Assembly (NCBI GenBank): GCA_001029735.1
Contig: CP011213.1
Location: forward strand, 140,087-204,086
DNA length: 64,000 bases
Direction: 5' to 3'
DNA from: Berkelbacteria bacterium GW2011_GWE1_39_12
Lineage (GTDB): Bacteria > Patescibacteriota > UBA1384 > UBA12157
Shown: piece after piece, positions 1 to 64,000 of the stretch
How positions within the stretch are numbered: the first letter of the stretch is position 1
Layout: the number at the start of each line of letters is the position of its first letter
The notes under the pieces: generated by a model
Databases searched by the model: none
Seen by the model: the letters and a program-made list of their open reading frames with translations, nothing else
What the model was told of the DNA's origin: nothing
Program-made: the position numbers and the translations under genes

Positions 1-179
1 GATTGAAGTCCGATGATCCTGAAGAGTCGGTCAATAACCATGCTTAAAATCATGCCGATGATCCAGCCAATAATTAAAATAATTAATGCGCCGATCAAGC
101 TAGGCAAGAAATTGACAAATCGATCCCAAATATTGAGCCAGCTATCCCCGGCTGTGGTTGCCCAATCACTAATTACCAT
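1..179 (-). CDS. Partial CDS (5' end only; the gene runs off the window start). Multi-pass membrane protein, possibly a small mechanosensitive-channel-like protein.
   Basis: ATG at 179..177 is preceded by an AGAGGTGA ribosome-binding site. Translation MVISDWATTAGDSWLNIWDRFVNFLPSLIGALIILIIGWIIGMILSMVIDRLF is strongly hydrophobic and helical. It is absent from the ORF track because it is truncated. The overlapping + strand ORF 13..201 is judged spurious. Confidence 0.4.
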   Translation of the reverse strand, partial: MVISDWATTAGDSWLNIWDRFVNFLPSLIGALIILIIGWIIGMILSMVIDRLFRIIGLQ

Positions 180-371
180 TTGTCACCTCTTAAAAAAATG
201 ATTAATACACGGATAGATCGACCATCCTATCCACACCTTCAAAATACAAGTAAATTATATAAATTTCAATGTGAAAGTCAACCCCCGATGAGTAATGATT
301 TTGTTTAATCTAATAATAAACTGGTTTCACTGCTTTCATGCTTTCGATTTTACTTTAAAAAAATAGATTTT

Positions 372-2348
372 TTACTTCGCTTTTACGATAAAACTAGTTT
401 TAAATTGCGCACCCTGAACTAAATTTGCAACGCTCCAGGTAATAGTGTTTGTATCTGCGCTATAATTGCCATTATCAGCGGCTGATACAAAAACCACATT
501 ATTATTTAAAGGCATTTTTATCAAAATATTGGAAATATTATAAGCTTTTATATTGTTAAACGTAATATTATAAGAAATTTCTCCACCAGGTGTAACTACC
601 TGTCGATCAGCCGCTAAAGACATCTCAACCACTGGCCATCTGCCAGCTAATTTAAATTGATTGGCTACCGCCGCCAGATCTTTATAACCAATGTCAGGAT
701 CGTCACTCCAAGAAGTATACATGAAACCATCGACGCCATTAAAATCAGTGTCATCAGTTTCGAGCTTATTAAGCGTATTTGCTGCATTGGTAATCGTTTG
801 CATATTATCGTAATAACCGGCAAATATTTGCTTGAATCCCTTATCGTGAAAGAACTTTAAACTATTATAGGAAGGTGAATTACCACTAGAATCAAGTGGT
901 GCTTGCGAACCCTGCCAGTTCATTATTATTGTATTATGATCAAGCCCCAACCATGAATTTGCCATTGATCCATTTACGGTATAGTAAGGGTCTATGGCAT
1001 TGTGATACGGGTCATACATATCGTTCCAGATGTAGAGTTGATAGTTAGGATTTATTTTCTTTAAAATTGACTGGACTTTACTCGTTGTATTGGCAATATA
1101 TTCTCCTGCAGTTGGAACATGCCCAAGATTGAGGTAGCTATTACATCCTGGATCCCAATTGGCTACTCTCCACTCGTCAAAAGAAAGCATCATGCCTTTT
1201 GGTTGGTGGAAAAGATTATCGAGGTTATGTCCAATTTTGTCATAGATATCAAAAGTTTTATCTAAGCAAGCTGAAGCAGGTGGGTAACCATTTGTGTCTG
1301 CCTTCTGAAACCAAGAAACTTTCAAGTGATCCCCCGTCTTAATTGTCGAGCCACTTAAGATGGTAATTAGCCCAGTAGATTTATCGATATTATAATCGAT
1401 GTCTGCGACATACGACTTCGTTTTCCCCAAGTTATTAACGACTATTGGTGATGATGGCCGTTCGATTATAGGCAAAGTAATACCAACTTCGCGGCTAGCA
1501 ACATCGTCAATCCAAATTTTATCACTGCCTATTGGATCAGCCGTAGCATCGCTTTTGAGATCAAAATATAAACCTAAGGAAGTGTTATCGAGAGTATTAA
1601 AGATTAATTTGTACTGAACCCATTCTTGAGTTGGTAAAATTTTCGGACTACTGCCATTTTTTTCTAAGATTTTGATTGGTTTAGAAAAGTTTGCCCCATA
1701 CAAGGTTATATGAAAATCTGATAAATTTGTGACATTCTCCGTTTTAATCCAATAGGTTAGCTCGTAAGCGGAAAATGCTTTAAGATCGGTCAACTTCTGG
1801 TTTACTCTGCGGTAACTCTCTGTCGCTTGCGGATTTGGGTATTGAAATTTAACCGAATTTTGCCCGCTATGACTCGTCTTGGTATCCAAAAACTCTATTG
1901 TCCCACGATTATCAAGTAACCACTCCGGCGGAGCATTTAAATCGGTTGGCGATGGGGCTTCTTCAAAACCAGGATTTTTTACTAAATTAGTACTGTTATT
2001 TGATACGCTTGTTGATCCACCGCTATTTACAATGTAATCTGTATCATACACGGGAAATAACTCCGCCGTTGTAGAATCGACAAAGTATGGGTCGGTCTGG
2101 TTAAATTTTGCTGGGATCAGCTCCAGACCTAACCTTTTGGCCTCATTATAAACTTGCTCAAAACGACCTATATAACCTATAGTATATTGAACAGTTAGAT
2201 AAGCTCCCCCTTTATCCGCTAAAACTATACCAGTATAACCATTTTCAGCCGCCGAATTCATGACTTTCTTCAAATTATCAACGTCTGTTTGACTACTTAA
2301 AGCAGAACGATAGTACACTAATCGCTTATTAAAAAAGTTTCTTTTCAC
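372..2348 (-). CDS. Secreted 658 aa protein with a CBM4_9-like carbohydrate-binding module and a C-terminal DUF11 (conserved repeat) domain.
   Basis: The N-terminus is basic then hydrophobic. The NPGFEE...W...SGQNSVKF segment resembles the GFE..W motif of CBM4_9-type modules. The C-terminal ~100 aa (NYSADTNTITWSVANL...FKTSFIVKAK) is DUF11-like. The architecture matches ORFs 45223..48390 and 12736..14298. Confidence 0.7.
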   Translation of the reverse strand: MKRNFFNKRLVYYRSALSSQTDVDNLKKVMNSAAENGYTGIVLADKGGAYLTVQYTIGYIGRFEQVYNEAKRLGLELIPAKFNQTDPYFVDSTTAELFPVYDTDYIVNSGGSTSVSNNSTNLVKNPGFEEAPSPTDLNAPPEWLLDNRGTIEFLDTKTSHSGQNSVKFQYPNPQATESYRRVNQKLTDLKAFSAYELTYWIKTENVTNLSDFHITLYGANFSKPIKILEKNGSSPKILPTQEWVQYKLIFNTLDNTSLGLYFDLKSDATADPIGSDKIWIDDVASREVGITLPIIERPSSPIVVNNLGKTKSYVADIDYNIDKSTGLITILSGSTIKTGDHLKVSWFQKADTNGYPPASACLDKTFDIYDKIGHNLDNLFHQPKGMMLSFDEWRVANWDPGCNSYLNLGHVPTAGEYIANTTSKVQSILKKINPNYQLYIWNDMYDPYHNAIDPYYTVNGSMANSWLGLDHNTIIMNWQGSQAPLDSSGNSPSYNSLKFFHDKGFKQIFAGYYDNMQTITNAANTLNKLETDDTDFNGVDGFMYTSWSDDPDIGYKDLAAVANQFKLAGRWPVVEMSLAADRQVVTPGGEISYNITFNNIKAYNISNILIKMPLNNNVVFVSAADNGNYSADTNTITWSVANLVQGAQFKTSFIVKAK

Positions 2349-2566
2349 ACTACTTTGAGCATTAGTAGTTCCTGGGGAACTAGAAAATAATAAAATAAAA
2401 AGAAAGAGGAAAATTACCGTTAAATTTTTTATTTTTTTAGTCAGTTTACCCTTTTTGTTTTTAGAACATTTCGATAATTAATATATCAATTGCTATCCTT
2501 AGTATATCGCGACTATAACAAATCGACAATCAAAAATATCATCCAAAAGAGGGATGACATAAAAAC

Positions 2567-2641
2567 TGGTGGACCCGCGCGGATTTGAACCGCGGACCTT
2601 CTCCTTGCAAAGGAGTTGCTCTACCGCTGAGCTACGGGCCC
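2567..2641 (-). tRNA. tRNA-Ala (anticodon UGC), with CCA encoded.
   Basis: The reverse complement reads GGGCCCGTAGCTCAGCGGTAGAGCAACTCCTTTGCAAGGAGAAGGTCCGCGGTTCAAATCCGCGCGGGTCCACCA. It has a 7 bp acceptor stem with the G3:U70 identity pair and the anticodon loop TTTGCAA (anticodon TGC). Confidence 0.85.
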
Positions 2642-2661
2642 CTAAATTTTTTAAAACAGTG

Positions 2662-2690
2662 ATATTAACCGACTAACCAGACTGTCGCAA
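2662..2690 (-). promoter_or_regulatory. Sigma70-type promoter for tRNA-Ala: TTGCGA-17 nt-TAATAT.
   Basis: On the minus strand the -35 box TTGCGA lies at 2690..2685, followed by a 17 nt spacer and the -10 box TAATAT at 2667..2662. This places the transcription start ~14 nt upstream of the tRNA 5' end. Confidence 0.4.
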
Positions 2691-2865
2691 TCACAATCAA
2701 TAGTATAGCAAATAAAACCCAAAATGTATAGGTTCCGCCTGGTCCTAAATATCTTTCAGCCATTTCGTTTTTGCCAACCATGCGGACAACTCTCTCTTTA
2801 TACTTCATGATTAAAATTGCCCCGCCAAGGACGGCAATCCAGACTAAGATTTTGACAAATACCAT
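2665..2865 (-). CDS. Small membrane protein, 66 aa.
   Basis: The ORF encodes two hydrophobic helices (IAVLGGAILI and FAILLIVIATVWLVG). It overlaps the next ORF by ~20 nt. Confidence 0.35.
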   Translation of the reverse strand: MVFVKILVWIAVLGGAILIMKYKERVVRMVGKNEMAERYLGPGGTYTFWVLFAILLIVIATVWLVG

Positions 2866-3296
2866 ACTAAACCTCCTGTTAGAATTAATGTGGTTAATAG
2901 GCCCAAATACCAGTGATCCGGTGAAATATTATAATGAAACCATTCGTGCGTAGAATGCAATTGGGTAAAAAATGGAACTCCCTTTTTCCAGAAATTAAGG
3001 TTATCTAATACATCCACCAAAATTGCGCTAAAACCACCAAACATCATCAGCTTGAACTTTGGCTCCTTATGAAACACTTTATAATAGACAAGGGCTAAAA
3101 TAATGGCCTCACCCAAAACGATCGGATATACCCAAATAGGCTGATAATTTAATGGACGCGTAAAAGTGCCGACATCTAAATGAGGAATTGCATCAAGTAA
3201 AAAATGAGAAGCAACTCCGATAAAAAAGATTGCCCAAGGATTTTTTAGATTCTTAGCAACCACTGTTCCAGTTAAGAGATGTGGTGTTATTGTCAT
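2844..3296 (-). CDS. Polytopic membrane protein, 150 aa, with His-containing motifs; possibly a membrane-bound metal-dependent hydrolase.
   Basis: The protein has four to five predicted transmembrane helices. It carries a conserved-looking HFLLDAIPHLD segment and a HSTHEWFH stretch. Confidence 0.45.
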   Translation of the reverse strand: MTITPHLLTGTVVAKNLKNPWAIFFIGVASHFLLDAIPHLDVGTFTRPLNYQPIWVYPIVLGEAIILALVYYKVFHKEPKFKLMMFGGFSAILVDVLDNLNFWKKGVPFFTQLHSTHEWFHYNISPDHWYLGLLTTLILTGGLVWYLSKS

Positions 3297-3326
3297 AATA
3301 ACATTATAGCAATTAATTAGACGTTA

Positions 3327-3355
3327 TTGAAAACACGGAGGAAATATGTTAAGAT
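3327..3355 (+). promoter_or_regulatory. Sigma70-type promoter for the tRNA-Ile locus: TTGAAA-17 nt-TAAGAT.
   Basis: The -35 box TTGAAA is at 3327..3332 and the -10 box TAAGAT at 3350..3355, with a 17 nt spacer. The same TAAGAT -10 box is used by the putative 16S promoter. Confidence 0.4.
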
Positions 3356-3375
3356 TTAGGAAGCAAAAAATTTTT

Positions 3376-3429
3376 GGGCGATTAGCTCAGTTGGTTAGAG
3401 TTAGTGCCAACTTACCGTTGGCGTCACTG
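3376..3429 (+). other. Partial tRNA-Ile-like copy: acceptor and D-arm 5' half, a 21 nt insertion, then the 5' strand of the anticodon stem.
   Basis: GGGCGATTAGCTCAGTTGGTTAGAG is identical to nucleotides 1-25 of the complete tRNA-Ile at 3467. It is followed by TTAGTGCCAACTTACCGTTGG, which forms a small hairpin, and then CGTCACTGA, which matches the anticodon stem and the first loop bases. Confidence 0.6.
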
Positions 3430-3466
3430 AAAATTTACAACACTTTATTAATTCTCTGGTGGGCGC
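3430..3466 (+). repeat. Left arm of an imperfect inverted repeat enclosing the complete tRNA-Ile.
   Basis: AAAATTTACAACACTTTATTAATTCTCTGGTGGGCGC is the reverse complement, with few mismatches, of the tRNA 3' end plus the downstream spacer (CGCCCACCAGAGAGCTAATAAGAATTGTAAATTTT). The shared core is AAAATTTACAA and 19 of 23 adjacent positions match. Confidence 0.6.
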
Positions 3467-3543
3467 GGGCGATTAGCTCAGTTGGTTAGAGCACGTCACT
3501 GATAATGACGGGGTCGGTGGTTCGAGTCCACCATCGCCCACCA
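3467..3543 (+). tRNA. tRNA-Ile (anticodon GAU), with CCA encoded.
   Basis: The 77 nt cloverleaf has acceptor GGGCGAT/ATCGCCC, D-arm GCTC-AGTTGGTTA-GAGC, anticodon stem CGTCA/TGACG, loop CTGATAA (anticodon GAT) and T-arm GGTGG-TTCGAGT-CCACC, followed by ACCA. Confidence 0.9.
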
Positions 3544-3577
3544 GAGAGCTAATAAGAATTGTAAATTTTGCAACTTT
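3535..3577 (+). repeat. Right arm of the inverted repeat (tRNA 3' terminus plus trailer).
   Basis: This arm is complementary to 3430..3466. Together the arms could form a ~40 bp stem that sequesters the tRNA 3' end in the primary transcript. Confidence 0.55.
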
Positions 3578-3616
3578 ATGACGGGGTCGGTGGTTCGAGT
3601 CCACCATCGCCCACCA
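3578..3616 (+). other. Partial tRNA-Ile copy: 3' half from the anticodon stem through CCA.
   Basis: ATGACGGGGTCGGTGGTTCGAGTCCACCATCGCCCACCA is identical to the 3' half of the complete gene. An intrinsic terminator follows immediately. Confidence 0.6.
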
Positions 3617-3617
3617 A

Positions 3618-3646
3618 GAAAACAGCTTTTAGCTGTTTTTTGTTTT
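3618..3646 (+). terminator. Rho-independent terminator ending the tRNA-Ile transcription unit.
   Basis: The hairpin AACAGCT-TTT-AGCTGTT is followed by TTTTTGTTTT. Confidence 0.6.
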
Positions 3647-3671
3647 GAAAAAATAATTTATATTAGAAGTA

Positions 3672-4148
3672 ATGAAAAAAGTTTATTCGATTTTTTATTT
3701 TTTTCTTATCTTGGCGGCGATTATTTTGATCGCAATATATTTTAGAACTCGAGCGGTTGATCGGAATATCCAAACTGTTTCTATTATGGGTAAAGAGTTT
3801 AAAATTGAATTAGCTAAAAGTTCCTCCGAACATGAAAAAGGACTAATGGACAGAACGCATTTAGATGGAGATGCCGGCATGCTTTTTGTCTTTAAAAAAA
3901 CAGAAATTCAGACTTTTTGGATGAAAAACACTTTGATTCCGTTGGACATTATCTGGATTGATGATGGCAAAATTGTAGACATAAAAACTTTGCAACCCGC
4001 CGGGCAGAGCCCTCTGGGCGGCGCCCCATCAGATAATATTCCTCAATATAAGTCCAAAGCCAAGGCCAATTTCGTACTAGAAATAAACGCGGGACTAGCC
4101 GAAAAATATGGTTTTAAAGTCGGCGACGAAGTTAAGTTTAATTACTAG
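3672..4148 (+). CDS. DUF192 (COG1430) family protein, secreted or membrane-anchored.
   Basis: An N-terminal transmembrane segment or signal peptide is present. The conserved DUF192 core GMLFVF...IPLDIIWIDDGKIVDI is present. Confidence 0.75.
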   Translation: MKKVYSIFYFFLILAAIILIAIYFRTRAVDRNIQTVSIMGKEFKIELAKSSSEHEKGLMDRTHLDGDAGMLFVFKKTEIQTFWMKNTLIPLDIIWIDDGKIVDIKTLQPAGQSPLGGAPSDNIPQYKSKAKANFVLEINAGLAEKYGFKVGDEVKFNY

Positions 4149-4248
4149 AAATCATCCCAAATTGGTTAGATAGATTCCGGATCAAGTCCGGAATGACATC
4201 AGTTATGCAAAAATACGCCAGAAACTAAGGCGTATTTTTGATTATTAG

Positions 4249-5061
4249 CTATTTAAAAGTTACAGTTTTTAATATTGAAGCAGCCTCTTTTACATCTGCC
4301 TGATTAAAATAATCTGCCATAGTCATTTTAAGATAACCGTCTTCATTCACAAAGCCACCGCTCAATTGAGACAAAGTTTTATCTACACCTTTATCACTAT
4401 ACATGGAGTAGAATATACCCTCAGGATTATCACCAGTCTTATAGGCTGCGGTAGTATTTAAACTTGGGCTCCACAATGCGATTTCTCGAGATTTAACCGT
4501 TGTGTTGTTTTGATCCCTTCGTTCAATCTGCACTAACTGAAGATTCGTAAAATTTGCATTTACCATGGAAAGCACATTGTAAAAAAATGTTTTTGGACAA
4601 TTTTCTCCAACATCGCATCCGCCGCCAAGACCATCTATATGTGTCGTGTACTTAATAATATAGTTATTTGGACTTGTAAGAGTAAAGTTTTCAAAAGGAC
4701 CAGTCAATCCGCTTCCCTTATAATCGTTAATAGTTTTATCTGTCGTAACCAATTTCCAAGTTGAAGGATATTGCAACGTTAACCCTTCATATTTTCCTGC
4801 ATAAGTTTTCCAATCGGCGGTGGCGGAAGTTGCCGTGGTTGTGGTAGTAGTTGTTGGAGTGGTTGTGGCGTTCGTAGTAGCCGGTGTGGTCGTTACAGTT
4901 GTCGTTGAAGCCGTTTTACCTGGACCAGAAAGATAATACCAGGCAAAATAACCTCCGGCGATTAAAACAACGATTATTAAAGTTATCCACAGCCATTTAC
5001 TAACGGCGGGCTGAGCCGGCTGCATCGGGCTTTGTTCGCCTGGAATTTGGGGCTGATTCAT
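4249..5061 (-). CDS. Membrane-anchored extracytoplasmic protein with a Thr-rich linker.
   Basis: The N-terminus is Pro/Gln-rich, followed by one transmembrane helix (WLWITLIIVVLIAGGYFAWYY). A TTTVTTTPATTNATTTPTTTTTTT linker precedes the globular domain. Confidence 0.6.
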   Translation of the reverse strand: MNQPQIPGEQSPMQPAQPAVSKWLWITLIIVVLIAGGYFAWYYLSGPGKTASTTTVTTTPATTNATTTPTTTTTTTATSATADWKTYAGKYEGLTLQYPSTWKLVTTDKTINDYKGSGLTGPFENFTLTSPNNYIIKYTTHIDGLGGGCDVGENCPKTFFYNVLSMVNANFTNLQLVQIERRDQNNTTVKSREIALWSPSLNTTAAYKTGDNPEGIFYSMYSDKGVDKTLSQLSGGFVNEDGYLKMTMADYFNQADVKEAASILKTVTFK

Positions 5062-5120
5062 CGAAACTCCTTCAGCACGCTAAAGCGTGATCTACGTTAG
5101 AGAAAGCACTATTATCAATT

Positions 5121-7538
5121 CTATTTTATTTCTTCCAAACCAATTTGAACAGTCTGATGTTCGCCGATTTCGCCTGACAACATTTTTTTAGCTAAAAGAT
5201 TTTCCACTCTTTCTTGAATGACTCGACGCATTGGGCGAGCGCCGAATTGAGGATCGTAACCGATCTGAGAAAGTTTGGCCAAAGCATCTTCCGCAACTTC
5301 GACTGTAATATTTTTATCTTTTAATTGAATATTTAATTGATTAATCATAAGCTGGGCAACTTGCGCTGTTTGATCTTCGGTCAAAGGCTTAAAGACAATA
5401 ACGCCATCAAAACGGTTGATGAATTCAGGGGTAAAAACACCTTTTTGCTGTAAGTCTTCAATCAATAATTCTTTCAAACCATCGGCTTGATTAGCGGCCA
5501 CTTTTTCACGGATTAATTCTGAGCCTGCGTTCGACGTAGCGATAATAATTGAATTGGTAAAATCTAGAACTTTCCCTCGAGGATCCGTCATCCGCCCGTC
5601 TTCAAAGACTGAAAGAAATAAGTTTAAAATATTTTTATCAGCTTTTTCCAACTCATCTAACAAAATCAAAGAAAATGGTGATTCTTCGATAGCGACATTT
5701 AAAATTCCATTTGGATTATTGACTGTACCGATTAATCGATCCAGTGAATTAGCATCTTGATACTCACTCATGTCCAAACGAATCATTTGTTTTTCTGAAC
5801 CAAAGTAGCTTTCCGCCAATGCCTTAGCTGTTTCGGTTTTACCGACTCCAGTCGGTCCCATAAATAAGAAAACACCAACGGGCCTTTTACCTGATGTTAA
5901 GCCTGAACGTGCTCTTCTCAAGGCGTCAGCAACGGCAGTAATAGCATCCTCTTGCCCAATCACGCGCTGATGAAGAAAAGATTCCAAATTAAGCAATTTG
6001 TCTTTCTCTTCTTCTTTAACATCGCCAACCGGCACATGCGCTTTTTTAGAAATTAATTCGTCGATTTGTTTAGTCTGTAAAATAACAAAATTCGTTGAAG
6101 CAAAGGTGACTGCTGCTTCTTGCATCAAACGCAACGCTTTTTCCGGAAATGGGACTTCGTGCATATATCGATCAGAAAGTTTGATTATTTCTTTAAGTAC
6201 TTGGGCGGTAAAAATTGTCTTATATTTATACTCCAAAAGATTCAAGCCTTGCAGCATAATAGCGAAGGTATCTTCGGCGTTGGCCGGTTCGACGTCAATT
6301 TTTTCAAAACTTTCAGCCACTGAACTATTTGACTTAACCCGATCAAAATATTCATCAGGAGTAATTGATGCAATAACTTGAAGACCAGAACTTTGGAGAT
6401 ACGGCAAAATAAACTGGGAAGCATCAATCCCGCCGACCTCTTCCCTTCTATGTTCGTAACCACCTACTAAACTTTGGAAGTTATCGATATATAAAATAAG
6501 ATTACCGGCATTCACCGCATCCGAAAGCGCGCCATTAATTCTTGCTTCCAACTCACCCTGGGCTGCACCTGCCAATAAACTACCGACATCCAACTGCTTT
6601 ATTCTCTTGTAGTGCAAGGCAGAGACACTTTTCCCTTGTGCCATTTTCAAGGCCAAAGCGTTTACAATCGTTTTTTTGCCCACACCTGGCTCGCCAACCA
6701 ATAAAACATTATTCTTCCCAGGCTTGCTTAAAACAGTTTCCATTTCAGATATAATATCGCTATGTCCAAAAACCGCTAAATGTAGATGTGGGTCGGGAAA
6801 ATGTTTGCTTAAATCATAAGAATATCTGGACAAAACTGGCGAATAACCAAAAGACCAATCTTCACCCACGCCGGCAACCAAAGTGTCGTCTTCCCACGAC
6901 CGCTTCGGTTTTTCGTGCATCTTTCTTAACCAATCAAGTAAAGGCTTTATTTCTTTTTCGCTTACCGTAATATCTTTAAGAAACTCTTTGACTGGCTCTG
7001 AACTTTCAACAATTTGTAACATCAAATCTTCAAAAACAATTACTTCGGATTTAATTAATGAAATCAAATTAATTAATTGAGGCGAAAAAGCTGGTTTAAA
7101 ATTTTGCGGACTATTTTTAGACTTTGTTTCATACGAAACACCTAAACGCATCATCATCATTTTACCTTCGTCACAAAGTGAAGCCTTCTGAAAAACATAC
7201 TCTGGTTCAATCTGTTGAATATTTTCTTTTCTGGCCTCGTTAATTAATATTTCGAAATAATCGATGAGAGCTAGATCAAAGCGATTTACGGGGTTACTTT
7301 TGTCTAGGTGATAGATAGTGTACTTCTTTGCTAAGAGATAACTTTGCAAAGAAAGGGCGATGGCTAACAATATTTCACCATAACCAATATTCGTTAGATC
7401 TTGCTTAATAAAAATTAAGATTGCCAATATTATAATCACCAGATTAAAAAAACTGGCAAAGTAAAAAACGTTATCAGAAAAACCCTTTTTTATAAAATAA
7501 TTTCTTCTTTGTTCTGAGTTGAAGTATTCAAACGCCAT
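5121..7538 (-). CDS. ClpA/ClpB-family AAA+ ATPase with two nucleotide-binding domains and an N-terminal two-helix membrane anchor instead of a Clp_N domain.
   Basis: NBD1 Walker A is GEPGVGKKT and NBD2 Walker A is GPTGVGKTETAKALAE. The sensor and arginine-finger regions are Clp-like. The first ~110 aa are hydrophobic (FYFASFFNLVIIILAILIFI and ILLAIALSLQSYLL). Confidence 0.85.
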   Translation of the reverse strand: MAFEYFNSEQRRNYFIKKGFSDNVFYFASFFNLVIIILAILIFIKQDLTNIGYGEILLAIALSLQSYLLAKKYTIYHLDKSNPVNRFDLALIDYFEILINEARKENIQQIEPEYVFQKASLCDEGKMMMMRLGVSYETKSKNSPQNFKPAFSPQLINLISLIKSEVIVFEDLMLQIVESSEPVKEFLKDITVSEKEIKPLLDWLRKMHEKPKRSWEDDTLVAGVGEDWSFGYSPVLSRYSYDLSKHFPDPHLHLAVFGHSDIISEMETVLSKPGKNNVLLVGEPGVGKKTIVNALALKMAQGKSVSALHYKRIKQLDVGSLLAGAAQGELEARINGALSDAVNAGNLILYIDNFQSLVGGYEHRREEVGGIDASQFILPYLQSSGLQVIASITPDEYFDRVKSNSSVAESFEKIDVEPANAEDTFAIMLQGLNLLEYKYKTIFTAQVLKEIIKLSDRYMHEVPFPEKALRLMQEAAVTFASTNFVILQTKQIDELISKKAHVPVGDVKEEEKDKLLNLESFLHQRVIGQEDAITAVADALRRARSGLTSGKRPVGVFLFMGPTGVGKTETAKALAESYFGSEKQMIRLDMSEYQDANSLDRLIGTVNNPNGILNVAIEESPFSLILLDELEKADKNILNLFLSVFEDGRMTDPRGKVLDFTNSIIIATSNAGSELIREKVAANQADGLKELLIEDLQQKGVFTPEFINRFDGVIVFKPLTEDQTAQVAQLMINQLNIQLKDKNITVEVAEDALAKLSQIGYDPQFGARPMRRVIQERVENLLAKKMLSGEIGEHQTVQIGLEEIK

Positions 7539-7902
7539 TTTGTATCGTCCTCATTCCAGAAATAATTAAAACTAAAATAATTGCCGGCATCAGCAGCCAA
7601 ACAATAAAGCCAATTGTCAGCAAGACAAAAACGATTGTGGTTAAAGCTAAACCAATCAAAATAGTAAAAATCCTGACAACAAAACCAATGCAACGAGAAA
7701 AAAGATTATCAACCATGGCTTTAAACCGTGCATCAAGGGAAGCGTTTTCTAAATAAACAACATCTTTTTTCCACGGATCAAAAAGAGTCCGTAACAAAAC
7801 GGCAATACTAAAAGAAGATAAAAATTTCTTTGTAATTATTTTAATCGAACGCCATAGATACAACGGTTCGTCGTAATACCACCAAGAAAAGTAGGTAATC
7901 AT
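7528..7902 (-). CDS. Small polytopic membrane protein, 124 aa, overlapping the start of the Clp ATPase gene.
   Basis: Three hydrophobic helices are predicted. The gene overlaps the downstream Clp ATPase gene by 11 nt, which suggests translational coupling. Confidence 0.45.
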   Translation of the reverse strand: MITYFSWWYYDEPLYLWRSIKIITKKFLSSFSIAVLLRTLFDPWKKDVVYLENASLDARFKAMVDNLFSRCIGFVVRIFTILIGLALTTIVFVLLTIGFIVWLLMPAIILVLIISGMRTIQNGV

Positions 7903-7948
7903 TGGTTCCCACTCCTTTAATATAAGTATAACAATTCTAGGACAAATT

Positions 7949-7979
7949 AAAAAGAGACCCGCAAGGGGGTCTCTTTTTT
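7949..7979. terminator. Bidirectional intrinsic terminator.
   Basis: AAAAA-GAGACCC-GCAAGG-GGGTCTC-TTTTTT has an A-tract on one side and a T-tract on the other. It can terminate ORF 8029..8316 on the minus strand and also works on the + strand. Confidence 0.6.
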
Positions 7980-8028
7980 AAGATACAGAGCTGCTCTATG
8001 GCTAGAAAGCGATAAGCCCTATAGCTGG

Positions 8029-8316
8029 CTAGAAAGCCTGCTCTATATCCATTTTTACTAAAGCTTTTTCTTCATGTCGCTCTCTATCATTTTTATCGAG
8101 CAGACGTAAATGATGCGCTTTAGCGATGATCCAGCTAACACGAAGATTAATTTCGCGCTGATCATCCAAACCTTGGATTGAGTCGATAACCCAAAGAATG
8201 TGGTTTACCTCATCACTGGAATTTTCTCGAGCCGTTGCAAACGGATATCGTCGCAATATCTCAGCCTCGATCACGCTACAAATGATGTTGTAATCTGTGT
8301 GGGTAGCATAGCCCAA
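8029..8316 (-). CDS. Hypothetical protein, 95 aa, in a GC-richer islet.
   Basis: It is an intact ORF with a terminator downstream. Its composition is noticeably GC-richer than the flanking housekeeping genes. Confidence 0.45.
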   Translation of the reverse strand: MGYATHTDYNIICSVIEAEILRRYPFATARENSSDEVNHILWVIDSIQGLDDQREINLRVSWIIAKAHHLRLLDKNDRERHEEKALVKMDIEQAF

Positions 8317-8501
8317 CTATTCCCTCCTTTCTACCCCCAAATTTTTAGCGAACAAAAAAAGGCCGATTTGGTCTTTTTTCCTCCTGTTTGTTAATCACCG
8401 TTAACTGCCTGCTAGGCAGGGTTTTTTCGGCGCTTTATTAGCTTATTTTATATGGAAAACTTTGTCAAGCTGATCAGTTTAAAAAAATAAAAAGCGCCAG
8501 G

Positions 8502-8864
8502 TTAGGACTTGGCGCTGTCTCTTTTGAAAGTAAGATAGCCTTCGAAATATTTTTTGAGAGCTTCTCGGTATTCGTCTGTGTTACATGATCCGACATGATA
8601 CTCGTCGAACAACCAATGGATACCAAGTGATTTCATAGATTGTCGAGATAGATTAATCAAACAATCAAGGTCTCCATGGATATTGTCTCTGATATTTGCG
8701 ATTTTACGATCGCTGAGCTGAAGCCTACCAATCTTCTGGTCGAGTGTTTCGTATGAATTCTGCTTAGCACAGCAGATCATAAAGACTACTGTTAATCGAT
8801 CACTGGTATCCTGATCCGCAATTGCAAAAACAATCTTCCTTAAATCTTTTTCTGCAAGAGACAT
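8502..8864 (-). CDS. Hypothetical protein, ~120 aa; the likely start is the internal Met (MSLAEKDLRK).
   Basis: AGGGGGG lies 6 nt upstream of the ATG at 8864. The gene is transcribed divergently from 9026..9490. Confidence 0.5.
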   Translation of the reverse strand: MSLAEKDLRKIVFAIADQDTSDRLTVVFMICCAKQNSYETLDQKIGRLQLSDRKIANIRDNIHGDLDCLINLSRQSMKSLGIHWLFDEYHVGSCNTDEYREALKKYFEGYLTFKRDSAKS

Positions 8865-9025
8865 AGCAATCCCCCCTGGTACAAGCAATTTCGAATTAAG
8901 TTTAAAACAAATTGACGCAAAAGTCAAGACAGGCACAAAAACCTTTTGGCTTTGTAAACTCTTGATTTATCATAAAAACCAAAGTACAATAACGCCATAG
9001 GATTCGCACGACGAGGGGAGAATCA

Positions 9026-9490
9026 ATGGAAAAGATTTGGGCAAGAAAGAAACACAGAAGAATGTCCGCGTCCAAGGAGCTTGTCTCGCTTTTTCAGGAC
9101 TTAGTGAACATTTCGATCACCAGATTACAAGACGACGGCGACCTGGACAGGTCAAATCACCGCAAGCTGCATTTGATGACCAATGATCGTATCTATCAAA
9201 TCGCCATCCTAGGACAAAGCAAAGCCAGTCTCACTGATCCGAACGACCCGACATATCGACATGGCATGTTCATTAGAGTAGTGGAAATCCATGACGGGAA
9301 AGTCGTTGGATCACTTAAGGAAATATGCGTCCCCGTTTTTGCTCATCACGTCGACGCAGTTTCGATCAACGATTACCGGACGATGTGTCTGGAATCAATT
9401 CAGCGAGCGAAAGAGGATATAAAATCCGCCCGAAAAATAAGCTGGCTGGATTGGGAATGCCTACTTGATCCAGGCTACCCAACAACATAG
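9026..9490 (+). CDS. Hypothetical protein, 154 aa.
   Basis: A ribosome-binding site GAGGGGAG lies 5 nt upstream of the ATG. The gene is GC-richer than the genome average, and a terminator lies downstream at 9838..9862. Confidence 0.55.
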   Translation: MEKIWARKKHRRMSASKELVSLFQDLVNISITRLQDDGDLDRSNHRKLHLMTNDRIYQIAILGQSKASLTDPNDPTYRHGMFIRVVEIHDGKVVGSLKEICVPVFAHHVDAVSINDYRTMCLESIQRAKEDIKSARKISWLDWECLLDPGYPTT

Positions 9491-9579
9491 CAATTTCATT
9501 AAACCGCTTCCCCCAAAAGTTAGCGGTTTTTTAAAAAGCGCCGGGAAAAACCCAGGCGCCGCCGTAAATTGTCAGAGAG

Positions 9580-9807
9580 TTAATGTCTGTTGTAAGGGAA
9601 GACGAACTGGCGGTATTTGCAACTCCACCAGATGAGAAAGGAAACTCCAAAGAGTAAAATCGGCCCGAGAGTAACGCACGTAATAAACCCATACATCAGA
9701 CTCATTTCGTCCAACCAGTCTATGTTCCAACCATCATCCCAGAGACAAAATATGCCGCCAACCAGACCTAATATCATCCATGCAGCCAGGACAAACATCG
9801 ATATCAC
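9580..9807 (-). CDS. Small two-helix membrane protein, 75 aa.
   Basis: Hydrophobic helices are LAAWMILGLVGGIFCLW and LGPILLFGVSFLIWW. Confidence 0.4.
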   Translation of the reverse strand: MISMFVLAAWMILGLVGGIFCLWDDGWNIDWLDEMSLMYGFITCVTLGPILLFGVSFLIWWSCKYRQFVFPYNRH

Positions 9808-9837
9808 CTCCGAATCGTTCTTCTAATTTATTATACA

Positions 9838-9862
9838 CAAAAAAGACCGAAGGGTCTTTTTT
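9838..9862 (+). terminator. Intrinsic terminator.
   Basis: The hairpin AGACC-GAAG-GGTCT is followed by TTTTTTATT. Confidence 0.5.
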
Positions 9863-9883
9863 ATTAGTACTTAGTCTTTTTGT

Positions 9884-9969
9884 GCACCGGGAATACCCGG
9901 CACATTCCTCAAAAGTTTGACAACTTTTGGGTGGGCACCCGGATTACCGGGCACGAACCATATTTTCTC
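9884..9969. repeat. Two related GC-rich hairpin repeats in the 16S 3' trailer.
   Basis: GTGCACCGGGAATACCCGGCAC and GGGCACCCGGATTACCGGGCAC each fold as a CCGGG/CCCGG stem. They lie just downstream of the mature 16S 3' end on the transcribed strand. Confidence 0.45.
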
Positions 9970-10138
9970 ATACAAAAATAAGCCTAGTTCGAATATTTCT
10001 ACTCAAACGCAGGCTTATTTTATATTAAATACTTTATATGGTTGCAAGAAACTTGATTCGCCTTTCGGCTCGTCTAGTATCGATCATCTATTCTCAAAGT
10101 TATCTTGCGATAATTCTGAGACTAGGTGTTTACTCCCT

Positions 10139-11595
<1,457 letters not shown>

Positions 11596-12011
11596 GAGAC
11601 ATTTTTCAAAGTAACCAGAGTGGCTTAGTTTGAAAAAAGTCTGGGGTGCCATGATCCGAAGATCATGGACTTACATATTTTTCTTTAACTTCGAAATAAT
11701 GCTAAAAAGAAGTCTTGCAACCACAAAAATACTTAATGTTACAATGACATTATTGGTGGTGTATTTTATGATCTATTCAAACCATAGCGTCAAATTCGGA
11801 ATTACTTGGTAAGTTTCCGCGACCGACGGTTTATGGCACCGATATCAATACTTGATATTGATGATATCAGTTATGTCAAAGGTCAAATCAAGAACAAACA
11901 AAAAAGTTCCCAATACGCGGAACTTCCGGTATCTATCCTCGATTTCTCAAACTTGTTAAAAAAGTAAGTCCTGCAAAGAACTCCTTCCGGATCTTTTTTA
12001 AGATCAATTAG

Positions 12012-12040
12012 ATCTTAATATATCTTAGAATATTTGTCAA
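12012..12040 (-). promoter_or_regulatory. Candidate rRNA promoter: TTGACA-17 nt-TAAGAT.
   Basis: On the minus strand the -35 box TTGACA lies at 12040..12035, followed by a 17 nt spacer and the -10 box TAAGAT at 12017..12012. This is ~410 nt upstream of the mature 16S 5' end, consistent with a processed leader. Confidence 0.35.
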
Positions 12041-12137
12041 CACCCCGGTAATAAAAAGTATTAAAAAGACGGTCTCAAAACGTCAAAAAATACGAAAGAG
12101 CAGCCTGAATTTTAAAAAACCCGGGGAAGACCCAGGG

Positions 12138-12608
12138 TTATGAGACAACTGATGGTAGTAACCACATTGATACTTGAGCTGGTTCGGTCTCCGTGTCGTT
12201 AACAGATATAACAGGTTCCCAGAACCTGGAATACCAGTTCCGGGTGGTCAGCGAAATAATCTTCTTTTCTATCCAGATATCTGAGCACTTCACAGAGAAG
12301 AAGAACTGTATAGTGTCAGGGTGACACCATTGGATCCTGATTAGGTTCTCCTTAGAAATCGTAATGCCAAAAGACAATTTCTGCTCTTGGCCATTAAGTA
12401 ATCTAAAGATAGTGTAATCAAAACCAGCCTTGTGTTCTGGACTACCCTTTCGATGACGAATAATGCGCAGAAGATCGATCCTTTGTTCAGTTATCGCCTT
12501 TCGAACGACACCCGGGACCCGATCTTCCATCTGATGGCCTAATTGGCCTTTCCGCTCTGATCTTCGTTTTCTTTCTTCAGACGGGTCTTTTTTTGCCACG
12601 ATAAACAC
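12138..12608 (-). CDS. Hypothetical basic protein, 156 aa; a possible nuclease-fold protein, not assignable.
   Basis: It is an intact ORF in a GC-richer patch immediately upstream of the rRNA promoter. The N-terminus is Lys/Arg-rich and the protein contains a GFDYTIF...E...K segment. Confidence 0.45.
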   Translation of the reverse strand: MFIVAKKDPSEERKRRSERKGQLGHQMEDRVPGVVRKAITEQRIDLLRIIRHRKGSPEHKAGFDYTIFRLLNGQEQKLSFGITISKENLIRIQWCHPDTIQFFFSVKCSDIWIEKKIISLTTRNWYSRFWEPVISVNDTETEPAQVSMWLLPSVVS

Positions 12609-12735
12609 CTCATCACAAAATCGTTTGCGGCAGATACCTCATCAATTTATCACTTTTTAATAAATTTATCAATAGATGCAAGCCAGAGTAAATCTTGAAT
12701 GATAATCGATAGCGTAAGTTTTTAATATTGATATA

Positions 12736-14298
12736 TTAAAGATCAACTGAGGTAACATTCACACCATTCAACAATCCATAGGGATGATTTTTTGCACCGC
12801 TGGATGTTCCTGGAACATATTTCAAATTACTAATCCCACTATTTGAAAGATCTCTAATCGAAAAATAATTCCACAATTTATCAGGACTACCTGTAATTTT
12901 TGTATTTATAAAAGTAACATTCCCCAAGGCGGCTGCACCTGTACTCGTAGAGTTAGCAACATAAACTGCAGCATGATCAATTGTCTTCGACGTTTGATTT
13001 GGGTTATCGATAATTAAATTGTTAAATATCAACATTGGACCGGTCACACGCCAAACACTTGCGAATGCGCCGTGATACCCTGCGTTGAAACTTTTACAAT
13101 CGTTAAATTCTATTGTTCCACCTACACCATTGCCTGAATACCCTTCATAACTAGTTAAGCCTGAATAAGTATCTGTATGACGAATAACCTTAATGCTGAC
13201 CGGAATGCTGGTCTCGTCTAAGGCATGGGTGGAAACAATAACCCCAAGTCCTAAATTATTAGAAGTAAAACTATCTTCAATATTTATATTGGTTAGCTGG
13301 TCGTGTGCATAATTGGGTTCCATATCAATTCCTGACTGAGGAGCTGCCCCATTGGTGTTTGTAAAATGACAACGTTTTACCAATAGATTTTTGACAGAAA
13401 TGACACTTAGCCCTTGTCTTAGATTATTATCAGCCAAACAATCGATTAAATTTATATTACCACTGTAATTTTGCTTGGAAGTTTCCCCAATATAAAATCC
13501 ATCCCCTCCAGCGCTATTTGAAGCTAAACCATAAATATTAATATTGTTCGAACCATAAATACCAACGCCATGGCGCCCAGTGCCAACGAGATATTCAGCT
13601 TTTGGCATCTGGATTTTTGCGCCATAGCCCATGATGGTGACATTTTGGGTGTCTCTAATACTGATTACTCGATCAGCTTTGCCATAATCGTTCGCCGCTT
13701 GAATCACTGTGCCTGAGCCAAGAAGAAGATTTGAGTTTGCGGGGATGGTGATTGGTTTCACCATATAAGGACTTGCAGAAGGTGGAATGTATAGAACCAG
13801 TCCTTTAGACACTGCATCGTTAAGCGCGGACTGGATGACAAAAGTATCGTCACCCCCCTGACCAGCAACACCATAAGTAAACAGATTAACCGGCACTTTT
13901 GCTTGAAAACTAACTTTGCCTTTGCCATTGGCAGTCTGATTTTCCAAAATCCACGTCGCTTTATTCTGAATAAAATTATAGTTATCCAAATCATCCGAGT
14001 CTGTCAATACATTTCCGTTGAGTGTTGCAGAACCATTTATATAAAAAACGCCTTCGGGAATAGAATCTTCTATCTTCACATTTTTAACATCGTTAGCGCC
14101 GATCGTGTAATTGATAGTGAACGTCAGTACGCTGCCACTGTTTGCTTTTGTTTTGTCGACAGTCGTAACTAAAGTTATGCCATTACCAGTTTGGCTTTGA
14201 GCTTTTGCGTTTTTTTGAGTACAAAACAAAGCGATTATTAAAACTAAAATAATAACTGAAAGCAAAAATATTTTTTGAAGTAAACTAAAATATTTCAA
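12736..14298 (-). CDS. Secreted 520 aa protein with an N-terminal DUF11-like domain and a right-handed parallel beta-helix (pectate-lyase-fold) domain.
   Basis: A signal anchor is present (IFLLSVIILVLIIALF). The DUF11-like segment is TFTINYTIGANDVKNVKIEDSIPEGV. The Gly/Asn-rich repeats ending ~15 aa apart (NINIYGLASNSAGGDGFYIG, NINLIDCLADNN) are typical of beta-helix glycanases. Confidence 0.75.
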   Translation of the reverse strand: MKYFSLLQKIFLLSVIILVLIIALFCTQKNAKAQSQTGNGITLVTTVDKTKANSGSVLTFTINYTIGANDVKNVKIEDSIPEGVFYINGSATLNGNVLTDSDDLDNYNFIQNKATWILENQTANGKGKVSFQAKVPVNLFTYGVAGQGGDDTFVIQSALNDAVSKGLVLYIPPSASPYMVKPITIPANSNLLLGSGTVIQAANDYGKADRVISIRDTQNVTIMGYGAKIQMPKAEYLVGTGRHGVGIYGSNNINIYGLASNSAGGDGFYIGETSKQNYSGNINLIDCLADNNLRQGLSVISVKNLLVKRCHFTNTNGAAPQSGIDMEPNYAHDQLTNINIEDSFTSNNLGLGVIVSTHALDETSIPVSIKVIRHTDTYSGLTSYEGYSGNGVGGTIEFNDCKSFNAGYHGAFASVWRVTGPMLIFNNLIIDNPNQTSKTIDHAAVYVANSTSTGAAALGNVTFINTKITGSPDKLWNYFSIRDLSNSGISNLKYVPGTSSGAKNHPYGLLNGVNVTSVDL

Positions 14299-14334
14299 TA
14301 AATCCCTCTCCTTTATTGTACGCTTTTTTGAGGA

Positions 14335-14940
14335 CTATTTCTTAATAACTTTATCTATTAAACCATATTTAAGTGCATCCGGAGCCGACATAAAAAAGTC
14401 ACGGTCCGAATCTTTTTCGATTTTTTCCACAGGCTGGCCGGTATGCTTGGCCAAAACCTCGTTGATCGCTTTTTTGATACGAAGTATTTCTTTAGTTTGA
14501 ATTTCTATATCTGTTGCCTGACCTTCCGCTCCGCCCATCACTTGATGAATCATAATTCTTGAGTTTGGCAAGGCAAATCTTTTACCTTTGGCTCCGGCGG
14601 CTAAAAGAACGGCGGCGGCGGAAGCGGCTTGACCAATGCAGATAGTTGCCACATCGGCTTGGACATATTGAATCGTGTCATAGATTGCCATACCTGCAGT
14701 GACAACGCCGCCTGGTGAATTAATGTAAATTGAAATGTCTTTTTTCGGATCTTCTGAATCTAAAAACAACAATTGAGCCATGATCAGATTGGCAACCTGA
14801 TCGTCAATCGGACCGCCTAAAAAGATTATTCGATCCTTTAAAAGACGAGAATAAATGTCATAGGCCCGCTCGCCGAATTGGCTTTTTTCTAAAACAGTTG
14901 GAATTAAATATTGTGATCTTATTTCTTGATTTTTATTCAT
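14335..14940 (-). CDS. clpP: ATP-dependent Clp protease proteolytic subunit ClpP.
   Basis: The conserved ClpP core [17 protein letters not shown]...[14 protein letters not shown]...MIHQ with Ser-His-Asp context is present. It lies immediately downstream of tig, the usual gene order. Confidence 0.95.
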
Positions 14941-14964
14941 TTTAACTTTCTACTTTTATTTTCG

Positions 14965-16164
14965 CTATTTTGTCGCGTAATCAACCAATTTTTCGATTAC
15001 TTTTAAGCCAGAGTCTTCTTTGCTTAAATCGATTTTTTCTTGCTTGCCGATTTCGCCTAAGGTCAAACCAACCTTAACTGTTTTAGCGGCCTGCTCGGAC
15101 ATATCTTTTTTAAGATCTTCTTCGGACTTACCCATACTTTCTAAGTATTTATCAAATGGTAAGCCCATACCTTCAGTCCTTGTCTTAAGTTGATCAACCA
15201 TTCTTTGTGTTTCCTGCTCAACCAGGCTATCCGGCACTTCAACTTCCGTGATCTTAAGCAATGCTTCAATCACTTCGTTTTCTTTGTTTTGTCTTTCAGC
15301 TCGCTTTTTTTGGTTCAGCACATCGGCTTCAACAACTTTTTTTAAATCATCAAGGTTTTTTTGACCAAACTTTGTCGCCAACTCGTCATCAAGCTTTGGC
15401 AAGATTACTTCTTGAACTAAGTTCATTTTGACTTTAAAGTGTACTTTTTTCTTTAAACTGATATTTTCCGGAGACGATCCTTTTCCCAACTCGATATCAA
15501 ATTCCTTTTCATCTCCAGCTTTCATGCCCTCAACTTTTTTTTCGAATTCCGGAATTAAAACCTTGCTTCCTAAAACAACTGGGTAATTTTTACTGGTCAA
15601 GTTTTCTAAAACTACACTACGTTCTGTGCCTTCAAAATCCATTTCAACACGATCACCTTCTTTGGCGGCTCGTTCAACACCTTTGAATTCGGCATGCTGG
15701 CGCTGTAAATGAGAAAAAACTTGGTCAAGTTCGTCTTTGGTTACTTTTAATTTTGATTCTTCGGCTTTTTTAATTTTAATTTTTTTGTAATCGCCCAGCT
15801 TCACTTCAGGCAAAACATCGAGTTCTGCCTCATAAATAATTTCAGCATTGTCAGCAGTTAGATCAACCATCTTTTTAATTTCAACTTTTGGCGGAGCGAC
15901 TGGAATAAGCTTTTCTTGCTTTAAAACTTGGCCATAACTTTCAGAAAGGGCCATATCAATTATTTCCGAATTAAAACGATTTTCGCCAATTTCCATAATT
16001 GTTAAATGCTTTGGCGCTTTTCCAGGACGAAAACCCTTGATGTTTACCGAGGGCGCCAATTTTTCATAAACCTTTGCAAAATAACCGCGCATTATTTCCG
16101 GCGGTAAGGTTACACTTAATTTAATTTTGGATTTTGGTAGGTTTTCTTTTATAACATTTAACAT
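14965..16164 (-). CDS. tig: Trigger factor.
   Basis: A 399 aa protein with a trigger-factor N-terminal ribosome-binding domain (GFRPGKAP motif) and an FKBP-like middle domain. It is adjacent to clpP. Confidence 0.9.
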   Translation of the reverse strand: MLNVIKENLPKSKIKLSVTLPPEIMRGYFAKVYEKLAPSVNIKGFRPGKAPKHLTIMEIGENRFNSEIIDMALSESYGQVLKQEKLIPVAPPKVEIKKMVDLTADNAEIIYEAELDVLPEVKLGDYKKIKIKKAEESKLKVTKDELDQVFSHLQRQHAEFKGVERAAKEGDRVEMDFEGTERSVVLENLTSKNYPVVLGSKVLIPEFEKKVEGMKAGDEKEFDIELGKGSSPENISLKKKVHFKVKMNLVQEVILPKLDDELATKFGQKNLDDLKKVVEADVLNQKKRAERQNKENEVIEALLKITEVEVPDSLVEQETQRMVDQLKTRTEGMGLPFDKYLESMGKSEEDLKKDMSEQAAKTVKVGLTLGEIGKQEKIDLSKEDSGLKVIEKLVDYATK

Positions 16165-16265
16165 AAAAAATTTTCCTTTTTTATTAATGAGTTAAATTTA
16201 GCTGTTTAATTGTATCAGAAAAACGAGGCGATGACAAGGTTAATAATCACTATTTTTAGAACTAT

Positions 16266-17093
16266 TTATAAATAATTTGCGATCGTAAATTTACAATCTT
16301 GAACAGGAACACCGTAAAAACCTTTTTCACGATTGAGTAATTGCGGATAAATGACATCGTCGACAGCAACAATTGCCGTATCTGGATTTTCCTGTTTTAC
16401 TTCTTGAAGTAGTGCCGGTTTCTCATAATCATCATTAAAAAAGATTTCGGCTTGGCAATTTTCCAGACAGCGAGAATCAATCGGTCCCTCAGCTTGACAA
16501 TATTTTTCTTCCAAAGCTTCCAGTGGGATGCCATGCGAATATTTTTTCTTTATTTCATCACGCATCAAGCCTAGAGATGAATAAACCAAATCGGGATTGA
16601 CCTGACCTGCAATTGATCCAAGTTGATTAGGATGTTGAAGATAACCCAAAGTTTTTTCAACGCTTTTTGTTGTGATCAGTCCAATATCTAACTTCCCTTC
16701 TTGTTTTAATGGATCTAAAACTTCAGAAAATAGTTTGGGACAAATTGGCCTAACTCTATATTCATCGTCATCTGTTTCTGCCAAGGTGAAATCAACATCA
16801 AAGAGAGCAATCGCTTTCCCATTTTCCTCAACTGCCTGATGCACTGTATCGTAAACACGCAAAGCAAAAGTTTTTTCTTTATCGAGCATTTCCTGTACTG
16901 CCATTGCTTTTAAAGTTTCCGCCGATGCCTCAGCCGGACTTCCCAGTGTCATTTTTGCTTTTCGATCAAACATCCAAGTCTTTAAGATTGAATCTAGCTT
17001 TTGATGTACATCTTCTTGGTGTTTTTCCCAAAACGATTCAAATGTTAGACTATTAACCTGAGGCGGCCCAAGTTCTGGATTATCGATTCCCAT
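16266..17093 (-). CDS. Hypothetical protein, 275 aa, with a HAD-like DxDxT motif.
   Basis: The FDVDFTLAETDD motif matches HAD superfamily motif I. The remainder is not recognisable. Confidence 0.5.
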   Translation of the reverse strand: MGIDNPELGPPQVNSLTFESFWEKHQEDVHQKLDSILKTWMFDRKAKMTLGSPAEASAETLKAMAVQEMLDKEKTFALRVYDTVHQAVEENGKAIALFDVDFTLAETDDDEYRVRPICPKLFSEVLDPLKQEGKLDIGLITTKSVEKTLGYLQHPNQLGSIAGQVNPDLVYSSLGLMRDEIKKKYSHGIPLEALEEKYCQAEGPIDSRCLENCQAEIFFNDDYEKPALLQEVKQENPDTAIVAVDDVIYPQLLNREKGFYGVPVQDCKFTIANYL

Positions 17094-17118
17094 GATTTCC
17101 TTTGTTAAATATTTAAAT

Positions 17119-18240
17119 TTATTCTAGTGCTTTTAATCCAGGCAAATCCTTACCAGAAATGTATTCCAAGGTGGCGCCGCCGCCGGTTGAACAAAAAGAG
17201 ACTTTGTCTGCAAGGCCGATATTTTCAATAAAACCAACCGTGTCACCACCACCAATAACAGAAAAAGCCTCGGAGCCAGCGACTGCTTCAGCGATCTGCT
17301 TACTGCCATCAGCAAAAGCCGGAACCTCAGTGATTCCCATATTTCCATTCCAGAAAATGACTTTGCTTTTAGCGATTACTTTTTTATACTCTTCAACGGT
17401 CTTAGGGCCAATATCATCAATCGCATATTCTTTCATTGTTTCAGGATCCAAGGTTTCTGATGTTTTTATAACACGAACACCTTCTGCTTTTTTAATTGAG
17501 TGAGAAATAACCAAATCAATCGGTAAGAAAATATTTCGATCCGGTTCATCAGTAATAGATTGCCAGACGATATTAGCATCTCGAAATGCCTCCTCCTCAA
17601 CCAAAGATTCACCAAGATGATGGCGACGAGCTGCTAGAAAAGTTGAGCCAATAGCGCCGCCGATTAAAAAGTTCTGGGTGCGGCTTGTTAAATTTTTAAG
17701 AACAGGTAATTTGTCAGCTATCTTCGCACCACCTAAAATAACAGTGAAAGGCTTTTCTTTGTCTTTGCTAATTTTTTCTAAATTCTCTATTTCATGCTGG
17801 ACCGAAAAACCAGCAAAAGAAGGCAGTAATTTAGCAATACCGACCGTTGATGCATGCGACCTGTGACACGTGGCGAAAGCATCTTGAACAAAAAGATCTT
17901 GACCGACTGCTAATTGTCTAGCAAAATCAGGATCATTTTCTTCTTCCCCTTTATTAAATCGCAAGTTTTCTAAAATTTGCCAATTTTGATGAGTGCCTAA
18001 TAATTCTATTAATTTATCCTCAACTGGACGTATCTTAAGCTCTGGGTCTTCGCCATCAGGCCTACCAATATGACCAATAATTGTCACTTTGGCATTATTT
18101 TCTAAAAGATATTTTAATGTCTTTAAGCTCGCTCTCAGCCGACGATCATTTTTGACTTTACCATTCTCAATCGGTACGTCAGTGTCGATGCGAATTAAAA
18201 TATTTTTGTTTTGAATTTCAACTTCATGTATTTTTTTCAT
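17119..18240 (-). CDS. pgk: Phosphoglycerate kinase.
   Basis: A 373 aa protein with a Pgk N-terminal substrate-binding basic patch and a C-terminal GGGDTV...GGGA nucleotide-binding motif. Confidence 0.95.
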   Translation of the reverse strand: MKKIHEVEIQNKNILIRIDTDVPIENGKVKNDRRLRASLKTLKYLLENNAKVTIIGHIGRPDGEDPELKIRPVEDKLIELLGTHQNWQILENLRFNKGEEENDPDFARQLAVGQDLFVQDAFATCHRSHASTVGIAKLLPSFAGFSVQHEIENLEKISKDKEKPFTVILGGAKIADKLPVLKNLTSRTQNFLIGGAIGSTFLAARRHHLGESLVEEEAFRDANIVWQSITDEPDRNIFLPIDLVISHSIKKAEGVRVIKTSETLDPETMKEYAIDDIGPKTVEEYKKVIAKSKVIFWNGNMGITEVPAFADGSKQIAEAVAGSEAFSVIGGGDTVGFIENIGLADKVSFCSTGGGATLEYISGKDLPGLKALE

Positions 18241-18332
18241 ATTTTCTGCTCCTACATTCGAATTTTTGAAACAATTTTATTTTTCCATAATTTCAGCGGA
18301 ATTTTCCGCGAATTAGAATTTTAATTTTAATT

Positions 18333-19076
18333 CTATTTTATCGTCCAGCCACCATCTACAGTTAATATTTGGCCTGTGATATAACTAGCTTCGTCGGACG
18401 CTAAAAATAAAACAGCATTAGCAATATCTTCCGGCTCGCCAATTCTTCCGAGTGGTATCATTGAAATTGTTTGCTTTTTAATTCCCTCGTCGGAACTTTG
18501 GCCGGCTCCAGGAGTATTAATTGCACCTGGGGCAATCGCATTTACATTGATTTTTTTTGGGGCCAATTCGACAGCCAAAGCTCGGACAAAGCCGTTCATT
18601 CCACCTTTAGAAGCACAATAATGTGCGAGCTGAGGAAATGCAACAAGAGAAGCAATTGAAGAGATATCAACAATTTTAGAACCTTCCTTCATGATTTTGG
18701 CCGCCGCTTGGGAAGAAAGAAAAACACTTTTTAAATTAACGCTTAAAACTTTATCCCAATCTTCTTCTGCCATTTCTAGAAATGGCTTGTAAGGAAAAAT
18801 ACCTGCATTATTAACCAATATATCCAAAGCTCCAAAATTCTCAACCGTCTTATCAATTAAATTGTCAACTTCCATTTTTTTTGAAACATCACATTTAATA
18901 GCAATTGATTTTTTGCCAGATTGTTTAATTTCATCGGCCACTTTTTGAGCGTTCGCTTCATCAATATCACTGACGACGACAAAACAACTTTCCTCTGCAA
19001 GCCGCAACGCAATTCCGCGACCAATCCCTTGACCAGCGCCAGTTACGATTGCCACTTTATTTTTGAGTCTATCCAT
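18333..19076 (-). CDS. SDR-family oxidoreductase (3-oxoacyl-ACP reductase FabG-like).
   Basis: TGAGQGIGRGIA (a TGxxxGxG Rossmann motif), NNAG, and a catalytic YxxxK (YCASK) are present. Confidence 0.85.
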   Translation of the reverse strand: MDRLKNKVAIVTGAGQGIGRGIALRLAEESCFVVVSDIDEANAQKVADEIKQSGKKSIAIKCDVSKKMEVDNLIDKTVENFGALDILVNNAGIFPYKPFLEMAEEDWDKVLSVNLKSVFLSSQAAAKIMKEGSKIVDISSIASLVAFPQLAHYCASKGGMNGFVRALAVELAPKKINVNAIAPGAINTPGAGQSSDEGIKKQTISMIPLGRIGEPEDIANAVLFLASDEASYITGQILTVDGGWTIK

Positions 19077-19090
19077 TTTATCTCCTTTAA

Positions 19091-19444
19091 CTATCCGAGC
19101 TTAACTATTTTTTCTATATCTGTGAGAATTGCGCCTTTGGCTGGAAGGCCTTTGTTTTCTGACATTTTCTTCACATAGTCTAGCCATTCACCATTATTAT
19201 AATAAGATGCTGCGCCGACGATTTTATACCCTTGCCAATCTTTGTTCCAAACCACTAAGCATACATTGTTATTTGCCTTAATGTTTTGTAAAGTTTCATT
19301 CATGTAATTATCGGTAATCAAAATCTGATTTTGTACAATCTTAACGAAAGCGACTGCAATTACATTTGGTTTATTTTCTTCAGTGACAGTCGATAAGGCA
19401 ACTGGATTATTTTCTAATATTTCTTTTATCTCATTTAGCGTCAT
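19091..19444 (-). CDS. Pyridoxamine 5'-phosphate oxidase-like FMN-binding protein, ~117 aa.
   Basis: PNPOx-like split-barrel pattern (NKPNVIAVAFVK...ILITDNYM...VCLVVW). The start is taken at the internal MTLNEIKE Met (19444), and the gene overlaps the hydrogenase stop by 14 nt. Confidence 0.65.
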   Translation of the reverse strand: MTLNEIKEILENNPVALSTVTEENKPNVIAVAFVKIVQNQILITDNYMNETLQNIKANNNVCLVVWNKDWQGYKIVGAASYYNNGEWLDYVKKMSENKGLPAKGAILTDIEKIVKLG

Positions 19445-20855
19445 TTGATATTTCACATTCTCTTGTTGGCGTTTTATCATAATCAACATGTAGATACTTT
19501 TTAGCTATTTCTCCGCCAGGGCATTTGAATAAATTATCGTAAACTTCTTTAATAATTGGATTCTCATGCGCTTTACGAATTATTTTACCAGCATCAATTT
19601 TATATAAGGCTTCTCGTCTTTTGTTAATAGTTTCTTTAGTCGCAGGTTTAGGTTGTCCTCCACCTCCAACGCAGCCGCCAGGACACGCCATCACTTCAAT
19701 ATAATGGTAAACTTCGCCATTTTCTATCTCTTCGATTATTTTTTCAGCGTTTTTTAAACCGGCCGTGACGGCAATCTTAATTTGTTTACCATCTATATTC
19801 AGGGTCGCCTTTTTAATGCCTTCCATGCCACGAAATTCTTCATATTCGATCTTGTCCAAGTCCTGATTATATAATGACGCTAAAGTTCTGACGGCCGATT
19901 CCATTACACCACCAGAAGCACCATAAATCGCTCCGGCGCCGGAGGCTTCACCCAATGGAGCATCAAATTTTTCGGACTCTAAATTAGGCAAATCAATATT
20001 AGCCGCCTTTACCATTTTGATAAATTCCCGAGTGGTCAAAACGAAATCAACATCCCATTGACCCGACGCATCCTCACCACTTCTTCGACTTTCGAATTTT
20101 TTCGCAATACAAGGCATAATGGAAACAACTACAATATTTTTCGGATCAAGATTTAGTTTTTGCGCAAAATAAGTTTTAGTCACAACAGCTAAACATTCTT
20201 GAGGTGATCGCACTGTTGTTAAACTCTCCATTAATTCTGGGTGGAAATCTTCAATAAACTTAACGCGCGAAGGACAGCACGACGTAAACATCGGCGTTTT
20301 GTTATTTTCTATTCTTTCTTTGAGATCATATGCCTCTTCGTAGGTGGTAAAATCTGCACCTAGATTAACGTCGAAAACATATTTAAAACCAAGTTTTTTT
20401 AGAGCAGAAATCATTTGACCTTCAAGAATTTCATCCGGTTCCTTACCGAAGGAATCACCCAAAGAAACACGTAGAGACGGCGCAATTTGCGCAATCACAA
20501 TTTTACTTTCGTCAGAAATAGCTGATTTGACTGGCTCAATATCTTCTTTTTCCGCCAAGCAACCAGTTGGACAAGCTAGGATACATTGACCACAGCGAGT
20601 ACATTTAGAATCTTTAAAATCCATCTTGCCATCAGGCCTAAAATATAAGCACCCTTCAACTTCCGTTTGCACCGGAATTCCTAGGCCGTTATTTTCTAAA
20701 CAAGCCGTTCTACAGATTCCACAACCAATACATTTTTCTTCATCGCGAGTAATCGCCAAATCACTCATATCTTTATAAGGTTTACCTTTTTTATTCTCTA
20801 CAATTGATTGATGTGGATTTACGGTAAAATTTTTACCGTTGATTTCTATTTCCAT
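19431..20855 (-). CDS. hydA: [FeFe]-hydrogenase catalytic subunit with N-terminal ferredoxin-like 4Fe-4S domains.
   Basis: Two 4Fe-4S motifs are present (CIGCGICRTAC and CTRCGQCILACP). The H-cluster signatures are L1 TSCCPSRV, L2 MPCIAKKFE and L3 EVMACPGGCVGGGGQP. Confidence 0.9.
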   Translation of the reverse strand: MEIEINGKNFTVNPHQSIVENKKGKPYKDMSDLAITRDEEKCIGCGICRTACLENNGLGIPVQTEVEGCLYFRPDGKMDFKDSKCTRCGQCILACPTGCLAEKEDIEPVKSAISDESKIVIAQIAPSLRVSLGDSFGKEPDEILEGQMISALKKLGFKYVFDVNLGADFTTYEEAYDLKERIENNKTPMFTSCCPSRVKFIEDFHPELMESLTTVRSPQECLAVVTKTYFAQKLNLDPKNIVVVSIMPCIAKKFESRRSGEDASGQWDVDFVLTTREFIKMVKAANIDLPNLESEKFDAPLGEASGAGAIYGASGGVMESAVRTLASLYNQDLDKIEYEEFRGMEGIKKATLNIDGKQIKIAVTAGLKNAEKIIEEIENGEVYHYIEVMACPGGCVGGGGQPKPATKETINKRREALYKIDAGKIIRKAHENPIIKEVYDNLFKCPGGEIAKKYLHVDYDKTPTRECEISNDAK

Positions 20856-20880
20856 TAAAACCTTTCATGAGTCTTTTTGT

Positions 20881-21078
20881 TTAATCTTTGGTTGAAAGTC
20901 GGTAGAACCATATCGCTGCAGCTGCCATTAAAATAAGTCCAATGATAACGATTATGGAAAATTTTGAGCTGAACGGATTTAGCGTATCGGCAGATGCACT
21001 AATACTTTTGATCGACATTAAAACAACGCCAAACAAAGCTACCACAGAAGCAGAAATAAATTGGGTACTTTTTTTCAA
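20881..21078 (-). CDS. Small membrane protein, 65 aa.
   Basis: Two hydrophobic helices are predicted. Confidence 0.35.
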   Translation of the reverse strand: MKKSTQFISASVVALFGVVLMSIKSISASADTLNPFSSKFSIIVIIGLILMAAAAIWFYRLSTKD

Positions 21079-21114
21079 AACCTCTCCTTATTTTTCAAAA
21101 TTCAACAATATTAT

Positions 21115-21528
21115 TTATTTGTGAGAATCTAAAAACGATTTAAGCTTTTCGGCAGTTTGGAAGCCCTCCAAACGATCACCGTTTTTAGCAATAAAACTAG
21201 GTGTACCGGAAACATTAAACTCTTTCCACCAGCCTTGATTTTCCGGATGATTCGAACCGACATTCATTGCCTTAACGCGATACCCTTGATCACCGAGCTC
21301 TTTTAGAACAGCTTGTTCTTTAATACACCAACTGCAATTATCCTGATAAAACTCCATAACATTGGCGTTGTCATCGTAATATGGCTGATTATCAAGATCA
21401 ACGCTTCCGACTGTTTGTGGACCGGCTGCTGTTGGATTATTATTATTAGTTTTAAAACCCCAAATTCCCAACGCAGCAATAGTGACGATTACAACAATCA
21501 AGCCTAAAATCCAGCGATTATTTTTCAT
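21115..21528 (-). CDS. Membrane-anchored thioredoxin-fold protein with a CxxC motif (thiol:disulfide oxidoreductase-like).
   Basis: A transmembrane helix (WILGLIVVIVTIAALGIW) is followed by a thioredoxin fold with DNCSWCIKE. The start is taken at the internal Met to avoid a 40 nt overlap with gap. Confidence 0.65.
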   Translation of the reverse strand: MKNNRWILGLIVVIVTIAALGIWGFKTNNNNPTAAGPQTVGSVDLDNQPYYDDNANVMEFYQDNCSWCIKEQAVLKELGDQGYRVKAMNVGSNHPENQGWWKEFNVSGTPSFIAKNGDRLEGFQTAEKLKSFLDSHK

Positions 21529-21581
21529 ATTTCTCCTTGAAAATCCGCGCAAATCTATTTGCCATCTTTTATTACCTTTCT

Positions 21582-22598
21582 CTATTTTTCTTGAGTTATA
21601 AGTTTTTCTATGAAGCGACAAAACTCTGCTAGTCTGTAAGAATAGCCAAGCTCATTATCATACCAAGCCAACACTTTTACAAGGTTTCCGCCAACAACTT
21701 GTGTCGAAAGGAGATCAATGATCGAAGCATTAGGGTTCCCTCTGAAATCAACTGAAACTAGCGGCTCATTGCAAACAGATAGAGCGCCGGCAAATTTCGG
21801 GTCGTTGGCTGCATCAATAAATGCCTGATTTACTTTTTGTTCAGTAGTTTCTTTTTTTAAAACGGCAACAAAATCAACCAAAGAGACAGTCGATGTTGGC
21901 ACTCGGAATGAAACTCCTGCCATTTTGTCTTTAAGCTCTGGAATCACTTCGGCCGTTGCTTTTGTTGCACCAGTGGTGGTCGGAATAATCGATTGCGAAG
22001 CCGCACGAGCTCGACGCAAGTCTTTATGCGGACTGTCTTGCAAAACCTGATCCATTGTATATGAGTGAATGGTGCTCATCATAGCTTTTTCGATTCCAAA
22101 GTTATCATTCAAAACTTTAGCCATCGGTGTCAAAGCATTTGTTGTACAAGACGCCATCGAACAAACATCATCTTCTTCAAGATTGAATTTTTCTTCGTTA
22201 ACACCTAAAACAAATGTTTTTATTGGATCTTCACCTTTTGATGGTGCCGAAATAATAACATGTTTTGCTCCGGCCCGGATATGTTTTCTGGCCTTACTTT
22301 TTTCCGTAAAGGCACCTGTAGATTCGATAACCACATCAATATCTAAATCTCTCCAAGGTAATTTTTCCGGGTCTTCTTCGGATAGGAATTTAATCATTTT
22401 GCCATCGACGGTTATATAGCCGTCTTCAATATCAACTTGGCCGGGAAATTCACCGTAGGTTGAATCATATTTAAGTAAATGACCTAAAGTTGCGACATCA
22501 CCTAAATCATTTATTGCGACAATATCCAGCTTAGCATCGTAGGCAGCTCGAAAAAAAGTACGACCGATTCGTCCAAAGCCATTAATTGCAATTTTCAT
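21582..22598 (-). CDS. gap: Glyceraldehyde-3-phosphate dehydrogenase.
   Basis: MKIAINGFGRIGR NAD-binding motif and the ASCTTNAL active-site Cys motif; 338 aa. Confidence 0.95.
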   Translation of the reverse strand: MKIAINGFGRIGRTFFRAAYDAKLDIVAINDLGDVATLGHLLKYDSTYGEFPGQVDIEDGYITVDGKMIKFLSEEDPEKLPWRDLDIDVVIESTGAFTEKSKARKHIRAGAKHVIISAPSKGEDPIKTFVLGVNEEKFNLEEDDVCSMASCTTNALTPMAKVLNDNFGIEKAMMSTIHSYTMDQVLQDSPHKDLRRARAASQSIIPTTTGATKATAEVIPELKDKMAGVSFRVPTSTVSLVDFVAVLKKETTEQKVNQAFIDAANDPKFAGALSVCNEPLVSVDFRGNPNASIIDLLSTQVVGGNLVKVLAWYDNELGYSYRLAEFCRFIEKLITQEK

Positions 22599-22661
22599 GT
22601 CATCTCCTTTTATAAATTAGTATTTTAATACTTCCATAAAAACAATCCTTTCGCAAGTAAT

Positions 22662-24221
22662 TTAACCAATGTCCATATCGGAAACATCTTCATTTGTCCT
22701 TGGACGATTAAGCTGCATCTCCTTTATACTAAGATTGGCAGGCCCGTTATTTACTTCTACGACCGGTGGCACGGGCGTTTGATTGATTGGGACTTGTGGT
22801 GGCGGAGCGTTAACAGAAGCTTGCTCTGGTATTTGCACAATTGGTTTCGCTGGTAAATCAGAAGGGATCTCTGATATCGTTTCCGCGTTTGATTTAAAAG
22901 TAAAAACCCCTCGATAGCGGTAAATTAAAAAAGCTATCACTAATATACCCATGGTAATCATGCTCCAAAGCGATATCTGCTGCAAAAGGCTCTTTTTGGT
23001 TTCTGTAGTCGGAGTATCAAAAGTGGTAGTAGTGTCGCCTGTTGTATCAAGTTTATTACCCGTTATTGTCTGGTTTTTTGTCGTCGTCGGTATAGAACTA
23101 ACCGTTCCGGTTTTTGGAGTCTTTGTCGTGGTTGTAGCTTTACTAGGAGTTGTAGTATTGCCGGTTTTACTAGTAATTGAACCAGTCCCTGTGTCTTCAG
23201 TTGATCCTCCGCTAGTATCACCACTTCCCGTGTCTCCGTCGTTCGTATCACTGCCGTTCGTATCACCATCACTTGTGTCTCCGTCGTTCGTATCACTGCC
23301 GTTCGTATCACCATCACTTGTGTCTCCATCGTTCGTATCACTGTTGTTCGTATCACCATCACTAGTATCGCCACCCCCCGTGTCGCCTCCGCTAGTATCT
23401 CCGTCGTCTGTAGCTACAGGCGACAAACTTAAACTAGCCGTATTACTATTACCACAGGTATCAGTTATAGTTTTACTCCCGCTGTTATAGTCACCTTTTG
23501 TCATAGAAACGGCATAAGAACTGTTATTTGAAAGAAACGGCACAGTTATTTGATAGCGACCACTGTTATCGGTTGCAACAGAATAACCTCGAAGAGAAAC
23601 TGTAGCACCGGAAATTGCAGCGCCGGTTTTCTGATCAGTAACAGTGCCACTAAGACTAAAGGTAGCCTGAGTTGCTCTAATTCTGAAATCATGAATTGTC
23701 TGGTTAGCATTAAGGATAATTTGTGTTTGAACTGCTGTTTTCTGCGAGTTACATGCTGATTTGAAATCTGATTCACTGCCAAAAACCGGATTGGTGAATT
23801 TAATATCCGTCGGCGAGCTTGCGTATTGATATTTAAGAGAAGACACACTCCCAGCGGTCGGTTTTACAGAACCAATGGCCGAATTGTTGGCTCCATAGAG
23901 AACAGCCGTTGTAAGCACACCCGAACCGAACGCAGAAACTGATACATCATTGTTGTTGGGATTAAACGTCAAGCGTAACGTCGACTTGGCTGAATACCAA
24001 TCATTTAAAACACCCCAAGTAATTTGATGCGAGGCACTGCTAACTGGAGTAAATTTAGACTCTTCCCAAACTCCAGGTGTAAAGCTATCAGCTTTTATTT
24101 TATTTGTAGAAATTTGATAATAATAAGCACCGCCAGCAAGTCCAATAACAAGAAAGGCGATAACAACAAATAAGAGAGTCTTTTTTTTTATCAAGAAAAC
24201 CTCAAACTTTCTGCCGGCCAA
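22662..24221 (-). CDS. Cell-surface protein, 519 aa, with a carboxypeptidase-regulatory-like beta-sandwich domain, an acidic GDTxDGDTNxSDTND repeat region, a Thr/Pro-rich stalk and a C-terminal transmembrane anchor.
   Basis: An N-terminal signal anchor is present. SGTVTDQKTGAAISGATVSLRGYS resembles a CarboxypepD_reg domain. The Asp-rich repeats are encoded by the 45 bp tandem repeat. The C-terminal anchor is MITMGILVIAFLIY followed by a basic tail. Confidence 0.75.
   Translation of the reverse strand: MAGRKFEVFLIKKKTLLFVVIAFLVIGLAGGAYYYQISTNKIKADSFTPGVWEESKFTPVSSASHQITWGVLNDWYSAKSTLRLTFNPNNNDVSVSAFGSGVLTTAVLYGANNSAIGSVKPTAGSVSSLKYQYASSPTDIKFTNPVFGSESDFKSACNSQKTAVQTQIILNANQTIHDFRIRATQATFSLSGTVTDQKTGAAISGATVSLRGYSVATDNSGRYQITVPFLSNNSSYAVSMTKGDYNSGSKTITDTCGNSNTASLSLSPVATDDGDTSGGDTGGGDTSDGDTNNSDTNDGDTSDGDTNGSDTNDGDTSDGDTNGSDTNDGDTGSGDTSGGSTEDTGTGSITSKTGNTTTPSKATTTTKTPKTGTVSSIPTTTKNQTITGNKLDTTGDTTTTFDTPTTETKKSLLQQISLWSMITMGILVIAFLIYRYRGVFTFKSNAETISEIPSDLPAKPIVQIPEQASVNAPPPQVPINQTPVPPVVEVNNGPANLSIKEMQLNRPRTNEDVSDMDIG
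23232..23366. repeat. 45 bp tandem repeat, 3 copies, in-frame inside ORF 22662..24221.
   Basis: GTCTCCGTCGTTCGTATCACTGCCGTTCGTATCACCATCACTTGT is repeated with 1-3 substitutions. It encodes the (T)SDGDTNGSDTNDGD units. Confidence 0.8.
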
Positions 24222-25201
24222 CGATATTCGTCGACCCTTAGTTTAATTTGATTATTAGAAAGCAATCCTTGTTGCGCACCAAATTTGCCTACAACGGACG
24301 CCGAATTTGTTACTCCCCATTTTAGACAAGTGATTAGTTCCTCACCTTTAATTTTGGCTGCCAAAAAGCCAGCAGCAAAAGAGTCCCCTGCCCCAGTCGA
24401 TTCAACTCGTGAGCCGGGATAAATCCCGACCTTAATAAATTCGCCTTGTTCAAAAACGTAAGCTCCCTCTTTTCCATCGGTAATTACTACAGTTTTTGGA
24501 CCATATTGATGTATGTTTTTAGCAATTTGCTTTACCGTATCGTAAGGATGGCCATCGACAAGCATTCTTGCTTCTTCCTTATTAATAAATAAAATCTCCG
24601 TCACAGATAATAAGCCTAAAACTTTTTGCAAGCCATCGTGAAGCTGTACAGAACCTGGGTTCCAGGCAATTTTAATGTTTTTTTCTGCTGCCAAAGACGT
24701 CATTTTGGAAAATAAAGACTGATACCCTTCCCCCATTGGGCTAACATAAAGCCATTCGGAATCTAAATTCTTCGGTAAATCAAAATCTTGCGGTTCGAAT
24801 GCATGATAAACCAAAATCGAACGCTCTCCTTTAAAAGAAATGATGACTGAAAAGCTGGATTTATTTTTATTTTTTGATTTGAAATTTTCTGTATTAACTT
24901 TTGAATTGATTAGTCTCTCAAAAATTTCTTGACCATCATCATCTTTTCCGTATGCACCAATGAGAGCTGATTTTATGCCAAGTTTAGAAAGACCCACGGC
25001 GACATTGCATGCAGTTCCACCAATATCATCGAAACTATCCGATATGGTGATTTTATCGCCATATCCCAAAACCAAAAATTTCTCATCGGTTTGGCGATAA
25101 TGTAGATCGGCACCGGAAACCGGTTTTTTCATCTCGTCAATAGCTGGAAAAACGAAAATATCTTTCATTGCATCGCCAATTGTTGTGACTTGGTTTTTCA
25201 T
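24191..25201 (-). CDS. PfkB-family carbohydrate kinase (ribokinase-like fold).
   Basis: The GAGDSFAAGFLA anion-hole/catalytic-Asp motif and an N-terminal substrate lid are present. The gene sits between gap and fba. Confidence 0.85.
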   Translation of the reverse strand: MKNQVTTIGDAMKDIFVFPAIDEMKKPVSGADLHYRQTDEKFLVLGYGDKITISDSFDDIGGTACNVAVGLSKLGIKSALIGAYGKDDDGQEIFERLINSKVNTENFKSKNKNKSSFSVIISFKGERSILVYHAFEPQDFDLPKNLDSEWLYVSPMGEGYQSLFSKMTSLAAEKNIKIAWNPGSVQLHDGLQKVLGLLSVTEILFINKEEARMLVDGHPYDTVKQIAKNIHQYGPKTVVITDGKEGAYVFEQGEFIKVGIYPGSRVESTGAGDSFAAGFLAAKIKGEELITCLKWGVTNSASVVGKFGAQQGLLSNNQIKLRVDEYRWPAESLRFS

Positions 25202-25203
25202 AA

Positions 25204-25515
25204 TTAACTACCGAAGACCATAGAATATATTTTTAACATCGTTATCATGGAAACAGTCAGATATTGCAAAATTGGTAATAAAATAAGAGAAACGACCAAA
25301 CCAACGGACATTTTTTGTTCTTTAAATTTTCCTGCTGAAATTAATATTAAAATAATTATAGAAAATACTGCAGAAAAAATTACGCCCAAAATCGTGACGG
25401 ACGAAACTGTACCGGCAGGATTTCTAAATAATATAAATAAATTAATAATAAGAATTATTAAATTAACCAAAAATGTTGATAAATAAATTTTCTTTATACT
25501 GTTCATATTTTTCAT
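25204..25515 (-). CDS. Small polytopic membrane protein, 103 aa.
   Basis: Three hydrophobic helices are predicted, and the ORF overlaps fba by 4 nt. Confidence 0.45.
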   Translation of the reverse strand: MKNMNSIKKIYLSTFLVNLIILIINLFILFRNPAGTVSSVTILGVIFSAVFSIIILILISAGKFKEQKMSVGLVVSLILLPILQYLTVSMITMLKIYSMVFGS

Positions 25516-26339
25516 GCTTTATCCTTGCTGCCAAAAGTTTCGATTTTTCCTTCAATTAGTTTTTGAATATCTTTCATTACTTGCGCCATAATATCTCGAG
25601 GGTCATCCAGATTTTTCTTTGCCATTTCGCGAATAGTCTCGGCAAAAGTATGACGAATATCAGTATCGATATTGATTTTACAAATGCCATTAGCAACAAC
25701 TGATTTAATATCCTCATCTGAGACATCGGAAGCGCCATGCAACACTAATGGCACTGAAGTTTTTCGGCGGATTTTTTTGAGCAAATCAATTTTAGGCTTG
25801 TCGGTGTGACCCACAATAACACCATGAGCAGTACCAATTGCTGTCGCTAAAAAATCAACTCCGGTCTTTTTGACAAACTCAGCCACTTCACTTGGATCTG
25901 TAAAGCTTTCTTCCTCGCCAACTTTCCGTACTGCACCAAGTTCGGCTTCACAAGGAATACCAGCACGATGCGACATTTCTACTGCTTGGCGCGTAAAAAT
26001 AATATTTTCGGCTAAAGGTAGTCTGGACCCATCAAACATAACTGAAGTATAACCGGCTTTAATACATTCTGATATAACTTCCAACTTACTACCATGATCC
26101 AAATGCAATGCCACTGGCACTTTCGATTTTTTAGCCTCCACTTTCACGATTGCCGTAATTTCTTCTAAACCTGCATAAGCAATCGCTTTTTCTGAGGTTT
26201 GAATAATAACAGGTGATTTCATTTTTTCTGCAGCCCAAATAATGGCCTTGGTGATTTCCATATCAGAAGTATTAAAAGCCCCGATAGCGTATTTGCCGCG
26301 CTGCGCGTCTAGAATAATTTGTTTTGAAGTAACCAACAT
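25512..26339 (-). CDS. fba: Class II fructose-bisphosphate aldolase.
   Basis: The YAIGAFN and HLDHG Zn-binding motifs are present, and the 275 aa length is typical of class IIB FBA. Confidence 0.9.
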   Translation of the reverse strand: MLVTSKQIILDAQRGKYAIGAFNTSDMEITKAIIWAAEKMKSPVIIQTSEKAIAYAGLEEITAIVKVEAKKSKVPVALHLDHGSKLEVISECIKAGYTSVMFDGSRLPLAENIIFTRQAVEMSHRAGIPCEAELGAVRKVGEEESFTDPSEVAEFVKKTGVDFLATAIGTAHGVIVGHTDKPKIDLLKKIRRKTSVPLVLHGASDVSDEDIKSVVANGICKINIDTDIRHTFAETIREMAKKNLDDPRDIMAQVMKDIQKLIEGKIETFGSKDKA

Positions 26340-27128
26340 TTATCTTCCCCCTGCCGCTTCGCGGCATATTTTGATAAATTCTTTTGCTTTCAGGGACGCT
26401 CCACCTACCAAAACACCATCTATTTCCGGTTGAAAAACAAATTCCCGTACATTTTCTGAATCAACCGAACCACCATACAAAATATGAATTCTTTCGGAAA
26501 CCGGACCACCGAAAAGATCAGCTAAAATATCTCTTAAATCTTTAATTACTTCTGCAGCGTAACCACCAGTAGCCGCATCCCCTGTGCCGATCGCCCAGAC
26601 CGGTTCATAGGCAATTATGATTTTATCGGCATCATTACGAGAAATATTTTTTAGCGATCCTTTAAGTTGCGAAAAAAGATCATTTTCCGTAACTAATTTA
26701 TTAGGCCGGCCGGGCTTTTTGGCCAACGATCTTTTGTGCTTTTCTCCAACACAAACAATTGGTGTTAGACCGTTTTCTAAAGCTGCGGTAACTTTATCGC
26801 AGATTAAATTATTATCTTCCAAAAAGTTTGAACGTCTCTCACTATGGCCCAAAATAACATATTTTGCCAAAACTTTTACCATATTAGGCGAAACTTCACC
26901 CGTCATGGCACCTTTCTCCGCAAACCACATATTTTGAGCGCCAAGCTTTAAATTGCTTGGACTTTTCTCTAAAATTTCTGCCAAAGGGTACAACCAAATA
27001 AAAGGAGGGCAAAGAATAATCTCCACACCTAAATCCGCTACCGCGTTCTTAACAGAAGTTGCTAAAACTATTGCGTCAGCCAAGTTAGTGTTCATTTTCC
27101 AATTTCCGACAATGATAGGTCTTCGCAT
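26340..27128 (-). CDS. tpiA: Triosephosphate isomerase.
   Basis: The VGNWKMN, GHSERR and AYEPVWAIGTG motifs are present. Confidence 0.95.
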   Translation of the reverse strand: MRRPIIVGNWKMNTNLADAIVLATSVKNAVADLGVEIILCPPFIWLYPLAEILEKSPSNLKLGAQNMWFAEKGAMTGEVSPNMVKVLAKYVILGHSERRSNFLEDNNLICDKVTAALENGLTPIVCVGEKHKRSLAKKPGRPNKLVTENDLFSQLKGSLKNISRNDADKIIIAYEPVWAIGTGDAATGGYAAEVIKDLRDILADLFGGPVSERIHILYGGSVDSENVREFVFQPEIDGVLVGGASLKAKEFIKICREAAGGR

Positions 27129-27216
27129 ATTCCTCCTAATAACATCTTACCGCGAATCTTAAAAAAATTCAAAAACAGCGGGGTTTAAATCCGCTGTTTT
27201 TTTAACATACTTCTTC

Positions 27217-27666
27217 CTAATAACTCATATAACTGTAATTATAATGGGTCAAGCTGTAAATAATCTGTTGGAAAACTGAATTACTAACTACGATACGGAC
27301 CGTATTGCGCGAATTTCCGCCCCGGTAACTGTTCAAATTTACAGTTTCTCTGGTAAGTCTGTTAACCAAAACTATATTTACATTCTGGCTGTATCTATAG
27401 TGATATGGCACGTAGCTGCGCAAGTAAGGATAGTATGTAAAGATGTTACTCCTGAAATAGAAGTGTCTCCTGTCGTATCGGTCACGATCACGGCGACCTC
27501 GGTCTCGGTCTCGGTCTCGGTCTCGATCTCGATCATACCTTCCATCACGATCATTGTAACGATTATCATCTCCTCGGTAATTTTGAGCTTGAGCTGGTGT
27601 AGCAGATAAACCAATGCTGGCTGCCATTACCGCCACCATTAATCCAACTTTTAAGATACTTTTCAT
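27217..27666 (-). CDS. Secreted low-complexity protein with an Arg-Asp dipeptide repeat and a Tyr-rich C-terminus.
   Basis: A signal peptide MKSILKVGLMVAVMAASIGLSATPAQA is present, with GGGAGGTGA 5 nt upstream of this ATG. An (RD)n run is followed by a Y/R/N-rich tail. Confidence 0.6.
   Translation of the reverse strand: MKSILKVGLMVAVMAASIGLSATPAQAQNYRGDDNRYNDRDGRYDRDRDRDRDRDRGRRDRDRYDRRHFYFRSNIFTYYPYLRSYVPYHYRYSQNVNIVLVNRLTRETVNLNSYRGGNSRNTVRIVVSNSVFQQIIYSLTHYNYSYMSY
27499..27534. repeat. Hexanucleotide microsatellite (TCGGTC)4(TCGATC)2 encoding the RD repeats.
   Basis: Six tandem hexamers on the + strand. Changes in copy number would stay in-frame. Confidence 0.85.
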
Positions 27667-27709
27667 TTTTATCACCTCCCTTCTAATGTTTTTCAAGGAT
27701 TACTTACTT

Positions 27710-27997
27710 TTAGTTATTCCAACTCCAATTAATACTGTTCCAATTGTTGTTCCAATTACTATTCCAATTCATAATGCGGTAGCGATGGCAAGAATTGCTG
27801 TAGTTGTGTTGTCTATGCAACTTAAAACACTGGTTGTTTCTGTTCCAATTGAATCTGTGATGACCTTGGTCACAGCAAGAGAAATTGTCGCGGTTATGTG
27901 CTGAAGCAACTTTAACTAGGCCTCCATTAACAAATAGGGCACTTCCCGAGAAAAGAAGAGCAGCTGCCATAAAAATTCCTAAGAAAATTTTTTTCAT
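27710..27997 (-). CDS. Secreted small Cys/His-rich protein with NWN repeats.
   Basis: A signal peptide MKKIFLGIFMAAALLFSGSA is present. Six Cys, many His, and a WNSNWNNNWNSINWSWNN tail follow. Confidence 0.55.
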   Translation of the reverse strand: MKKIFLGIFMAAALLFSGSALFVNGGLVKVASAHNRDNFSCCDQGHHRFNWNRNNQCFKLHRQHNYSNSCHRYRIMNWNSNWNNNWNSINWSWNN

Positions 27998-28168
27998 TTA
28001 TATCACCACCTTTCTGAACCCATAGTAAAACAGACTGATAGAGAATTCTTTATCAATTTAAATTAAAAAGGAAGATAAATTCTAAATTTTTTGGAAATCA
28101 ACAATAATACCGACGATTATATTTTATCGCCAACTTAGAACTTTTTGTTTGTCTTATTTCACAAGCGA

Positions 28169-29362
28169 CTATTGTTTCATAGATTTTCTATGAAGGGTTC
28201 GGTAGTACGAAATCGCGAAGCGATGAGCCTCATCTCTTAAGCGTAAAAGATACATTTTATCGAAATTTAAATTTTTCGCTCCAATTAATTCAGTACCTTT
28301 TCGATCTTTTCCTTTGGCAATACCAACGACAGGAATATTTATTTTGCGCTCTAATAAAACTTCTAAGAATGCATTAACTTGAGACCTGCCACCATCAACC
28401 AAAATTAATTCTGGCAAAGGCCACTCTTCGTGATTTAAGCGGCGATTTAAAACTTCTTTCAACATCGCTACGTCGTTGGCACCTCTGACCGATTTTATTT
28501 TAAATTTTCTGTATTGATTCTTATCGATTAAACCTTCGGAAAAAACCACCATCGAACCGACGGCAAATTCTCCGGAGATATTTGAAATATCATAGGCTTC
28601 AATTCTTTTCGGAGCAGGTTTTTCTTCTAAATTTTCAGCAGTAACCAAAGCCACATCTTGTATATGTTTAAGTGCGAATATTTGATCACGTTTTTTGGCT
28701 GCTCTTTCAAATTCCATTTTTTTGGCTGAAATTTTCATTTCTTTTTCTAAATCTGCAATAATTTGTTTTTTCTTGCCTTTTAAAAATAAACGGATTTTAT
28801 TGATCGTTTTTTGATATTCTTTTTGTTCAACTTTACCTACACAAACACCTGGGCAAAGTCCCATATGATATTCAAAACACGCTTTGCCAGAATTTGGTTC
28901 GCAGGAATATCTAAATGGAAAAATTTTACGAATAATTTGCAAGGCTTCACGGACATCAGTTGCCGACGGAAACGGGCCGTAAAATTCACCGTCCGGTAGT
29001 TTTTCAGTTATTCTTGCCGGCATTACGCGCGGCCAATCTTCTTTCGTGACAAAAATACCAAGGTAAGTTTTGTCATCTTTCAATTTGATATTATATTTTG
29101 GTTGATATTTTTTAATTAACTCGTTTTCCAAAAGCAAGGCTTCTATCACCGATTCCGTTTGGCGAGTTTCGATAACGGAAACTTGAGACAGCATTTTTTC
29201 AATTCGAGTTTCTTGCGGTCGTTGAAAATAGCTAATAACACGGCGTTTTAACGACGAGGCCTTACCGATATATAAAATAGTGCGATCTGCGCTTCGCATT
29301 AAATAGACGCCTGGTTCGTCTGGAAACTTTTTAATTTTTTCGATTAATTTAAGTGTATTCAT
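28169..29362 (-). CDS. uvrC: Excinuclease ABC subunit C, short form (397 aa), lacking the C-terminal HhH domain.
   Basis: The GIY-YIG N-terminus (GVYLMRS...LYIGKASSLKRRV), the UvrBC-interaction (UVR) motif and an RNase H-like EAYDISN endonuclease domain are present. The ORF stops before a helix-hairpin-helix domain. Confidence 0.85.
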   Translation of the reverse strand: MNTLKLIEKIKKFPDEPGVYLMRSADRTILYIGKASSLKRRVISYFQRPQETRIEKMLSQVSVIETRQTESVIEALLLENELIKKYQPKYNIKLKDDKTYLGIFVTKEDWPRVMPARITEKLPDGEFYGPFPSATDVREALQIIRKIFPFRYSCEPNSGKACFEYHMGLCPGVCVGKVEQKEYQKTINKIRLFLKGKKKQIIADLEKEMKISAKKMEFERAAKKRDQIFALKHIQDVALVTAENLEEKPAPKRIEAYDISNISGEFAVGSMVVFSEGLIDKNQYRKFKIKSVRGANDVAMLKEVLNRRLNHEEWPLPELILVDGGRSQVNAFLEVLLERKINIPVVGIAKGKDRKGTELIGAKNLNFDKMYLLRLRDEAHRFAISYYRTLHRKSMKQ

Positions 29363-29506
29363 ATTTCGTTAGAAATTCCGCGACAATCTCTGATTGGCCA
29401 TATTTTTCTTTAGAAAAATTCCGCGATAATTTTAATTATCTATTTTTAGGTTTAATTGTATCAGGAAATATCTTATGAATCAAACGTCAATTTAAAAATC
29501 CGCCGA

Positions 29507-30100
29507 CTATGCCGACGGAGTCTTGGCGTCAATTGTTGGATTACGCCCTTTGGCAACCTCAGGTTCTGTAAGACGGACTTTCTCCGCCTCTTGATTTCGC
29601 CTGCGACGCTGAACAATTTTGCCAGCCAAATAGAACAATCCGGTAACAGTTGCCACTCCGGCAACAGTTGCAGCTGCTTTCATCGCAACATCCCAGTTCT
29701 TGCAACTATCCTCGGCCTTAATCAGAATAAGACGTGATATAAATGCCGCACGTAGTTGCTGGCGATAATCACTCAGAGCCATTCCCTGCTCGGCCGCGTC
29801 ATCACTCGACTTCTTGGCGAGTTGCTTGGCAATCCGATCGATCGATTTAGTTGCGTTATTTGCCCAGATACGAAGACGCTTCAGATCGAGTAACGATTTC
29901 TTTTTGGTGAAACTTGGCGTTTTGAAAAGCTCTACAATGTCTTCGAGCCGCTTATGCTGCTCGTCGACAGCAATCCCTTTCTTTATAACCTTGTTTAGCA
30001 GCGTCGTCACAACCGGATCCAAAAGAGCATCTAGATCCTCAGTACTAAGACGGTCTTGCTTTTCCATCCTTATCCTCCGAAACCGAATAACTGCCTCCAA
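29507..30100 (-). CDS. Hypothetical protein, 197 aa, with a C-terminal transmembrane helix.
   Basis: It sits in a GC-richer islet between uvrC and uvrA and is transcribed divergently from 30202..30741. Confidence 0.5.
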   Translation of the reverse strand: MEAVIRFRRIRMEKQDRLSTEDLDALLDPVVTTLLNKVIKKGIAVDEQHKRLEDIVELFKTPSFTKKKSLLDLKRLRIWANNATKSIDRIAKQLAKKSSDDAAEQGMALSDYRQQLRAAFISRLILIKAEDSCKNWDVAMKAAATVAGVATVTGLFYLAGKIVQRRRRNQEAEKVRLTEPEVAKGRNPTIDAKTPSA

Positions 30101-30201
30101 ATCTTAACACTTGAATTTCTCCTTTGCAATAAGGATTGACAAAAAGCGGTTTTTCGCGTAATATATTCATCAGTACATAAACCTGCACTTGGAGATCAAA
30201 A

Positions 30202-30741
30202 TTGAACTGGAAAAGCCTTTTTTCTGAACTACCACTCTTAATGAGTAACCAATTTCCGAATGACGATCAAGCTGTTGAGAACTTTATTCAAGATGTACAT
30301 TATATCGCCACGCATGTTTATATGCCAAAGCTTGGGCCATGTTATTGTGTTTCGTTGGCAGACGGAAATCATAAGCGACGAAGACAAGTAGTGCAGACTA
30401 TTATCGAAGATTTAGGAAAACCAGTAATGGTAAGCAAGATCAATATTGCAAACCATTATTACTGGACTTCGGAATCCAGGGAAATCCCCGATCCAGAATC
30501 ATATCGTCGCTTAGGTTCTGATAGAATCCGCGATATCTGCCAGAAACACGAACTTTCATCAGCAGACGAGAGAATCGTCAAAGACATTGCCGTTTTTTAT
30601 GACGTTTTTACTGGAGATGTTGAAAGTAGAATTGGTTATTCAATCTACGTCGTATCAAAACTAAGGAAAGAAAGAAGGATCGCTATTGAATCTGCGATTA
30701 TAGATATCATGGTCGAATTTGCCAAATCCAGGACAGTTTAA
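30202..30741 (+). CDS. Hypothetical protein, 179 aa.
   Basis: It sits in the GC-richer islet. No motif is recognised. Confidence 0.5.
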   Translation: MNWKSLFSELPLLMSNQFPNDDQAVENFIQDVHYIATHVYMPKLGPCYCVSLADGNHKRRRQVVQTIIEDLGKPVMVSKINIANHYYWTSESREIPDPESYRRLGSDRIRDICQKHELSSADERIVKDIAVFYDVFTGDVESRIGYSIYVVSKLRKERRIAIESAIIDIMVEFAKSRTV

Positions 30742-30772
30742 GTACTGTCCTTTTTAATTAATAAAGTTATTT

Positions 30773-33631
30773 TTATTTGGAGTTTTTAAAAACTTTAGCC
30801 AAAAACTGACCAGTATAAGATTCTTCCACTTTGGCAATATCTTCCGGTGTACCGGTGGCCAAAATTTTTCCACCGCCATCGCCGCCTTCTGGACCGAGAT
30901 CAATAATATGATCAGCTGTTTTTATCACATCTAAGTTATGCTCAATCACCACCACCGAATTTCCGGCATCGACTAAGCGATGTAAGACTTCCAATAATTT
31001 ATTTATATCTTCAAAATGCAAGCCTGTGGTCGGCTCATCCAAAATATATAATGTATTGCCAGTCGCACGGCGAGCAAGTTCGGTCGCTAATTTTACACGC
31101 TGGGCTTCCCCGCCGGAAAGAGTTGTCGCCGATTGGCCAAGTTTGATGTAACCCAAACCGACATCAACTAAGGTTTGTAAAACATCAGAAATCTTTGGCA
31201 AGTCTCTGAAAAAATCCAGGGCTTCTGTCACTGTCATTGCTAAAACATCGGCAATGTTTTTTTCTTTATATAAAACTTGCAACGTTTCTCGGTTGAAACG
31301 TTTACCATTGCATACTTCGCATGGCACAAAAATGTCTGGCATAAAATGCATTTCAATCTTTATCACACCATCGCCTTGGCAATTATCACAACGACCGCCA
31401 GCAACATTAAATGAAAATCTTCCAGGTTGGTAACCACGAATTTTGGCTTCTTTGGTTTTAGAAAACAAGGTGCGAATTTCGGAAAAAACATTGGTATATG
31501 TTGCCGGATTTGAGCGGGGAGTGCGACCAATCGGTGACTGATCGATCGTAATTACTTTATTAAGATTTTCAAAACCTTCGATTTTGCTATGTTTGCCCGG
31601 TCGGTCCATGCTTTTCATTAATTTTCTGGACAGTGCTTTATTTAAAATATCGTTAACCAAAGTTGATTTGCCAGAGCCAGAAACTCCGGTAACGGCTGTA
31701 AAAACTTGCAAAGGAAAATGAACGGTAATATTTTTTAAATTGTGCTCATTCGCTCCGTAAACAGAAATAAATTTGTCGTGAGTTTTGCGTCGTTTCAGAG
31801 GAATTTCAATTTTCTTTTTACCCGATAAATATTGGCCAGTGAGTGATCGAGGCTCGGCCATAATGTCTTCGATCGTGCCCTGCGCTACCACTTCCCCACC
31901 ATGCGAGCCGGCACCAGGACCAATGTCTACAATTTGATCAGCGACACGCATAGTTTCTTCATCGTGTTCAATAACGATCACACTATTTCCCAGATCGCGT
32001 AAATGTTCCAGTGTAGCTAATAACCTTGAATCATCACGAGCATGAAGTCCGATTGAAGGTTCGTCTAAAATATATAAAACGCCGACAAGGCCAGAACCAA
32101 TTTGACTGGCTAATCGAATACGTTGAGCCTCTCCCCCCGCTAAAGTGTAAGCAGCTCGATCTAAAGTTAAATAGTCCAAACCAACATCGACTAAAAATTT
32201 CAAACGATTTTTGATTTCGTTTAAGATTTTTTCAGCAATTAGAAATTCACGCGGCGAAAGTTTTAATTCTTCAAAAAATTTGAAGGAATCTTTTACAGAC
32301 ATTTTCACCACTTCATCGATATTTTTTCCACCAACTGTGATAAGTAAAACTTCTTTTTTCAGCCGCGCTCCGCTGCACAAATTACACGGCGTTTGCGACA
32401 TGTATCGTTCGATATCACTACGCATGCCTTCCGATTCAGTGTCATGATAGCGACGCTCTAACCAAGGAATTATGCCCTGAAATTTAAGATGATAAACATG
32501 AGCCCGACCATGCGTAAAATGACGCACTTGCAAGTATTCAATTTTGCCGGTACCGTATAAAATTTCGTTTAACAAGTTTTCCGGAAGCTGACCGACTGGT
32601 GTGTGCTCTGAAAATCCGTAGCGTTCTGCGACTGATCTCAAAACCATGCCAAAGTAATTATTCCCTTTGTAATTTAGCGGCATGATCGCGCCCTGAGCGA
32701 TCGATAAAGTTTTGTCAGGAATCACTAAATTAACGTCAACTTTTCGCTCTACACCCAAGCCATCACACTGCGGGCACGCACCAAAAGGACTGTTGAAAGA
32801 AAAAATCCTCGGTTCAATTTCCGGCAAACTAGCATCATGAACTGGACATGATAAACTTTGATTCATTAATATTTCCCGGCCTGCATCAACTATGCTTGAA
32901 GCATTGCGGGCAGGTTTTTCGTTTGAAACGATTAACACTAAACCCTGCGATAACTTCAAGGCTTGTTCAATGTCATCGGAAATTCTGGAAATGTTATCAG
33001 ATTTGATTTCAATTTTATCAATTAAAACATCAATATCATGTTGTTTATAACGGCCTAAATCTACCTTATCTGAAAGATTGTAAAATTTACCGTTAATTCG
33101 AGCGCTCGTGTAACCTTCTTTAAAAAGATCATTTAACAGTTGGTGATATTCGCCTTTTCGTCCACGAATCACAGGAGATAAAATTTCTATTTTTTGGTTT
33201 TCACCTAAGTCAAGAACTCGCTCTACCATTTGTTCGACTGATAATTTCGTAATTACTTCACCGCCAACTGGACAATGGGGAATACCGATACGGGCGTAAA
33301 GCACTCTTAAATAATCGTAAACCTCAGTTACTGTACCAACAGTAGATCGTGGATTATGTGATGCGCCTTTTTGATCAATTGAAATAGCCGGCGAAAGCCC
33401 TTCGATACTTTCCACATTTGGCTTTTCCATTTGACCTAAAAATTGACGGGCATACGAAGAAAGCGATTCTAAGTATCGGCGTTGGCCTTCAGCATAAATA
33501 GTATCGAACGCCAAAGTAGACTTGCCGCTGCCGGAAAGTCCCGTAAAAACAACTAATTTGTCACGCGGAATCTCAAGATTAATATTCTTTAGATTATGTT
33601 CTTTAGCTCCGCGAATCGTGATCTTGTCCAT
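30773..33631 (-). CDS. uvrA: Excinuclease ABC subunit A.
   Basis: The 952 aa protein has two ABC ATPase modules (GLSGSGKST and GVSGSGKST Walker A), ABC signature motifs and the Zn-finger Cys clusters. Confidence 0.97.
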
Positions 33632-33678
33632 ATCCGCTACATTGTATCAGAAAAATCTTCAAGAGTCCATCTGAACCA

Positions 33679-33707
33679 TTGACAATTGAGAGAAACAGTG
33701 ATATCAT
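33679..33707 (+). promoter_or_regulatory. Sigma70 promoter: TTGACA-17 nt-TATCAT.
   Basis: The -35 box TTGACA is at 33679..33684 and the -10 box TATCAT at 33702..33707, upstream of ORF 33735. Confidence 0.4.
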
Positions 33708-33734
33708 ATAAACGTTTCTTGACTCGATTATCGT

Positions 33735-34070
33735 ATGGAGGAAAAACTCATGGAAAATGAAAAGAGCGCCATGGATCCAAACACCATTAGACTCTTAAAG
33801 CACTTCGGAAGACCGATCGAAGGGAAATCACGCTTGGTGAAGTTCGGCGATCACGGTATGAGCGACATGATCTATGATCAGCCTCAACCTGTCTCATCTG
33901 TTCAAGATGAGGTCATGTGTATCGTCTATTTCGACAAGCACAACCGAGAAATGGAAATCCAACGCGAAGGAAAACGCGAAACAATCCCTCCGAAAATCAG
34001 GAGCTTTCTCCTTAAGGGCGGCATTTGCAACTTTACAGTGCCGCTAGACGCAGCAGTCATCATTTGGTAA
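33735..34070 (+). CDS. Hypothetical protein, 111 aa.
   Basis: It sits in a GC-richer islet with its own promoter and terminator. Confidence 0.5.
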   Translation: MEEKLMENEKSAMDPNTIRLLKHFGRPIEGKSRLVKFGDHGMSDMIYDQPQPVSSVQDEVMCIVYFDKHNREMEIQREGKRETIPPKIRSFLLKGGICNFTVPLDAAVIIW

Positions 34071-34077
34071 AAACTAA

Positions 34078-34101
34078 CAACCGCCGCTCGGGCGGTTTTT
34101 T
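34078..34101 (+). terminator. Intrinsic terminator.
   Basis: The hairpin CCGCCGCTCGGGCGG is followed by TTTTTT. Confidence 0.6.
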
Positions 34102-34113
34102 AGTACTAAAGTA

Positions 34114-34142
34114 TTGACTTTTAACCATATTTATGGTAATAT
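34114..34142 (+). promoter_or_regulatory. Sigma70 promoter: TTGACT-17 nt-TAATAT.
   Basis: The -35 box TTGACT is at 34114..34119 and the -10 box TAATAT at 34137..34142. AGGGGAGGAG lies upstream of the ATG at 34191. Confidence 0.45.
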
Positions 34143-34190
34143 ACAAAGTCTTAGATAGCTAAATCTAGGAATTCAGGGGAGGAGAATCAC

Positions 34191-34487
34191 ATGAAACGGT
34201 TGCATATTCTATTAGCGATTGCATTGTTGATTTCTGTCGTTTGGGTCGTTGGTTGCGGAGGCGGAGATCCAAGGACAGGATCGAAGTCTTCTAACAATTC
34301 CGGCAGTGTCATCGACTACGAAAACGGAGTTTACTATTTTGATTCGATCGAAGCCAATTTCGCGAATTCCCTTTCAGGCTTCATCAAGGATCACCCCGAT
34401 CTTGAGCTTGTCTCAATGGCCGGTGATGACATGGGGATTCATGGTGCTTCCAAAGGGTATTTCGTCGTCTTCCGTAAGAAGCAATGA
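34191..34487 (+). CDS. Small lipoprotein or secreted protein, 98 aa.
   Basis: A signal peptide with an L-ISVVWVVGC lipobox-like cysteine is present. Two terminators follow (34506..34526 and 34543..34570). Confidence 0.55.
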   Translation: MKRLHILLAIALLISVVWVVGCGGGDPRTGSKSSNNSGSVIDYENGVYYFDSIEANFANSLSGFIKDHPDLELVSMAGDDMGIHGASKGYFVVFRKKQ

Positions 34488-34505
34488 TTATATTAGTTCC
34501 TTACA

Positions 34506-34526
34506 GCCGCCTTCGGGCGGTTTTTT
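34506..34526 (+). terminator. Intrinsic terminator.
   Basis: The hairpin GCCGCCTTCGGGCGG is followed by TTTTTT. Confidence 0.6.
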
Positions 34527-34542
34527 AGTAATCAATAAGACC

Positions 34543-34570
34543 AAAACCACCCCGCTTTGGGGTGGTTTTG
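34543..34570. terminator. Bidirectional intrinsic terminator.
   Basis: AAAACCACCCCGCTTTGGGGTGGTTTTG has A- and T-tracts on both sides. It also terminates the minus-strand KGG gene ending at 34575. Confidence 0.55.
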
Positions 34571-34574
34571 TATA

Positions 34575-34781
34575 TTATATTTCCTCTTCGTTTTGTCCTT
34601 CGGACTGTTCGCCTTTCTTAACTAACTCTCGCACTTTTTGTCCGCCTTTATGGCCGATTTCTTGGTAGAAGTCATGGCCATGAGTTCTGGCAGTTGCCTC
34701 TCCGCCCTTTTGGCCGCCCATTTTACCAGCCTCGCGGACTGTCATTTCGCCGCGTCCTTTTGTATTTGGCATTTTACTCAC
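34575..34781 (-). CDS. KGG-repeat general stress protein (YciG-like), paralog 1.
   Basis: The pattern MTVxEAG(K/R)KGGQ...FYQEIGHKGGQKVRELVKKGE carries repeated (H)KGGQ motifs typical of the KGG stress-protein family. Confidence 0.7.
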   Translation of the reverse strand: MSKMPNTKGRGEMTVREAGKMGGQKGGEATARTHGHDFYQEIGHKGGQKVRELVKKGEQSEGQNEEEI

Positions 34782-34796
34782 CCCCTTTATAAAATA

Positions 34797-34988
34797 TTAT
34801 TCTTCCTCTTCTTCAGAGCTTCCGTCTCCTGTTGTGCCTTCTTTGGTCCCCTCTTCGCCATCTCCTTCTTCTTGGGCCTCTTCTTCCTCTCCCTTTTTAA
34901 CCAATTCCTTAACTTTTTGCCCGCCTTTGTGGCCGGCCTCTTCGACCGTCATTTCTCCACGTTCCTCATCAGTATTTTGATTACTCAT
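34797..34988 (-). CDS. KGG-repeat stress protein, paralog 2, with an acidic Glu-rich tail.
   Basis: MTVEEAGHKGGQKVKELVKKGEEEE is followed by an E/G-rich tail. Confidence 0.65.
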   Translation of the reverse strand: MSNQNTDEERGEMTVEEAGHKGGQKVKELVKKGEEEEAQEEGDGEEGTKEGTTGDGSSEEEEE

Positions 34989-34998
34989 TATGCCTCCG

Positions 34999-35196
34999 TT
35001 ATTCTTCCATACTTTCTTTGCCTTTTCGAACTAGTTCTCGTGCTTTCTGACCACCCTTTTTACCGCCAATTTCCCCGCCTTTATGACCGATTTCTTGGTA
35101 AAATTCATGACTGTGAGTCTTGGCGGTAGTCTGACCACCCTTATGCCCGGCTTCCTGAACAGTCATGTCACCTTTATTTGTTTGATTTTTATTCAC
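34999..35196 (-). CDS. KGG-repeat stress protein, paralog 3.
   Basis: MTVQEAGHKGGQTTAKTHSHEFYQEIGHKGGEIGGKKGGQKARELVRKGKE. Confidence 0.7.
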   Translation of the reverse strand: MNKNQTNKGDMTVQEAGHKGGQTTAKTHSHEFYQEIGHKGGEIGGKKGGQKARELVRKGKESMEE

Positions 35197-35225
35197 AATT
35201 AATCACCTCACTAAAAATGGGTATG

Positions 35226-35258
35226 GAATGAGGGGAGGGATTAGCCATCCCCTCATTC
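35226..35258 (-). terminator. Intrinsic terminator between KGG paralogs 4 and 3.
   Basis: The 11 bp stem GAATGAGGGGA/TCCCCTCATTC has a T-run downstream on the minus strand. Confidence 0.45.
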
Positions 35259-35269
35259 TAACTTCGAGT

Positions 35270-35473
35270 TTACATTCCGCGACGATTTGAACGGGACGTA
35301 CCTTCTCCACCTGCCTCTTCACCTTTTCGAATTAGTTCTCTTACTTTTTGCCCACCTTTATGTCCGATTTCTTGGTAGAATTCTCGTCCGTGAGTTCGAG
35401 AAGTTGTTTCCCCGCCTTTACGACCTGCTTCCTGCACAGTCATGTTACCTTGATTTTGTTGCGATCGATTCAT
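35270..35473 (-). CDS. KGG-repeat stress protein, paralog 4.
   Basis: MTVQEAGRKGGETTSRTHGREFYQEIGHKGGQKVRELIRKGEE. Confidence 0.7.
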   Translation of the reverse strand: MNRSQQNQGNMTVQEAGRKGGETTSRTHGREFYQEIGHKGGQKVRELIRKGEEAGGEGTSRSNRRGM

Positions 35474-35605
35474 TTTTTATCACCTTCTTTCTATATCCAT
35501 TTTTTCACGTACAAAAAAAAATTCTTCGTTTTATTATCTTAAAAAAGAAGGCTAATTGGACATTTTTTGTCTCAAAAATAGAAGAGAACATTTTTTAAAT
35601 TTTTG

Positions 35606-37564
35606 CTATTTTATTTTCAGCTTACGAAGTTGTACGACTTCATCCCTTATCACAGCCGCTTTCTCGAACTCTAAATTTTTCGCCGCTATTTTCATCTCGT
35701 CAGTTTTTTGTCGAATTACAGCTGGTAAATCTTCAATACTTTCTAAATCAATAAATTCTCGTGTAACTTGAGGATTGAGTTCATGATCGACAATGCTTTC
35801 AATCGCTTTTTCGATAGTTTTAGGAGTGATTTTATTTTCAATATTATATTTAATCTGGCGAGCTCGGCGTCGATCAGTTTCGTCTAAAGCTCGCTTCATT
35901 GAACCGGTGATTCTATCGGCGTACAAAATAACTTTACCTTTAACGTTTCTCGCAGCTCGACCAATTGTTTGAATTAAGGAAACGTCACTTCGTAGAAAAC
36001 CTTCTTTGTCAGCATCCAAAATGGCCACTAATGTGACTTCCGGCAAATCTAAACCTTCGCGCAGTAAGTTTACCCCGACTAAACAATCAATCGTACCCCG
36101 ACGAAGATTTTCTAAAATACCGACTCGATCCAAAGTATCAACTTCACTGTGAAGATATTCGGCTTTGACTCCCGCCTCTTTTAAGTATTCACTAAGTTCT
36201 TCAGCCATTTTTTTAGTTAAGGTTGTTACCAATACGCGTTCTTTTTTCTTTGCCCGATCAACAATTTCTGGAATTAAATTTTGAATCTGATTTTCTGTTG
36301 GACGGATTTCTGTTTCCGGATCAACCAAGCCAGTTGGACGAATAATTTGCTCGACCACTTGCTCGGATTTTTCTTTTTCGTACTTTCCCGGAGTCGCTGA
36401 GGTAAAAATCAATTGATTGATATGACTTTCGAATTCTGGAAATTTTAAAGGACGATTATCATAAGCTGAAGGTAGTCTAAAACCATAATCAATTAATGAA
36501 GTCTTGCGAGATTTATCACCTTCAAACATAGCGCCAATTTGTGGCACTGTTACATGCGATTCATCGATTACCATCAAAAAGTCTTTCGGAAAGAAGTCTA
36601 ATAAAGTATAAGGCGGTGTACCCGGCTCACGATTAGTTAAGTATCTTGAATAGTTTTCAATTCCGGAACAATAACCAATCTCCCTCATCATTTCCAAATC
36701 GTACTTAGTTCTTCTTCTGAGACGCTCAGCCTCCAATAACTTTCCATTTTTTTCTAACACATCTAATCGCTCTTCTAATTCTTTTTCAATTTGAGTAATA
36801 GCCTTTTGAGTTGTCTCATCATCAACCACAAAATGTTTGGCTGGATAAATAGTGATAGACTTTTCCGTACCTAAATTTTTCATTGAAACAGCTTCGAAGC
36901 GGGTGATTTTAGCAATCAAATCGCCGTCAAATTCAACCCTGATGATAACTTCTTGATCGGCCGGCATGATTTCTAGTGTCTGACCGTGAACTCTGAATTT
37001 TCCGCGCTCCAAAACCTCTGACCGCGTAAAATACATCTCCACCAACCTCTGTAAAATATAATCGCGCGACTCTTCAAATCCTTCGCCAAGTGTCAGTAAA
37101 GTTTTTTTATAAACATCTGGATTGCCTAAACCGTATATACATGAAACCGAAGCCACAATAATAACATCTTTGCGATAAATTAATGCCTGAGTTGCTGCAT
37201 GACGCAAGCGCTCAATTTCCATGTTAATTTCTAAATCTTTTTCGATATAAACATCGGTGTTTGGTAGATATGCTTCCGGTTGATAATAATCATAGTAAGA
37301 AACGAAATATTCAACAGCTGCATCTGGAAAAAAGGTTCGAAATTCAGAGCAAAGCTGTGCGGCCAATGTTTTATTGTGCGCAATAATCAAAGTTGGTTTC
37401 TGCACTTTTTCAATTACATTAGCAATGGTAAAAGTCTTACCGGATCCAGTTACACCTAAAAGAGTCTGGTATCTGTCGCCCTTTTGTAGGCCTTCTACCA
37501 GCTTTTCGATTGCCTTGGGCTGATCACCCTTGGGAGTAAATTTTGCATTTAATTTAAATTGCAT
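35606..37564 (-). CDS. uvrB: Excinuclease ABC subunit B.
   Basis: The 652 aa protein has a helicase-like Walker A (GVTGSGKT), DEAH-like motifs, the beta-hairpin region and a C-terminal UVR motif. Confidence 0.97.
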
Positions 37565-37616
37565 TGCGAGGATATACTAACACAAAAATGCGATTAAATC
37601 CATTGTTAAGCGTTTC

Positions 37617-37645
37617 TACAACAAAATCCCCCGAATGGGGGATTT
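37617..37645 (-). terminator. Intrinsic terminator for the acidic small protein gene.
   Basis: The hairpin AAATCCCCC-GAAT-GGGGGATTT has a T-run on the minus strand. Confidence 0.55.
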
Positions 37646-37669
37646 TGTTTATTTAAGTCAAATTAACAC

Positions 37670-37867
37670 TTATTCGACTACTTCTTCTTCCTCTTCTTCG
37701 TCATCTTCGCCTTCTTCATCTTCTTCTTCAGTCTCTTCTTCTGCTGTTTCGTCTGCAGCTGCCGGCGTCTCAGTTTCTTCTACGGTTTCTTCTTCATCTT
37801 CTTCTGCGTCAGTTGTTGCAGCATCGTCACCTTGGACATCACTGGCCTGGTTCATGTCATCGTTCAT
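37670..37867 (-). CDS. Extremely acidic small protein, 65 aa and >55% Asp+Glu.
   Basis: MNDDMNQASDVQGDDAATTDAEEDEEETVEETETP...EEEEEEVVE. It has its own terminator and sits between proS and uvrB. Confidence 0.55.
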   Translation of the reverse strand: MNDDMNQASDVQGDDAATTDAEEDEEETVEETETPAAADETAEEETEEEDEEGEDDEEEEEEVVE

Positions 37868-37911
37868 TCTTCCTCCTCTGCCCCACCGGGGCTTAACTTA
37901 CTTACTTTCTT

Positions 37912-39132
37912 TCATTTTCGCAAGTCAGACAGTATGTTGTCAACATCTGTCAAGATAGTTTCTTTTTCCCCTCGCTTTTTGAGTTCAACTTTGCCCTCTG
38001 CAATAGTTTTTTTAGAAATCACTACTCTGTAAGGAATGCCAAGTAAGTCTGCATCTGAAAATTTAATTCCGGCACTAACTTCGCGATCATCAAAAATCAC
38101 GTCGATACCTAAATCCGTGAGTTGATTGTATATTTCTTCCCCTTTTGAGCCTTCTAAATCAATTAAATAAACTTTCGCAGGCGCGATATTTTCTGGCCAA
38201 ATTAAGCCGTATTCGTCGTTACTTGTTTCAGCTACAGCACCAACTAATCTGTCTAAGCCAATACCATAACATCCCATTATAACTGGTTTAGATTCACCTT
38301 TTTCGTCAGTAAAATTAAGGCCAAACTTTTCTGAATATTTTGTTCTAAGTTTAAAAATGTGAGCTAGTTCGATTCCCTTTTCTTCTTTAAGGTCATTGCC
38401 GCAAGTACATTTATTATTTTCTGGTTTTACTTCAGCGTTAAAAGCTTTACCACATTTGTCACAAAGCAAAATCCGGTCTTCTCCGACCGGCGTAATAACC
38501 ATAAATTCTCTTGAGTCCTTACCGCCCATCATACCGGAATCTGCCTCAACCATAATAGCTTTTATCCCAACTCTTTCGAAGATTTTTTTATAAGCGTCGA
38601 TGAAATCATCAAAAGTTTTATCAAGCTGTTCGTCGTTGGCGTGAAAGCTATAAGCATCTTGCATATTAAAATCGCGCAAGCGGATCATGCCGCCCCTGGG
38701 CCTCGCTTCATAACGAATCTTTTTGGAAATTTGATTCAAGGTAAACGGCAGGTCTTGGAAACTGGAAACTTTTTCTTTTGCCATCGGCGTCATTACTTCT
38801 TCATGCGTCATAGCTAAAACAAATTCTGCTTCACGCGAAGTGTTAACTTTGAGAAGTTCATCGCCGATTTCTTCAAATCTACCCGAAGTTTTCCACAGCT
38901 CGGATGGATGTAAAACAGGCAAAGAAACTTCTTGGCAGCCGATTGCACCAAGTTCTTCTCGAACAATTCGGCAAATATTTTCATAAACTTTATATCCCAA
39001 TGGCAAATAAGCAAAAATACCAGAACCAACTTGGTAAATGAACGACCCTCGTTCTAATAGGGCTTGGTTTATGGAATTGGCGCCTCTTGGCGTTTCTTTT
39101 TTGGTTTTGATAAAGCTCTGGGAATATTTCAA
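37912..39132 (-). CDS. proS: Prolyl-tRNA synthetase, compact 406 aa form without an insertion/editing domain.
   Basis: The N-terminus aligns with bacterial ProRS (MKYSQSFIKTKKETP...SGIFAYLPLG). Class II motifs and a C-terminal anticodon-binding domain are present. Confidence 0.85.
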   Translation of the reverse strand: MKYSQSFIKTKKETPRGANSINQALLERGSFIYQVGSGIFAYLPLGYKVYENICRIVREELGAIGCQEVSLPVLHPSELWKTSGRFEEIGDELLKVNTSREAEFVLAMTHEEVMTPMAKEKVSSFQDLPFTLNQISKKIRYEARPRGGMIRLRDFNMQDAYSFHANDEQLDKTFDDFIDAYKKIFERVGIKAIMVEADSGMMGGKDSREFMVITPVGEDRILLCDKCGKAFNAEVKPENNKCTCGNDLKEEKGIELAHIFKLRTKYSEKFGLNFTDEKGESKPVIMGCYGIGLDRLVGAVAETSNDEYGLIWPENIAPAKVYLIDLEGSKGEEIYNQLTDLGIDVIFDDREVSAGIKFSDADLLGIPYRVVISKKTIAEGKVELKKRGEKETILTDVDNILSDLRK

Positions 39133-39134
39133 AA

Positions 39135-40190
39135 TTACCTCCTAATAATATCGCGATAAGTGATGGCGATCATAAGTATAATTAATAAGGCAAAGCCAAT
39201 CATGTGAATCCAGTTTTCAACTTCTTGACGTATAACCTTTTTTCTAAAAATTCCTTCAAGAGCAAGAAATAAAACCTTGCCACCATCGAGCGCTGGAAAC
39301 GGCAAAATATTAATAATGCCTAGGTTTATGCTCAATAAGATGACCAATTGCAAAACATAAATCCAGCCGATTTTGATCGCTTCTGAGGTGAAATTAAATA
39401 AGCCAACTGGTCCAGAAACAGACTCTCCTTCTGGACCAGTGTGTCCAGTTGTGAAAATATTTCTTAAAATGTCATAGATAAAAACAAAGAACGTTTTAAT
39501 CACAAGGCCAGTTTCTTTGACTGAGGTACCAAAAGCTTGGAAAAATCCTTGCTTAACCTTGGTAATGGAAATTATCCCAACTCCCAATGGTGCTTCCTTG
39601 TCGGCTGATAAAGTCACGTTTAAATCTTTTGATTGATTCTGCTTTTCTGTTGAGAAAACTACAGATTGACCAATATGTTCTTGAGTGTATTTTTGCAAAT
39701 CTGTAGTTGAATCAAAGCCATTTAAAATAGTGCCATTAGTAATACCGGCTTTTTCAGCAGGCGAATCTTTTTGAACGTAAGCGATCATTACTTTAGAATC
39801 TTTTTGGCCAGCCATCGTCGCCGGATCGGAGACTAAAGGCGTCATGCCGATCATAAAACCGATCGCCATTAAAATAATAGCTAAGACAAAGTTCATAACC
39901 ACACCAGCAACAACAATGGCGATTCGCTGAAGGACGGTTTTACCCATAAATGAATTGGCGGCATGGCTTTGGCCTTCTTCGCCAAAAAGTTTAACATATC
40001 CGCCCAATGGAATAGCATTAATTGAATAATTTGTTTCGCCCCTTTTAACAGTAAACAGTCTGGGCGGAAAACCAAAAGCGAATTCCTCAACTTTAACTTT
40101 GGCTAATTTAGCCACCAAAAAATGGCCGGCCTCATGAACAAAGATCAGGAGCCCTAGGATAGCAATGAAAACGATTATAGTTAAAATCAT
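39135..40190 (-). CDS. rseP: RIP metalloprotease RseP (site-2 protease family).
   Basis: The HEAGHFLVAKL HExxH motif sits in the first transmembrane helix. A PDZ-like middle region and a C-terminal LDGG motif follow. Confidence 0.85.
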   Translation of the reverse strand: MILTIIVFIAILGLLIFVHEAGHFLVAKLAKVKVEEFAFGFPPRLFTVKRGETNYSINAIPLGGYVKLFGEEGQSHAANSFMGKTVLQRIAIVVAGVVMNFVLAIILMAIGFMIGMTPLVSDPATMAGQKDSKVMIAYVQKDSPAEKAGITNGTILNGFDSTTDLQKYTQEHIGQSVVFSTEKQNQSKDLNVTLSADKEAPLGVGIISITKVKQGFFQAFGTSVKETGLVIKTFFVFIYDILRNIFTTGHTGPEGESVSGPVGLFNFTSEAIKIGWIYVLQLVILLSINLGIINILPFPALDGGKVLFLALEGIFRKKVIRQEVENWIHMIGFALLIILMIAITYRDIIRR

Positions 40191-40747
40191 ATCTGTTTTA
40201 GTTCTTTTTCTTTAGCGTCAATCACTGTTTTAATTTGATTGTTTGCGTCTTCGATCATTTTATTTAGATCTTTTTCCCCTTGATAAAGATCGTCTTCTGT
40301 CAATTCCCCAGACTTTTTTTCAGCTTGAATATCTTCCCAGGCAGTTTGACGCACATTTCGGAGGGCGATACGAGCGCTTTCGGCTTTCTGATGAATCAAT
40401 TTAATGAAATCATTGCGCCGTTCTTCTGTTAATGGTGGCAAGGAAATACGGATAACACGACCATCGTTGGCAGTGCTAAAACCCATATCGGAATTCTTTA
40501 ATCCGTTTTCAATATCATTTAAAGCATTAGCATCCCATGGTTGGACAACAATCAAAAAAGCGTCCGGCGTAGTAATATTGGCCATATTTTTTAAAGGCGT
40601 TTGGGCGCCGTAGTAAGAGATCATAATATTTTCAATTAAAGAACCGCTAGCTTTGCCGGTGCGCACCGTACGCAGGTCTTCGACCAGTTTATCGGTTACT
40701 TCATTCATCTTAGGCTTCAATTGATTTAGGATTGGTTGTAGAGCCAT
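40187..40747 (-). CDS. frr: Ribosome recycling factor.
   Basis: The 186 aa Frr sequence has conserved RxISLPPLTEERR segments. Confidence 0.95.
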   Translation of the reverse strand: MALQPILNQLKPKMNEVTDKLVEDLRTVRTGKASGSLIENIMISYYGAQTPLKNMANITTPDAFLIVVQPWDANALNDIENGLKNSDMGFSTANDGRVIRISLPPLTEERRNDFIKLIHQKAESARIALRNVRQTAWEDIQAEKKSGELTEDDLYQGEKDLNKMIEDANNQIKTVIDAKEKELKQI

Positions 40748-40790
40748 ATTCCTCCCTTATCTTTTATTACTTATTACTATAAAGAGAAGG

Positions 40791-41255
40791 CTATTCTCTT
40801 CCCTCTTCTTCCCCTAATTCATAACGAACGAAACGGTTAACTTTAATATTTTCACGAATTTTAGCAATTTTAGAATTAATCAAATCTTCGATGGTCATTT
40901 TTGAATCCATGATGAATTCTTGTTTAAGCAATTCATCAATATTTTTTGGACTCATGGAAGCAATTTGCATTGCGACTTGATGGGCCAATTCTTTGAATTC
41001 AGCGTTCTTGGCAACGAAATCACTTTCCGATGCCAATTCCAACATCACACCGATTCTTCCACTGTGAACATAGGTTTCGATTAAACCATGTTTAGTGGCG
41101 CGTTCTGCTTTCTTTTTGGCAATCGCAGCAGCGTTACCGGCTAATATTTTTTTAGCTTCTTCAAAGTTTCCTTTGGCCTCTTCGAGCGCATTTTTACAAT
41201 CCATTACGCCGGCGCCAGTTTCTTCTCTTAATTTTGCGATTTCACTAGCTGTCAT
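40791..41255 (-). CDS. tsf: Elongation factor Ts, short 154 aa form.
   Basis: The N-terminal UBA-like domain (LREETGAGVMDCKNALEEAKGN) and a single dimerisation core are present. Confidence 0.8.
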   Translation of the reverse strand: MTASEIAKLREETGAGVMDCKNALEEAKGNFEEAKKILAGNAAAIAKKKAERATKHGLIETYVHSGRIGVMLELASESDFVAKNAEFKELAHQVAMQIASMSPKNIDELLKQEFIMDSKMTIEDLINSKIAKIRENIKVNRFVRYELGEEEGRE

Positions 41256-41272
41256 ATCTTCTCCTCTAATTT

Positions 41273-42067
41273 TTATTTCTTCTCTGCTTTTACAGATGGT
41301 TTAGCAGGCTTTTTGTCTTCTTTTGCTTCTTCTTTTTTCGCAGGTGTTTCAGTTTTAACTTCCGCTTTAGGCGCTTCTACATTTTTCATGCCTTCGCCTT
41401 CCAAAACAGCAGTTTCTACTAATTTCATCAACATATCGAGAGTTTTTGGAGCATCATCATTAGCTGGGATTGGATAAGTGACCATCTCTGGGTTAGCATC
41501 AGTATCACAGATAGCGGCGATCGGAATTTCCATGCGGTTTCCTTCTTCGAGAGCTAATTTTTCTTTAGCCGCATCAATAACAAAAATCGCATCTGGTAAA
41601 TTTCTCATTTTTCTAACACCACCAAAAGTGCTCATCAACTTTTCAATCTTATCTGTAATAACTTTCTTTTCTTTTTTGGTTAAAAGATCAAATTCCGGTG
41701 AATTGGTTTTGGCTTCTAAAGTATCTAACTGAGTGATATTTCTTCGGATAGTTTCAAAGTTGGTAAGAGTTCCACCCAACCAACGGTGACTGATGTAAGG
41801 CATGCCAGTATTTTCAGCCACTTTTTGGGTTAAAACTTGCGCTTGTTTTTTGGTACCAACAAAAAGAATGGTTTTCCCTAAACTCGCTTGTTTCTTTAAA
41901 AATTCGAGAGCCGCTTCAAGACCTGAAAGGGTCTTTTCTAAATCGATAACATAAACACCTTCGCGGAGGGTAAAAGTAAATTCTTTGGCTTTAGGATGGC
42001 TGCGCTCTTTTTTGTGTCCGAAATGAGCACCTGCTTCCAGAAGTTCAATTAGTGTGGGCATTTGCAA
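41273..42067 (-). CDS. rpsB: 30S ribosomal protein S2 with a Lys/Glu-rich C-terminal extension.
   Basis: S2 signatures are present (GAHFGHKKERSHPK... and LPDAIFVID). Confidence 0.95.
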   Translation of the reverse strand: MQMPTLIELLEAGAHFGHKKERSHPKAKEFTFTLREGVYVIDLEKTLSGLEAALEFLKKQASLGKTILFVGTKKQAQVLTQKVAENTGMPYISHRWLGGTLTNFETIRRNITQLDTLEAKTNSPEFDLLTKKEKKVITDKIEKLMSTFGGVRKMRNLPDAIFVIDAAKEKLALEEGNRMEIPIAAICDTDANPEMVTYPIPANDDAPKTLDMLMKLVETAVLEGEGMKNVEAPKAEVKTETPAKKEEAKEDKKPAKPSVKAEKK

Positions 42068-42236
42068 GGTTTTCCTTTGTTGTGTCCACCAGGATCAAAA
42101 CCTAAGGGCAGATTTTAATAAATCTGACAGTGGCTAGGGATGGCGAACAAATTAATGTTTTTTATAATTACAAAGAAATCTTATCATATTTATGGTTAGA
42201 TGACAAGAGGTAAAGAAATAAAAAAAGAGGCAAGCT

Positions 42237-43031
42237 CTAGCTAAGCCTCTTGATCTGTGTGTAAATGTGCAAACTTAACTTTTTGAATTTTTCCCAGCTG
42301 AAGTTCGGATCAAATTCCTGAAACATCTTATCGCCATACTTTGAAATCACTTCACAGGTGCCCACGCTTCCATAGTCGAACATCCTTAGTTTTCCGTCTT
42401 CCAGACTGAAATTGGCAGGGTTAGCGAAAGCGTGTCCATCGGGAAAACATCCCATGTTGGTTATCTCTTGAAGATTACACCAAACATCGACTAACTCCAG
42501 AGTACATTCTTTCCCCGCTTTCTGAATGTTCAACAGCCCGAAAAACGAAAAGTATGTTGGCTGCAAAAAAGGATTCCGAGTTTTTACGTAAAACACAAAC
42601 TCGAGCCAATTCGCGTGAATCCCACCAAGGAGAAAATGAGGAATTGTTCCCCACATTTCTGGATGACAAAAAGTAAATTGCCAGATCCGTCGCCACCTTC
42701 TATGTTTAAAGACCAACCAAAACATAGTTCTGATTGCATTCCAGATATAGAATCGCGGTAACTTGACGGCGATTCTAATAGAAGGCAATACTACAACAAT
42801 TCTGGTGTATCCTTTGCAGATTTTCACAGTGATCTCCTCCCCCCTCAACCGATAATAACTTACAATTAAGCCTTTGACAAATAAATCTTTTTCTGATATA
42901 ATAATTTTGTTACTGAATAAAAAGGAAAAGCAAAAAAATAGCCAAGCATAGCTTGTCACGGAATTTTTCTCACTTATAATAATTAGATGGAAAAAATATG
43001 AAAAAAGATATTCACCCACAATACAATTCAA
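42237..43031 (-). CDS. Hypothetical Trp/Phe/Cys-rich protein, 264 aa, with an N-terminal hydrophobic region.
   Basis: This long ORF fills an otherwise empty 900 bp between rpsB and rpmE. The [11 protein letters not shown] and MFDYGSVG segments faintly resemble the catalytic and Mg-binding loops of protein-kinase-like folds. The real start is uncertain, and the ORF overlaps the rpmE start. Confidence 0.4.
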
Positions 43032-43234
43032 ATGTTCCAGTTAAATGCTCCTGCGGCAACACTTTCGAAACCGGCTCAACCGCCGACAAGATTGAAGTCG
43101 AAGTTTGTTCAGCGTGCCATCCGTTCTACACCGGCACTGCCAAGTTCATCGACACCGCTGGCCGCGTCGACAAATTCCGTGCTAAGATGAAAACCGCGGA
43201 AGATTTAAAAGCAAAATCAAAAAAGTCTAAGTAG
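42998..43234 (+). CDS. rpmE: 50S ribosomal protein L31.
   Basis: MKKDIHPQY... with the CxxC...CxxC Zn-ribbon (CSCGN and CSACHP). Confidence 0.9.
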
Positions 43235-43245
43235 ATACTAAAAAA

Positions 43246-43286
43246 GACGGCTTTCGAGTATACTGTTACTAGAAGCCGTTTTTTAG
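43246..43286 (+). terminator. Intrinsic terminator after rpmE.
   Basis: The stem ACGGCTT/AAGCCGT is followed by TTTTTT. Confidence 0.5.
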
Positions 43287-43307
43287 TAAAAAATAAAGGG
43301 AAATAAG

Positions 43308-44390
43308 ATGCAAGAAATACCAGTTGAAAGACTGCAATCAATTTTAAACCGATTTAAAGAATTGAGCCAAATGGCGCAAGACCCTGCTGTAATTAGCAAT
43401 CAACAAGAATTACAAAAAATCTTGATTGAAAAAAATAGTCTTGAAGAGCTTTCTCATTTAATTACCGAATATTTCGAATTACAAAAAGAAATCGATGAAT
43501 ATGAAAAGTTTTCAACAGAAGGCGACGAAACATTAATTGAAATGGCCAAAACAGAGTTGCCGGTTTTACGTGGCGCCATCGCTGAACTTGCGCCTAAATT
43601 AAAAGTCGCTTTATTACCAAAAGACAGTAATGATGAAAAAAACGTTATTGTTGAAATTAAACCCGGCGCTGGCGGTGATGAATCGGAACTTTTTGCGGCT
43701 GAACTTTTTCACATGTATAACGCTTTTGCCTCAAAAAATGGCTGGCGCATTGAAATTCTCTCTTCACAAGCAAGCTCTTTGGGCGGATTTAAAAATTTAA
43801 CTTTTGAAATATCGGGCGATCATGTTTACGCCAAGATGCGTTATGAAAGCGGTGTCCATCGAGTACAACGTGTTCCTGATACAGAAAAAGCTGGACGAGT
43901 TCACACTTCGACCGTAACTGTCGCCGTTTTACCAAAAGCCGAAGAAAACGACTTGGAGATAAAACAAGAAGATTTGCGCATTGATGTCTACCGCTCTGGT
44001 GGACATGGCGGTCAATCTGTTAATACAACTGATTCAGCTGTTCGCATCACTCACTTACCTTCCGGTTTAGTAGTTACTTGCCAAGATGAAAAAAGCCAAC
44101 TTAAAAATAAAGCCAAAGCTATGGGCGTTTTGCGCTCTCGCTTAAAAGCGTTGGAAGATGAGCGAATTAGCAAAGAACGTGGAGATCTTCGCCGCAGTCA
44201 AGTTGGCACAGGCGATCGCAGTGAAAAAATTCGGACATATAATTTTCCGCAAGATAGAATTACCGATCACCGCATCAATCAATCTTGGCATAATATTGGC
44301 AAGATTTTAGCTGGTGATTTGGAACCAATAATTTCATCATTAACCACCGAAGATCAATCCAGAAAATTATCTCTACAAGAAAATATGTAA
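43308..44390 (+). CDS. prfA: Peptide chain release factor 1.
   Basis: The GGQ motif ([25 protein letters not shown]) is present, with an RF1-type tripeptide region (PDT in place of the canonical PAT). The gene is followed by prmC. Confidence 0.9.
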
Positions 44391-45226
44391 TGACCACCAA
44401 ACAAATCTATCGCCTTTCAACTCAAAAACTAAAAGAGGCGGGGATTAAGAGCTCGGAAATTGATGCTCGTCTTTTGATTTGCCATGCACTAAATATTTCA
44501 CCAGAGAAATTTATCATTGACTCTGAAAAAGAAATCTCCTTTGTTAAAATCAGAAAAATAAATAATCTGATAAAAAAACGAGCTTTAAATATCCCTGTCG
44601 CCTATTTAACAGGTGAGAAGGAATTTTTTGGATTAAATTTTCGCGTCAACAAAAATGTTCTGATTCCCCGCCCGGAAACTGAGTGGATAGTTGAAAAGTC
44701 TATAAAGTCCGTAAAGCCGAAAGTAGACAAAATCAAAGTTCTGGATATGGGAACAGGAACGGGCAATATTATCATTTCATTGGCTATAAATTCCGACGCC
44801 GATTTTTTCGCCTGTGATATTTCGGCTGATGCTCTGGCGGTCGCCAAGCAAAACGCCAAACGAAATAACATTGAGGAAAAAATTAAATTTTATGAATCTG
44901 ATTTATTTTCGAATAAAAAATTAAAACAAAAATTTAATTTGATCATTGCCAATCTTCCATACGTGCCAAAAAAAGATAAAGATAAATCAGTTAAGTTTGA
45001 GCCAGTAAATGCTATTTTTGCCAACGATAACGGCAGCGAAATTATTAAGCGATTTCTTAAACAGGCGCCAAATTATTTACAATCGAATGGCACAATTTTA
45101 ATTGAACTCGATCCTCGCAACGCAAATGAACTCAAATCTTTCGCAAAAAAATATTTCCCTGATCAAAAAATCGGGCTGGAAGAAGACTTGGCCGGTTTTT
45201 TGAGATATTTGGTAGTCGAGAACTAA
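44390..45226 (+). CDS. prmC: Release factor glutamine-N5 methyltransferase.
   Basis: The SAM-binding motif (LDMGTGTGNI) and the catalytic NLPY motif (a variant of NPPY) are present. The start overlaps the prfA stop by 1 nt. Confidence 0.85.
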   Translation: MTTKQIYRLSTQKLKEAGIKSSEIDARLLICHALNISPEKFIIDSEKEISFVKIRKINNLIKKRALNIPVAYLTGEKEFFGLNFRVNKNVLIPRPETEWIVEKSIKSVKPKVDKIKVLDMGTGTGNIIISLAINSDADFFACDISADALAVAKQNAKRNNIEEKIKFYESDLFSNKKLKQKFNLIIANLPYVPKKDKDKSVKFEPVNAIFANDNGSEIIKRFLKQAPNYLQSNGTILIELDPRNANELKSFAKKYFPDQKIGLEEDLAGFLRYLVVEN

Positions 45227-48200
45227 TTTATCTTGACCTTATATGTAGCTGTGAAAACTTTGCCAATATCTAAACTATTCACATTCCAGATGATTTCATT
45301 ATTAATTAGGCTCCCGCTATTAGACGCTGAGTTGGCCACGTAGGTTGTCAAATTTGGTATTAAAGCGTTAACCTTAATATTCTTTATTGCCGTCCCAACA
45401 CTGTTAACAAAGTTAACGGTATATGTAATTATCCCGCCTGAGCTCGATTCAGCTTTGTCTGCCATTATGGTCACGGAACCGCCGCCTAGTTGCTTAATGT
45501 AGTTAAACATAGTTTTCCTAATATTGTCGAAAACTGCGTAATCAGTCGGATTCCCAGTCGACGAAACAGATTTGATTATCTCGTTTCCAAAACCATAATC
45601 GTTTTTTTTGTTTACGTAATCTTTTGTCCAATCCGACTTTACATTGGACAAAATATTTTCTAAAAATTGTTTAGCTTTAATAGCTGTCTGATCGTTTGGA
45701 TTAATTTTCAACCTTTCATCGATCAGCCGCTGTAGCGTCGCATAATATTTTCCATCTTTCGCCCCTTCTCTCATTGCTTCCAATGAAACCGAAGAATTTA
45801 TATTTCCATCCCATGTAGGATAGGCTAAAACATAATCGTAGGCTGTCCTCGGGAAAGCACGGTCACTGCAAATATCAAAATCATTAAATGAATCTCCGCC
45901 GGCATTATCGTAATAAACCCAGTTATAAATAATTTTTGTGTCCATCTTTTCAGCATAAAGTCCGCTCATAAAGCGGTTGTAAACAGGATCCCTTAACTGA
46001 GAATAATATGTTGTATAATAACCTTCAGAACCTTGAAGATATCCTGAATTATCAATTGCGCCTGTATGCCAAACCGGATAAATCCTATAGTCAATTAGCG
46101 GAGCGAGGGCAGGAATTTTACCAGTATATGATCCGCACAAATCTATCTCATTGCAATCTAATTCTATGTTTGCATTGGAACTATACGTTATAAATGTCTT
46201 TACTCCTTTTGCCTTTATAATTCGATCAATACGATCTTCTTGAATTCTCTTGGTTAAATCAACTCCTGGCTCGTCACTCGTTTCTAATATTAAAGTAACA
46301 TTTGTTTTGTTTTGTATATTAAAATTGTCCATAGACTGTTTTAATTCCAAAACGAGTTCTCCCATGGCATTAACAAACAATGGGTCTGAAAGTTGATCGT
46401 AAAGTGCAGAACTTTTTGTAAAATTTACATCTCTCTTTTGCAGCTGTTTGATTATCGTTGTCGCTGCTCCTCCGAGACCCTGATACATTGCCAGCTTTTG
46501 ATTAGCTCCTTTTTCAAAAGAAGAGTTGAGAGTGTTATTGAAGGATTCGGTATTAAATTTAAAAGGATTTGCGCTACTTCCATCACCAGTCATAGGGGTT
46601 ATTGTACTTACATTTCCTATCACAGTATCCATATCATGACTCACCATGTTTTGAATTGCTAAATCCTGATATTTAGAAGTTAATGCAGTGGGATTTGAAT
46701 AAGGATTTCTAGATATAGCATTGAAATGATTGGCGCTATCTAAAACTACCGGTAAGACATCAATTGTTATTGGTATCGTATCAACTTTTAATCCGCTTAT
46801 CATTATGTCAATGTTACCAGAATACATCCCGCCTGGTTGATTCTTCGGTAAATCAACTAAAAGATAAAATTGCTGTGTATGATGTAAAGAATCACTATTT
46901 AAATCCATTTTATCAAAATTTTCTAAACGATCAGGAAGAAGACCATAAGTATTTCCCGCAATACTGCCAACCCATTGTCTTTCTTCATAAACAACTTTTT
47001 TGATACTTAAATTAGCAGGTAAAATTGTATTGCCGCTAGAAGAAAATGACCCTATGTTAAACTGAAGATTTTTGAGATTATTTTTAGCGTAAATCGAAAA
47101 ATTGATTGGTTCCACTTCGCCGATTACAGAAAAAGCATTTATTGGTTTCTTTATCGTATCCTGTGCAGACGGCTTACTATAAGGTAGAACTAGCTCTATA
47201 GACGGGCTATTAAACCAGGTCAAATTACCGGCAACAGCTGGGGCGGGATTATTGTCCGGCAAATAGGCAGCCCTCATCACTCTTGTTCTTTTTTGAAATT
47301 CAATAAAAGCAGTTGAATCAGCCTGAACCAATTTATTTATTGAAATATAATCAATGACGAAAGCCGGATCGGCATCGCCGTCTTTCAAAGTAAGAGTTGG
47401 CATAGTGATTTTAAATTGATAATAACCATCAATTGGCTTTAGTGCTTTGGGGTTATCTTTGCTATTTAAAAATAATGTTTGACCTGTCAGCCAAGCCTGG
47501 TTGCCATATAGCCCCGTGTTATCAAAACCATATGAACCCGAAAAATAACTGCCCGTACTGGAATCGAACCAGGGACTCTTGTTTTGAATTGTCACCCCTT
47601 TTAGAACATTATGAGTAATGTAATCGCTATAGTGAAAAACATCTTTGTATCTTATCTCTACAATCATATCGGAATCATTGGCATTAAAATCTTTCGGCGC
47701 TGGAATTTTAATTTCAACAGTTTTTTTAGCTAGGACTTCTCGATAAGCAACATTTTCAGAATCAGTAATTACACCAGAAAAATTTTCTGCATCCATGGCT
47801 TTATTACCTTGGTTGTCGCTCAACACAGAAGAATTGGAGTTTAGACCAGAAAACTTAATACACCTAGAATCAATCGTATTTTGACAACCAAATTGTTTTG
47901 AGTTGAAACCTATTAAGGAAAAATCATCCCAATAAGTTGTACCCCTATTAATGCCAAAAAAAAGAATTTTGATTTTTACAGTATCTGCAGAATGTATTCT
48001 ATTGACTCCTTTATATTGTTTCCAATCTGTCGTAACAATCTGTCCTCCTGAAATTATTGATGTCCATGACCCAACAGAATTATTGTTACTATCAAGTTCT
48101 TGCCAACCAAAATATATCTTTTCTGTTCCGTTTCCTCCTTTTATAAAAACTGACATCTCATAGTAATCATTTTTATTTACAGGTAATTCCTGATTGGAAA

Positions 48201-48390
48201 AAGTTGCATGGGTTGACGAAAGGCTACCCGGAGAGCCATCGATCTTAGGTGCCGGATTGGATACGAATTTTAATGAAGCTGCTCCCGAATGATGTTGACT
48301 TTTATCAACAGTAACTGTCTTGTCTTTTTGAGGATTCAAATTCCAGCCAGTAAGCCCTGATTCAAACCCTGGATTAGTTAGTAAGTTCAA
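45223..48390 (-). CDS. Large secreted 1055 aa protein with an N-terminal CBM4_9-like module, a large central domain of unknown function and a C-terminal DUF11 domain.
   Basis: A signal anchor is present (RFIFVTVFLLLIIVIPFF). The CBM-like segment is NPGFESGLTGWN...HSGAASLKF. The C-terminal DUF11-like segment is GGIITYTVNFVNSVG...ATYKVKIN. Confidence 0.8.
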   Translation of the reverse strand: MNLLTNPGFESGLTGWNLNPQKDKTVTVDKSQHHSGAASLKFVSNPAPKIDGSPGSLSSTHATFSNQELPVNKNDYYEMSVFIKGGNGTEKIYFGWQELDSNNNSVGSWTSIISGGQIVTTDWKQYKGVNRIHSADTVKIKILFFGINRGTTYWDDFSLIGFNSKQFGCQNTIDSRCIKFSGLNSNSSVLSDNQGNKAMDAENFSGVITDSENVAYREVLAKKTVEIKIPAPKDFNANDSDMIVEIRYKDVFHYSDYITHNVLKGVTIQNKSPWFDSSTGSYFSGSYGFDNTGLYGNQAWLTGQTLFLNSKDNPKALKPIDGYYQFKITMPTLTLKDGDADPAFVIDYISINKLVQADSTAFIEFQKRTRVMRAAYLPDNNPAPAVAGNLTWFNSPSIELVLPYSKPSAQDTIKKPINAFSVIGEVEPINFSIYAKNNLKNLQFNIGSFSSSGNTILPANLSIKKVVYEERQWVGSIAGNTYGLLPDRLENFDKMDLNSDSLHHTQQFYLLVDLPKNQPGGMYSGNIDIMISGLKVDTIPITIDVLPVVLDSANHFNAISRNPYSNPTALTSKYQDLAIQNMVSHDMDTVIGNVSTITPMTGDGSSANPFKFNTESFNNTLNSSFEKGANQKLAMYQGLGGAATTIIKQLQKRDVNFTKSSALYDQLSDPLFVNAMGELVLELKQSMDNFNIQNKTNVTLILETSDEPGVDLTKRIQEDRIDRIIKAKGVKTFITYSSNANIELDCNEIDLCGSYTGKIPALAPLIDYRIYPVWHTGAIDNSGYLQGSEGYYTTYYSQLRDPVYNRFMSGLYAEKMDTKIIYNWVYYDNAGGDSFNDFDICSDRAFPRTAYDYVLAYPTWDGNINSSVSLEAMREGAKDGKYYATLQRLIDERLKINPNDQTAIKAKQFLENILSNVKSDWTKDYVNKKNDYGFGNEIIKSVSSTGNPTDYAVFDNIRKTMFNYIKQLGGGSVTIMADKAESSSGGIITYTVNFVNSVGTAIKNIKVNALIPNLTTYVANSASNSGSLINNEIIWNVNSLDIGKVFTATYKVKIN

Positions 48391-48567
48391 TGATTCATGC
48401 GCCGAAACTGATTGTGGTCCTTCGAAGTAGTCTGGGAAAAAAGGAATAACAATTATTAAGAGTAAAAAAACTGTAACAAAAATAAACCGAAAATGGCGGC
48501 GATTATAAATTGATGGTTTGCAGCTTAATTTCCCAAACTGTCTGATCTTCCCTCCTGAAGGCTTCCG

Positions 48568-49743
48568 CTACAAAGTTGATCCGAGTTTTACACTAACCTT
48601 ATTTTCTTTGCCTGCTCGAATAAATGTTAATTCTATAGTATCGCCCGGTTGAAAAGTTTGAATTTTGGAACTTAAGGGATTGTTTTGGTCAACGCGACCA
48701 CCATTAATTTCCGTAATCACGTCGCCATTTTTAAGACCAGCGTTTTCAGCACTGCTGCCCGAAGAAATTCCACCGCTTATCAGTGCACCGTGATCAACAG
48801 AAAGATTCTTCGAAGATGCTATTTCAGGCGTGACCATTACGTAGCTCACACCAAGCTGTGGACGGATAATTTTACCGTTTTTTTGGAATGAAATAATCGC
48901 AGTCTTAACCGTATTAACTGGAATAGCAAACCCAATACTTTGAGCATTGCTAGCCATGGCTGTATTTATACCAATAACCTGGCCGGCTAAATTAACTAAA
49001 GGACCACCAGAGTTTCCGGAATTAATAGCTGCGTCTGTTTGCAATAGATTTTCCAACTGCTCGCTTTGGCCGTTTGTCCCACCTGCAGTCAAGGCACGCT
49101 CCCTCGCTGAAATAACGCCAACCGTTACAGTATTCTGTAGTTGCCCTAAGGCATTGCCAATGGCAATCACCCACTGACCAATTTGTAATTTGTCGGAATC
49201 GCCTAAATCGACGACGGGCAAACCCTTGGCATCGATTTTCATAATAGATAAATCATTCGATGGGTCCTGCGCTACCACTTTACCATCGTATTTTTTTCCG
49301 TCGGCCGTAAAAACACTGTAGGTCGCACTAGTGTCGGACCCGACATGTTTATTTGTTAAAATATAACCGTCATTTGTAAAAACAAAGCCTGTTCCTGCCG
49401 ATTGTGACTGAGTAACTTGGCCAAAAAAATCTACCACATCTCTAGTGGAAGTAATAGAAACGACTGCCGGTGATACTTTTTTTGATGAATCGATGACAGC
49501 CGATGATTCCTCGAGAACTAACTTTTCTGTAGTAGTTTTGTTAATATTCAGCGTTTGCAAATCTATGCCTAATTTACTTTTTAAGGTTGGACTATAAGAG
49601 AGTAAAAATAAAGCCCCAGCTCCTCCGATCACTCCCATTACAAGCCCGATAATTAGCACTAAAACCACTAAACGATTGTTGCTATTTTTCCCTCTGTATC
49701 GGTGAGTTGTTTCATTGTCATCGAGATAAGTAATTTTTGGCAT
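48568..49743 (-). CDS. htrA: HtrA/DegP-family serine protease (trypsin-like domain plus PDZ).
   Basis: An N-terminal transmembrane anchor is followed by the catalytic triad context (TNKHV, D, GNSGGPLVN) and a C-terminal PDZ domain. Confidence 0.9.
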   Translation of the reverse strand: MPKITYLDDNETTHRYRGKNSNNRLVVLVLIIGLVMGVIGGAGALFLLSYSPTLKSKLGIDLQTLNINKTTTEKLVLEESSAVIDSSKKVSPAVVSITSTRDVVDFFGQVTQSQSAGTGFVFTNDGYILTNKHVGSDTSATYSVFTADGKKYDGKVVAQDPSNDLSIMKIDAKGLPVVDLGDSDKLQIGQWVIAIGNALGQLQNTVTVGVISARERALTAGGTNGQSEQLENLLQTDAAINSGNSGGPLVNLAGQVIGINTAMASNAQSIGFAIPVNTVKTAIISFQKNGKIIRPQLGVSYVMVTPEIASSKNLSVDHGALISGGISSGSSAENAGLKNGDVITEINGGRVDQNNPLSSKIQTFQPGDTIELTFIRAGKENKVSVKLGSTL

Positions 49744-49822
49744 AAATCTCCTTTATTCCGTCTATATAATTGTATCAATATTTAACGTATTAAAAAATGC
49801 TGAAAATAAGCTGAAATAGCGC

Positions 49823-50077
49823 TCAGTTTTTCTTTTCTTCTTTTTCTGTTTCCTCTTGAGTCGCTTTTCCCAGAAAGTAGGTCACGATAACAGCAACAAC
49901 AGTGACAACAAGCGCATAATATATTTTACTACGAACACCGTTGCCTGGCTCAATAAATTTATCAATCAAGGCCTGAATTGCAGTGTTCCATGCAAGGGCT
50001 GCCACAAACCCAAAAGCTGCCGTAGCCAACTGTGTCATAGTTTTTAAAAACTCACTGCGGAGGGTTGGTTTAGCCAT
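49823..50077 (-). CDS. Small protein, 84 aa, with a C-terminal transmembrane helix.
   Basis: It is an intact ORF, and the recurrent CGCGGAATTTT element lies ~20 nt upstream. Confidence 0.5.
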   Translation of the reverse strand: MAKPTLRSEFLKTMTQLATAAFGFVAALAWNTAIQALIDKFIEPGNGVRSKIYYALVVTVVAVIVTYFLGKATQEETEKEEKKN

Positions 50078-50112
50078 TTATATTTTCTTTCAAGGAAAAT
50101 TCCGCGGCAAGT

Positions 50113-51522
50113 TTACTTGCCCATTCTTTCATTTAAAATCTGATTCACAATCGCCGGATTGGCCTGACCTTTTGTTTTCTGCATCACAAGCCCGACCAAG
50201 TATCCTCTTACGCCGTCCTTACCTGCTTTAATATCAGCAACGGGTTTTGGATTTTCGAGGATTATTTTATCAATTATTTTTCCTAACTCATCTTCGTCGC
50301 CGACTTGCTTTAGGCCTTTTTCTTCAACAATTTCTTGAGCTCCTCTACCATTTTCTAACATTTCAGGAAAAATTTCTTTGGCGATTTTACCAGAAATGGT
50401 ACCATCTTGAATCATTTGTATCATTTCGGTTAATTTTTCCGGGGATATATTTAAAATGCCTTCAAGTTTTAATTCATTGATAACCCAGTTTGCGGCTAAT
50501 TTTGGGTCAGCGTTTTTAGCTACTTTCTCAAAATATTCCGCCATTTGCTTATCTTCGGCTAAAATTTCAGCGTCCTGAAGTTTTATGCCCAACTCATTAA
50601 CATAACGATGTCTTTTTTGGGCAGGTAATTCAGGTAGCTTGCTTTTTATTTTTTCAAAATCAAAGGCTTGTTTAACTTCAAAAGGCGGCAAATCCGGTTC
50701 TGGAAAATAACGATAATCTTGGGCAAATTCTTTGGATCGCTGCGAATAAGTCACACCTTTGGCATCATCCCAACCACGGGTTTCTTTGGCAATTTTTTCT
50801 CCGCCAGCTGGCGGATTTTCCAATAGTTCTCTTTGCCTTTTTTCTTCGTAGCTTAATGCCCGTTCAATCATTTTAAAGGAGTTCATGTTTTTTATCTCTA
50901 CCGGAATTCCTTCAACACCATCGACTTCAACACTAATGTTTCCATCACATCGCAAATGACCCTTTTCCATATCAGCACTAGAAACGCCCAAATAACGCAT
51001 AATTGATCTTAACTCTTGTAAGAATATTTTCGCTTCTTGTGGCGAGGAAATATCTGGTTCGGTGACAATTTCCATTAAAGGAGTGCCGGCGCGATTTAAA
51101 TCAACAAGCGAAGATCCGTCTGCATGCAAAAGTTTTCCCGCATCTTCTTCAAGATGAATACGACGTAGATTAATCTTCCTTGCTTTATCACCATTAACTA
51201 TTTCTAAATAGCCACCAATGCAAAACGGCAAATCAAACTGAGAGACCTGATAGCCTTTAGGTAAATCCGGATAAAAATAATGTTTACGGTCAAACTTTGA
51301 AAAGTCGGCGATCTCACAATTTAAGGCAAGGCCAGAAAGCAGCGTCCATTCGATTGCCTGACGATTAGCAACTGGCAAAACACCCGGTAAGCCCAAACAA
51401 ACAGGGCACACTAAAGAATTAGGACTTGCCCCTTCAGCATTATTATCGCAACCGCAAAACATTTTTGATTTAGTTTTGAGCTGAACGTGAATTTCCAGCC
51501 CGATAACAGTTTTTAGATTCAT
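50113..51522 (-). CDS. gatB: Asp-tRNA(Asn)/Glu-tRNA(Gln) amidotransferase subunit B.
   Basis: The GatB N-terminus (MNLKTVIGLEIHVQL) and a C-terminal YqeY-like domain are present. Confidence 0.95.
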   Translation of the reverse strand: MNLKTVIGLEIHVQLKTKSKMFCGCDNNAEGASPNSLVCPVCLGLPGVLPVANRQAIEWTLLSGLALNCEIADFSKFDRKHYFYPDLPKGYQVSQFDLPFCIGGYLEIVNGDKARKINLRRIHLEEDAGKLLHADGSSLVDLNRAGTPLMEIVTEPDISSPQEAKIFLQELRSIMRYLGVSSADMEKGHLRCDGNISVEVDGVEGIPVEIKNMNSFKMIERALSYEEKRQRELLENPPAGGEKIAKETRGWDDAKGVTYSQRSKEFAQDYRYFPEPDLPPFEVKQAFDFEKIKSKLPELPAQKRHRYVNELGIKLQDAEILAEDKQMAEYFEKVAKNADPKLAANWVINELKLEGILNISPEKLTEMIQMIQDGTISGKIAKEIFPEMLENGRGAQEIVEEKGLKQVGDEDELGKIIDKIILENPKPVADIKAGKDGVRGYLVGLVMQKTKGQANPAIVNQILNERMGK

Positions 51523-52055
51523 TTTAATAACTCTTCTATCGCTTTTTTAAAATTATTTATTACATCTTTCGCCATATAATCCATTAATTGATACTCCGCA
51601 TTGTGCACTATTTCATTTCTGACTTTGTGCGCTTTCCAAGCTGCGTCATAACCCTCTGGACTGAATCGATTTTTAGACGCTTTCAAGCGATCCCCCATCG
51701 TTAAGCCCGGTGCTCTAAAACTTTTTAAAACATGGTCTAATAATTTATCACCCTCCAAAACTGCACGGGAAAAATTCGATTGGCCACCAAGCTGTAGCAA
51801 TTGATCCATTTCTGCGTATTTTTCTTTTACAAAAGCTTGATCTAATGATGTCGCTGCTTGGCCTTGGTGAAACTTTCTTTTGCCAAATAATAATCTAAAC
51901 GGCAAAGAAATTAACCACCACAAGCCTTTCAAAAAGCCTTCGATAACTTTCTGTTCCGTAGATTTTTCACTTCTATAATTATTTCTATAATTTTTATTGT
52001 TATTATAATTGTTATTGTATTTGTGCACGCGGTAACTCATTTCTGTTACTTTCAA
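51519..52055 (-). CDS. Hypothetical 178 aa protein inserted between gatA and gatB, with an Asn/Tyr-rich N-terminus and one transmembrane helix.
   Basis: It overlaps gatA by 44 nt and gatB by 4 nt. No family is recognised. Confidence 0.5.
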   Translation of the reverse strand: MKVTEMSYRVHKYNNNYNNNKNYRNNYRSEKSTEQKVIEGFLKGLWWLISLPFRLLFGKRKFHQGQAATSLDQAFVKEKYAEMDQLLQLGGQSNFSRAVLEGDKLLDHVLKSFRAPGLTMGDRLKASKNRFSPEGYDAAWKAHKVRNEIVHNAEYQLMDYMAKDVINNFKKAIEELLK

Positions 52056-53469
52056 AAGTATTAGCCAACTGTAAAATATCTAAATCAGACATCTGTGGGC
52101 CAATGACTTGCAAGCCAACTGGCAAGCCGTTTACTAAGCCAGCTGGAACACTCATTGCCGGAATACCAGCTAAGTTCACACTAATTGTATAGATGTCCGA
52201 CAAATACATCGCTAATGGATCATCTGATTTTTCACCGATTTTAAAAGCGGTAGTTGGCGAAACTGGACCCAAAATAAAATCCACTTCTTTAAATGCGTTA
52301 TCAAAATCTTGTTTAATTAAGCTGCGGACTTTCTGAGCTTTATTATAAAATTTGCCGATATAACCAGCGCTGGAAGTATATGTTCCAAGCATAATTCGGC
52401 GCTTCACTTCTTCGCCCAAAGCTTCGGATCGACTTTTGAAGTATGTATCGATTAAGTTTTCGGCATCTTTTGCCGAAAACCCGTATTTAATGCCGTCATA
52501 ACGAGCCATATTCGAAGAAACTTCCACTGGCATAATTATATAGTAGCAAGAAAGAGCGTATTTGGCGTTCGGTAAACTAATATCAACAATTTCTGCACCA
52601 AGTTTCTTTAGGCTTTCGACTGATTCATCAATAATTTTTTTAACTTCAGGATTCAATCCTTCAGCAAAATATTCCTTTGGAATTCCGATTCTGAGATCGT
52701 TAATATTTTTATTATTGGCAGTTAGTTCTTTTTCCAAACTGGTACTATCTTTTTCATCGTAGCCATTAATAATGCCAAATAACAATTTTGCATCTTCGGC
52801 GGTTTTTGTGATTGGCCCAATTTGATCCAGCGATGAAGCCATAGCAAATAAGCCAAAACGACTCACTGTGCCATAAGTTGGCTTCAAACCGTTTACACCA
52901 CAAAGCGATGCTGGTTGGCGAATTGAGCCGCCAGTGTCAGAACCTAGCGCAGCCAAACAAAGATCAGCCGCCACAGCGGCAGCAGAACCACCACTTGAAC
53001 CACCAGGCACTCTTTCTGAATCCCATGGATTTTTAGTAACTTGAAAAGCGGAATTTTCCGTTGAAGAACCCATGGCAAATTCGTCCATGTTGGTTTTACC
53101 TAATATAATCACGCCGGCATTTTTAAGTTTACTGATAACAGTAGCATTGTATGGTGGCAAAAAATTTTCTAAAATTTTACTAGCCGATGCTGTCTTTTCC
53201 CCCTCCATCGCTAAATTATCTTTCACAGCAATTGGACAGCCATCTATTTCGCTTAGTGTTGCCCCATTTCTTCTACGCTCATCTGATTCTTTTGCTTCCT
53301 TCAAAGCAGTATCGGTAAAAACCTCTAAATATGCATCAATTTTTGGATTAATATTTTCAATTCGTCTTAAAAAAGCTTCCGTCAATTCAACGGAAGTAAT
53401 TTCTTCGTTTTTCAATAAGTCAGATGCTTCTAATAAGGTTAATTGATAGAGTTCTTTAGACATTTTCAA
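52012..53469 (-). CDS. gatA: Glutamyl-tRNA(Gln) amidotransferase subunit A.
   Basis: The amidase signature with GGSSGGSAAAVAA and the catalytic Ser-cisSer-Lys context are present. Confidence 0.95.
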   Translation of the reverse strand: MKMSKELYQLTLLEASDLLKNEEITSVELTEAFLRRIENINPKIDAYLEVFTDTALKEAKESDERRRNGATLSEIDGCPIAVKDNLAMEGEKTASASKILENFLPPYNATVISKLKNAGVIILGKTNMDEFAMGSSTENSAFQVTKNPWDSERVPGGSSGGSAAAVAADLCLAALGSDTGGSIRQPASLCGVNGLKPTYGTVSRFGLFAMASSLDQIGPITKTAEDAKLLFGIINGYDEKDSTSLEKELTANNKNINDLRIGIPKEYFAEGLNPEVKKIIDESVESLKKLGAEIVDISLPNAKYALSCYYIIMPVEVSSNMARYDGIKYGFSAKDAENLIDTYFKSRSEALGEEVKRRIMLGTYTSSAGYIGKFYNKAQKVRSLIKQDFDNAFKEVDFILGPVSPTTAFKIGEKSDDPLAMYLSDIYTISVNLAGIPAMSVPAGLVNGLPVGLQVIGPQMSDLDILQLANTFESNRNELPRAQIQ

Positions 53470-53839
53470 AAACTTTCCTTACTTTAATGAAGCCGTCGTG
53501 TTTTTCCGGCGCATTTAACAATACTTTTTCATTCGGTAAGCTCTCTGCAACTTCGTCGATTCTGGCAATATTTTTAAGCCCTGAAATTTGTGAAATTGTT
53601 TCAACATTTTCCGTCGGAGCTGTCTCTAGTTCATCGACATAATCCAAAATGGCCGATATTTCTTCGGTAAATTTTTCTTTTTTCTCGTCAGTAAATTCAA
53701 TTCTTGATAGTTGAGCAATATGCTCAACATCTTCTTTTTTTAAAGACAAATCTTCCTCTTTATTAATATCTTTTGTCCTTTCGATTAATATCTTATCATA
53801 TCGCATAACTCCAATCAACAACAGATAAGATATTGACAC
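53456..53839 (-). CDS. gatC: Asp/Glu-tRNA amidotransferase subunit C; the true start is probably the internal Met (~53806).
   Basis: The GatC-like sequence (DVEHIAQLSRIEFTDEKKEKFTEEISAILDYVDEL...LNAP...F.V.KV) is present, and the ORF overlaps the gatA start. Confidence 0.8.
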   Translation of the reverse strand: MSISYLLLIGVMRYDKILIERTKDINKEEDLSLKKEDVEHIAQLSRIEFTDEKKEKFTEEISAILDYVDELETAPTENVETISQISGLKNIARIDEVAESLPNEKVLLNAPEKHDGFIKVRKVFENV

Positions 53840-53860
53840 TTGAGCAAATTATTGTTATGA
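53832..53860 (+). promoter_or_regulatory. Sigma70 promoter: TTGACA-17 nt-TATGAT.
   Basis: The -35 box TTGACA is at 53832..53837 and the -10 box TATGAT at 53855..53860. The AAGGAGG ribosome-binding site at 53905..53911 lies 9 nt from the TTG start at 53921. Confidence 0.5.
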
Positions 53861-53920
53861 TATATTTTTGCACTGAATCCCGTGTAAGAAAAAGACCACA
53901 AATCAAGGAGGAATTTCAGT

Positions 53921-54325
53921 TTGACAGCAATGACAGCTAACGGGACCATGGCAGTAGAGATATCAACAGCTTTTCCGATCAGCATTACACTTTCGACCGA
54001 TCTCATCGATGGAATACGTGTCATCAATGTCGGTGGAGAGGTCGACGTTTACACGGCACAAAGCTTGATTGAACTAATCCAACAAGAGATCGCTGATGGT
54101 CAACATAGGCTGATCTTGGATCTCAGTGGCATTGATTTCATCGACGTCCATGGATTAGGCACTATAACAGGAATCTACAAACGACTTCAAGAACACAACG
54201 GACAGCTTCGCCTTGCAGGGATAACTCCGCGACTGCAGCGGATATTTGAAGTGATCGGCCTCGATAAGATTTTTGTTTGCCTACCGGATGTCCACGCAGC
54301 AGCATCACATCTATTGGCTAACTGA
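53921..54325 (+). CDS. STAS-domain protein (anti-sigma-factor antagonist family), paralog 1, with a TTG start.
   Basis: The STAS fold has DLSGIDFIDVHGLGTI, in which Val-His replaces the usual phosphorylatable Ser-Ser. Confidence 0.8.
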   Translation: MTAMTANGTMAVEISTAFPISITLSTDLIDGIRVINVGGEVDVYTAQSLIELIQQEIADGQHRLILDLSGIDFIDVHGLGTITGIYKRLQEHNGQLRLAGITPRLQRIFEVIGLDKIFVCLPDVHAAASHLLAN

Positions 54326-54349
54326 CAGCTTGTATTGAAGGAGTCATAA

Positions 54350-54718
54350 ATGAAGTTAGGGACACGCACGATTGGAGAAGGTATTTGCGTAATCGATGTG
54401 AGCGGCGAAATTGATGTTTATACCTCTCCACGGCTCAAACAACAGATTAACGGTTGTTTTAATAACCGTCAGTACAGAATCGTCGTAAATTTAACCGAAG
54501 CTGAATACTTGGACGCCTCGGCCCTCGGAATACTGATTAGTGGACTTAAAGGGTGTAGAGAACAAAACGGTACGCTCTTGCTGATCTGCCCCAAACCAAG
54601 AGTCTTGAAGATCTTCGAAATTACTGGTTTGAATAAGATCTTCGAAATTTTTCTGACAACCGAAGAAGCGCTCGAAAAAATCGGCGCAACCGAACAAGCT
54701 TCCCCAGCACCCGCCTAA
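54350..54718 (+). CDS. STAS-domain protein (anti-sigma-factor antagonist family), paralog 2.
   Basis: The STAS fold has NLTEAEYLDASALGIL. AAGGAG lies upstream of the ATG. Confidence 0.8.
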   Translation: MKLGTRTIGEGICVIDVSGEIDVYTSPRLKQQINGCFNNRQYRIVVNLTEAEYLDASALGILISGLKGCREQNGTLLLICPKPRVLKIFEITGLNKIFEIFLTTEEALEKIGATEQASPAPA

Positions 54719-54738
54719 TTATTATGGCGGGTTTTTTA
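54710..54738 (+). terminator. Intrinsic terminator overlapping the STAS-2 stop codon.
   Basis: CCCGCC-TAATTATTAT-GGCGGG is followed by TTTTTT. Confidence 0.5.
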
Positions 54739-54739
54739 A

Positions 54740-54768
54740 TTGACTTTTATCTTAAAAAGAACTATAAT
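54740..54768 (+). promoter_or_regulatory. Consensus sigma70 promoter: TTGACT-17 nt-TATAAT.
   Basis: The -35 box TTGACT is at 54740..54745 and the -10 box TATAAT at 54763..54768. The AGGAGG ribosome-binding site at 54784..54789 lies 6 nt from the TTG start at 54796. Confidence 0.5.
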
Positions 54769-54795
54769 TTTTCTGTATTTCGCAGGAGGTGCACC

Positions 54796-55617
54796 TTGAA
54801 AGATAAGAAAAAGAAAAGAAGATACTTTCCGATCCTTAGGGCAGTGGATATTTTCCACTGGATCAGCGTTGGTATTTTTCCATTCGAACAAGTCGGAGAT
54901 TCCACTATCATCTCTTTGACCGCTGGTAAAACAGTTAGACAAACATGGCTTCACCGAACAAAGGGTGGCAGAATTATCAAGAAAAGCTACTCTCGTTATC
55001 TAAAAAAGGGGATCTTTTTATCCCCTGTCTGGAAACGTGTTCATGATTGGGAAACCCAGTTTTACAAGGAAAACGGCATAGCGCTAGATTCCATCGGTAT
55101 CTTTTTCTTCCGTGATCACTACAGCCGGCTTTGCTATAACCGTGTGAATAGTTTAGATGCGGCCCAAAGACAACAAGGCCACATAGCCGAATGGTATTTG
55201 ACAGGCACTAAGTTCCAAGTGTCTGAATTTACCGATATGGCTGCCATCATCGATAAGGTTACAAATATTGTAGCTATTTCCGAAGATCGACAGATAGAGC
55301 TGACGAGTTTACAGCTATTTCTTGAACATCGCCTGGAAGGTCACCGGCGTCGACTCCAATCCTTCGTTGATCACTCGCCTTTCTTTCAAGGCAAGCAAAC
55401 TGAGATGGCCAAGGGCGCAATTGGCAATTCCCTGCTTCAAATCGCGGCTGACATCAATCAGTTCAATTTCCGGAACGCATACCCAAGACTTAAAGTGGCT
55501 AACCGCGCACTGAAAAAGGCCTACGGCAATATGTATGCCGGTCATTACGATTCAGCCAAAGTGCTGATCCTCGGCGCTATCAAATACATGATCTATCCAG
55601 ATCCAACACCAGGTTAA
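54796..55617 (+). CDS. Hypothetical 274 aa protein with a TTG start, downstream of the STAS pair.
   Basis: The start is re-assigned from the track's 54724 (an ATG inside the terminator hairpin) to the TTG at 54796, which has a good ribosome-binding site. No motif is recognised. Confidence 0.55.
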   Translation: MKDKKKKRRYFPILRAVDIFHWISVGIFPFEQVGDSTIISLTAGKTVRQTWLHRTKGGRIIKKSYSRYLKKGIFLSPVWKRVHDWETQFYKENGIALDSIGIFFFRDHYSRLCYNRVNSLDAAQRQQGHIAEWYLTGTKFQVSEFTDMAAIIDKVTNIVAISEDRQIELTSLQLFLEHRLEGHRRRLQSFVDHSPFFQGKQTEMAKGAIGNSLLQIAADINQFNFRNAYPRLKVANRALKKAYGNMYAGHYDSAKVLILGAIKYMIYPDPTPG

Positions 55618-55631
55618 CACCTGGTTTTTTA
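55605..55631 (+). terminator. Intrinsic terminator.
   Basis: CCAGGT-TAAC-ACCTGG is followed by TTTTTT, and the stop codon sits in the loop. Confidence 0.6.
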
Positions 55632-55634
55632 GTA

Positions 55635-57650
<2,016 letters not shown>

Positions 57651-57896
57651 TTAATTTTAACCCTTAAAATCAAAAAAATCCATATTGCTTGTTTAAAAAA
57701 CCGTAGAAATAATCTACGGTTAAAATTAGTCGTAAGTCGGATTGATAATATGCTCGACATCGGTAGTACCGGAAAAATTCGCGATTACGCGAGCCATCAT
57801 CGGTATTTCTGGCGACTCGCCTTTCTCTGGCTGGTCTTCTGTCTCTACTTTCTTAGGCTCTTCCATGATCACCTTCCAGCAGAAAATGAATCAGAA

Positions 57897-57930
57897 GTAA
57901 AAAGTTGCGGGCGCAATGACACACGCCCGC
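57897..57930 (-). terminator. Intrinsic terminator for ORF 57943..58215.
   Basis: The stem GCGGGCG/CGCCCGC with a 10 nt loop is followed by a T-run on the minus strand. Confidence 0.5.
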
Positions 57931-57942
57931 GACTGATTCGCA

Positions 57943-58215
57943 TCACGTGATTTCAGCTCGTCTTGAGCCGTGAAAGATCCTATCGTACAAACAGGCAACC
58001 TTCTCCCACAACGACATTTCTGGCGGTGTATACTTCTTGTCGCCCTTGTTGTCGAAATAATGCTGAAGGTCACGAAGCAAGCTGACTTTCTGTTCTTCAT
58101 TCAGATCTTTTGTGCGTCGAACGTGGGCCGCGTAGAGATGCTGCTGAATAATATCAATCGCCTCGTTTGCCGTTTGCTGATTCACATCAGGAGCTGCTTG
58201 ATACATTTTCCTCAT
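57943..58215 (-). CDS. Hypothetical protein, 90 aa.
   Basis: It lies in a GC-richer islet and overlaps the upstream ORF by 4 nt (ATGA). Confidence 0.45.
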   Translation of the reverse strand: MRKMYQAAPDVNQQTANEAIDIIQQHLYAAHVRRTKDLNEEQKVSLLRDLQHYFDNKGDKKYTPPEMSLWEKVACLYDRIFHGSRRAEIT

Positions 58216-58463
58216 GTGACGGCCGTAAGATCGCTAACCATATTGATCCGCTGCTGTGGACACAGGCCATTCGGACCCAGATCATGGCCTTGATAGATAG
58301 ATTCATAATCCAAGTGCCGATCTATCACCTTGGCCATCTCTTGCGCCTTAGCGGCCAGCGTATCCCAGTCAGGCACAACCGGAAGACCCGGAATCTCTAT
58401 TGTCCGACTTTCCGGTAATCCGATGACACCTAAGTTGGAGTTTTTTTTCTTGGCAACGACCAT
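58212..58463 (-). CDS. Hypothetical protein, 83 aa.
   Basis: It is the first gene of a two-gene minus-strand operon in the GC-richer islet. Confidence 0.45.
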   Translation of the reverse strand: MVVAKKKNSNLGVIGLPESRTIEIPGLPVVPDWDTLAAKAQEMAKVIDRHLDYESIYQGHDLGPNGLCPQQRINMVSDLTAVT

Positions 58464-58638
58464 CCGCTTCGCCTCCGTTCTCTATCAGAATAAAAACAAT
58501 TTAAACGGACAGATAAATCACCTGCCTTTCCTCCTCGGCAAACATATCAATATTATACTAGATAACAACACATATATCACTAATCTCGTCAATTGTCAAT
58601 GATCCATCTCGTCCAAGACATGATTTTAGAGTTCTAGA

Positions 58639-59529
58639 TCAAACATTCATTTCATCAAGTTTTTTGATTCGATCAGAGATCGGTGGATGAGTCGAAAAAA
58701 GACCAGCAACCTTCTTCTTAAAAGGGTCTGATATATACAAATGAGATGTGGCTCGGTTAGCGCGCTTAATAGGTGTTTTGTATTGAGAAATTTTTTCCAA
58801 TGCGCTCGCTAAGCCTTTTGGATATCGCGTTAGTAATGCACCAGAGGCATCTGCTAAATATTCTCGCTTACGTGAAATTGCCAGTTGGATTAAAGTTGCC
58901 GCCAATGGTGCCAAAATGGCTAAAGCAATCGCAACTATCATAAGAATCAGCTGCGCTTGATTATTATTGTTATCATTATTTCTTCGTCCCCCGCCCCACC
59001 ACATCCAGCGCAAGGCAAAGTCAGAGATCAATGCGACTACTCCCACCAATACAACAACTATAGTCATCAAGCGGATATCATAATTACCGACATGTGATAG
59101 TTCGTGGGCAATCACACCTTCGAGTTCGTTTTTTTCCAGTATGTCTAGTAATCCGGTAGTTACTGCGATTGACGCATGCTTAGGATCTCTACCGGTGGCA
59201 AATGCGTTTGGCGACGGATCATTAATAATATAAATTTTTGGTTTTTGAATACCGGCTGTGATACTTAAATTTTCCACAATTCGATGGAGCTCTAAAAAAG
59301 GTCCCTCACGAGGCGCCTCCTTGGCACCAGAAACTGCCAAAGAGATGGAATCTGAAAAGTAGTAAGAAACCAGGGACTGAACAATTGCGACTAATACTGC
59401 AATCACCAATATTAGATAATTATTGAAATACAAAGACAAGACATATCCCACGCCAATCACAAAGATTAGGAATATTGTCATCAATAAAACGGTTTTTCTT
59501 TTATTTGAATCAATTTCTTTATACATCAA
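58639..59529 (-). CDS. htpX: Zinc metalloprotease HtpX (M48 family).
   Basis: The HELSHVGNYD HExxH motif and four transmembrane helices are present. Confidence 0.9.
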   Translation of the reverse strand: MMYKEIDSNKRKTVLLMTIFLIFVIGVGYVLSLYFNNYLILVIAVLVAIVQSLVSYYFSDSISLAVSGAKEAPREGPFLELHRIVENLSITAGIQKPKIYIINDPSPNAFATGRDPKHASIAVTTGLLDILEKNELEGVIAHELSHVGNYDIRLMTIVVVLVGVVALISDFALRWMWWGGGRRNNDNNNNQAQLILMIVAIALAILAPLAATLIQLAISRKREYLADASGALLTRYPKGLASALEKISQYKTPIKRANRATSHLYISDPFKKKVAGLFSTHPPISDRIKKLDEMNV

Positions 59530-59550
59530 AGAAATTGTATCACATTATTT

Positions 59551-59958
59551 CTATTTTGTCGTCGAAGCGCTAGTTGTTTGATTATTTACAAATTTACTAA
59601 TGGCATCGTTAATTTTTGAACTGTCTGTTAAATTTTGAAAAAAGATTATTTGATCTCTATTAACGAACATAGTATTTTGTGGTTGATGCAATTCATTTCC
59701 CATTTTGACTAAAACAATCTTTTTGTTAACATCTGAAGAAGTTAAGTCGTTCGTTTTTAAATAATAAACGTCTGAAAGTTTTACGACCTGTCCTTTAGGA
59801 TTTGCAACGTAGCCGAAATAAACTTGTCCATTGCTCATAAAAACCGCTTGCCTAACATTGGATGGTCTTTTTACCATATAAAATTTGTAGCTAAAAAAAC
59901 CGACCCCAAAAACCAAGATAACAATTGCAATAATCGCAATTACTTTTTTACTTTTCAT
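59551..59958 (-). CDS. Hypothetical membrane-anchored protein, 135 aa.
   Basis: The N-terminal transmembrane helix is IAIIAIVILVFGVGFFSY. Confidence 0.45.
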   Translation of the reverse strand: MKSKKVIAIIAIVILVFGVGFFSYKFYMVKRPSNVRQAVFMSNGQVYFGYVANPKGQVVKLSDVYYLKTNDLTSSDVNKKIVLVKMGNELHQPQNTMFVNRDQIIFFQNLTDSSKINDAISKFVNNQTTSASTTK

Positions 59959-60191
59959 TTTTCCTTTCTTTAAGCTTTGTTACTACATTTATACATGATG
60001 AGCTTTCTTGTTAGTTTGTTTTTTATCACAAAAAAAACAATAGCCAGATGAGTTTTTTTGTTTGGTTGAATATTTTTTTAGATCAGTCAATCAAAGATAA
60101 TTCAGTTGCATTCATAAACAAGGATGGCGTATCTGCCAGTCGGCGGAGTCGGTCGATGCCCTCCATAAATTAATTATGAGAAAGGAAGAAG

Positions 60192-61067
60192 ATGAATAAA
60201 ATAATCGTTATGCGCAATACTTTAAGAACAATGGTGGCTAGTTCAGCCCTATTGGCTACTTTAGTTGGTGGTGCTGCCTATGCCCAAGTTGATATTTCCT
60301 CAATCAATGGCACTACCGGTCCATGGTCTGAAAACAAAAGTATCTGGGATATTGACCATGATATCGATATCGATATTACAAATGACAGCGAGATTAAAAA
60401 CGATCAGGATATTGACGCAGAGACTGGCCGCAATGAAGTTGAACATAATACAAGCGTTAGCGATTTCACCACAGGTGATATCGACGGCGATATTTATGTC
60501 TCCAATGAATTAGGTGGAAGCGATTTTATCGTTTCAGGAAGTGATTTAGGTTTTGGCGATGTCTCAATAGACTTAGCCAACGGCTGCACTGGACCAAATT
60601 CAGAAAATGAAAATATCGTAGACATAGATAATGATATAGATTTAGACTTCAGAAATTACGTCACCATCCATAATGATTTGGATGCAGATTTGAATACTGG
60701 CGACAACGAAGTTGAACATAATACTGTTGTTGGCGATTTTTCAACTGGTGATATTGATTTTTCTGCCACCACGGAAAACCGAGTTAACAACAACCTTGGT
60801 AATTTAGACCTTGGAAACTTAGTTGGTGGAAATGAAGTCAGTGGCGAAATGAGAAATACCTTAACCGGTCCTAATTCTGAAAACAAAAATCTACTAGATA
60901 TTGAAAATGATATCGATTTAGATGTAACCAACCACACAACCATCCACAATGACACCGATATTGATGCCAATACCGGTAACAACGAGATTGAAAATAACAC
61001 ATGTGTCGGCGACATATCGACTGGCTCTGTCAGCATCGACGTCAGCACAATGAACATCGCTAATTAA
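60192..61067 (+). CDS. Secreted acidic repeat protein, 291 aa, with three copies of a ~58 aa TGPxSEN...DIDxDI...NTGxNE(V/I)EHNT...TGDID repeat.
   Basis: A signal peptide (MVASSALLATLVGGAAYAQ) is present. The internal repeats are obvious in the translation. Confidence 0.75.
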   Translation: MNKIIVMRNTLRTMVASSALLATLVGGAAYAQVDISSINGTTGPWSENKSIWDIDHDIDIDITNDSEIKNDQDIDAETGRNEVEHNTSVSDFTTGDIDGDIYVSNELGGSDFIVSGSDLGFGDVSIDLANGCTGPNSENENIVDIDNDIDLDFRNYVTIHNDLDADLNTGDNEVEHNTVVGDFSTGDIDFSATTENRVNNNLGNLDLGNLVGGNEVSGEMRNTLTGPNSENKNLLDIENDIDLDVTNHTTIHNDTDIDANTGNNEIENNTCVGDISTGSVSIDVSTMNIAN

Positions 61068-61158
61068 TTTTAGCTATTTACCATCTTAGGTAATTGGTGT
61101 GGACTTAGGCTCCTCTAAAGAGGCTAGGTCCCACAAGTAACTTAAATAGGAAGGTATA

Positions 61159-63003
61159 ATGACTACTTTACAAAAATTTTTTAGAAAATCTGCGCTCGCT
61201 TTATTTATCATCTCTTTTGCGTTTTTTAGCACTTTTGCAGCTAGTGCCGCTGGACCGATAGAACCAACAGGGCCACAACAACCAGTTGGGGTTCAGGGTG
61301 AAACCGGACCACAGGAACCGACCGGGAATTATGATGCTTCTCAGGTTGATGCAAGCACTCCGGTCACAACTGATGCTGACACCTTAACAGAAGTTGCTTC
61401 ACCAGAAAATACTTCTATTATTCAACAAGAAAGTACGACGGGGCAAGATTCTACCAATCTTTCAGATAAAAACGGAGCTTCGTCATCTGATATCGATGTA
61501 GAAAATAACAGCACAATCGACAATGATTCAAATGCTGATTTAAATACTGGCAAAAATACAGTTGGTCAAAATTCCGTCGTAGGTAATATTAGTACCGGAG
61601 ATATAAATGGCAGTGAAACAATCGTCGATATTTCTAATAGTGTTTTCGCACCAGGAAGTTCTATCGGCAGTCAAACAATCAACGCTAATGGTGTTAACGA
61701 AATTAGCCTCCTGCCAAGTGATCAGCGCGTTCTATTTGAAAATTCCGTCACTGGCCCGGACTCTCTAAATACTAATAGTTTAAATAATAATAATGATATT
61801 CAGGTCGTCGATAAAAATTCAGCCGAGCATGATAACGATATATATATCGACGCCAACACTGGCGAAAACAATATTTACAACAATACTAAAACAGGTAATT
61901 TAACCACAGGCAATATTAACCTAGGTGTAAATCTGTTAAATTTGGCAAATTTACAATTGCCTAATCTACTATTAAATGCCGATGTTTGGAATATCCTCGG
62001 TGATTTAAATGGTGACATTGTTGTTGACCAGTCACTTGCTAACAATGCCACGGGGCCAAATTCATTAAACAGCAACTACATTAACGCTTACAATAAATAC
62101 TATTTACAAGTTATCCAAAATGCCAATTTAAGAAATCAGCTCAATTTTAACACCAATACTGGCAACAATACTTTAGCTAACAACACCGTGAGCGGCGGTC
62201 TTCAAACCGGTGATACTAATATAAATAGTAAAATATACAATCTTACAAATATCGCCGAATTGCCGGTCTACTATATATTCAACATTTATGGGACATGGGA
62301 TGGTAATTTACTTGGGATCGATCCCTCAAAAGTTTATATAAACTTAGTCAATGACACGACCGGGCCAGATTCTGTAAATGAAAATAATCTTGACTCAAAC
62401 AACACTACTGATGCCCTAATGGTAAATAATGCCTCCGTCGACAATAAAATAAATATTGACGCAAATACCGGTAATAATAAAATCGGAAACAACACGGTTG
62501 TTGGAGCTGTAAAAACTGGCTCAATTAATATCTCCACTAACGTTGTGAACTTTATTAATGCTGTTAGTAACAACGTTGGTAAGTTCACGCTAGGGATTAT
62601 CAATATTTTTGGCAACTGGCACGGAAATATTAAAACACCTGATTACCAAGAAACAGCAAGTCTTCCAACCGAAGAGATATCTGAGCCTGAGCAAATTTCA
62701 TCAATTATCGATAACAATAACTTAGATATTCAGCCAACCGAACAACATAGTTTTACTGACAAATCAAAGACAAAATATGCATTTTCTTCCACAACTAACG
62801 ATAATTTACCAGATAATTTTTCAGGCGCCACCAATAATTCCACAGGTGATAATAAATCTGAAGCCGCGGGTATTTCAAAAGATGCCAAAGGCTTACCGAT
62901 TATTCCAATAGCAGTCGGCGTAGCCATTATATTAATTCTTTGCGGCTGGATTTTAACTGAAATCATTTCGTCTAATCAACTTAAAGCAAAAACAAATAAC
63001 TAA
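61159..63003 (+). CDS. Cell-surface repeat protein, 614 aa, with a signal peptide, a short Pro/Gln collagen-like segment, 4-5 divergent copies of the same ~58 aa repeat family and a C-terminal transmembrane anchor.
   Basis: The signal peptide is LALFIISFAFFSTFAASAAGP. The repeats (TGP(D/N)S(L/V)N..N....N.D..ANTG.NN...NNT..G...TG.IN) are present. The C-terminal anchor is LPIIPIAVGVAIILILCGWIL. Confidence 0.8.
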   Translation: MTTLQKFFRKSALALFIISFAFFSTFAASAAGPIEPTGPQQPVGVQGETGPQEPTGNYDASQVDASTPVTTDADTLTEVASPENTSIIQQESTTGQDSTNLSDKNGASSSDIDVENNSTIDNDSNADLNTGKNTVGQNSVVGNISTGDINGSETIVDISNSVFAPGSSIGSQTINANGVNEISLLPSDQRVLFENSVTGPDSLNTNSLNNNNDIQVVDKNSAEHDNDIYIDANTGENNIYNNTKTGNLTTGNINLGVNLLNLANLQLPNLLLNADVWNILGDLNGDIVVDQSLANNATGPNSLNSNYINAYNKYYLQVIQNANLRNQLNFNTNTGNNTLANNTVSGGLQTGDTNINSKIYNLTNIAELPVYYIFNIYGTWDGNLLGIDPSKVYINLVNDTTGPDSVNENNLDSNNTTDALMVNNASVDNKINIDANTGNNKIGNNTVVGAVKTGSINISTNVVNFINAVSNNVGKFTLGIINIFGNWHGNIKTPDYQETASLPTEEISEPEQISSIIDNNNLDIQPTEQHSFTDKSKTKYAFSSTTNDNLPDNFSGATNNSTGDNKSEAAGISKDAKGLPIIPIAVGVAIILILCGWILTEIISSNQLKAKTNN

Positions 63004-63200
63004 TGCTTCTTTCACGTGAGGAGGTGATTGAATTGATTTATAGTAACCATTCAAATAACATAGGTAAGTGGTTTCGATGTCCCAATTGCTCGAATTACTC
63101 CCTTACGCCAATGGAATGTTGCGGCGAAAATATGGTCGAAGAGCATGAAGAAGAAGTTGAAAATGAAAGTCTAATCATTGTTTACGACGACGATTTCTAA
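63003..63200 (+). CDS. Small Cys-rich Zn-ribbon-like protein (~55-65 aa).
   Basis: CPNCSNYSLTPMECCGEN. The GAGGAGG ribosome-binding site favours the internal TTG start (MIYSNHS...). The ORF overlaps the stop of the upstream gene. Confidence 0.45.
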   Translation: MLLSREEVIELIYSNHSNNIGKWFRCPNCSNYSLTPMECCGENMVEEHEEEVENESLIIVYDDDF

Positions 63201-63319
63201 GAAAAACTGTAAAAAATTACATGTTTTTTACATCGATTTGAACCTGTTTTTTGTGAAATTTCACAAAGCAATTTAAAAACTTTACTGTAAAATAGAATTT
63301 GGGTTTCTAAAAAGTTATT

Positions 63320-63823
63320 TTGAAAGGAGCTATCTCGATGAAGCAATCGAGCGGCAATACACAGAATTTTATCATCCCCCCAAAGAGTAGGTTTATCAAG
63401 CCTTCTTCTATCGACGGCGAAAAAATCTCTTACCTCAAAGAGCTTGAACAAATTCGTCAGAGCATCGAAAAAGGTGAGGAAAAAGTAGTAATAGCCACCT
63501 TCAAAAATACACCCAAAGAAATTATTGAAAAGTTAAAAAACAAAAAGATAGATTACAGGAAGTTAGTTCAAGAAAATAAAGTTGTGTTCGTTAATTTTGC
63601 ATCAGCTATTCCTTTGCAAGAGGTAAGTAACAACTACAACCTTTTCCCAATCACCATGAGAATAGAAATGGCGATCAAAAAAAACAACGCGTCAAAAGTT
63701 ATCCTTTGTGAAACTGATAGCCTAAAAAAACAGTTTCCGAGTAAAAATATTGATTTCGAACTTGAGCAAATATTATCAAAATTAAAGGTACAAAAAGTAA
63801 ATGTTAAAAGCTATGAAAACTAA
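63320..63823 (+). CDS. Hypothetical protein, 167 aa.
   Basis: It is an intact ORF, and AAAGGAG lies upstream of the ATG. Confidence 0.5.
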   Translation: MKGAISMKQSSGNTQNFIIPPKSRFIKPSSIDGEKISYLKELEQIRQSIEKGEEKVVIATFKNTPKEIIEKLKNKKIDYRKLVQENKVVFVNFASAIPLQEVSNNYNLFPITMRIEMAIKKNNASKVILCETDSLKKQFPSKNIDFELEQILSKLKVQKVNVKSYEN

Positions 63824-64000
63824 AGCCCCACAAGAAATACTGCTATTTGATAACGAAAATTCCGTCTACTTAGCCGCGGGTATTGACGATTTCAAGAAAA
63901 TCGTGGTATCATTAGCTAACTTATCGCCGGTCAGGACAAAACTAATCGATATTACTAAACAACCAGAACTTGCAGAAAAATACTGCATCACTGTTTTTCC
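63813..64000 (+). CDS. Partial CDS (3'-truncated by the window end); a thioredoxin-fold-like small protein.
   Basis: The ATG at 63813 overlaps the previous stop (ATGAAAACTAA). Translation MKTKAPQEILLFDNENSVYLAAGIDDFKKIVVSLANLSPVRTKLIDITKQPELAEKYCITVF resembles the C-terminal half of thioredoxin-like folds (ELAEKY-I--P). Confidence 0.4.
   Translation, partial: MKTKAPQEILLFDNENSVYLAAGIDDFKKIVVSLANLSPVRTKLIDITKQPELAEKYCITVF

Follow-up and report, generated by a model that had tools for sequence, protein, structure and literature searches.

A complete tRNA-Ile gene enclosed by a covarying helix and nested between the halves of a second tRNA-Ile copy in Patescibacteria

How should a locus be read in which a complete tRNA-Ile gene lies within a long inverted repeat, between two halves of another copy of the same gene? 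Bacterial tRNA genes are usually held to be simple and contiguous, and fragments alongside them are read as scars of integrated elements. We analyzed such a locus in Berkelbacteria bacterium GW2011_GWE1_39_12, within a 64-kb stretch of contig CP011213.1 (hereafter the window, the whole stretch of DNA analyzed, to which all coordinates refer), together with related loci from other genomes.

Anatomy of the nested locus

An earlier note on this DNA had described a 5' half, a complete tRNA and a 3' half in a single promoter-to-terminator unit, and this architecture was borne out. The features are as follows.

3327..3355, + strand: sigma-70-type promoter, TTGAAA-17-TAAGAT, with TG upstream of the -10 hexamer (consensus scan)
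3376..3400, + strand: outer 5' pseudo-half, tRNA-Ile nt 1-25 (acceptor 5' strand and D arm), 25/25 identical to 3467-3491
3401..3421, + strand: hairpin insertion within the outer 5' piece (sequence reading and fold)
3422..3434, + strand: end of the outer 5' piece, CGTCACTGAaAAT (anticodon-stem 5' strand and loop remnant), 12/13 against 3494-3506
3425..3466, + strand: leader arm of the clamp helix, with CTCTGGTGGGCG complementary to the tRNA 3' end CGCCCACCAGAG (inverted repeats, 36 predicted pairs, covariation)
3467..3543, + strand: complete inner tRNA-Ile(GAU) with encoded CCA (ARAGORN; RF00005, 72.6 bits against a gathering score of 29)
3535..3580, + strand: trailer arm of the clamp helix, made up of the final 9 nt of the tRNA and the trailer (inverted repeats, fold, covariation)
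3578..3616, + strand: outer 3' pseudo-half, 39 nt, 39/39 identical to 3505-3543, with CCA at its end
3618..3646, + strand: intrinsic-terminator-like hairpin AAAACAGCTTTTAGCTGTTTT followed by a T run (11-bp hairpin in the minimum-free-energy and centroid folds)

ARAGORN and Rfam called one tRNA-Ile(GAU), at 3467-3543 (72.6 bits). The cloverleaf of this inner copy scored above the Rfam gathering score and its anticodon, GAT, is defined, and we take it to be the sole working tRNA gene of the unit. The outer 5' piece as a whole spans 3376-3434. The identities claimed for the outer halves, complete over nt 1-25 of the 5' half and perfect in the 3' half to its CCA end, were reproduced; the latter comprises the anticodon-stem 3' strand, variable loop, T arm, acceptor 3' strand and ACCA. 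The hairpin said to be inserted in the 5' half is present (stem GCCAAC 3406-3411 / GTTGGC 3417-3422, loop TTACC), but instead of 21 inserted nucleotides one may just as well assume two substitutions, C25U and A26U, together with a 19-nt insertion at 26/27. The insert between the outer halves measures 143 nt, 77 of them tRNA. In place, the outer copy drew no tRNA call from ARAGORN or Rfam and does not form a contiguous cloverleaf, and ARAGORN in intron mode joined inner and outer parts arbitrarily. As for the terminator, the 11-bp hairpin stands before the U run, but with fewer than three G-C pairs in its stem it went unflagged by the scan tool.

A repeat search detected two inverted repeats, 3445-3465 / 3535-3555 (21 nt, 90%) and 3430-3445 / 3554-3569 (16 nt, 88%). 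Further copies of the locus repeats were sought in the 64-kb window and none was found (chance expectation 0). The features of a MITE-like element were not found: no direct repeat flanks the inverted repeat, and the 64-kb window holds no other copy.

The 375-nt intergenic region was identical in three independent assemblies (GCA_003509005.1, ERZ27254731 and ERZ28564079), and several other nested loci turned up in more than one sample (L095/L168, L101/L178, L097/L136 and L163/L149/L119). An assembly artefact was thus ruled out, and the window was confirmed to contain a complete tRNA-Ile that a long predicted helix encloses and that the halves of another, broken copy flank.

A Pfam scan covering most window ORFs of at least 90 aa showed only housekeeping genes around the locus; no integrase or other mobile-element gene was found among the ORFs scanned, and there is no island. 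Likewise, no splicing endonuclease or RNA ligase was found among these ORFs, which come from 64 kb of a genome of about 0.8 Mb or more. The neighboring tRNA-Ala of the window has neither a flanking inverted repeat nor partial copies, and a nested layout as a general habit of the tRNAs of this genome was rejected accordingly.

The helix enclosing the inner tRNA

When 3362-3646 was folded as RNA, the energy was -109.3 kcal/mol (z = -6.4), which was equaled by none of 200 shuffles. The fold contains a leader/trailer helix that encloses the inner gene, 3425-3465 paired with 3535-3580. The earlier note had predicted a stem of about 40 bp on an inverted repeat reaching 3577; a long stem does enclose the tRNA, but it has 36 bp with small internal loops, and the repeat itself ends at about 3569, the fold extending the pairing to 3580. 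The outer acceptor strands also pair with each other (3376-3380 with 3608-3612) in both the minimum-free-energy and the centroid folds. The helix fold was more stable by 7.6 kcal/mol than the best fold in which the inner cloverleaf was enforced.

We aligned the helix from five loci (the window, L181, L109, L133 and L174). Pairing was maintained in 89% of the cells and double-sided changes occurred in 10 of 24 pairs. The covariation score was reached by none of 500 shuffles, and slid registers gave at most 0.14 compared with the 0.36 observed. For example, the pair between leader position -2 and tRNA nt 69 is G:C in the window and A:U in L181, following a change in the acceptor stem. Thus, the pairing of the leader with the tRNA's own ACCA end and with the trailer covaries across the five loci. 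Further, strong leader/trailer helices were found in 17 of 82 Patescibacteria-type loci, mostly nested ones, compared with 0 of 72 controls.

With a flank helix of at least 20 bp and compensatory change, the structure has two properties of an RNase III-type processing helix, and cleavage by this enzyme is predicted. Long flank helices round a stable RNA are likewise found in rRNA-operon leader/trailer helices and RNase III-excised rRNA intervening sequences; the compensatory conservation is alike, and many of the nested loci sit in the 16S-23S spacer. Unlike those helices, the helix of the window encloses a tRNA, takes in its ACCA end and acceptor 3' strand, and lies between the two halves of a second tRNA copy. 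The suggestion of an RNase III-type stem with degenerate flanking copies came nearest to the evidence among those in the earlier note; the simple triple tandem array from which the stem was supposed to derive was rejected for the window, as leader and trailer are inverted rather than direct repeats and neither recurs outside the outer pieces.

We prefer the reading that a helix-clamped module with a single functional tRNA, the inner one, lies inside the remains of an older tRNA-Ile gene, and that gene conversion has partly homogenised these remains; we give this reading a probability of roughly one half.

A comparison of sense and antisense stability, which bears on RNA helix versus DNA palindrome, favored the sense strand in 14 of 22 loci (p = 0.44) and counted 11 G-U pairs, compared with 5 A-C pairs. 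This comparison carries no RNA-over-DNA-palindrome signal and in that respect goes against the preferred reading.

Nested loci in syntenic relatives and other Patescibacteria

Homologous units with partial copies were found in four syntenic relatives (L181, L111, L085 and L087), the DUF192 protein being 52-59% identical between the window and the syntenic relatives with such units; DUF192 homologues P0016, P0012 and P0007 were left out as not syntenic or without DNA. A further relative, L086, has a plain tRNA-Ile gene with no outer pieces. All five relatives carry the unit on the other strand, so that the copy in the window is inverted. The promoter elements TTGAA and TGTTAAGAT show no variation among the window, L181, L111 and L085 and also occur in L087 and L086. 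In L086 a promoter identical in kind stands directly 5' of the tRNA, indicating that the outer 5' piece of the window holds the position of the ancestral gene. This piece (3376..3400) has homologues in the 5' pieces of L111, L087 and L181, and its hairpin-insertion site, 26/27 (after GAGTT), is common to L111 and L087, where a different small hairpin is inserted. The earlier note had looked to the loci of relatives for signs of a neutral scar; halves and helix are present there, and its reading was not refuted on this point. Judged by these sequences, the nested unit is not a private scar of the window genome.

Among 86 metagenomic tRNA-Ile regions with the same anticodon arm, 16 had an upstream 5' piece, 18 a downstream 3' piece and 9 both, and there were no partial copies in 51 tRNA-Ile genes of other phyla. 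The nested layout occurs in about a third of the sampled Patescibacteria tRNA-Ile loci and spans lineages with 81-91% 16S identity. The same nested pattern was seen for tRNA-Ala in Saccharibacteria, cultivable members included. Species-representative genomes contained no match to the exact 39-mer, and a 25-mer search recovered 78 loci of other phyla, every one single-copy, which served as controls. At the nested loci, Rfam reported no family except tRNA and 16S. Three viral scans found neither the tRNA nor the junction on viral contigs, and a phage carrier was rejected on this basis.

The relatives also bear on the origin of the module. In L181 a window-type module (172 nt, 91% identical) lies between L111-type outer halves, which differ from the inner tRNA of L181 itself. 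The module thus is, as far as its sequence tells, exchangeable within the window's own clade. The module may even be a mobile, self-compensating tRNA cassette that splits resident rRNA-operon tRNA genes in Patescibacteria and supplies the replacement. Such a cassette would spread by homologous exchange via the conserved tRNA halves, and free-standing GIY-YIG endonucleases might drive the process. This proposal concerns origin and is compatible with the preferred account of function; we hold it possible but tentative. It is favored by the two module types found between homologous outer halves in one clade and by loci in which inner and outer alleles differ and the outer acceptor strands match each other (L181, L101/L178, L106 and L095/L168). 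Further, some similarity persists between window-type and L174-type leaders even at 81% 16S identity (L181 versus L174, z = 5.6), L116 has two successive 5' pieces with the same 48-nt motif after each, GIY-YIG ORFs adjoin the tRNA in L090 and L104, and the tRNA-Ile allele at the syntenic site is a different one in the plain relatives L086 and L182. However, target-site duplications are absent and junction positions vary among loci (34/35, 35/36, overlaps at 28-34, the D arm and the variable loop), the 64-kb window has no second copy, and the viral contigs carried neither tRNA nor junction. In many loci, moreover, inner and outer alleles are the same, endonuclease genes are rare near nested loci, and some loci bear signatures of tandem duplication instead, in their leaders (L160, L174) or trailers (L108, L090, L136).

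Are the outer pieces themselves functional? They could work as RNA, with a tRNA-like scaffold of acceptor stem and T arm closing the precursor as a processing or protection signal, and selection keeping the nesting; such a scaffold might serve as an entry site for RNase P or RNase Z, as an exonuclease cap or, in the relatives, as the 5' end of the downstream mRNA. The persistence of the arrangement at the protein and 16S divergences given above and the predicted pairing of the outer acceptor strands are in keeping with this idea. In addition, the outer 3' piece with its T-loop hairpin is 96-100% identical (49-51/51) among L181, L085 and L111, compared with 77-88% in neighboring DNA (coding flanks 77-87%, promoters 44/50), and in these three loci it ends 8-12 nt before the ATG of the next gene. 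Gene conversion from the inner copy cannot keep the outer T-loop hairpin, and the outer pieces may thus be under selection. Insertion hairpins also recur at the same tRNA positions in distant loci, with covarying stems preserved by compensatory changes. Recent exchange between lineages could equally give the high identity, however, and pieces are lost or decayed in close relatives: the 5' piece has decayed in L085, L087 is without the 3' piece, and L086 has neither. In L108, L030 and L097 an intrinsic terminator follows the inner tRNA, so that the outer 3' piece may escape transcription. Finally, the unit of the window is inverted and its 3' piece has been overwritten by inner sequence; the outer 3' pieces of the window and of L111 each bear the T-stem variant of their own inner copy. 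We consider a working scaffold unlikely.

The intron-like or permuted arrangement put forward in the earlier note fared poorly. In its strict form, the intervening sequence and the small hairpin would be excised and the outer halves ligated, joining ...CACUGA to UUAUGACG... with 3403-3421 skipped and yielding two tRNA-Ile per locus. When both inserts were removed exactly (3403-3421 and the 143-nt insert in the window), and only then, ARAGORN did call a tRNA-Ile(GAU) from the outer copy of the window, as it did in L111, L106 and L101. The junctions lie in loops, at sites also used by Patescibacteria group I introns, which were reported at 35/36 of tRNA-Asn, tRNA-Asp and tRNA-Thr (PMC13011429) and are likewise missed by standard annotation tools. 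However, the joined loop of the window would read CUGAUUA, with U at position 37, or else the anticodon would become GAA. The junction lacks A35 in L092, L160, L174, L109 and L132, in which case ARAGORN gives no valid anticodon, and this L092-type junction is the commonest related class. In L111, L094 and L101 the outer pieces cover some of the same tRNA positions, and close relatives lack pieces. No Rfam Intron_gpI match was obtained in window 3250-3750 (E up to 10) or over the intervening sequences of 13 nested loci (E up to 1), nor was any ribozyme matched; compared with group I introns, the insert is far shorter and carries a nested tRNA. We know of no splicing endonuclease from bacteria. 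Disrupted tRNA genes in archaea comprise bulge-helix-bulge (BHB) introns at many positions and split and permuted tRNAs (PMC4090602, PMC3978253). They share with the nested loci the interruption in a loop, complementary flanks that unite the halves and, in related loci, several hairpin inserts in the outer pieces as in multi-intron tRNAs. In contrast, visual inspection of the window, L111, L106 and L092 junctions found no BHB 3-4-3 geometry, the interrupting sequence is a complete tRNA of the same identity, and the outer copy frequently has defects. A genuinely split or intron-containing tRNA is accordingly very improbable.

Integrative elements leave displaced attachment-site fragments of tRNA genes (PMC9897764, PMC4383910), and the earlier note had raised the scar of a tRNA-targeting integrative element. 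On this view an integrase-mediated element would have entered the anticodon loop of the tRNA-Ile gene, to be lost again by deletion. Directly oriented 3' fragments are the classic signature (PMC9897764), and the window has one downstream of the gene, a perfect repeat that begins in the anticodon loop; the starts of 3' pieces in the anticodon loop or T loop match tyrosine-integrase sublocations (Williams 2002, as relayed in PMC9897764). Unlike typical fragments, however, the 3' piece of the window is only 34 nt from the gene, with no island and no integrase or mobile-element gene among the scanned ORFs; an upstream 5' piece is present as well, the spacers form a covarying helix, and several species have inherited the same state. 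We regard this scar, too, as highly improbable. Overall, the interpretation in the earlier note is partly supported. We found no description of a nested tRNA-in-tRNA arrangement in the searchable literature.

Processing of the nested unit and its implications

In the preferred reading, the helix-clamped module, whose leader pairs with the tRNA's ACCA end, part of the acceptor 3' strand and the trailer, would be lodged within an older tRNA-Ile gene, in the region of its anticodon loop, and both remnants of that gene (the outer 5' and 3' pieces) would still lie behind the original promoter. Transcription from 3327-3355 to the terminator would yield a precursor of about 290 nt, in which the 36-bp helix would keep both ends of the inner tRNA in double-stranded RNA and prevent the inner tRNA from mispairing with the identical outer pieces. 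A double-strand-specific nuclease, presumably of the RNase III type, would be needed to open the helix, and RNase P and 3' trimming would then complete the inner tRNA, the product expected to accumulate. The outer pieces would be relics that are not rejoined, broken up by discrete hairpin insertions and kept partly alike by gene conversion from the inner copy. From their loss or decay in L085, L087 and L086 and the A35-less junctions elsewhere, we infer that they are dispensable or defective. The nested state may have arisen by insertion or exchange of the module or by partial duplications around an intact copy.

Some observations run against this preferred reading. Direct repeats of 25-39 nt only 70-90 nt apart should be deleted in a streamlined genome, and the nested arrangement nonetheless persists across deep divergence. 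The recurrence of insertion hairpins with covarying stems at the same tRNA positions in distant loci is a further observation of this kind.

A bolder proposal, which we advance tentatively and as less probable than not, is that a heritable, exchangeable, helix-clamped module repeatedly enters or duplicates within resident Ile and Ala tRNA genes of rRNA operons, splitting and replacing them, or else that the tRNA-in-tRNA precursor itself works as a processing device and the outer halves are retained for this reason.

Annotation pipelines show just a plain tRNA at nested loci, and yet several species have inherited the layout together with a covarying helix in which the 3' end of the tRNA itself is paired. 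Should the helix act as a processing clamp, it would point to RNase III-dependent tRNA maturation in reduced genomes; should the outer pieces have a function, the structured precursor would be of a new kind. An exchangeable or mobile module would provide a new route for replacing an essential single-copy gene, and a self-compensating mobile tRNA cassette, if true, would be a kind of element not previously described.

Organization of the tRNA-Ile unit and its surroundings

ARAGORN and Rfam identified a single tRNA-Ile(GAU) (72.6 bits), and the sequence agreed with the layout that the earlier note had reported for 3327-3646, a promoter-to-terminator unit with tRNA halves and a long stem. The repeat search of the window and the predicted RNA fold gave the following features.

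3327-3355: promoter-like site, kept in relatives
3376-3400: start of the outer 5' piece (3376-3434), direct repeat of 3467-3491 (25/25)
3422-3434: end of the outer 5' piece, direct repeat of 3494-3506 (12/13)
3430-3445: inverted repeat with 3554-3569
3445-3465: inverted repeat with 3535-3555
3467-3543 (+): inner tRNA-Ile(GAU)
3578-3616: outer 3' piece, direct repeat of 3505-3543 (39/39), CCA at its end
3376-3380 with 3608-3612: outer acceptor strands, paired in the predicted fold
3425-3465 with 3535-3580: 36-bp helix in the predicted fold
3618-3646: terminator, a hairpin in the predicted fold

The centre of the inverted repeat was position 3500, the anticodon, and the fold of 3362-3646 reached -109.3 kcal/mol (z = -6.4). 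Further copies of these repeats were neither found nor expected by chance elsewhere in the window. Three independent assemblies were identical throughout the 375-nt intergenic region; Logan short-k-mer contigs ended within it, as expected from the 39-nt repeats.

The scanned neighbours were all housekeeping genes (ClpB-like, ClpP, trigger factor, glycolysis, UvrABC, ribosomal and translation factors), and no integrase, transposase or homing endonuclease was found among them. The named relatives of the neighbouring DUF192 protein were from Berkelbacteria and other Patescibacteria, the closest homologue being just 59% identical. The adjoining tRNA-Ala (2567-2641, - strand) was plain. The window, 64 kb in all, also contained a bacterial 16S gene (10141-11595, - strand) and neither a 23S nor a 5S gene. 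The tRNA-Ile and tRNA-Ala lay 6.6-7.6 kb past the 16S 3' end, with protein genes, including the ClpB-like ATPase, in between. Thus, the rRNA operon is unlinked.

Syntenic relatives and inversion of the unit

Using DUF192 homologues as anchors, we found the syntenic loci L085, L086, L087 and L181 (L-numbers denote tRNA loci or regions from relatives, metagenomes or controls), and L111 was added from the metagenome scan. All five showed the gene order ORF~150, tRNA-Ile, DUF192 and the window's promoter (TTGAA...TGTTAAGAT).

Outer pieces and inner module (tRNA with leader and trailer) at the syntenic loci
L111: 5' piece nt 1-25 plus small hairpin at the window's 26/27 site; inner complete tRNA enclosed by a 14-bp leader/trailer helix; 3' piece present, with T-loop hairpin
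L085: 5' piece decayed or replaced; inner module and 3' piece as in L111
L087: 5' piece present; inner module present; 3' piece absent
L086: no 5' or 3' piece; inner plain tRNA, different allele
L181: 5' piece with 66-nt D-loop insertion; inner module of the window's type (172 nt, 91% identical); 3' piece of L111 type

Comparison of the orthologous locus, a check proposed earlier, therefore located the halves and the helix in relatives (L111, and L181 with the window's module type), and the unit is not a private scar. The nested state, in which the inner tRNA lies between outer pieces, is thus older than the split of these lineages. The inner tRNA of L181 (GGGCAAT/ATTGCCC, T stem GGTGG/CCACC) differed from its outer halves (GGGCGAT/ATCGCCC, GATGG/CCATC), and the module and the outer halves are separable.

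The unit pointed away from DUF192 in 5/5 relatives and toward it in the window. When the window was compared with the relatives using blastn, the flanks aligned colinearly and the unit in reverse, indicating that about 305 nt (roughly 3320-3624), the whole promoter-to-CCA unit, was inverted against the neighbouring ORF150 and DUF192 genes in the window's lineage. The same comparison indicates that the terminator was gained in this lineage; it was absent after the unit in L181, L111, L085, L087 and L086. No flanking inverted repeats were seen around 3320-3624. In L087, the tRNA-Ile (692-768) had two acceptor mismatches (GGGCGAT versus CGCGCCC) and the downstream gene also differed; either the gene is recombinant or the contig is chimeric.

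Leader/trailer helix and outer pieces

In an ungapped alignment of the window, L181, L109, L133 and L174, the leader included CTGGTGGG and base-paired with the trailer and with the ...CCCACCAG terminus of the tRNA itself. Here 89% of cells were paired, 10 of the 24 helix pairs had changed on both sides, and the helix score was 0.36 in the true register versus at most 0.14 in slid registers; no shuffle matched the observed score. Further, nt 5/69 was G:C in the window and A:U in L181, with leader -2 changing from G to A in step, and a leader C insertion was matched by a trailer G insertion (window versus L111). Strong complementarity (z < -3) occurred in 17/82 Patescibacteria-type loci versus 0/72 controls and clustered at nested loci. 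In the predicted fold the helix and the inner acceptor stem were mutually exclusive, the best fold with the helix being 7.6 kcal/mol better than the best with the cloverleaf enforced. The constraint on this pairing may act at the RNA level or on a DNA palindrome. Of the readings in the earlier note, an RNase III-type processing stem is the best supported; it rests on this predicted, covarying helix.

The intron-like or permuted arrangement also proposed there was unsupported. The outer copy would become a tRNA only after two exact excisions, and would then carry U37 in the window; A35 was missing from the junction in the L092 class. In L111, L094 and L101 the two outer pieces covered overlapping tRNA positions; in L108, L030 and L097 the inner tRNA was followed by an intrinsic terminator; and outer pieces were missing in L085, L087 and L086. 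These features suggest that the outer copy yields no tRNA. However, L181, L085 and L111 were 96-100% identical over the outer 3' piece and the hairpin in it (promoter 88%, coding flanks 77-87%), and hairpin insertions recurred at fixed tRNA positions with their stems kept; this identity and these stems point the other way.

The window's 3' piece matched the inner copy over 39/39 nt, including the T-stem variant GGTGG/CCACC, and the L111 3' piece had L111's own variant, GATGG/CCATC. The L181 outer piece was unlike its inner copy, carried a hairpin and represents the older state. Together these indicate that the window's 3' piece was recently overwritten, and the likeness of outer pieces to inner copies argues for gene conversion.

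Joining 3376-3434 and 3577-3616 gave a 96-nt 'tRNA-Val(UAC)' call (ARAGORN, relaxed threshold), and the 7-nt loop CUUACCG of the inserted hairpin resembled an anticodon arm in the window, with no equivalent in L111. The call is probably coincidence because it was not common to L111.

A conserved motif, about 48 nt long (CATACAAGATAcgAAAgtGCCCGAAGGGCGACAAAGCGTAATGC), lay directly after the outer 5' piece, past G34, in L092 (1022-1069), L174 (2865-2912), L160, L109, L132, L163/L119/L149 and L116 (two copies). It was matched by nhmmer at those sites only, had no Rfam match and was absent from the window. Structured inserts of about 90 nt occupied the T loop of outer 3' pieces in L108, L172 and L093 (tRNA-Ile) and L097, L030 and L020 (tRNA-Ala). 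One family (GGGGTCGGGAAAC...GGAAAGTAATGAAAACCGTGGGTT...), often adjoining a T arm with an inverted loop, occurred in L108, L172, L093 and L097, and a different insert (TTGCAAGGA...GAAGTTTCGGGC) was common to L030 and L020; those of L108 and L172 had no Rfam match. Insertions whose stems covaried recurred at the following fixed positions of the outer pieces.

T stem: L092, L094, L109
D loop (CCCC...GGGGCAGG): L094, L098, L101, L174, L181
Variable region (CTTCGCC...GCTACGG): L094, L097/L136, L109, L160

One recurrent insertion was a 20-nt perfect palindrome, CCTGCCTGCCGGCAGGCAGG. The L111 hairpins at 5'-piece 26/27 (TTCATGCCTAAAGG) and in the 3'-piece T loop (TCTTTAGGCATGAA) were mutual reverse complements (13/14), reflecting either a mini-palindrome inserted twice or long-range pairing.

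Origin and distribution of the nested arrangement

Two routes of origin were considered, each suited to different loci. In the first, a partial tandem duplication has a single breakpoint within the gene, so that 5' pieces arise exclusively upstream and 3' pieces exclusively downstream; leader duplicates in L160 (z = 7) and L174 (z = 5) and trailer duplicates in L108 (z = 29), L090 (z = 18) and L136 (z = 4.5) favor it, but neither duplicate was present in the window or L111. The second, by which a foreign module is inserted or exchanged, fits L181, L095/L168, L101 and L106, in which the outer acceptor strands matched each other and differed from the inner tRNA, and L116, in which the 48-nt motif came after both of two consecutive 5' pieces. 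Junctions were concentrated in the anticodon loop, the palindrome centre. No target-site duplication was seen, and viral contig scans yielded no contig bearing the tRNA or its junction. Stand-alone GIY-YIG domain ORFs (Pfam E = 2e-12 and 1e-10) adjoined tRNA-Ile in L090 and L104, each stopping where the tRNA begins, and another lay near the syntenic locus of P0005, a DUF192 homologue; these ORFs may be free-standing homing endonucleases.

The metagenome scan was queried with a 33-mer of the inner tRNA, an anchor that carries no information on flanks, and returned 91 stretches, giving 86 non-identical regions with L085 and L087. A profile of inner tRNAs detected upstream partial 5' copies in 16, downstream partial 3' copies in 18 and both in 9 of the 86; inspection added the nested loci L094, L108, L109, L132, L136 and L095/L131/L168. 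Under the stricter requirement that a 14-mer of the gene recur exactly no more than 300 nt away, copies lay upstream of 11/73 genes and downstream of 20/73 (two being cross-matches to a neighbouring tRNA-Val), versus 0/51 control tRNA-Ile genes from other phyla. The same layout surrounded tRNA-Ala in L097 and in L020 and L030, which come from two Saccharibacteria genomes. At a contig end of a Deinococcaceae MAG (L049), outside Patescibacteria, the junction CCTGGTGGGCGC|GGGCGATTAGCTC recurred, in which the leader complements the 3' end of the tRNA; the trailer was lost at the contig end.

In the literature searched, the only tRNA interruptions described in Patescibacteria were group I introns at position 35/36 of tRNA-Asn and tRNA-Asp (PMC13011429), prokaryotic tRNA fragments were ascribed to kilobase-scale integrated elements or CRISPR (PMC9897764), and no description of a nested tRNA was found. 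Many nested loci were situated directly 3' of 16S, and several came from separate samples. The 16S divergence was 9-13% among loci of one junction class and 19% between the window and L174. We concluded that the arrangement is a recurrent, inherited trait of Patescibacteria rRNA-operon tRNAs.

Follow-up and report, generated by a model that had tools for sequence, protein, structure and literature searches.

The window, a 64,000-nucleotide stretch of the genome of Berkelbacteria bacterium GW2011_GWE1_39_12 analysed as a whole, carries the GC-rich 10-mer AAATTCCGCG at positions 29373-29382, 29416-29425 and 50097-50106, which reads as CGCGGAATTT on the minus strand in all three cases. Two of these exact copies lie at uvrC and one at an 84 aa DUF5654 gene; the preliminary description had named the same sites, at coordinates a few bases off, together with a copy at pgk, which proves to match only with one mismatch. 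As that description expected, such a sequence should be rare here: three copies of CGCGGAATTT are observed in the window versus 0.27 expected, and at least three are reached in 0 of 100 shuffles. Furthermore, intergenic DNA is enriched in the hexamer CGCGGA, TCGCGGAA is among the top intergenic-enriched 8-mers alongside the −10 box and the Shine-Dalgarno (SD) sequence, and a perfect hairpin of at least 5 bp follows at offset 0-1 after 6 of 9 intergenic CGCGGA sites, versus 4-9% background.

This 10-mer forms the invariant core of a two-hairpin repeat unit of about 45-50 nt (range 43-66), read on the mRNA strand. Specifically, the unit is composed of AU(A/G)G, hairpin P1, CGCGGA, hairpin P2 and AU(G/A), in that order. 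P1 has 4-8 bp, free in sequence and preserved in pairing, while P2 is A/U-rich, with the 5′ arm AAUUUUC(C) and the 3′ arm (G)GAAAAU; loops span 3-23 nt, and stem lengths also vary. Among 71 units, the 5′ boundary is AUAG in 41 and AUGG in 17. The element first described is real but incomplete; the upstream hairpin P1 of each copy had escaped notice.

Covariation supports both hairpins, with 91.9-93.2% of cells paired versus 73-75% in shuffles (reached in 0 of 500), although hexamer invariance and part of the P2 pairing are built in, because the seed set was gathered by CGCGGA-based patterns and hairpin filters. Sliding the pairing partner leaves at most 60% paired, double changes occur at all 6 P1 pairs and at 3-4 P2 pairs, and RNAalifold, run independently, predicts the same two hairpins. 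The hairpins are weak: the predicted ΔG is -1.6 to -6.5 kcal/mol, and most window copies are no stabler than shuffled sequence (z -1.3 to +0.7). Rfam release 15, applied at the gathering threshold to the window and 15 unit-bearing loci, returned rRNA and tRNA matches only, and at E up to 10 it added only noise matches far under threshold; the literature search gave no match.

The covariance model, R1, identifies six units in the window, one upstream of pgk, two at uvrC, and one each at the DUF5654 gene, a thioredoxin-like gene and the L31 gene. Three further units lie in the next 9 kb, and the density is about 1 per 9 kb (73 kb of the 915-kb genome read). R1 recovers the pgk, uvrC and DUF5654 sites already listed, while the thioredoxin-like and L31 units had been overlooked. 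The weaker variants reported at ~57770 and ~27300 are non-members, with no covariance-model match at either; the ~57770 site is without unit anatomy and lies upstream of a terminator-like hairpin. Likewise, GCGGAATTTTCC (53048..53059, plus strand), inside gatA, is not a unit and has no full-length R1 match, and its coding strand gives the conserved amidase motif S-T-E-N-S-A-F (translation read from sequence).

The DUF5654 unit (50076..50124, minus strand; R1 61.4 bits, E=1e-13) fills the gatB-to-DUF5654 gap and comprises AUGG, P1 GCAAG-UAAA-CUUGC with the gatB stop UAA in its loop, CGCGGA (50106-50101), P2 AUUUUC...GAAAAU, AUAA and AUG. Its similarity to the uvrC-distal copy, pointed out earlier as near identity, holds and runs through ATGGC. 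The unit of the thioredoxin-like gene (21523..21565, minus strand; 40 bits, E=4e-8) comprises AUGG, P1 CAAA-UAGA-UUUG, CGCGGA (21549-21544), UUUUC-AAGGA-GAAAU, with the SD AAGGAG inside the loop, and AUG. The rpmE (L31) unit (42938..43003, plus strand; 48 bits, E=4e-10) comprises AUAG, P1 CCAAGC-AUA-GCUUGU, CACGGA (42957-42962), P2 with a 23-nt loop, and AUG; as both gene and unit are on the plus strand, orientation tracks the gene, not the replication strand. The pgk-upstream unit (18283..18336, minus strand; 22.2 bits, E=0.002) is divergent and lies between the stop of an SDR gene, which is the UAG of AUAG, and pgk. Its P1 is AAUUA...UAAUU, and after CGCGGA (18310-18305) AAAUUCCGC is predicted to fold into an alternative GC hairpin GCGGA-AAAU-UCCGC, followed by AUG-GAA-AAA-UAA; the SD and AUG of pgk itself come 46 nt later. 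The dyad originally noted there is present, as GCGGAATTTTCCGC at 18296-18309 with the hexamer inside it, and the core is the one-mismatch copy CGCGGAAAAT.

In the uvrC leader, the two copies are 43 nt apart, and the tandem duplication suggested previously is supported. The distal unit (29396..29443, minus strand; 54.9 bits, E=5e-12) comprises AUAG, P1 AUAAU-UAAA-AUUAU, CGCGGA (29425-29420), P2 AUUUUUC-UAAA-GAAAAAU and AUGG. The proximal unit (29357..29402, minus strand; 24.3 bits, E=6e-4) comprises AUGG, a degenerate P1 CAAUC-AGA-GAUUG, CGCGGA (29382-29377), P2 AUUUC-UAAC-GAAAU and the uvrC AUG (29362-29360), and has no SD sequence. The 10-codon upstream ORF (uORF) MANQRLSRNF is present as described (29369..29401, minus strand), and starts where the distal unit ends in AUGG; it stops in the proximal P2 loop, 6 nt rather than 8 before the uvrC AUG. 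A sigma-70-type extended −10 promoter (TTGATT-17-TACAAT with TG) is predicted at 29455..29483 on the minus strand, placing the predicted transcription start a few nucleotides upstream of the AUAG of the distal unit, and the terminator of the gene upstream of uvrC lies at 29519-29499.

A typical unit spans the gap from the stop codon of one gene to the AUG of the next. The upstream stop codon is provided either by the 5′ AUAG, as its UAG, or by a UAA within the loop of P1, and 17 of 26 nearby upstream ORFs end in AUAG or P1. In gene-start units, the SD is carried in the P2 loop and the AUG directly follows the last P2 pair. ATG occupies the fixed terminal position in 35 of 71 distinct units, 29 of these 35 being real gene starts; 9 more units have a gene start 3-13 nt away, and the tested starts agree with public gene calls in 9 of 9 cases. 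The SD core is in the P2 loop in 24 of the 35 ATG units versus 7 of the 36 others. About one third of units lie away from start codons, some in 3′ UTRs or ahead of promoters. Consistent with the orientation-dependent control element proposed at the outset, the units are co-oriented with genes and tied to start codons.

The unit occurs in one Berkelbacteria subgroup within the candidate phyla radiation (CPR) and lies before many unrelated genes (L3, L4, L6, L11, L16, L25, L27, S8, S17, IF2, LepA, GAPDH, MurG and others). A metagenome scan yielded about 70 distinct units, from Berkelbacteria-like contigs; the pattern, in which only CGCGGA and the P2 arms were forced, gave about 35 CPR-like loci, where P1 and the AURG flanks are present though not forced. 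In one 78-85% relative, three orthologous junctions have retained units, with compensatory changes. Specifically, the DUF5654-junction unit at locus L232 is identical at 45 of 53 positions, and its outer P1 pair carries a compensatory change; the thioredoxin-like-junction unit at locus L140 has the atypical GGAUUUU in common and a compensatory P1 change; and 3-4 units occupy the orthologous L31 site at L232. No units were found in other relatives or in 1.24 Mb of other CPR DNA. In relatives without the unit, uvrC is leaderless or gatB and DUF5654 overlap at the same junctions. Absence from orthologous upstream regions, named beforehand as evidence against the element, is seen at uvrC and pgk but not at the DUF5654, thioredoxin-like and L31 junctions, there in one relative lineage. 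The units are dispensable, because close relatives, including an 89% DUF5654 relative, are without them. The family enlarges by tandem duplication (2 units at uvrC, 5 in the L140 gap leader, 3-4 in the L232 L31 leader) and is gained and lost at junctions. Separately, a related core occurs within a longer element, copies of which flank restriction-modification cassettes as perfect inverted pairs.

Three of the explanations offered initially fit these data poorly. An operator or half-site of a transcription factor, with pgk, uvrC and DUF5654 as regulon, could account for a conserved GC-rich hexamer in AT-rich upstream regions and for the perfect dyad GCGGAA-N2-TTCCGC of the pgk copy, but is very unlikely. 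The conserved feature is two covarying hairpins, whose arms and loops vary in length, so that there is no fixed dimer geometry or spacing; the arms covary rather than conserve sequence, the downstream genes have no common function, and units lie within operons, begin at upstream stop codons and strictly take the orientation of the gene. Alignment of the units on the hexamer shows no conserved box at a fixed distance, such as the 16-17 nt expected between a GGAAC-like −35 and a CGT-type −10, the downstream segment varying by indels, and no −10 is conserved at fixed spacing from GGAAT (13-18 nt or more), which argues against an alternative (ECF-type) sigma promoter with GGAAT as its −35 box. Its similarity to ECF −35 boxes, a TAAAAT/TATAAT box that precedes CGCGGA by 7 nt in the copies at pgk and the cvpA-like gene, and the TTGYCG often formed by the P1 3′ arm plus CG 15-18 nt ahead of GAAAAT would suit such a promoter. 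However, the ATG abuts the element 20-30 nt past the hexamer, so that the transcription start would lie within the ORF; upstream ORFs end inside the unit, canonical sigma-70 promoters precede the units of both uvrC and L31, and P1 3′ arms without TTG are common and compensated in the 5′ arm, making this reading, too, highly improbable. We judge leader-peptide control of uvrC and other genes extremely improbable: mini-ORFs do occur at pgk (3 codons), the cvpA-like gene (AUG-UAG) and several AUGG-type boundaries besides uvrC, but uORFs are found in a minority of units, neither their length nor their peptide is conserved, and no terminator/antiterminator alternative and no terminator after the uORFs were found. 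Most boundaries are AUAG, and the uORF is a by-product of an AUGG unit boundary.

A selfish, REP- or MITE-like miniature repeat, whose hairpins would serve single-stranded DNA mobilisation rather than expression, is unlikely but has appreciable weight. Its spread might be tolerated because the unit brings stop, SD and start signals, and this reading partly overlaps with that of a cassette acting in translation. It would explain the patchy presence at orthologous junctions among 72-89% relatives, the local tandem amplification, the orphan copies distant from start codons, the inverted pairs formed with the related core, and G-U/A-C counts that show no clear RNA-strand bias (14 vs 13; 12 vs 5 for inner pairs). 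Against it, P1 sequences vary within one genome with pairing kept, which argues against recent copy-paste, and strict co-orientation with genes, an ATG at a constant position and an SD placed in the loop indicate selection on expression. Furthermore, orthologous copies are retained with compensatory changes, and neither terminal inverted repeats, a clear target-site duplication nor a nearby transposase was seen.

Building on the demonstrated anatomy, covariation, strand and position rules and distribution, we favour, with belief and doubt in about equal parts, a unit that is a transcribed, post-transcriptional, structured translation-initiation/intercistronic cassette that is gained and lost in the manner of a repeat. 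What we infer is that the unit works as RNA, that it affects translation and that a trans factor exists; the unit probably acts on mRNA to set translation initiation. Counting against this reading are the low stability of the hairpins, the third of units away from start codons and the dispensability of the units. The translational half of the earlier suggestion of a translational or leader-peptide control module is the closest candidate to the data, and the leader-peptide half is not. P2 would enclose SD and spacer in a weak hairpin, the opening of which would set initiation. A lineage-specific trans-acting factor, whether protein or RNA, could contact the single-stranded invariant GCGGA(AUUUU), or this segment could be a standby site; the search found no such factor, and the 16S rRNA is without a complement to the hexamer. 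P1 would shield the cassette against translation arriving from upstream and may also protect the 5′ end. A bolder version, which we consider improbable, holds that this is a self-contained stop/hairpin-gated SD/AUG cassette that can be gained without polar damage, all copies being under one factor that recognises single-stranded CGCGGAAUUUU. If this were true, the leaderless uvrC and the overlapping gatB/DUF5654 pair would apparently have been converted to hairpin-gated initiation, about 10% of genes, those for ribosomal proteins and IF2 among them, would come under joint control, and a minimal-genome CPR bacterium would possess a natural 'toehold-like' global translational regulon.

Several known systems resemble the unit in part. 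Like the RAYT-associated REP/BIME elements of enterobacteria and pseudomonads, the unit is short (REP ~25-40 nt), high-copy, extragenic and co-transcribed, with a conserved single-stranded head beside an imperfect palindrome with kept pairing, clusters, and lineage-specific gain and loss. However, the head of REPs is GTAG and their stems are GC-rich, whereas the unit has CGCGGA and two hairpins; most REPs also lie at 3′ ends, with no preferred orientation and frequently in inverted pairs, and they carry no SD or start codon, whereas the orientation of the unit is tied to the gene. Neisseria Correia elements and pneumococcal BOX/RUP are likewise dispersed, intergenic and transcribed, can alter neighbour expression and occupy strain-variable sites (PMC3049150). 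They are 100-150 bp long with terminal inverted repeats and TA duplications, whereas the unit is ~45 nt without terminal inverted repeats and, unlike them, has a position fixed to the nucleotide with respect to stop and start codons. Among MITE hallmarks, terminal inverted repeats are absent, and apart from a loose resemblance, TGAAAGAA...ATGG, filled versus empty gatB/DUF5654 sites show no clean duplication. The TAACTGA direct repeats of Beggiatoaceae and cyanobacteria are likewise a lineage-restricted, abundant, short intergenic motif with tandem copies (PMC4679880) but are unstructured heptamers, whereas the unit is a two-hairpin module including the start codon. As in FourU/ROSE thermometers and anti-SD platforms, pairing of a U-rich strand (AAUUUUCC) with the GGA-AAAA that makes up SD and spacer just before the AUG gives weak, meltable stems; the FourU-type feature is present in that the P2 arms pair, with the SD core in the loop or 3′ arm in 24 of 35 ATG units. 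Thermometers, however, control few heat-shock or virulence genes and have no conserved flanking hexamer or second hairpin, and the location of the unit at general housekeeping genes argues against FourU membership. CsrA/RsmA sites have at least two A(N)GGA motifs, one in a loop over the SD, and the unit has GGA in CGCGGA and again in many P2 loops, but its hexamer is far more specific than ANGGA. Ribosome-binding-site (RBS) hairpins are opened by protein or RNA at the chloroplast PPR10-atpH intercistronic site, in DsrA-rpoS, in synthetic toehold switches and in bicistronic designs. By analogy of architecture only, the unit resembles these systems in having a single-stranded segment 5′ of an RBS hairpin, in its intercistronic position, and in upstream translation that ends at the cassette.

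The 10-mer AAATTCCGCG, singled out as recurrent in the preliminary description, occurs exactly three times in the window (29373-29382, 29416-29425 and 50097-50106; 0.27 expected), with all three copies reading CGCGGAATTT on the - strand, and none of 100 shuffles reaches three copies. The copy described upstream of pgk is present within the dyad GCGGAATTTTCCGC, but as a variant with one mismatch. TCGCGGAA belongs, like the SD and the -10 box (GATACAAT), to the 8-mers with the strongest intergenic enrichment. In the sequence read for units (the window and a 9-kb extension at its right end), the hexamer CGCGGA has 27 sites; a perfect A/T hairpin follows at offset 0-1 at 6 of 9 intergenic sites versus a background of 4-9% (P ~4e-7 to 4e-5), while the only coding-region site with such a hairpin lies inside the L31 gene and was initially scored intergenic. 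A pattern drawn from the window copies gives four matches in the window and none in other CPR loci (1.28 Mb), and an 18-base pattern gives 15 chance-type coding matches in viral contigs, which serve as a noise estimate. At 53048-53059 (+), in gatA, GCGGAATTTTCC raises the motif k-mer counts yet is a coding coincidence, because the opposite strand there encodes STENSAF, a conserved amidase motif; this 12-mer was rejected as an antisense partner on the same ground.

A metagenome scan with CGCGGAATTTTC-N3-8-GAAAATAT returned >115 stretches, about half of which belong to a separate family, class I. The other ~35, from AT-rich CPR-like contigs, have in common a unit that runs AU(A/G)G, hairpin P1, CGCGGA, hairpin P2, AU(G/A) on the mRNA strand and frequently forms tandem arrays with a period of 43-46 nt. 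Every window copy matches this anatomy, including P1 hairpins unnoticed earlier. The feature is real, and broader and more structured than the preliminary description saw; we rate it as a dispersed structured repeat or a cis-regulatory RNA motif.

We built an alignment (A1) and a covariance model (R1) from 52 units. Paired cells make up 91.9% of A1 and 93.2% of the 77-row model alignment A2, versus 73-75% in column shuffles, of which 0 of 500 equal the observed pairing, although part of the P2 pairing, like the invariance of the hexamer, is built in because CGCGGA-based patterns and hairpin filters chose the seeds; P1 was not imposed by the database scan. Sliding the partners by 1-3 columns lowers the pairing to 60% or less. 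Two-sided changes are found at all six P1 pairs and at three to four P2 pairs, and RNAalifold independently gives both hairpins, together with an extra pair, also invariant, that joins the G of AURG to the C of CGCGGA. Rfam 15 holds no family for the unit at gathering thresholds (window and 15 unit-bearing loci) and, for two unit-rich stretches, gives no family match even with the limit relaxed to E = 10, and a full-text literature search on the unit sequence and on CPR intergenic repeats returned nothing relevant. Pairing of CGCGGAAUUU with 16S rRNA was ruled out, as the window's 16S rRNA contains no complement.

An R1 search of the window identifies six units, located upstream of the DUF5654 gene (50076-50124, -; 61 bits), at uvrC (distal, 29396-29443, -; 55 bits; proximal, 29357-29391, -; 24 bits), at L31 (42938-43003, +; 48 bits), at the thioredoxin-like gene (21523-21565, -; 40 bits) and upstream of pgk (18283-18336, -; 22 bits). 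The L31 unit and the gene that it precedes are both on the + strand, and therefore orientation tracks the gene rather than the replication strand; this case removes a confound, because nearly all other window genes are on the - strand. The two uvrC copies, described earlier as a tandem block, are two adjacent units, which take up exactly the stretch from an extended -10 promoter (29483-29455) to the ATG. The upstream ORF MANQRLSRNF proposed there is real (29401-29369), but its gap to the uvrC ATG is 6 nt, not 8. Neither of the weak variants claimed as members near 57770 and 27300 is a unit in the R1 search. The extension adds three units: one at folD (56 bits), followed by the true folD start, MILYGK; one that precedes a cvpA-like gene; and a weak one, antisense to the genes beside it.

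Of the 71 distinct units, 35 have ATG as their end, at a fixed model position; in 29 of them this ATG begins an ORF that is at least 50 codons long or is truncated by the contig end. In nine further units a gene starts 3-13 nt downstream. In 9 of 9 cases tested, the unit ATG is exactly the start in public gene calls. The P2 loop contains a four-base SD core in 24 of the 35 ATG-ending units versus 7 of the 36 others. Where a long upstream ORF ends close to the unit (26 units), its stop is the UAG of AUAG in 11 and lies inside P1, mostly as UAA in the loop, in 6; the sequence read here has this arrangement at the SDR-to-pgk, gatB-to-DUF5654 and cvpA-like-to-folD junctions. Many units therefore fill the exact interval between a stop codon and the start codon that follows it. 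The downstream genes are unrelated to one another and include those for ribosomal proteins (L3, L4, L6, L11, L16, L25, L27, L31, S8 and S17), IF2, LepA, RNase H, GAPDH, MurG, PBP, XerC/D-like recombinases and response regulators, among others. About one third of units are orphans or upstream array members, some of the orphans lying in 3' UTRs and some ahead of sigma-70 promoters.

The public contigs of the window species, which include contig DODL01000008.1 of the Candidatus Berkelbacteria MAG GCA_003509005.1 and same-strain groundwater metagenomes such as the Rifle-type ANAN16 scaffolds, are 99.9-100% identical to one another, so strain-level polymorphism is not informative. A relative represented by two contigs of one JGI sample (L140 and L232) is syntenic with the window, and the genes that the two share are 63-88% identical in amino-acid sequence (uvrC 78%, GAPDH 82%, DUF5654 85%). 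This relative keeps units at orthologous positions in three places (the gap-to-thioredoxin-like and gatB-to-DUF5654 junctions and the region upstream of L31) and lacks them at uvrC, so that the presence upstream of orthologues on which the preliminary description had staked the element holds in part. P1 differs in a compensatory manner between orthologous units (GCAAG/CUUGC versus ACAAG/CUUGU; CAAA/UUUG versus CAAG/CUUG; CCAAGC/GCUUGU versus UUAAAC/GUUUAA), and P2 changes in a matched manner from U4/A4 to U5/A5; the DUF5654 unit is identical at 45 of 53 positions. At gap and prfA, this relative has units that the window lacks. In its gap leader (L140, reverse strand, 5815-6045), three short P1-less units ((A)AGCGGAATTTTTTGCAAAAATAT) precede two full ones; such an array of five shows that units are amplified locally.

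No unit occurs in the ~120 kb from other Berkelbacteria, which are at 68-89% identity; their uvrC is leaderless or short-leadered, their gatB overlaps DUF5654, and the uvrC upstream regions of relatives at 68-82% identity contain no motif and are not alignable with the window. The 1.24 Mb from 79 other CPR species give one marginal R1 match (E = 0.08). MurG of one unit-bearing contig has a Berkelbacteria protein as its closest named match (50%), and the taxon labels on unit-bearing contigs are otherwise only 'Patescibacteria group'. Presence, absence and compensation in relatives thus limit the unit family to part of the Berkelbacteria clade, with structural constraint where it is kept and turnover between junctions. 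The uvrC of the L140/L232 relative is leaderless (TGTTACAAT, 8 nt, ATG). An extended -10 (TGnTAnAAT) lies only 8-9 nt before the ATG of window uvrA (33632-33660) and uvrB (37565-37595) and of uvrC in relatives (L007, L088, L097, L098 and L140), and these mRNAs are therefore probably leaderless, judging by promoter spacing. The window uvrC leader of ~85 nt is a gain consisting of two units.

The window has a GC content of ~38% and most of its genes on the - strand. The genes uvrB, uvrA and uvrC adjoin a glycolytic cluster (TIM, FBA, PfkB, GAPDH, the thioredoxin-like gene, Fe-hydrogenase, SDR and PGK), and gatCAB-DUF5654-htrA lies farther along. Between uvrB and uvrA are four small tandem genes (34575-35473, -; 55-67 aa), three of which have faint Pfam matches to KGG-repeat (stress-protein-like) sequences; a CGCGGAA at 35281 is C-terminal coding sequence of the first. 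ORF 22662-24221 (-) contains a coding tandem repeat of 45-nt period (23239-23360; CGTTCGTATCAC... at 23240, 23285 and 23330, with 15-nt sub-repeats) and probably encodes the 'RD-repeat'-type protein of the preliminary description. The rRNA operon appears unlinked: the 16S rRNA gene is solitary (10141-11595, -), no 23S was seen in the window, and tRNA-Ala (2567-2641, -) and tRNA-Ile (3467-3543, +) lie on opposite strands, 6.6-7.6 kb away. In the 16S leader (-), GUUCCGCG (11915-11925) and, ~95 nt downstream, CGCGGAAAC (11813-11821) are complementary, could form a long-range helix and bracket a boxA-like UGUUCUUGAUUUGA; with no R1 match, they are not repeat units. Contig L099, at 12180-14106 (9 kb past the window's right end), carries clustered genes for a KaiC-like ATPase, a KaiB-like protein and a PucR-type regulator (GGDEF_2 and HTH_30), a clock-like module unexpected for a CPR genome.

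Class I has the CGCGGA-plus-P2 core in common with the Berkelbacteria unit, but was ruled out as the same family, as only model positions 20-42 match, and P1 and the ATG are absent. Its GGGGTCGCGGAATTTTCCAGCAGGAAAATATCCGTGACC core sits in a conserved stretch of ~100-170 nt at ~40 loci among L117-L231 (for example L119 56-161 and 3497-3602, L132, L164 and L142 5849-5946), on contigs with a GC of 0.34-0.59, often between or just downstream of tRNA genes. Inverted pairs, 100% identical, bracket restriction-modification cassettes; in L164 they flank a fusion of LexA DNA-binding, Peptidase_S24 and N6/N4 DNA methylase domains (991-2514) and an adjoining TaqI-like restriction endonuclease (2506-3201). 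Class I has no Rfam match and may be a mobile-element end, an att site or an ncRNA.

Co-orientation with genes, the SD and AUG inside the unit, the upstream stops and the compensated hairpins point to action in the transcript. We consider the chances about even that the unit is an RNA-level translation-initiation/intercistronic cassette; the anatomy is the best-supported part of this account, and the function we infer. In P2, AAUUUUC(C) pairs with the (G)GAAAAU spacer, placing the purine-rich SD partly in the loop and the AUG at the stem foot, as in hairpins that gate the SD. Between P1 and P2, the single-stranded GCGGA is strictly conserved, for which the best explanation is a recognition site for a putative trans-acting factor, conceivably an RNA-binding protein or a small RNA containing GGAAAAUUCCGCG, or a standby segment. 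P1 and stops in two frames would insulate the cassette from upstream translation. Against the cassette stand hairpins that are thermodynamically weak and no better than shuffles, the many units away from starts, and the close relatives without units. A G-U versus A-C strand test on the units gives 14 versus 13, and 12 versus 5 for inner pairs.

A selfish REP/MITE-like repeat accounts for the patchiness, tandem growth and orphan units, but leaves unexplained why P1 is so diverse in a single genome, why units are placed to the nucleotide against stop and start codons, and why the SD is enriched; we judge it unlikely as the explanation, though one to be taken seriously, and the unit may be both cassette and selfish repeat. 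The mechanisms offered in the preliminary description fare worse. Variable geometry and positions within operons make a half-site DNA operator highly improbable, and an ECF-type promoter is equally hard to credit, since the units lie within operons, have no -10 at a fixed place and leave no space for a start site; by eye, the aligned copies have no consistent boxes or spacing for sigma-54, sigma-32, ECF or leaderless-promoter readings. Leader-peptide control is the least probable of all, as the upstream ORFs are sporadic by-products of AUGG boundaries and the majority boundary is AUAG.

CPR/Patescibacteria have tiny genomes and few regulators and are nearly all uncultivated, and to our knowledge next to nothing is known of how they control gene expression. 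If the unit is an RNA-like module, as its covariation supports, one that brackets the stop and start codons of roughly a tenth of the genes, core translation genes included, would open a new approach to translation initiation and to how operons are organised in CPR, with CGCGGAAUUUU plus the hairpins as a concrete sequence for pull-downs, reporters and metatranscriptome mining. As a selfish repeat, it would be unusual in carrying translation signals, and would matter for small-repeat survival in streamlined genomes and for gene-start annotation in these MAGs. The closest known kinds include REP/BIME and transcribed MITE-like repeats, FourU-type SD-sequestering hairpins and the Beggiatoaceae intergenic TAACTGA repeats (PMC4679880); the likeness to protein- or RNA-opened RBS hairpins is one of architecture only. 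Among these, the Berkelbacteria unit alone combines two covarying hairpins, an invariant linker and a fixed stop/start framing.

Follow-up and report, generated by a model that had tools for sequence, protein, structure and literature searches.

A conserved gene pair for secreted and membrane-anchored repeat proteins with a covarying intercistronic RNA stem-loop in Patescibacteria

Patescibacteria (candidate phyla radiation, CPR) represent a large share of bacterial diversity, and attachment to other cells is the assumed lifestyle of most of them. To our knowledge, very few CPR surface structures are known in molecular terms. Here a 64-kb stretch of DNA from Berkelbacteria bacterium GW2011_GWE1_39_12, a member of this group, was analysed (referred to as the window). 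It carries two neighbouring genes, A and B, for a secreted and a membrane-anchored protein which are both built from a beta-rich module of ~95 residues. To which family does this module belong, and do both proteins act together at the cell surface? Our analysis somewhat favours the view that A and B represent the two core products of a surface operon specific to Patescibacteria and form one surface structure. The features of the locus are summarised in Table 1.

Table 1. Features of the A-B locus (positions refer to the window; TM, transmembrane).
Feature	Position	Strand	Description
135-aa protein	59551..59958	-	N-terminal TM or signal-anchor segment; transcribed divergently from A; frequent neighbour
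Protein A	60192..61067	+	291 aa; secreted, anchorless, highly acidic; signal peptide aa 1-31, three repeat modules
RNA stem-loop between A and B	61088..61144	+	Conserved, covarying; about 5-15 nt before the Shine-Dalgarno sequence of B; no U-tract
Protein B	61159..63003	+	614 aa; paralogue of A, C-terminally membrane-anchored
Collagen-like/polyproline-type hexapeptide segment of B	61252..61332	+	GPIEPTGPQQPVGVQGETGPQEPTGNY; degenerate; aa 32-58
TM anchor of B	62893..62967	+	LPIIPIAVGVAIILILCGWILTEII; hydrophobicity scan; AF2 helix 582-613; conserved Trp-x3-Glu
CxxC..CC ORF	63003..63200	+	65 aa; shares one base with the stop codon of B (TAATG)

Protein A shows a signal peptide of the Sec type with a basic n-region, a hydrophobic core and a cleavage site between A29-Y30-A31 and Q, whereby A31 is invariant in 23 orthologues. 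Three repeat units follow (aa 38-128, 129-220 and 220-291), each ~92 aa in length. Both the signal peptide and the three repeat copies agree with an initial annotation of this DNA. The protein ends with a conserved N-x-A-N-COOH; a C-terminal hydrophobic segment is found in none of the 23 orthologues, and there is no C-terminal sorting signal. The mature protein contains 22% D+E and 2.7% K+R, a composition that is kept in the 23 orthologues.

The signal peptide annotated for protein B was found as well (aa 1-30). It ends with A28-S29-A30, with A30 being nearly invariant in orthologues, and the AF2 model contains an N-terminal helix at 2-23. Downstream of it, a segment of the type xPxGPQ (aa 32-58) and then an acidic/ST-rich spacer (aa 59-91) lead to the four modules, which span aa 92-193, 194-293, 294-396 and 397-508. 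The C-terminal part comprises a stalk predicted to be disordered (aa 509-578), a TM helix (~aa 579-603) and a basic, K-containing tail. A profile built from the A units alone matches B at aa 92-172, 194-276, 294-364 and 397-472 with E 1e-13 to 1e-16. Hence the 4-5 copies suggested initially amount to four, and this profile recovers no fifth. The C-terminal TM anchor, also suggested initially, is backed by hydrophobicity and by the AF2 model. W-x3-E within this helix is present in 33 of 44 close orthologues. The last 110 aa of B lack an LPx[TASGN]G motif, the nearest string being NLPDNFSG.

The segment at aa 32-58 had been described as collagen-like. It consists of 9 triplets with Gly at 6/9 triplet positions, and in the window no more than 3 G-X-Y triplets follow each other without interruption (longest run in 44 orthologues: median 3, maximum 12). 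No match to Pfam Collagen was obtained at E<=1, and a PDB profile search gave weak matches to collagen peptides and BclA (E about 0.5). One orthologue carries the NCBI name "collagen-like protein". With three of nine triplets lacking Gly, the segment has neither the length nor the continuity that a stable triple helix requires. A Pro/Gly-rich segment is thus present, while a true collagen triple helix is not supported.

The period of the repeat is ~92-103 aa and comprises a conserved core of ~65 aa plus a linker; in A this linker is variable, in B it is hydrophobic and structured. The annotated repeat is real, with its unit length revised from the ~58 aa given there. The core consensus of about 900 units reads N..TGpnS.N.N....(13)....N.A.i.N.....ANTG.N....NTgvG.i.TGd. 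In the AF2 model of B all four module cores are all-beta with a pLDDT of 85-97; the values for the stalk and the N-terminus lie below 50. So do those for TGPxSxNxN, which is the motif with the highest conservation. The model of A alone, based on a 23-sequence alignment, is poor (pLDDT 44). When the B model was compared with PDB and BFVD by Foldseek, nothing significant was returned (best E 0.69, TM 0.04). Each unit of A and B is closest to the positionally equivalent unit in orthologues, indicating that the designs with three and four units are old and stable. Three candidate causes of the invariant residues were rejected, namely N-glycosylation sequons, isopeptide bonds and ester-bond motifs, as the invariant Asn are located outside an N-x-S/T context and none of Lys, Gln and His is conserved.

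No Pfam or NCBIfam family matches the repeat at E<=1. Sequence and profile searches against PDB yielded noise only (ribosomal proteins and collagen peptides, E>=0.46), and literature searches retrieved no description of the repeat family. As far as sequence comparison goes, the repeat is a member of no described family, in line with the initial annotation. Homology points to no function of A and B, adhesion included. The family comprises 1954 representatives at 50% identity, and its named members are all Patescibacteria. A species-level genome scan with a 9-sequence alignment located it at 13 loci in only part of the Patescibacteria, a count that is limited by the search pattern. Between 2 and 10 copies of the module occur across the family in many architectures, sometimes combined with DUF11, dockerin or NEW3-type domains. 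A Pfam match, or disorder without conservation, had been named as evidence against a novel surface repeat. Neither was found, the module being conserved in relatives and the B cores being confidently folded by AF2.

Gene A is located directly upstream of B in 16/16 related loci, separated by spacers of 21-91 nt. The two adjacent ORFs, and with them the adjacency of a secreted and an anchored paralogue that had been read from the window alone, are hence conserved throughout. Homologues of the 135-aa protein, which has no Pfam or NCBIfam match, occupy the matching position and orientation in 11/16 loci, and a PucR-like regulator is encoded at 10/16. Sortase genes are present at seven of the 16 loci, in six of them directly after B, and four have a second sortase upstream. 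Within the 64-kb window no sortase homologue was found. At 6/7 sortase-bearing loci there is a third paralogue, which combines FFPAG with a TM segment and a basic tail. Distant family members carry canonical LPVTG, LPETG or LPLSG signals. The sortases and sorting signals of relatives point to the cell surface, as assumed for the system from the beginning. Other neighbours of the A-B loci are housekeeping genes; dedicated export or assembly genes (curli- or Fap-type included) were not found in the A-B locus, and none of the neighbours was recognised as chaperone-like. Antisense "ORFs" that are conserved within A and B were not accepted as genes, as they are opposite-strand shadows of the conserved repeats.

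A Zn-ribbon mini-protein had been counted as part of the system. The ORF exists, including the overlap with B by one base. Its cysteines form one CxxC (CPNC) and an adjacent CC. Searches against Pfam and NCBIfam gave sub-threshold matches only (E about 0.03-0.05), and the sole database match is the identical protein UT28_C0001G0217 of Berkelbacteria bacterium GW2011_GWE1_39_12. The other 15 loci contain no counterpart. This ORF is a lineage-specific orphan outside the conserved A-B system.

The spacer between A and B folds in the window with -30.5 kcal/mol (z -4.3), and strong hairpins are predicted for 15/16 A-B spacers. Compensatory changes are found in 14 of the 16 pairs of the stem-loop. 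Overall 89.8% of the stem-loop cells are paired, compared to 70.0 +/- 1.8 in shuffles and <=54% with the partners slid. The covariance model R1 has one match per locus, exclusively at the A-B junction and including locus L012, on which it was not trained. It scores much better on the + strand. No matching family exists in Rfam. Neither a terminator-like site nor a U-tract is present in the spacer, and an intrinsic terminator at this position is therefore rejected.

Based on these features, the preferred reading of A and B as parts of one surface structure can be outlined as follows. Both proteins would be exported by Sec. B would be tethered via its C-terminal TM helix, in some relatives via sortase attachment instead, and the disordered stalk of roughly 70 residues would keep its four beta-rich modules off the membrane, the Pro/Gly-rich N-terminal segment representing the distal end. 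We infer that A, which has three copies of the module, a strongly acidic surface and no anchor, is retained on B or extends from it via module-to-module contacts. Both may thereby build a surface structure resembling a fibre or coat, which would serve to organise the envelope or to attach the cell. The stem-loop most likely sets unequal expression with more A than B, for which it could work as a partial stop or stabilise the A message at its 3' end. Alternatively, it could be bound by a protein or serve as a site of processing. The PucR-type regulator nearby probably controls the operon. More tentatively, and with considerable doubt, a new beta fold may give rise to a hitherto unseen CPR-specific fibre or coat of A and B, joined in some lineages by the sortase-linked third paralogue. 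Its assembly would need no dedicated machinery, as the conserved TGPxSxNxN lead segments would dock homotypically onto adjacent modules, with a new class of intercistronic RNA hairpins adjusting the stoichiometry, and it would serve the attachment of the ultra-small cells to hosts or surfaces.

Alternatively, A and B could be independent proteins, one released and one cell-bound (e.g. two adhesins, or nutrient- or host-binding proteins), with a common binding module and no co-assembly. The 2-10 module copies in varied architectures are typical of modular binding proteins. However, the strict order of A and B in 16/16 loci and the fixed, positionally orthologous units combined with a dedicated RNA element argue for a functionally coupled pair. 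We thus regard independent proteins as unlikely. It seems highly improbable that B, or A and B, make up the paracrystalline surface layer that has been reported for ultra-small CPR cells. The stalked tandem beta modules with a TM anchor resemble the architectures of stalked S-layer proteins described in bioRxiv 10.1101/2024.05.28.596244, and each locus holds one copy of the conserved pair. Yet nothing ties A or B to the S-layer proteins named there. Moreover both are small for S-layer proteins, and the 13 loci of the scan, limited as it is by its search pattern, fall in part of the Patescibacteria.

Functional amyloids similar to curli (CsgA/CsgB), Fap (FapC/FapB) or chaplins, with anchored B nucleating cross-beta fibres of secreted A, would also explain secreted and anchored paralogues of imperfect Asn/Gly/Thr-rich repeats. 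Among the chaplins, too, the long ones are anchored by sortase and are paralogues of short ones that are secreted. FapC and CsgA are even the top Foldseek matches, but their scores (E 0.69 and 2.6, respectively; TM 0.04-0.05) are noise. The units of ~95 aa with long strands differ from strand-turn-strand rungs of ~20 aa, the extreme acidity of A disfavours stacking, and the locus lacks export genes such as CsgG/E/F or FapF. Hence this possibility appears highly improbable.

The initial annotation had favoured a beta-solenoid, possibly binding Ca2+, ice or glycans, and expected a beta-helix or beta-roll in AlphaFold. Asn and Thr are indeed conserved at regular positions, and the alternating D-x-D patterns of the D/E-rich protein A could chelate divalent cations. 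The AF2 strands in the B modules, however, are 11-20 residues long, as opposed to the short parallel coils (about 18-25 aa) of a solenoid. No match to RTX, beta-roll or solenoid families was found in Pfam or PDB, nor a solenoid or beta-roll with Foldseek. Mean-field DCA on 655 repeat units, the first run of which was dominated by gappy linker columns, yielded only a weak signal, which is antiparallel (i+j about 101) and not parallel (i to i+period). The acidic positions of A correspond to Asn, Ser or Thr in B and are thus not conserved ligands; beyond the acidity of A, nothing direct points to binding of Ca2+, ice or glycans. We therefore give very little credit to this fold or to these ligands.

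New at this locus are the order of A and B in all 16 loci, the covarying stem-loop, the neighbours, and the sortases together with the FFPAG paralogue. The module defines a CPR-restricted, unannotated family of about 2000 clusters at 50% identity. The operon design of secreted paralogue, hairpin and anchored paralogue is conserved, whereby regulator, sortases and third paralogue are optional. W-x3-E in the TM helix and the sortase-type signal FFPAG represent candidate sorting features. The covarying cis-RNA element is absent from Rfam. Module and stem-loop could be turned into new entries of Pfam and Rfam, respectively. Moreover the locus offers concrete targets for work on the few CPR that can be cultivated, by cryo-ET, proteomics and genetics.

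Among known systems, BclA and Scl1/2 are surface proteins that, like B, combine a Gly/Pro/Gln/Thr-rich triplet region with a beta-rich domain. In contrast to BclA, the triplet region of B would be distal and the anchor is C-terminal, resulting in the opposite orientation, and unlike in BclA and Scl1/2 there are just those 9 triplets, 3 without Gly, and a longest run of 3. Pam pili (PamA/PamB) are CPR-restricted and consist of Sec-exported subunits with a TM-anchored base, encoded in one operon (preprint 10.64898/2026.03.03.709456). Their pilins exhibit a beta-sandwich of nine strands, plus a linker strand and a truncated Ig-like domain with paired Cys, and assemble by donor-strand exchange with PapD-like TM-anchored chaperones (same preprint). 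A and B share with them the restriction to CPR, Sec export, a C-terminally TM-anchored base and the lack of a trans-envelope machine. Based on that description they nevertheless appear distinct from PamA and PamB (WP_260763287.1, WP_260763280.1): the two-domain Pam pilins stand against 3-4 tandem modules of ~95 aa that are nearly free of Cys (two in A, one in B).

Sortase-dependent LPXTG-type proteins of monoderms resemble the A-B system in their Sec signal and tandem beta modules, and B in particular in the low-complexity, wall-spanning stalk, the C-terminal hydrophobic helix and the basic tail. The loci of relatives add sortase genes and FFPAG or LPxTG signals in paralogues. Differences are the W-x3-E in the TM helix of B in place of an LPxTG-like motif, the lack of a sortase in the window and a module unrelated in sequence to Cna-B, Ig-like or DUF11 domains. 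Compared to ChpA-C/ChpD-H, CsgB/CsgA and FapB/FapC, the units of A and B have a much greater length and A is highly acidic; the locus is devoid of dedicated genes for export or assembly, and neither sequence nor fold similarity is detectable. With these two-paralogue fibre systems the pair shares the principle of secreted and anchored paralogues made of imperfect repeats, to which the intergenic RNA element between A and B could add a means of unequal expression.

Both ORFs are found where the initial annotation placed them. In A, the secreted anchorless protein, the signal peptide ends in an A-Y-A cleavage site with an invariant last residue (A31) and is followed by three repeat units (aa 38-128, 129-220 and 220-291). 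Mature A contains 22% D+E and 2.7% K+R, an extreme acidity common to 23/23 orthologues. Public gene calls start at Met7 (60210; 285 aa, P0001) instead of the ATG at 60192. A better-placed Shine-Dalgarno sequence (AGGAAG) precedes the latter, and the signal peptide survives with either start. B, the membrane-anchored paralogue, has a signal peptide ending in A28-S29-A30. A profile built solely from the three units of A detects exactly four units in B (aa 92-172, 194-276, 294-364 and 397-472; each E 1e-13 to 1e-16), and positions acidic in A are Asn, Ser or Thr in these modules. The unit is absent from all other ORFs of the window. Long ORFs antisense to A and B (60656-61057, 61875-62075 and 62334-62615, all on the minus strand) are not genes; their BLAST matches across loci arise because they are opposite-strand shadows of the conserved repeat.

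As judged from sequence, the repeat defines a real and large family. With 23 orthologues of A as the query alignment, an exhaustive HMM search retrieves 1954 cluster representatives at E≤1e-3; 997 of them reach E≤1e-10 and 258 reach E≤1e-30. Word-indexed searches yield 37 relatives of A and >125 of B, none with a Pfam domain over the repeat. The relatives retrieved carry 2-10 units per protein. The period is 92-103 aa with a median spacing of 95 aa (~270 relatives), and the conserved core spans ~65 residues (N..TGpnS.N.N..(13)..N.A.i.N.....ANTG.N....NTgvG.i.TGd). Where members carry a source name, it is always one from the Patescibacteria/CPR, for instance Berkelbacteria, Andersenbacteria, Staskawiczbacteria, Saccharimonadales and 'Patescibacteria group'. 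For A and B, Pfam-A and NCBIfam are empty at E≤1 and PDB sequence/profile matches are noise. The earlier reading as an undescribed surface-protein family is supported and extended.

The gene pair itself is conserved. We compared 16 distinct loci, the contig of the window and 15 others. In 16/16 loci a three-unit protein of ~290 aa is encoded immediately 5' of a four-unit protein of 556-763 aa (one B-type ORF is truncated by a contig end), with 21-91 nt between the two. Each unit of the window has its best-scoring match at the same position in the orthologous proteins; the three- and four-unit designs are therefore ancient and not due to recent slippage. A small divergently transcribed protein with an N-terminal TM segment is found near the pair in 11/16 loci, and a GGDEF_2+HTH_30 (PucR/CdaR-like) regulator in 10/16. 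Seven of the 16 loci bear sortases, encoded immediately 3' of B in six, with a second copy upstream in four. In six of these seven a third, two-unit paralogue precedes A; the seventh is truncated upstream of A by a contig end. The C-terminus of this paralogue shows a predicted sorting signal of textbook tripartite layout with an unusual pentapeptide, FFPAG (FFQAG once), then a hydrophobic stretch and a basic tail. Its presence alongside one or two sortases suggests an undescribed sortase recognition motif. Sortase and third paralogue are both absent from the 64-kb window, whose locus shows the system in its minimal form.

The C-terminus of B is a hydrophobic helix with a basic tail (AF2 helix 582-613), preceded by a low-complexity stretch of ~70 aa that is disordered in AF2. 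A W-x3-E motif lies within the anchor helix in 33/44 close orthologues (GWILTEII in the window). A Glu embedded in the membrane hints at contact with a second membrane protein or at a sorting signal of a new type. More distant relatives instead carry canonical LPVTG, LPETG or LPLSG signals. In B relatives an '(A/Q/E)VLG' motif recurs 15-40 residues before an LPxxG/QVAG-like motif and TM helix (e.g. the stalks of P0051, P0054, P0056, P0059, P0065 and P0096). From anchor features, sorting signals and sortase context, and on established knowledge of such signals, we infer that the family resides at the cell surface of monoderm-like bacteria.

A strong stem-loop is present in every A-B spacer of the 16 loci, with the common core GGATTTAAGG...CCTTAAATCC. 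Folding z-scores range from -2.7 to -8.7 in 15/16 spacers as first delimited. The alignment shows compensatory double changes at 14/16 pairs and 89.8% paired cells versus 70.0 ± 1.8 in shuffled alignments (0/500 reach the observed value); sliding the partners reduces this to ≤54%. A covariance model yields one match per locus in 248 kb, at the A-B junction only, with 26-49 bits for the sense and ≤24 bits for the antisense strand. The stem-loop of L012, a related locus outside the training set, is recovered as well (E 8e-6). G-U pairs versus A-C mismatches amount to ~20:7 (counted by eye), which fits an RNA rather than a DNA element. Rfam holds no matching family and the stem-loop has no U-tract. 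Its site just 5' of the ribosome-binding site of B suggests control of the A:B ratio, which might operate via partial termination, processing or 3'-end protection. We regard it as a candidate for a new cis-regulatory RNA.

Two further elements of the initial annotation fare less well. The proposed collagen-like segment of B does contain a repeat, the hexapeptide xPxGPQ, but with ≤3 uninterrupted G-X-Y triplets no credible triple helix; a few B orthologues reach 9-12. The 65-aa CxxC..CC mini-ORF, overlapping the B stop codon by one base and initially linked to the pair as a Zn-ribbon protein, matches only itself in databases (UT28_C0001G0217 of Berkelbacteria bacterium GW2011_GWE1_39_12, 100% identical), which assigns the window to this strain or one nearly identical to it. 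It has no counterpart in the other 15 loci and therefore lies outside the A-B system; the Zn-ribbon link finds no support. The KaiC-like and KaiB genes downstream likewise lack counterparts there; together with the mini-ORF they form an insertion between B and the regulator in this lineage only.

Elsewhere in the window, the 16S gene has no adjacent 23S, and tRNA-Ala and tRNA-Ile lie outside any 16S-23S spacer, indicating an unlinked rRNA operon. Two small overlapping ORFs without Pfam match are called too on other contigs of the same organism (L001, L002).

Coordinates of features in the window and on related contigs (L numbers)
Feature	Position	Strand	Remarks
Protein A	60192-61067	+	291 aa; Sec-type signal peptide, 3 units
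Protein B	61159-63003	+	614 aa; 4 units
B TM anchor	62893-62967	+	B aa ~579-603; Trp-x3-Glu; orthologues P0038-P0083
A-B stem-loop	61088-61144	+	covarying, strand-specific
Stem-loop elsewhere	L004:5926-5981, L005:5930-5982, L008:5685-5735, L011:6836-6892, L012:6762-6811, others		
Third paralogues	L005:4083-4979, L010:4696-5787, L012:4780-5775, L013:4879-5802, L016:4786-5799, L019:5542-6462		upstream of A
Small N-terminal-TM protein	59551-59958	-	divergent neighbour of the pair
Mini-ORF	63003-63200	+	65 aa
KaiC-like ATPase fragment	63320-63823	+	167 aa; Pfam ATPase/KaiC E 6e-8
KaiB-like gene, PucR-like regulator	L001:13604-13873, 13937-15055		just past window end
Two small overlapping ORFs	57943-58463	-	90 and 83 aa; between ligA and HtpX-like M48 protease
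16S rRNA gene	10141-11595	-	full-length; 23S not adjacent within window
tRNA-Ala(TGC), tRNA-Ile(GAT)	2567-2641, 3467-3543	-, +	~7 kb from 16S, opposite strands

Taken together, a two-component surface structure is the best-supported reading of A and B. B would form a stalked base anchored in the membrane, and A an abundant acidic secreted partner docking via the shared module; sortases and the sortase-linked third paralogue would be lineage-specific additions. Alternatively, A and B may act as independent binding proteins, as an amyloid-like nucleator with its subunit, or as an S-layer. The Ca- or ice-binding solenoid is the remaining alternative, and neither the beta-solenoid nor the specific functions initially guessed for the repeat find support. 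AF2 failed for A (23 sequences, pLDDT 44) and gave a mean pLDDT of 68.7 for B (71 sequences), in which the module cores (111-194, 216-294, 315-396 and 417-508) are all-beta with pLDDT 85-97. Each module runs from a ~20-residue strand segment through a compact NTGxN/NTxxG/TG excursion to 11-residue strands; the most conserved motif, TGPxSxNxN, forms a low-confidence lead into it (pLDDT <50). The only signal from DCA on 655 units is a weak antiparallel one (columns 32-45 versus 56-69), and Foldseek of the B model returns nothing significant in PDB (best E 0.69, TM 0.04) or BFVD.

Among published CPR filament systems, our literature search found the Pam pilus alone (PamA/PamB, preprint 10.64898/2026.03.03.709456). 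It resembles A-B in having Sec-exported subunits and a TM-anchored base with no dedicated machine, but differs in architecture. A-B is of a kind already known, the anchored plus secreted repeat surface proteins of monoderms. New are the unannotated module, the conserved RNA hairpin and the candidate sorting motifs.
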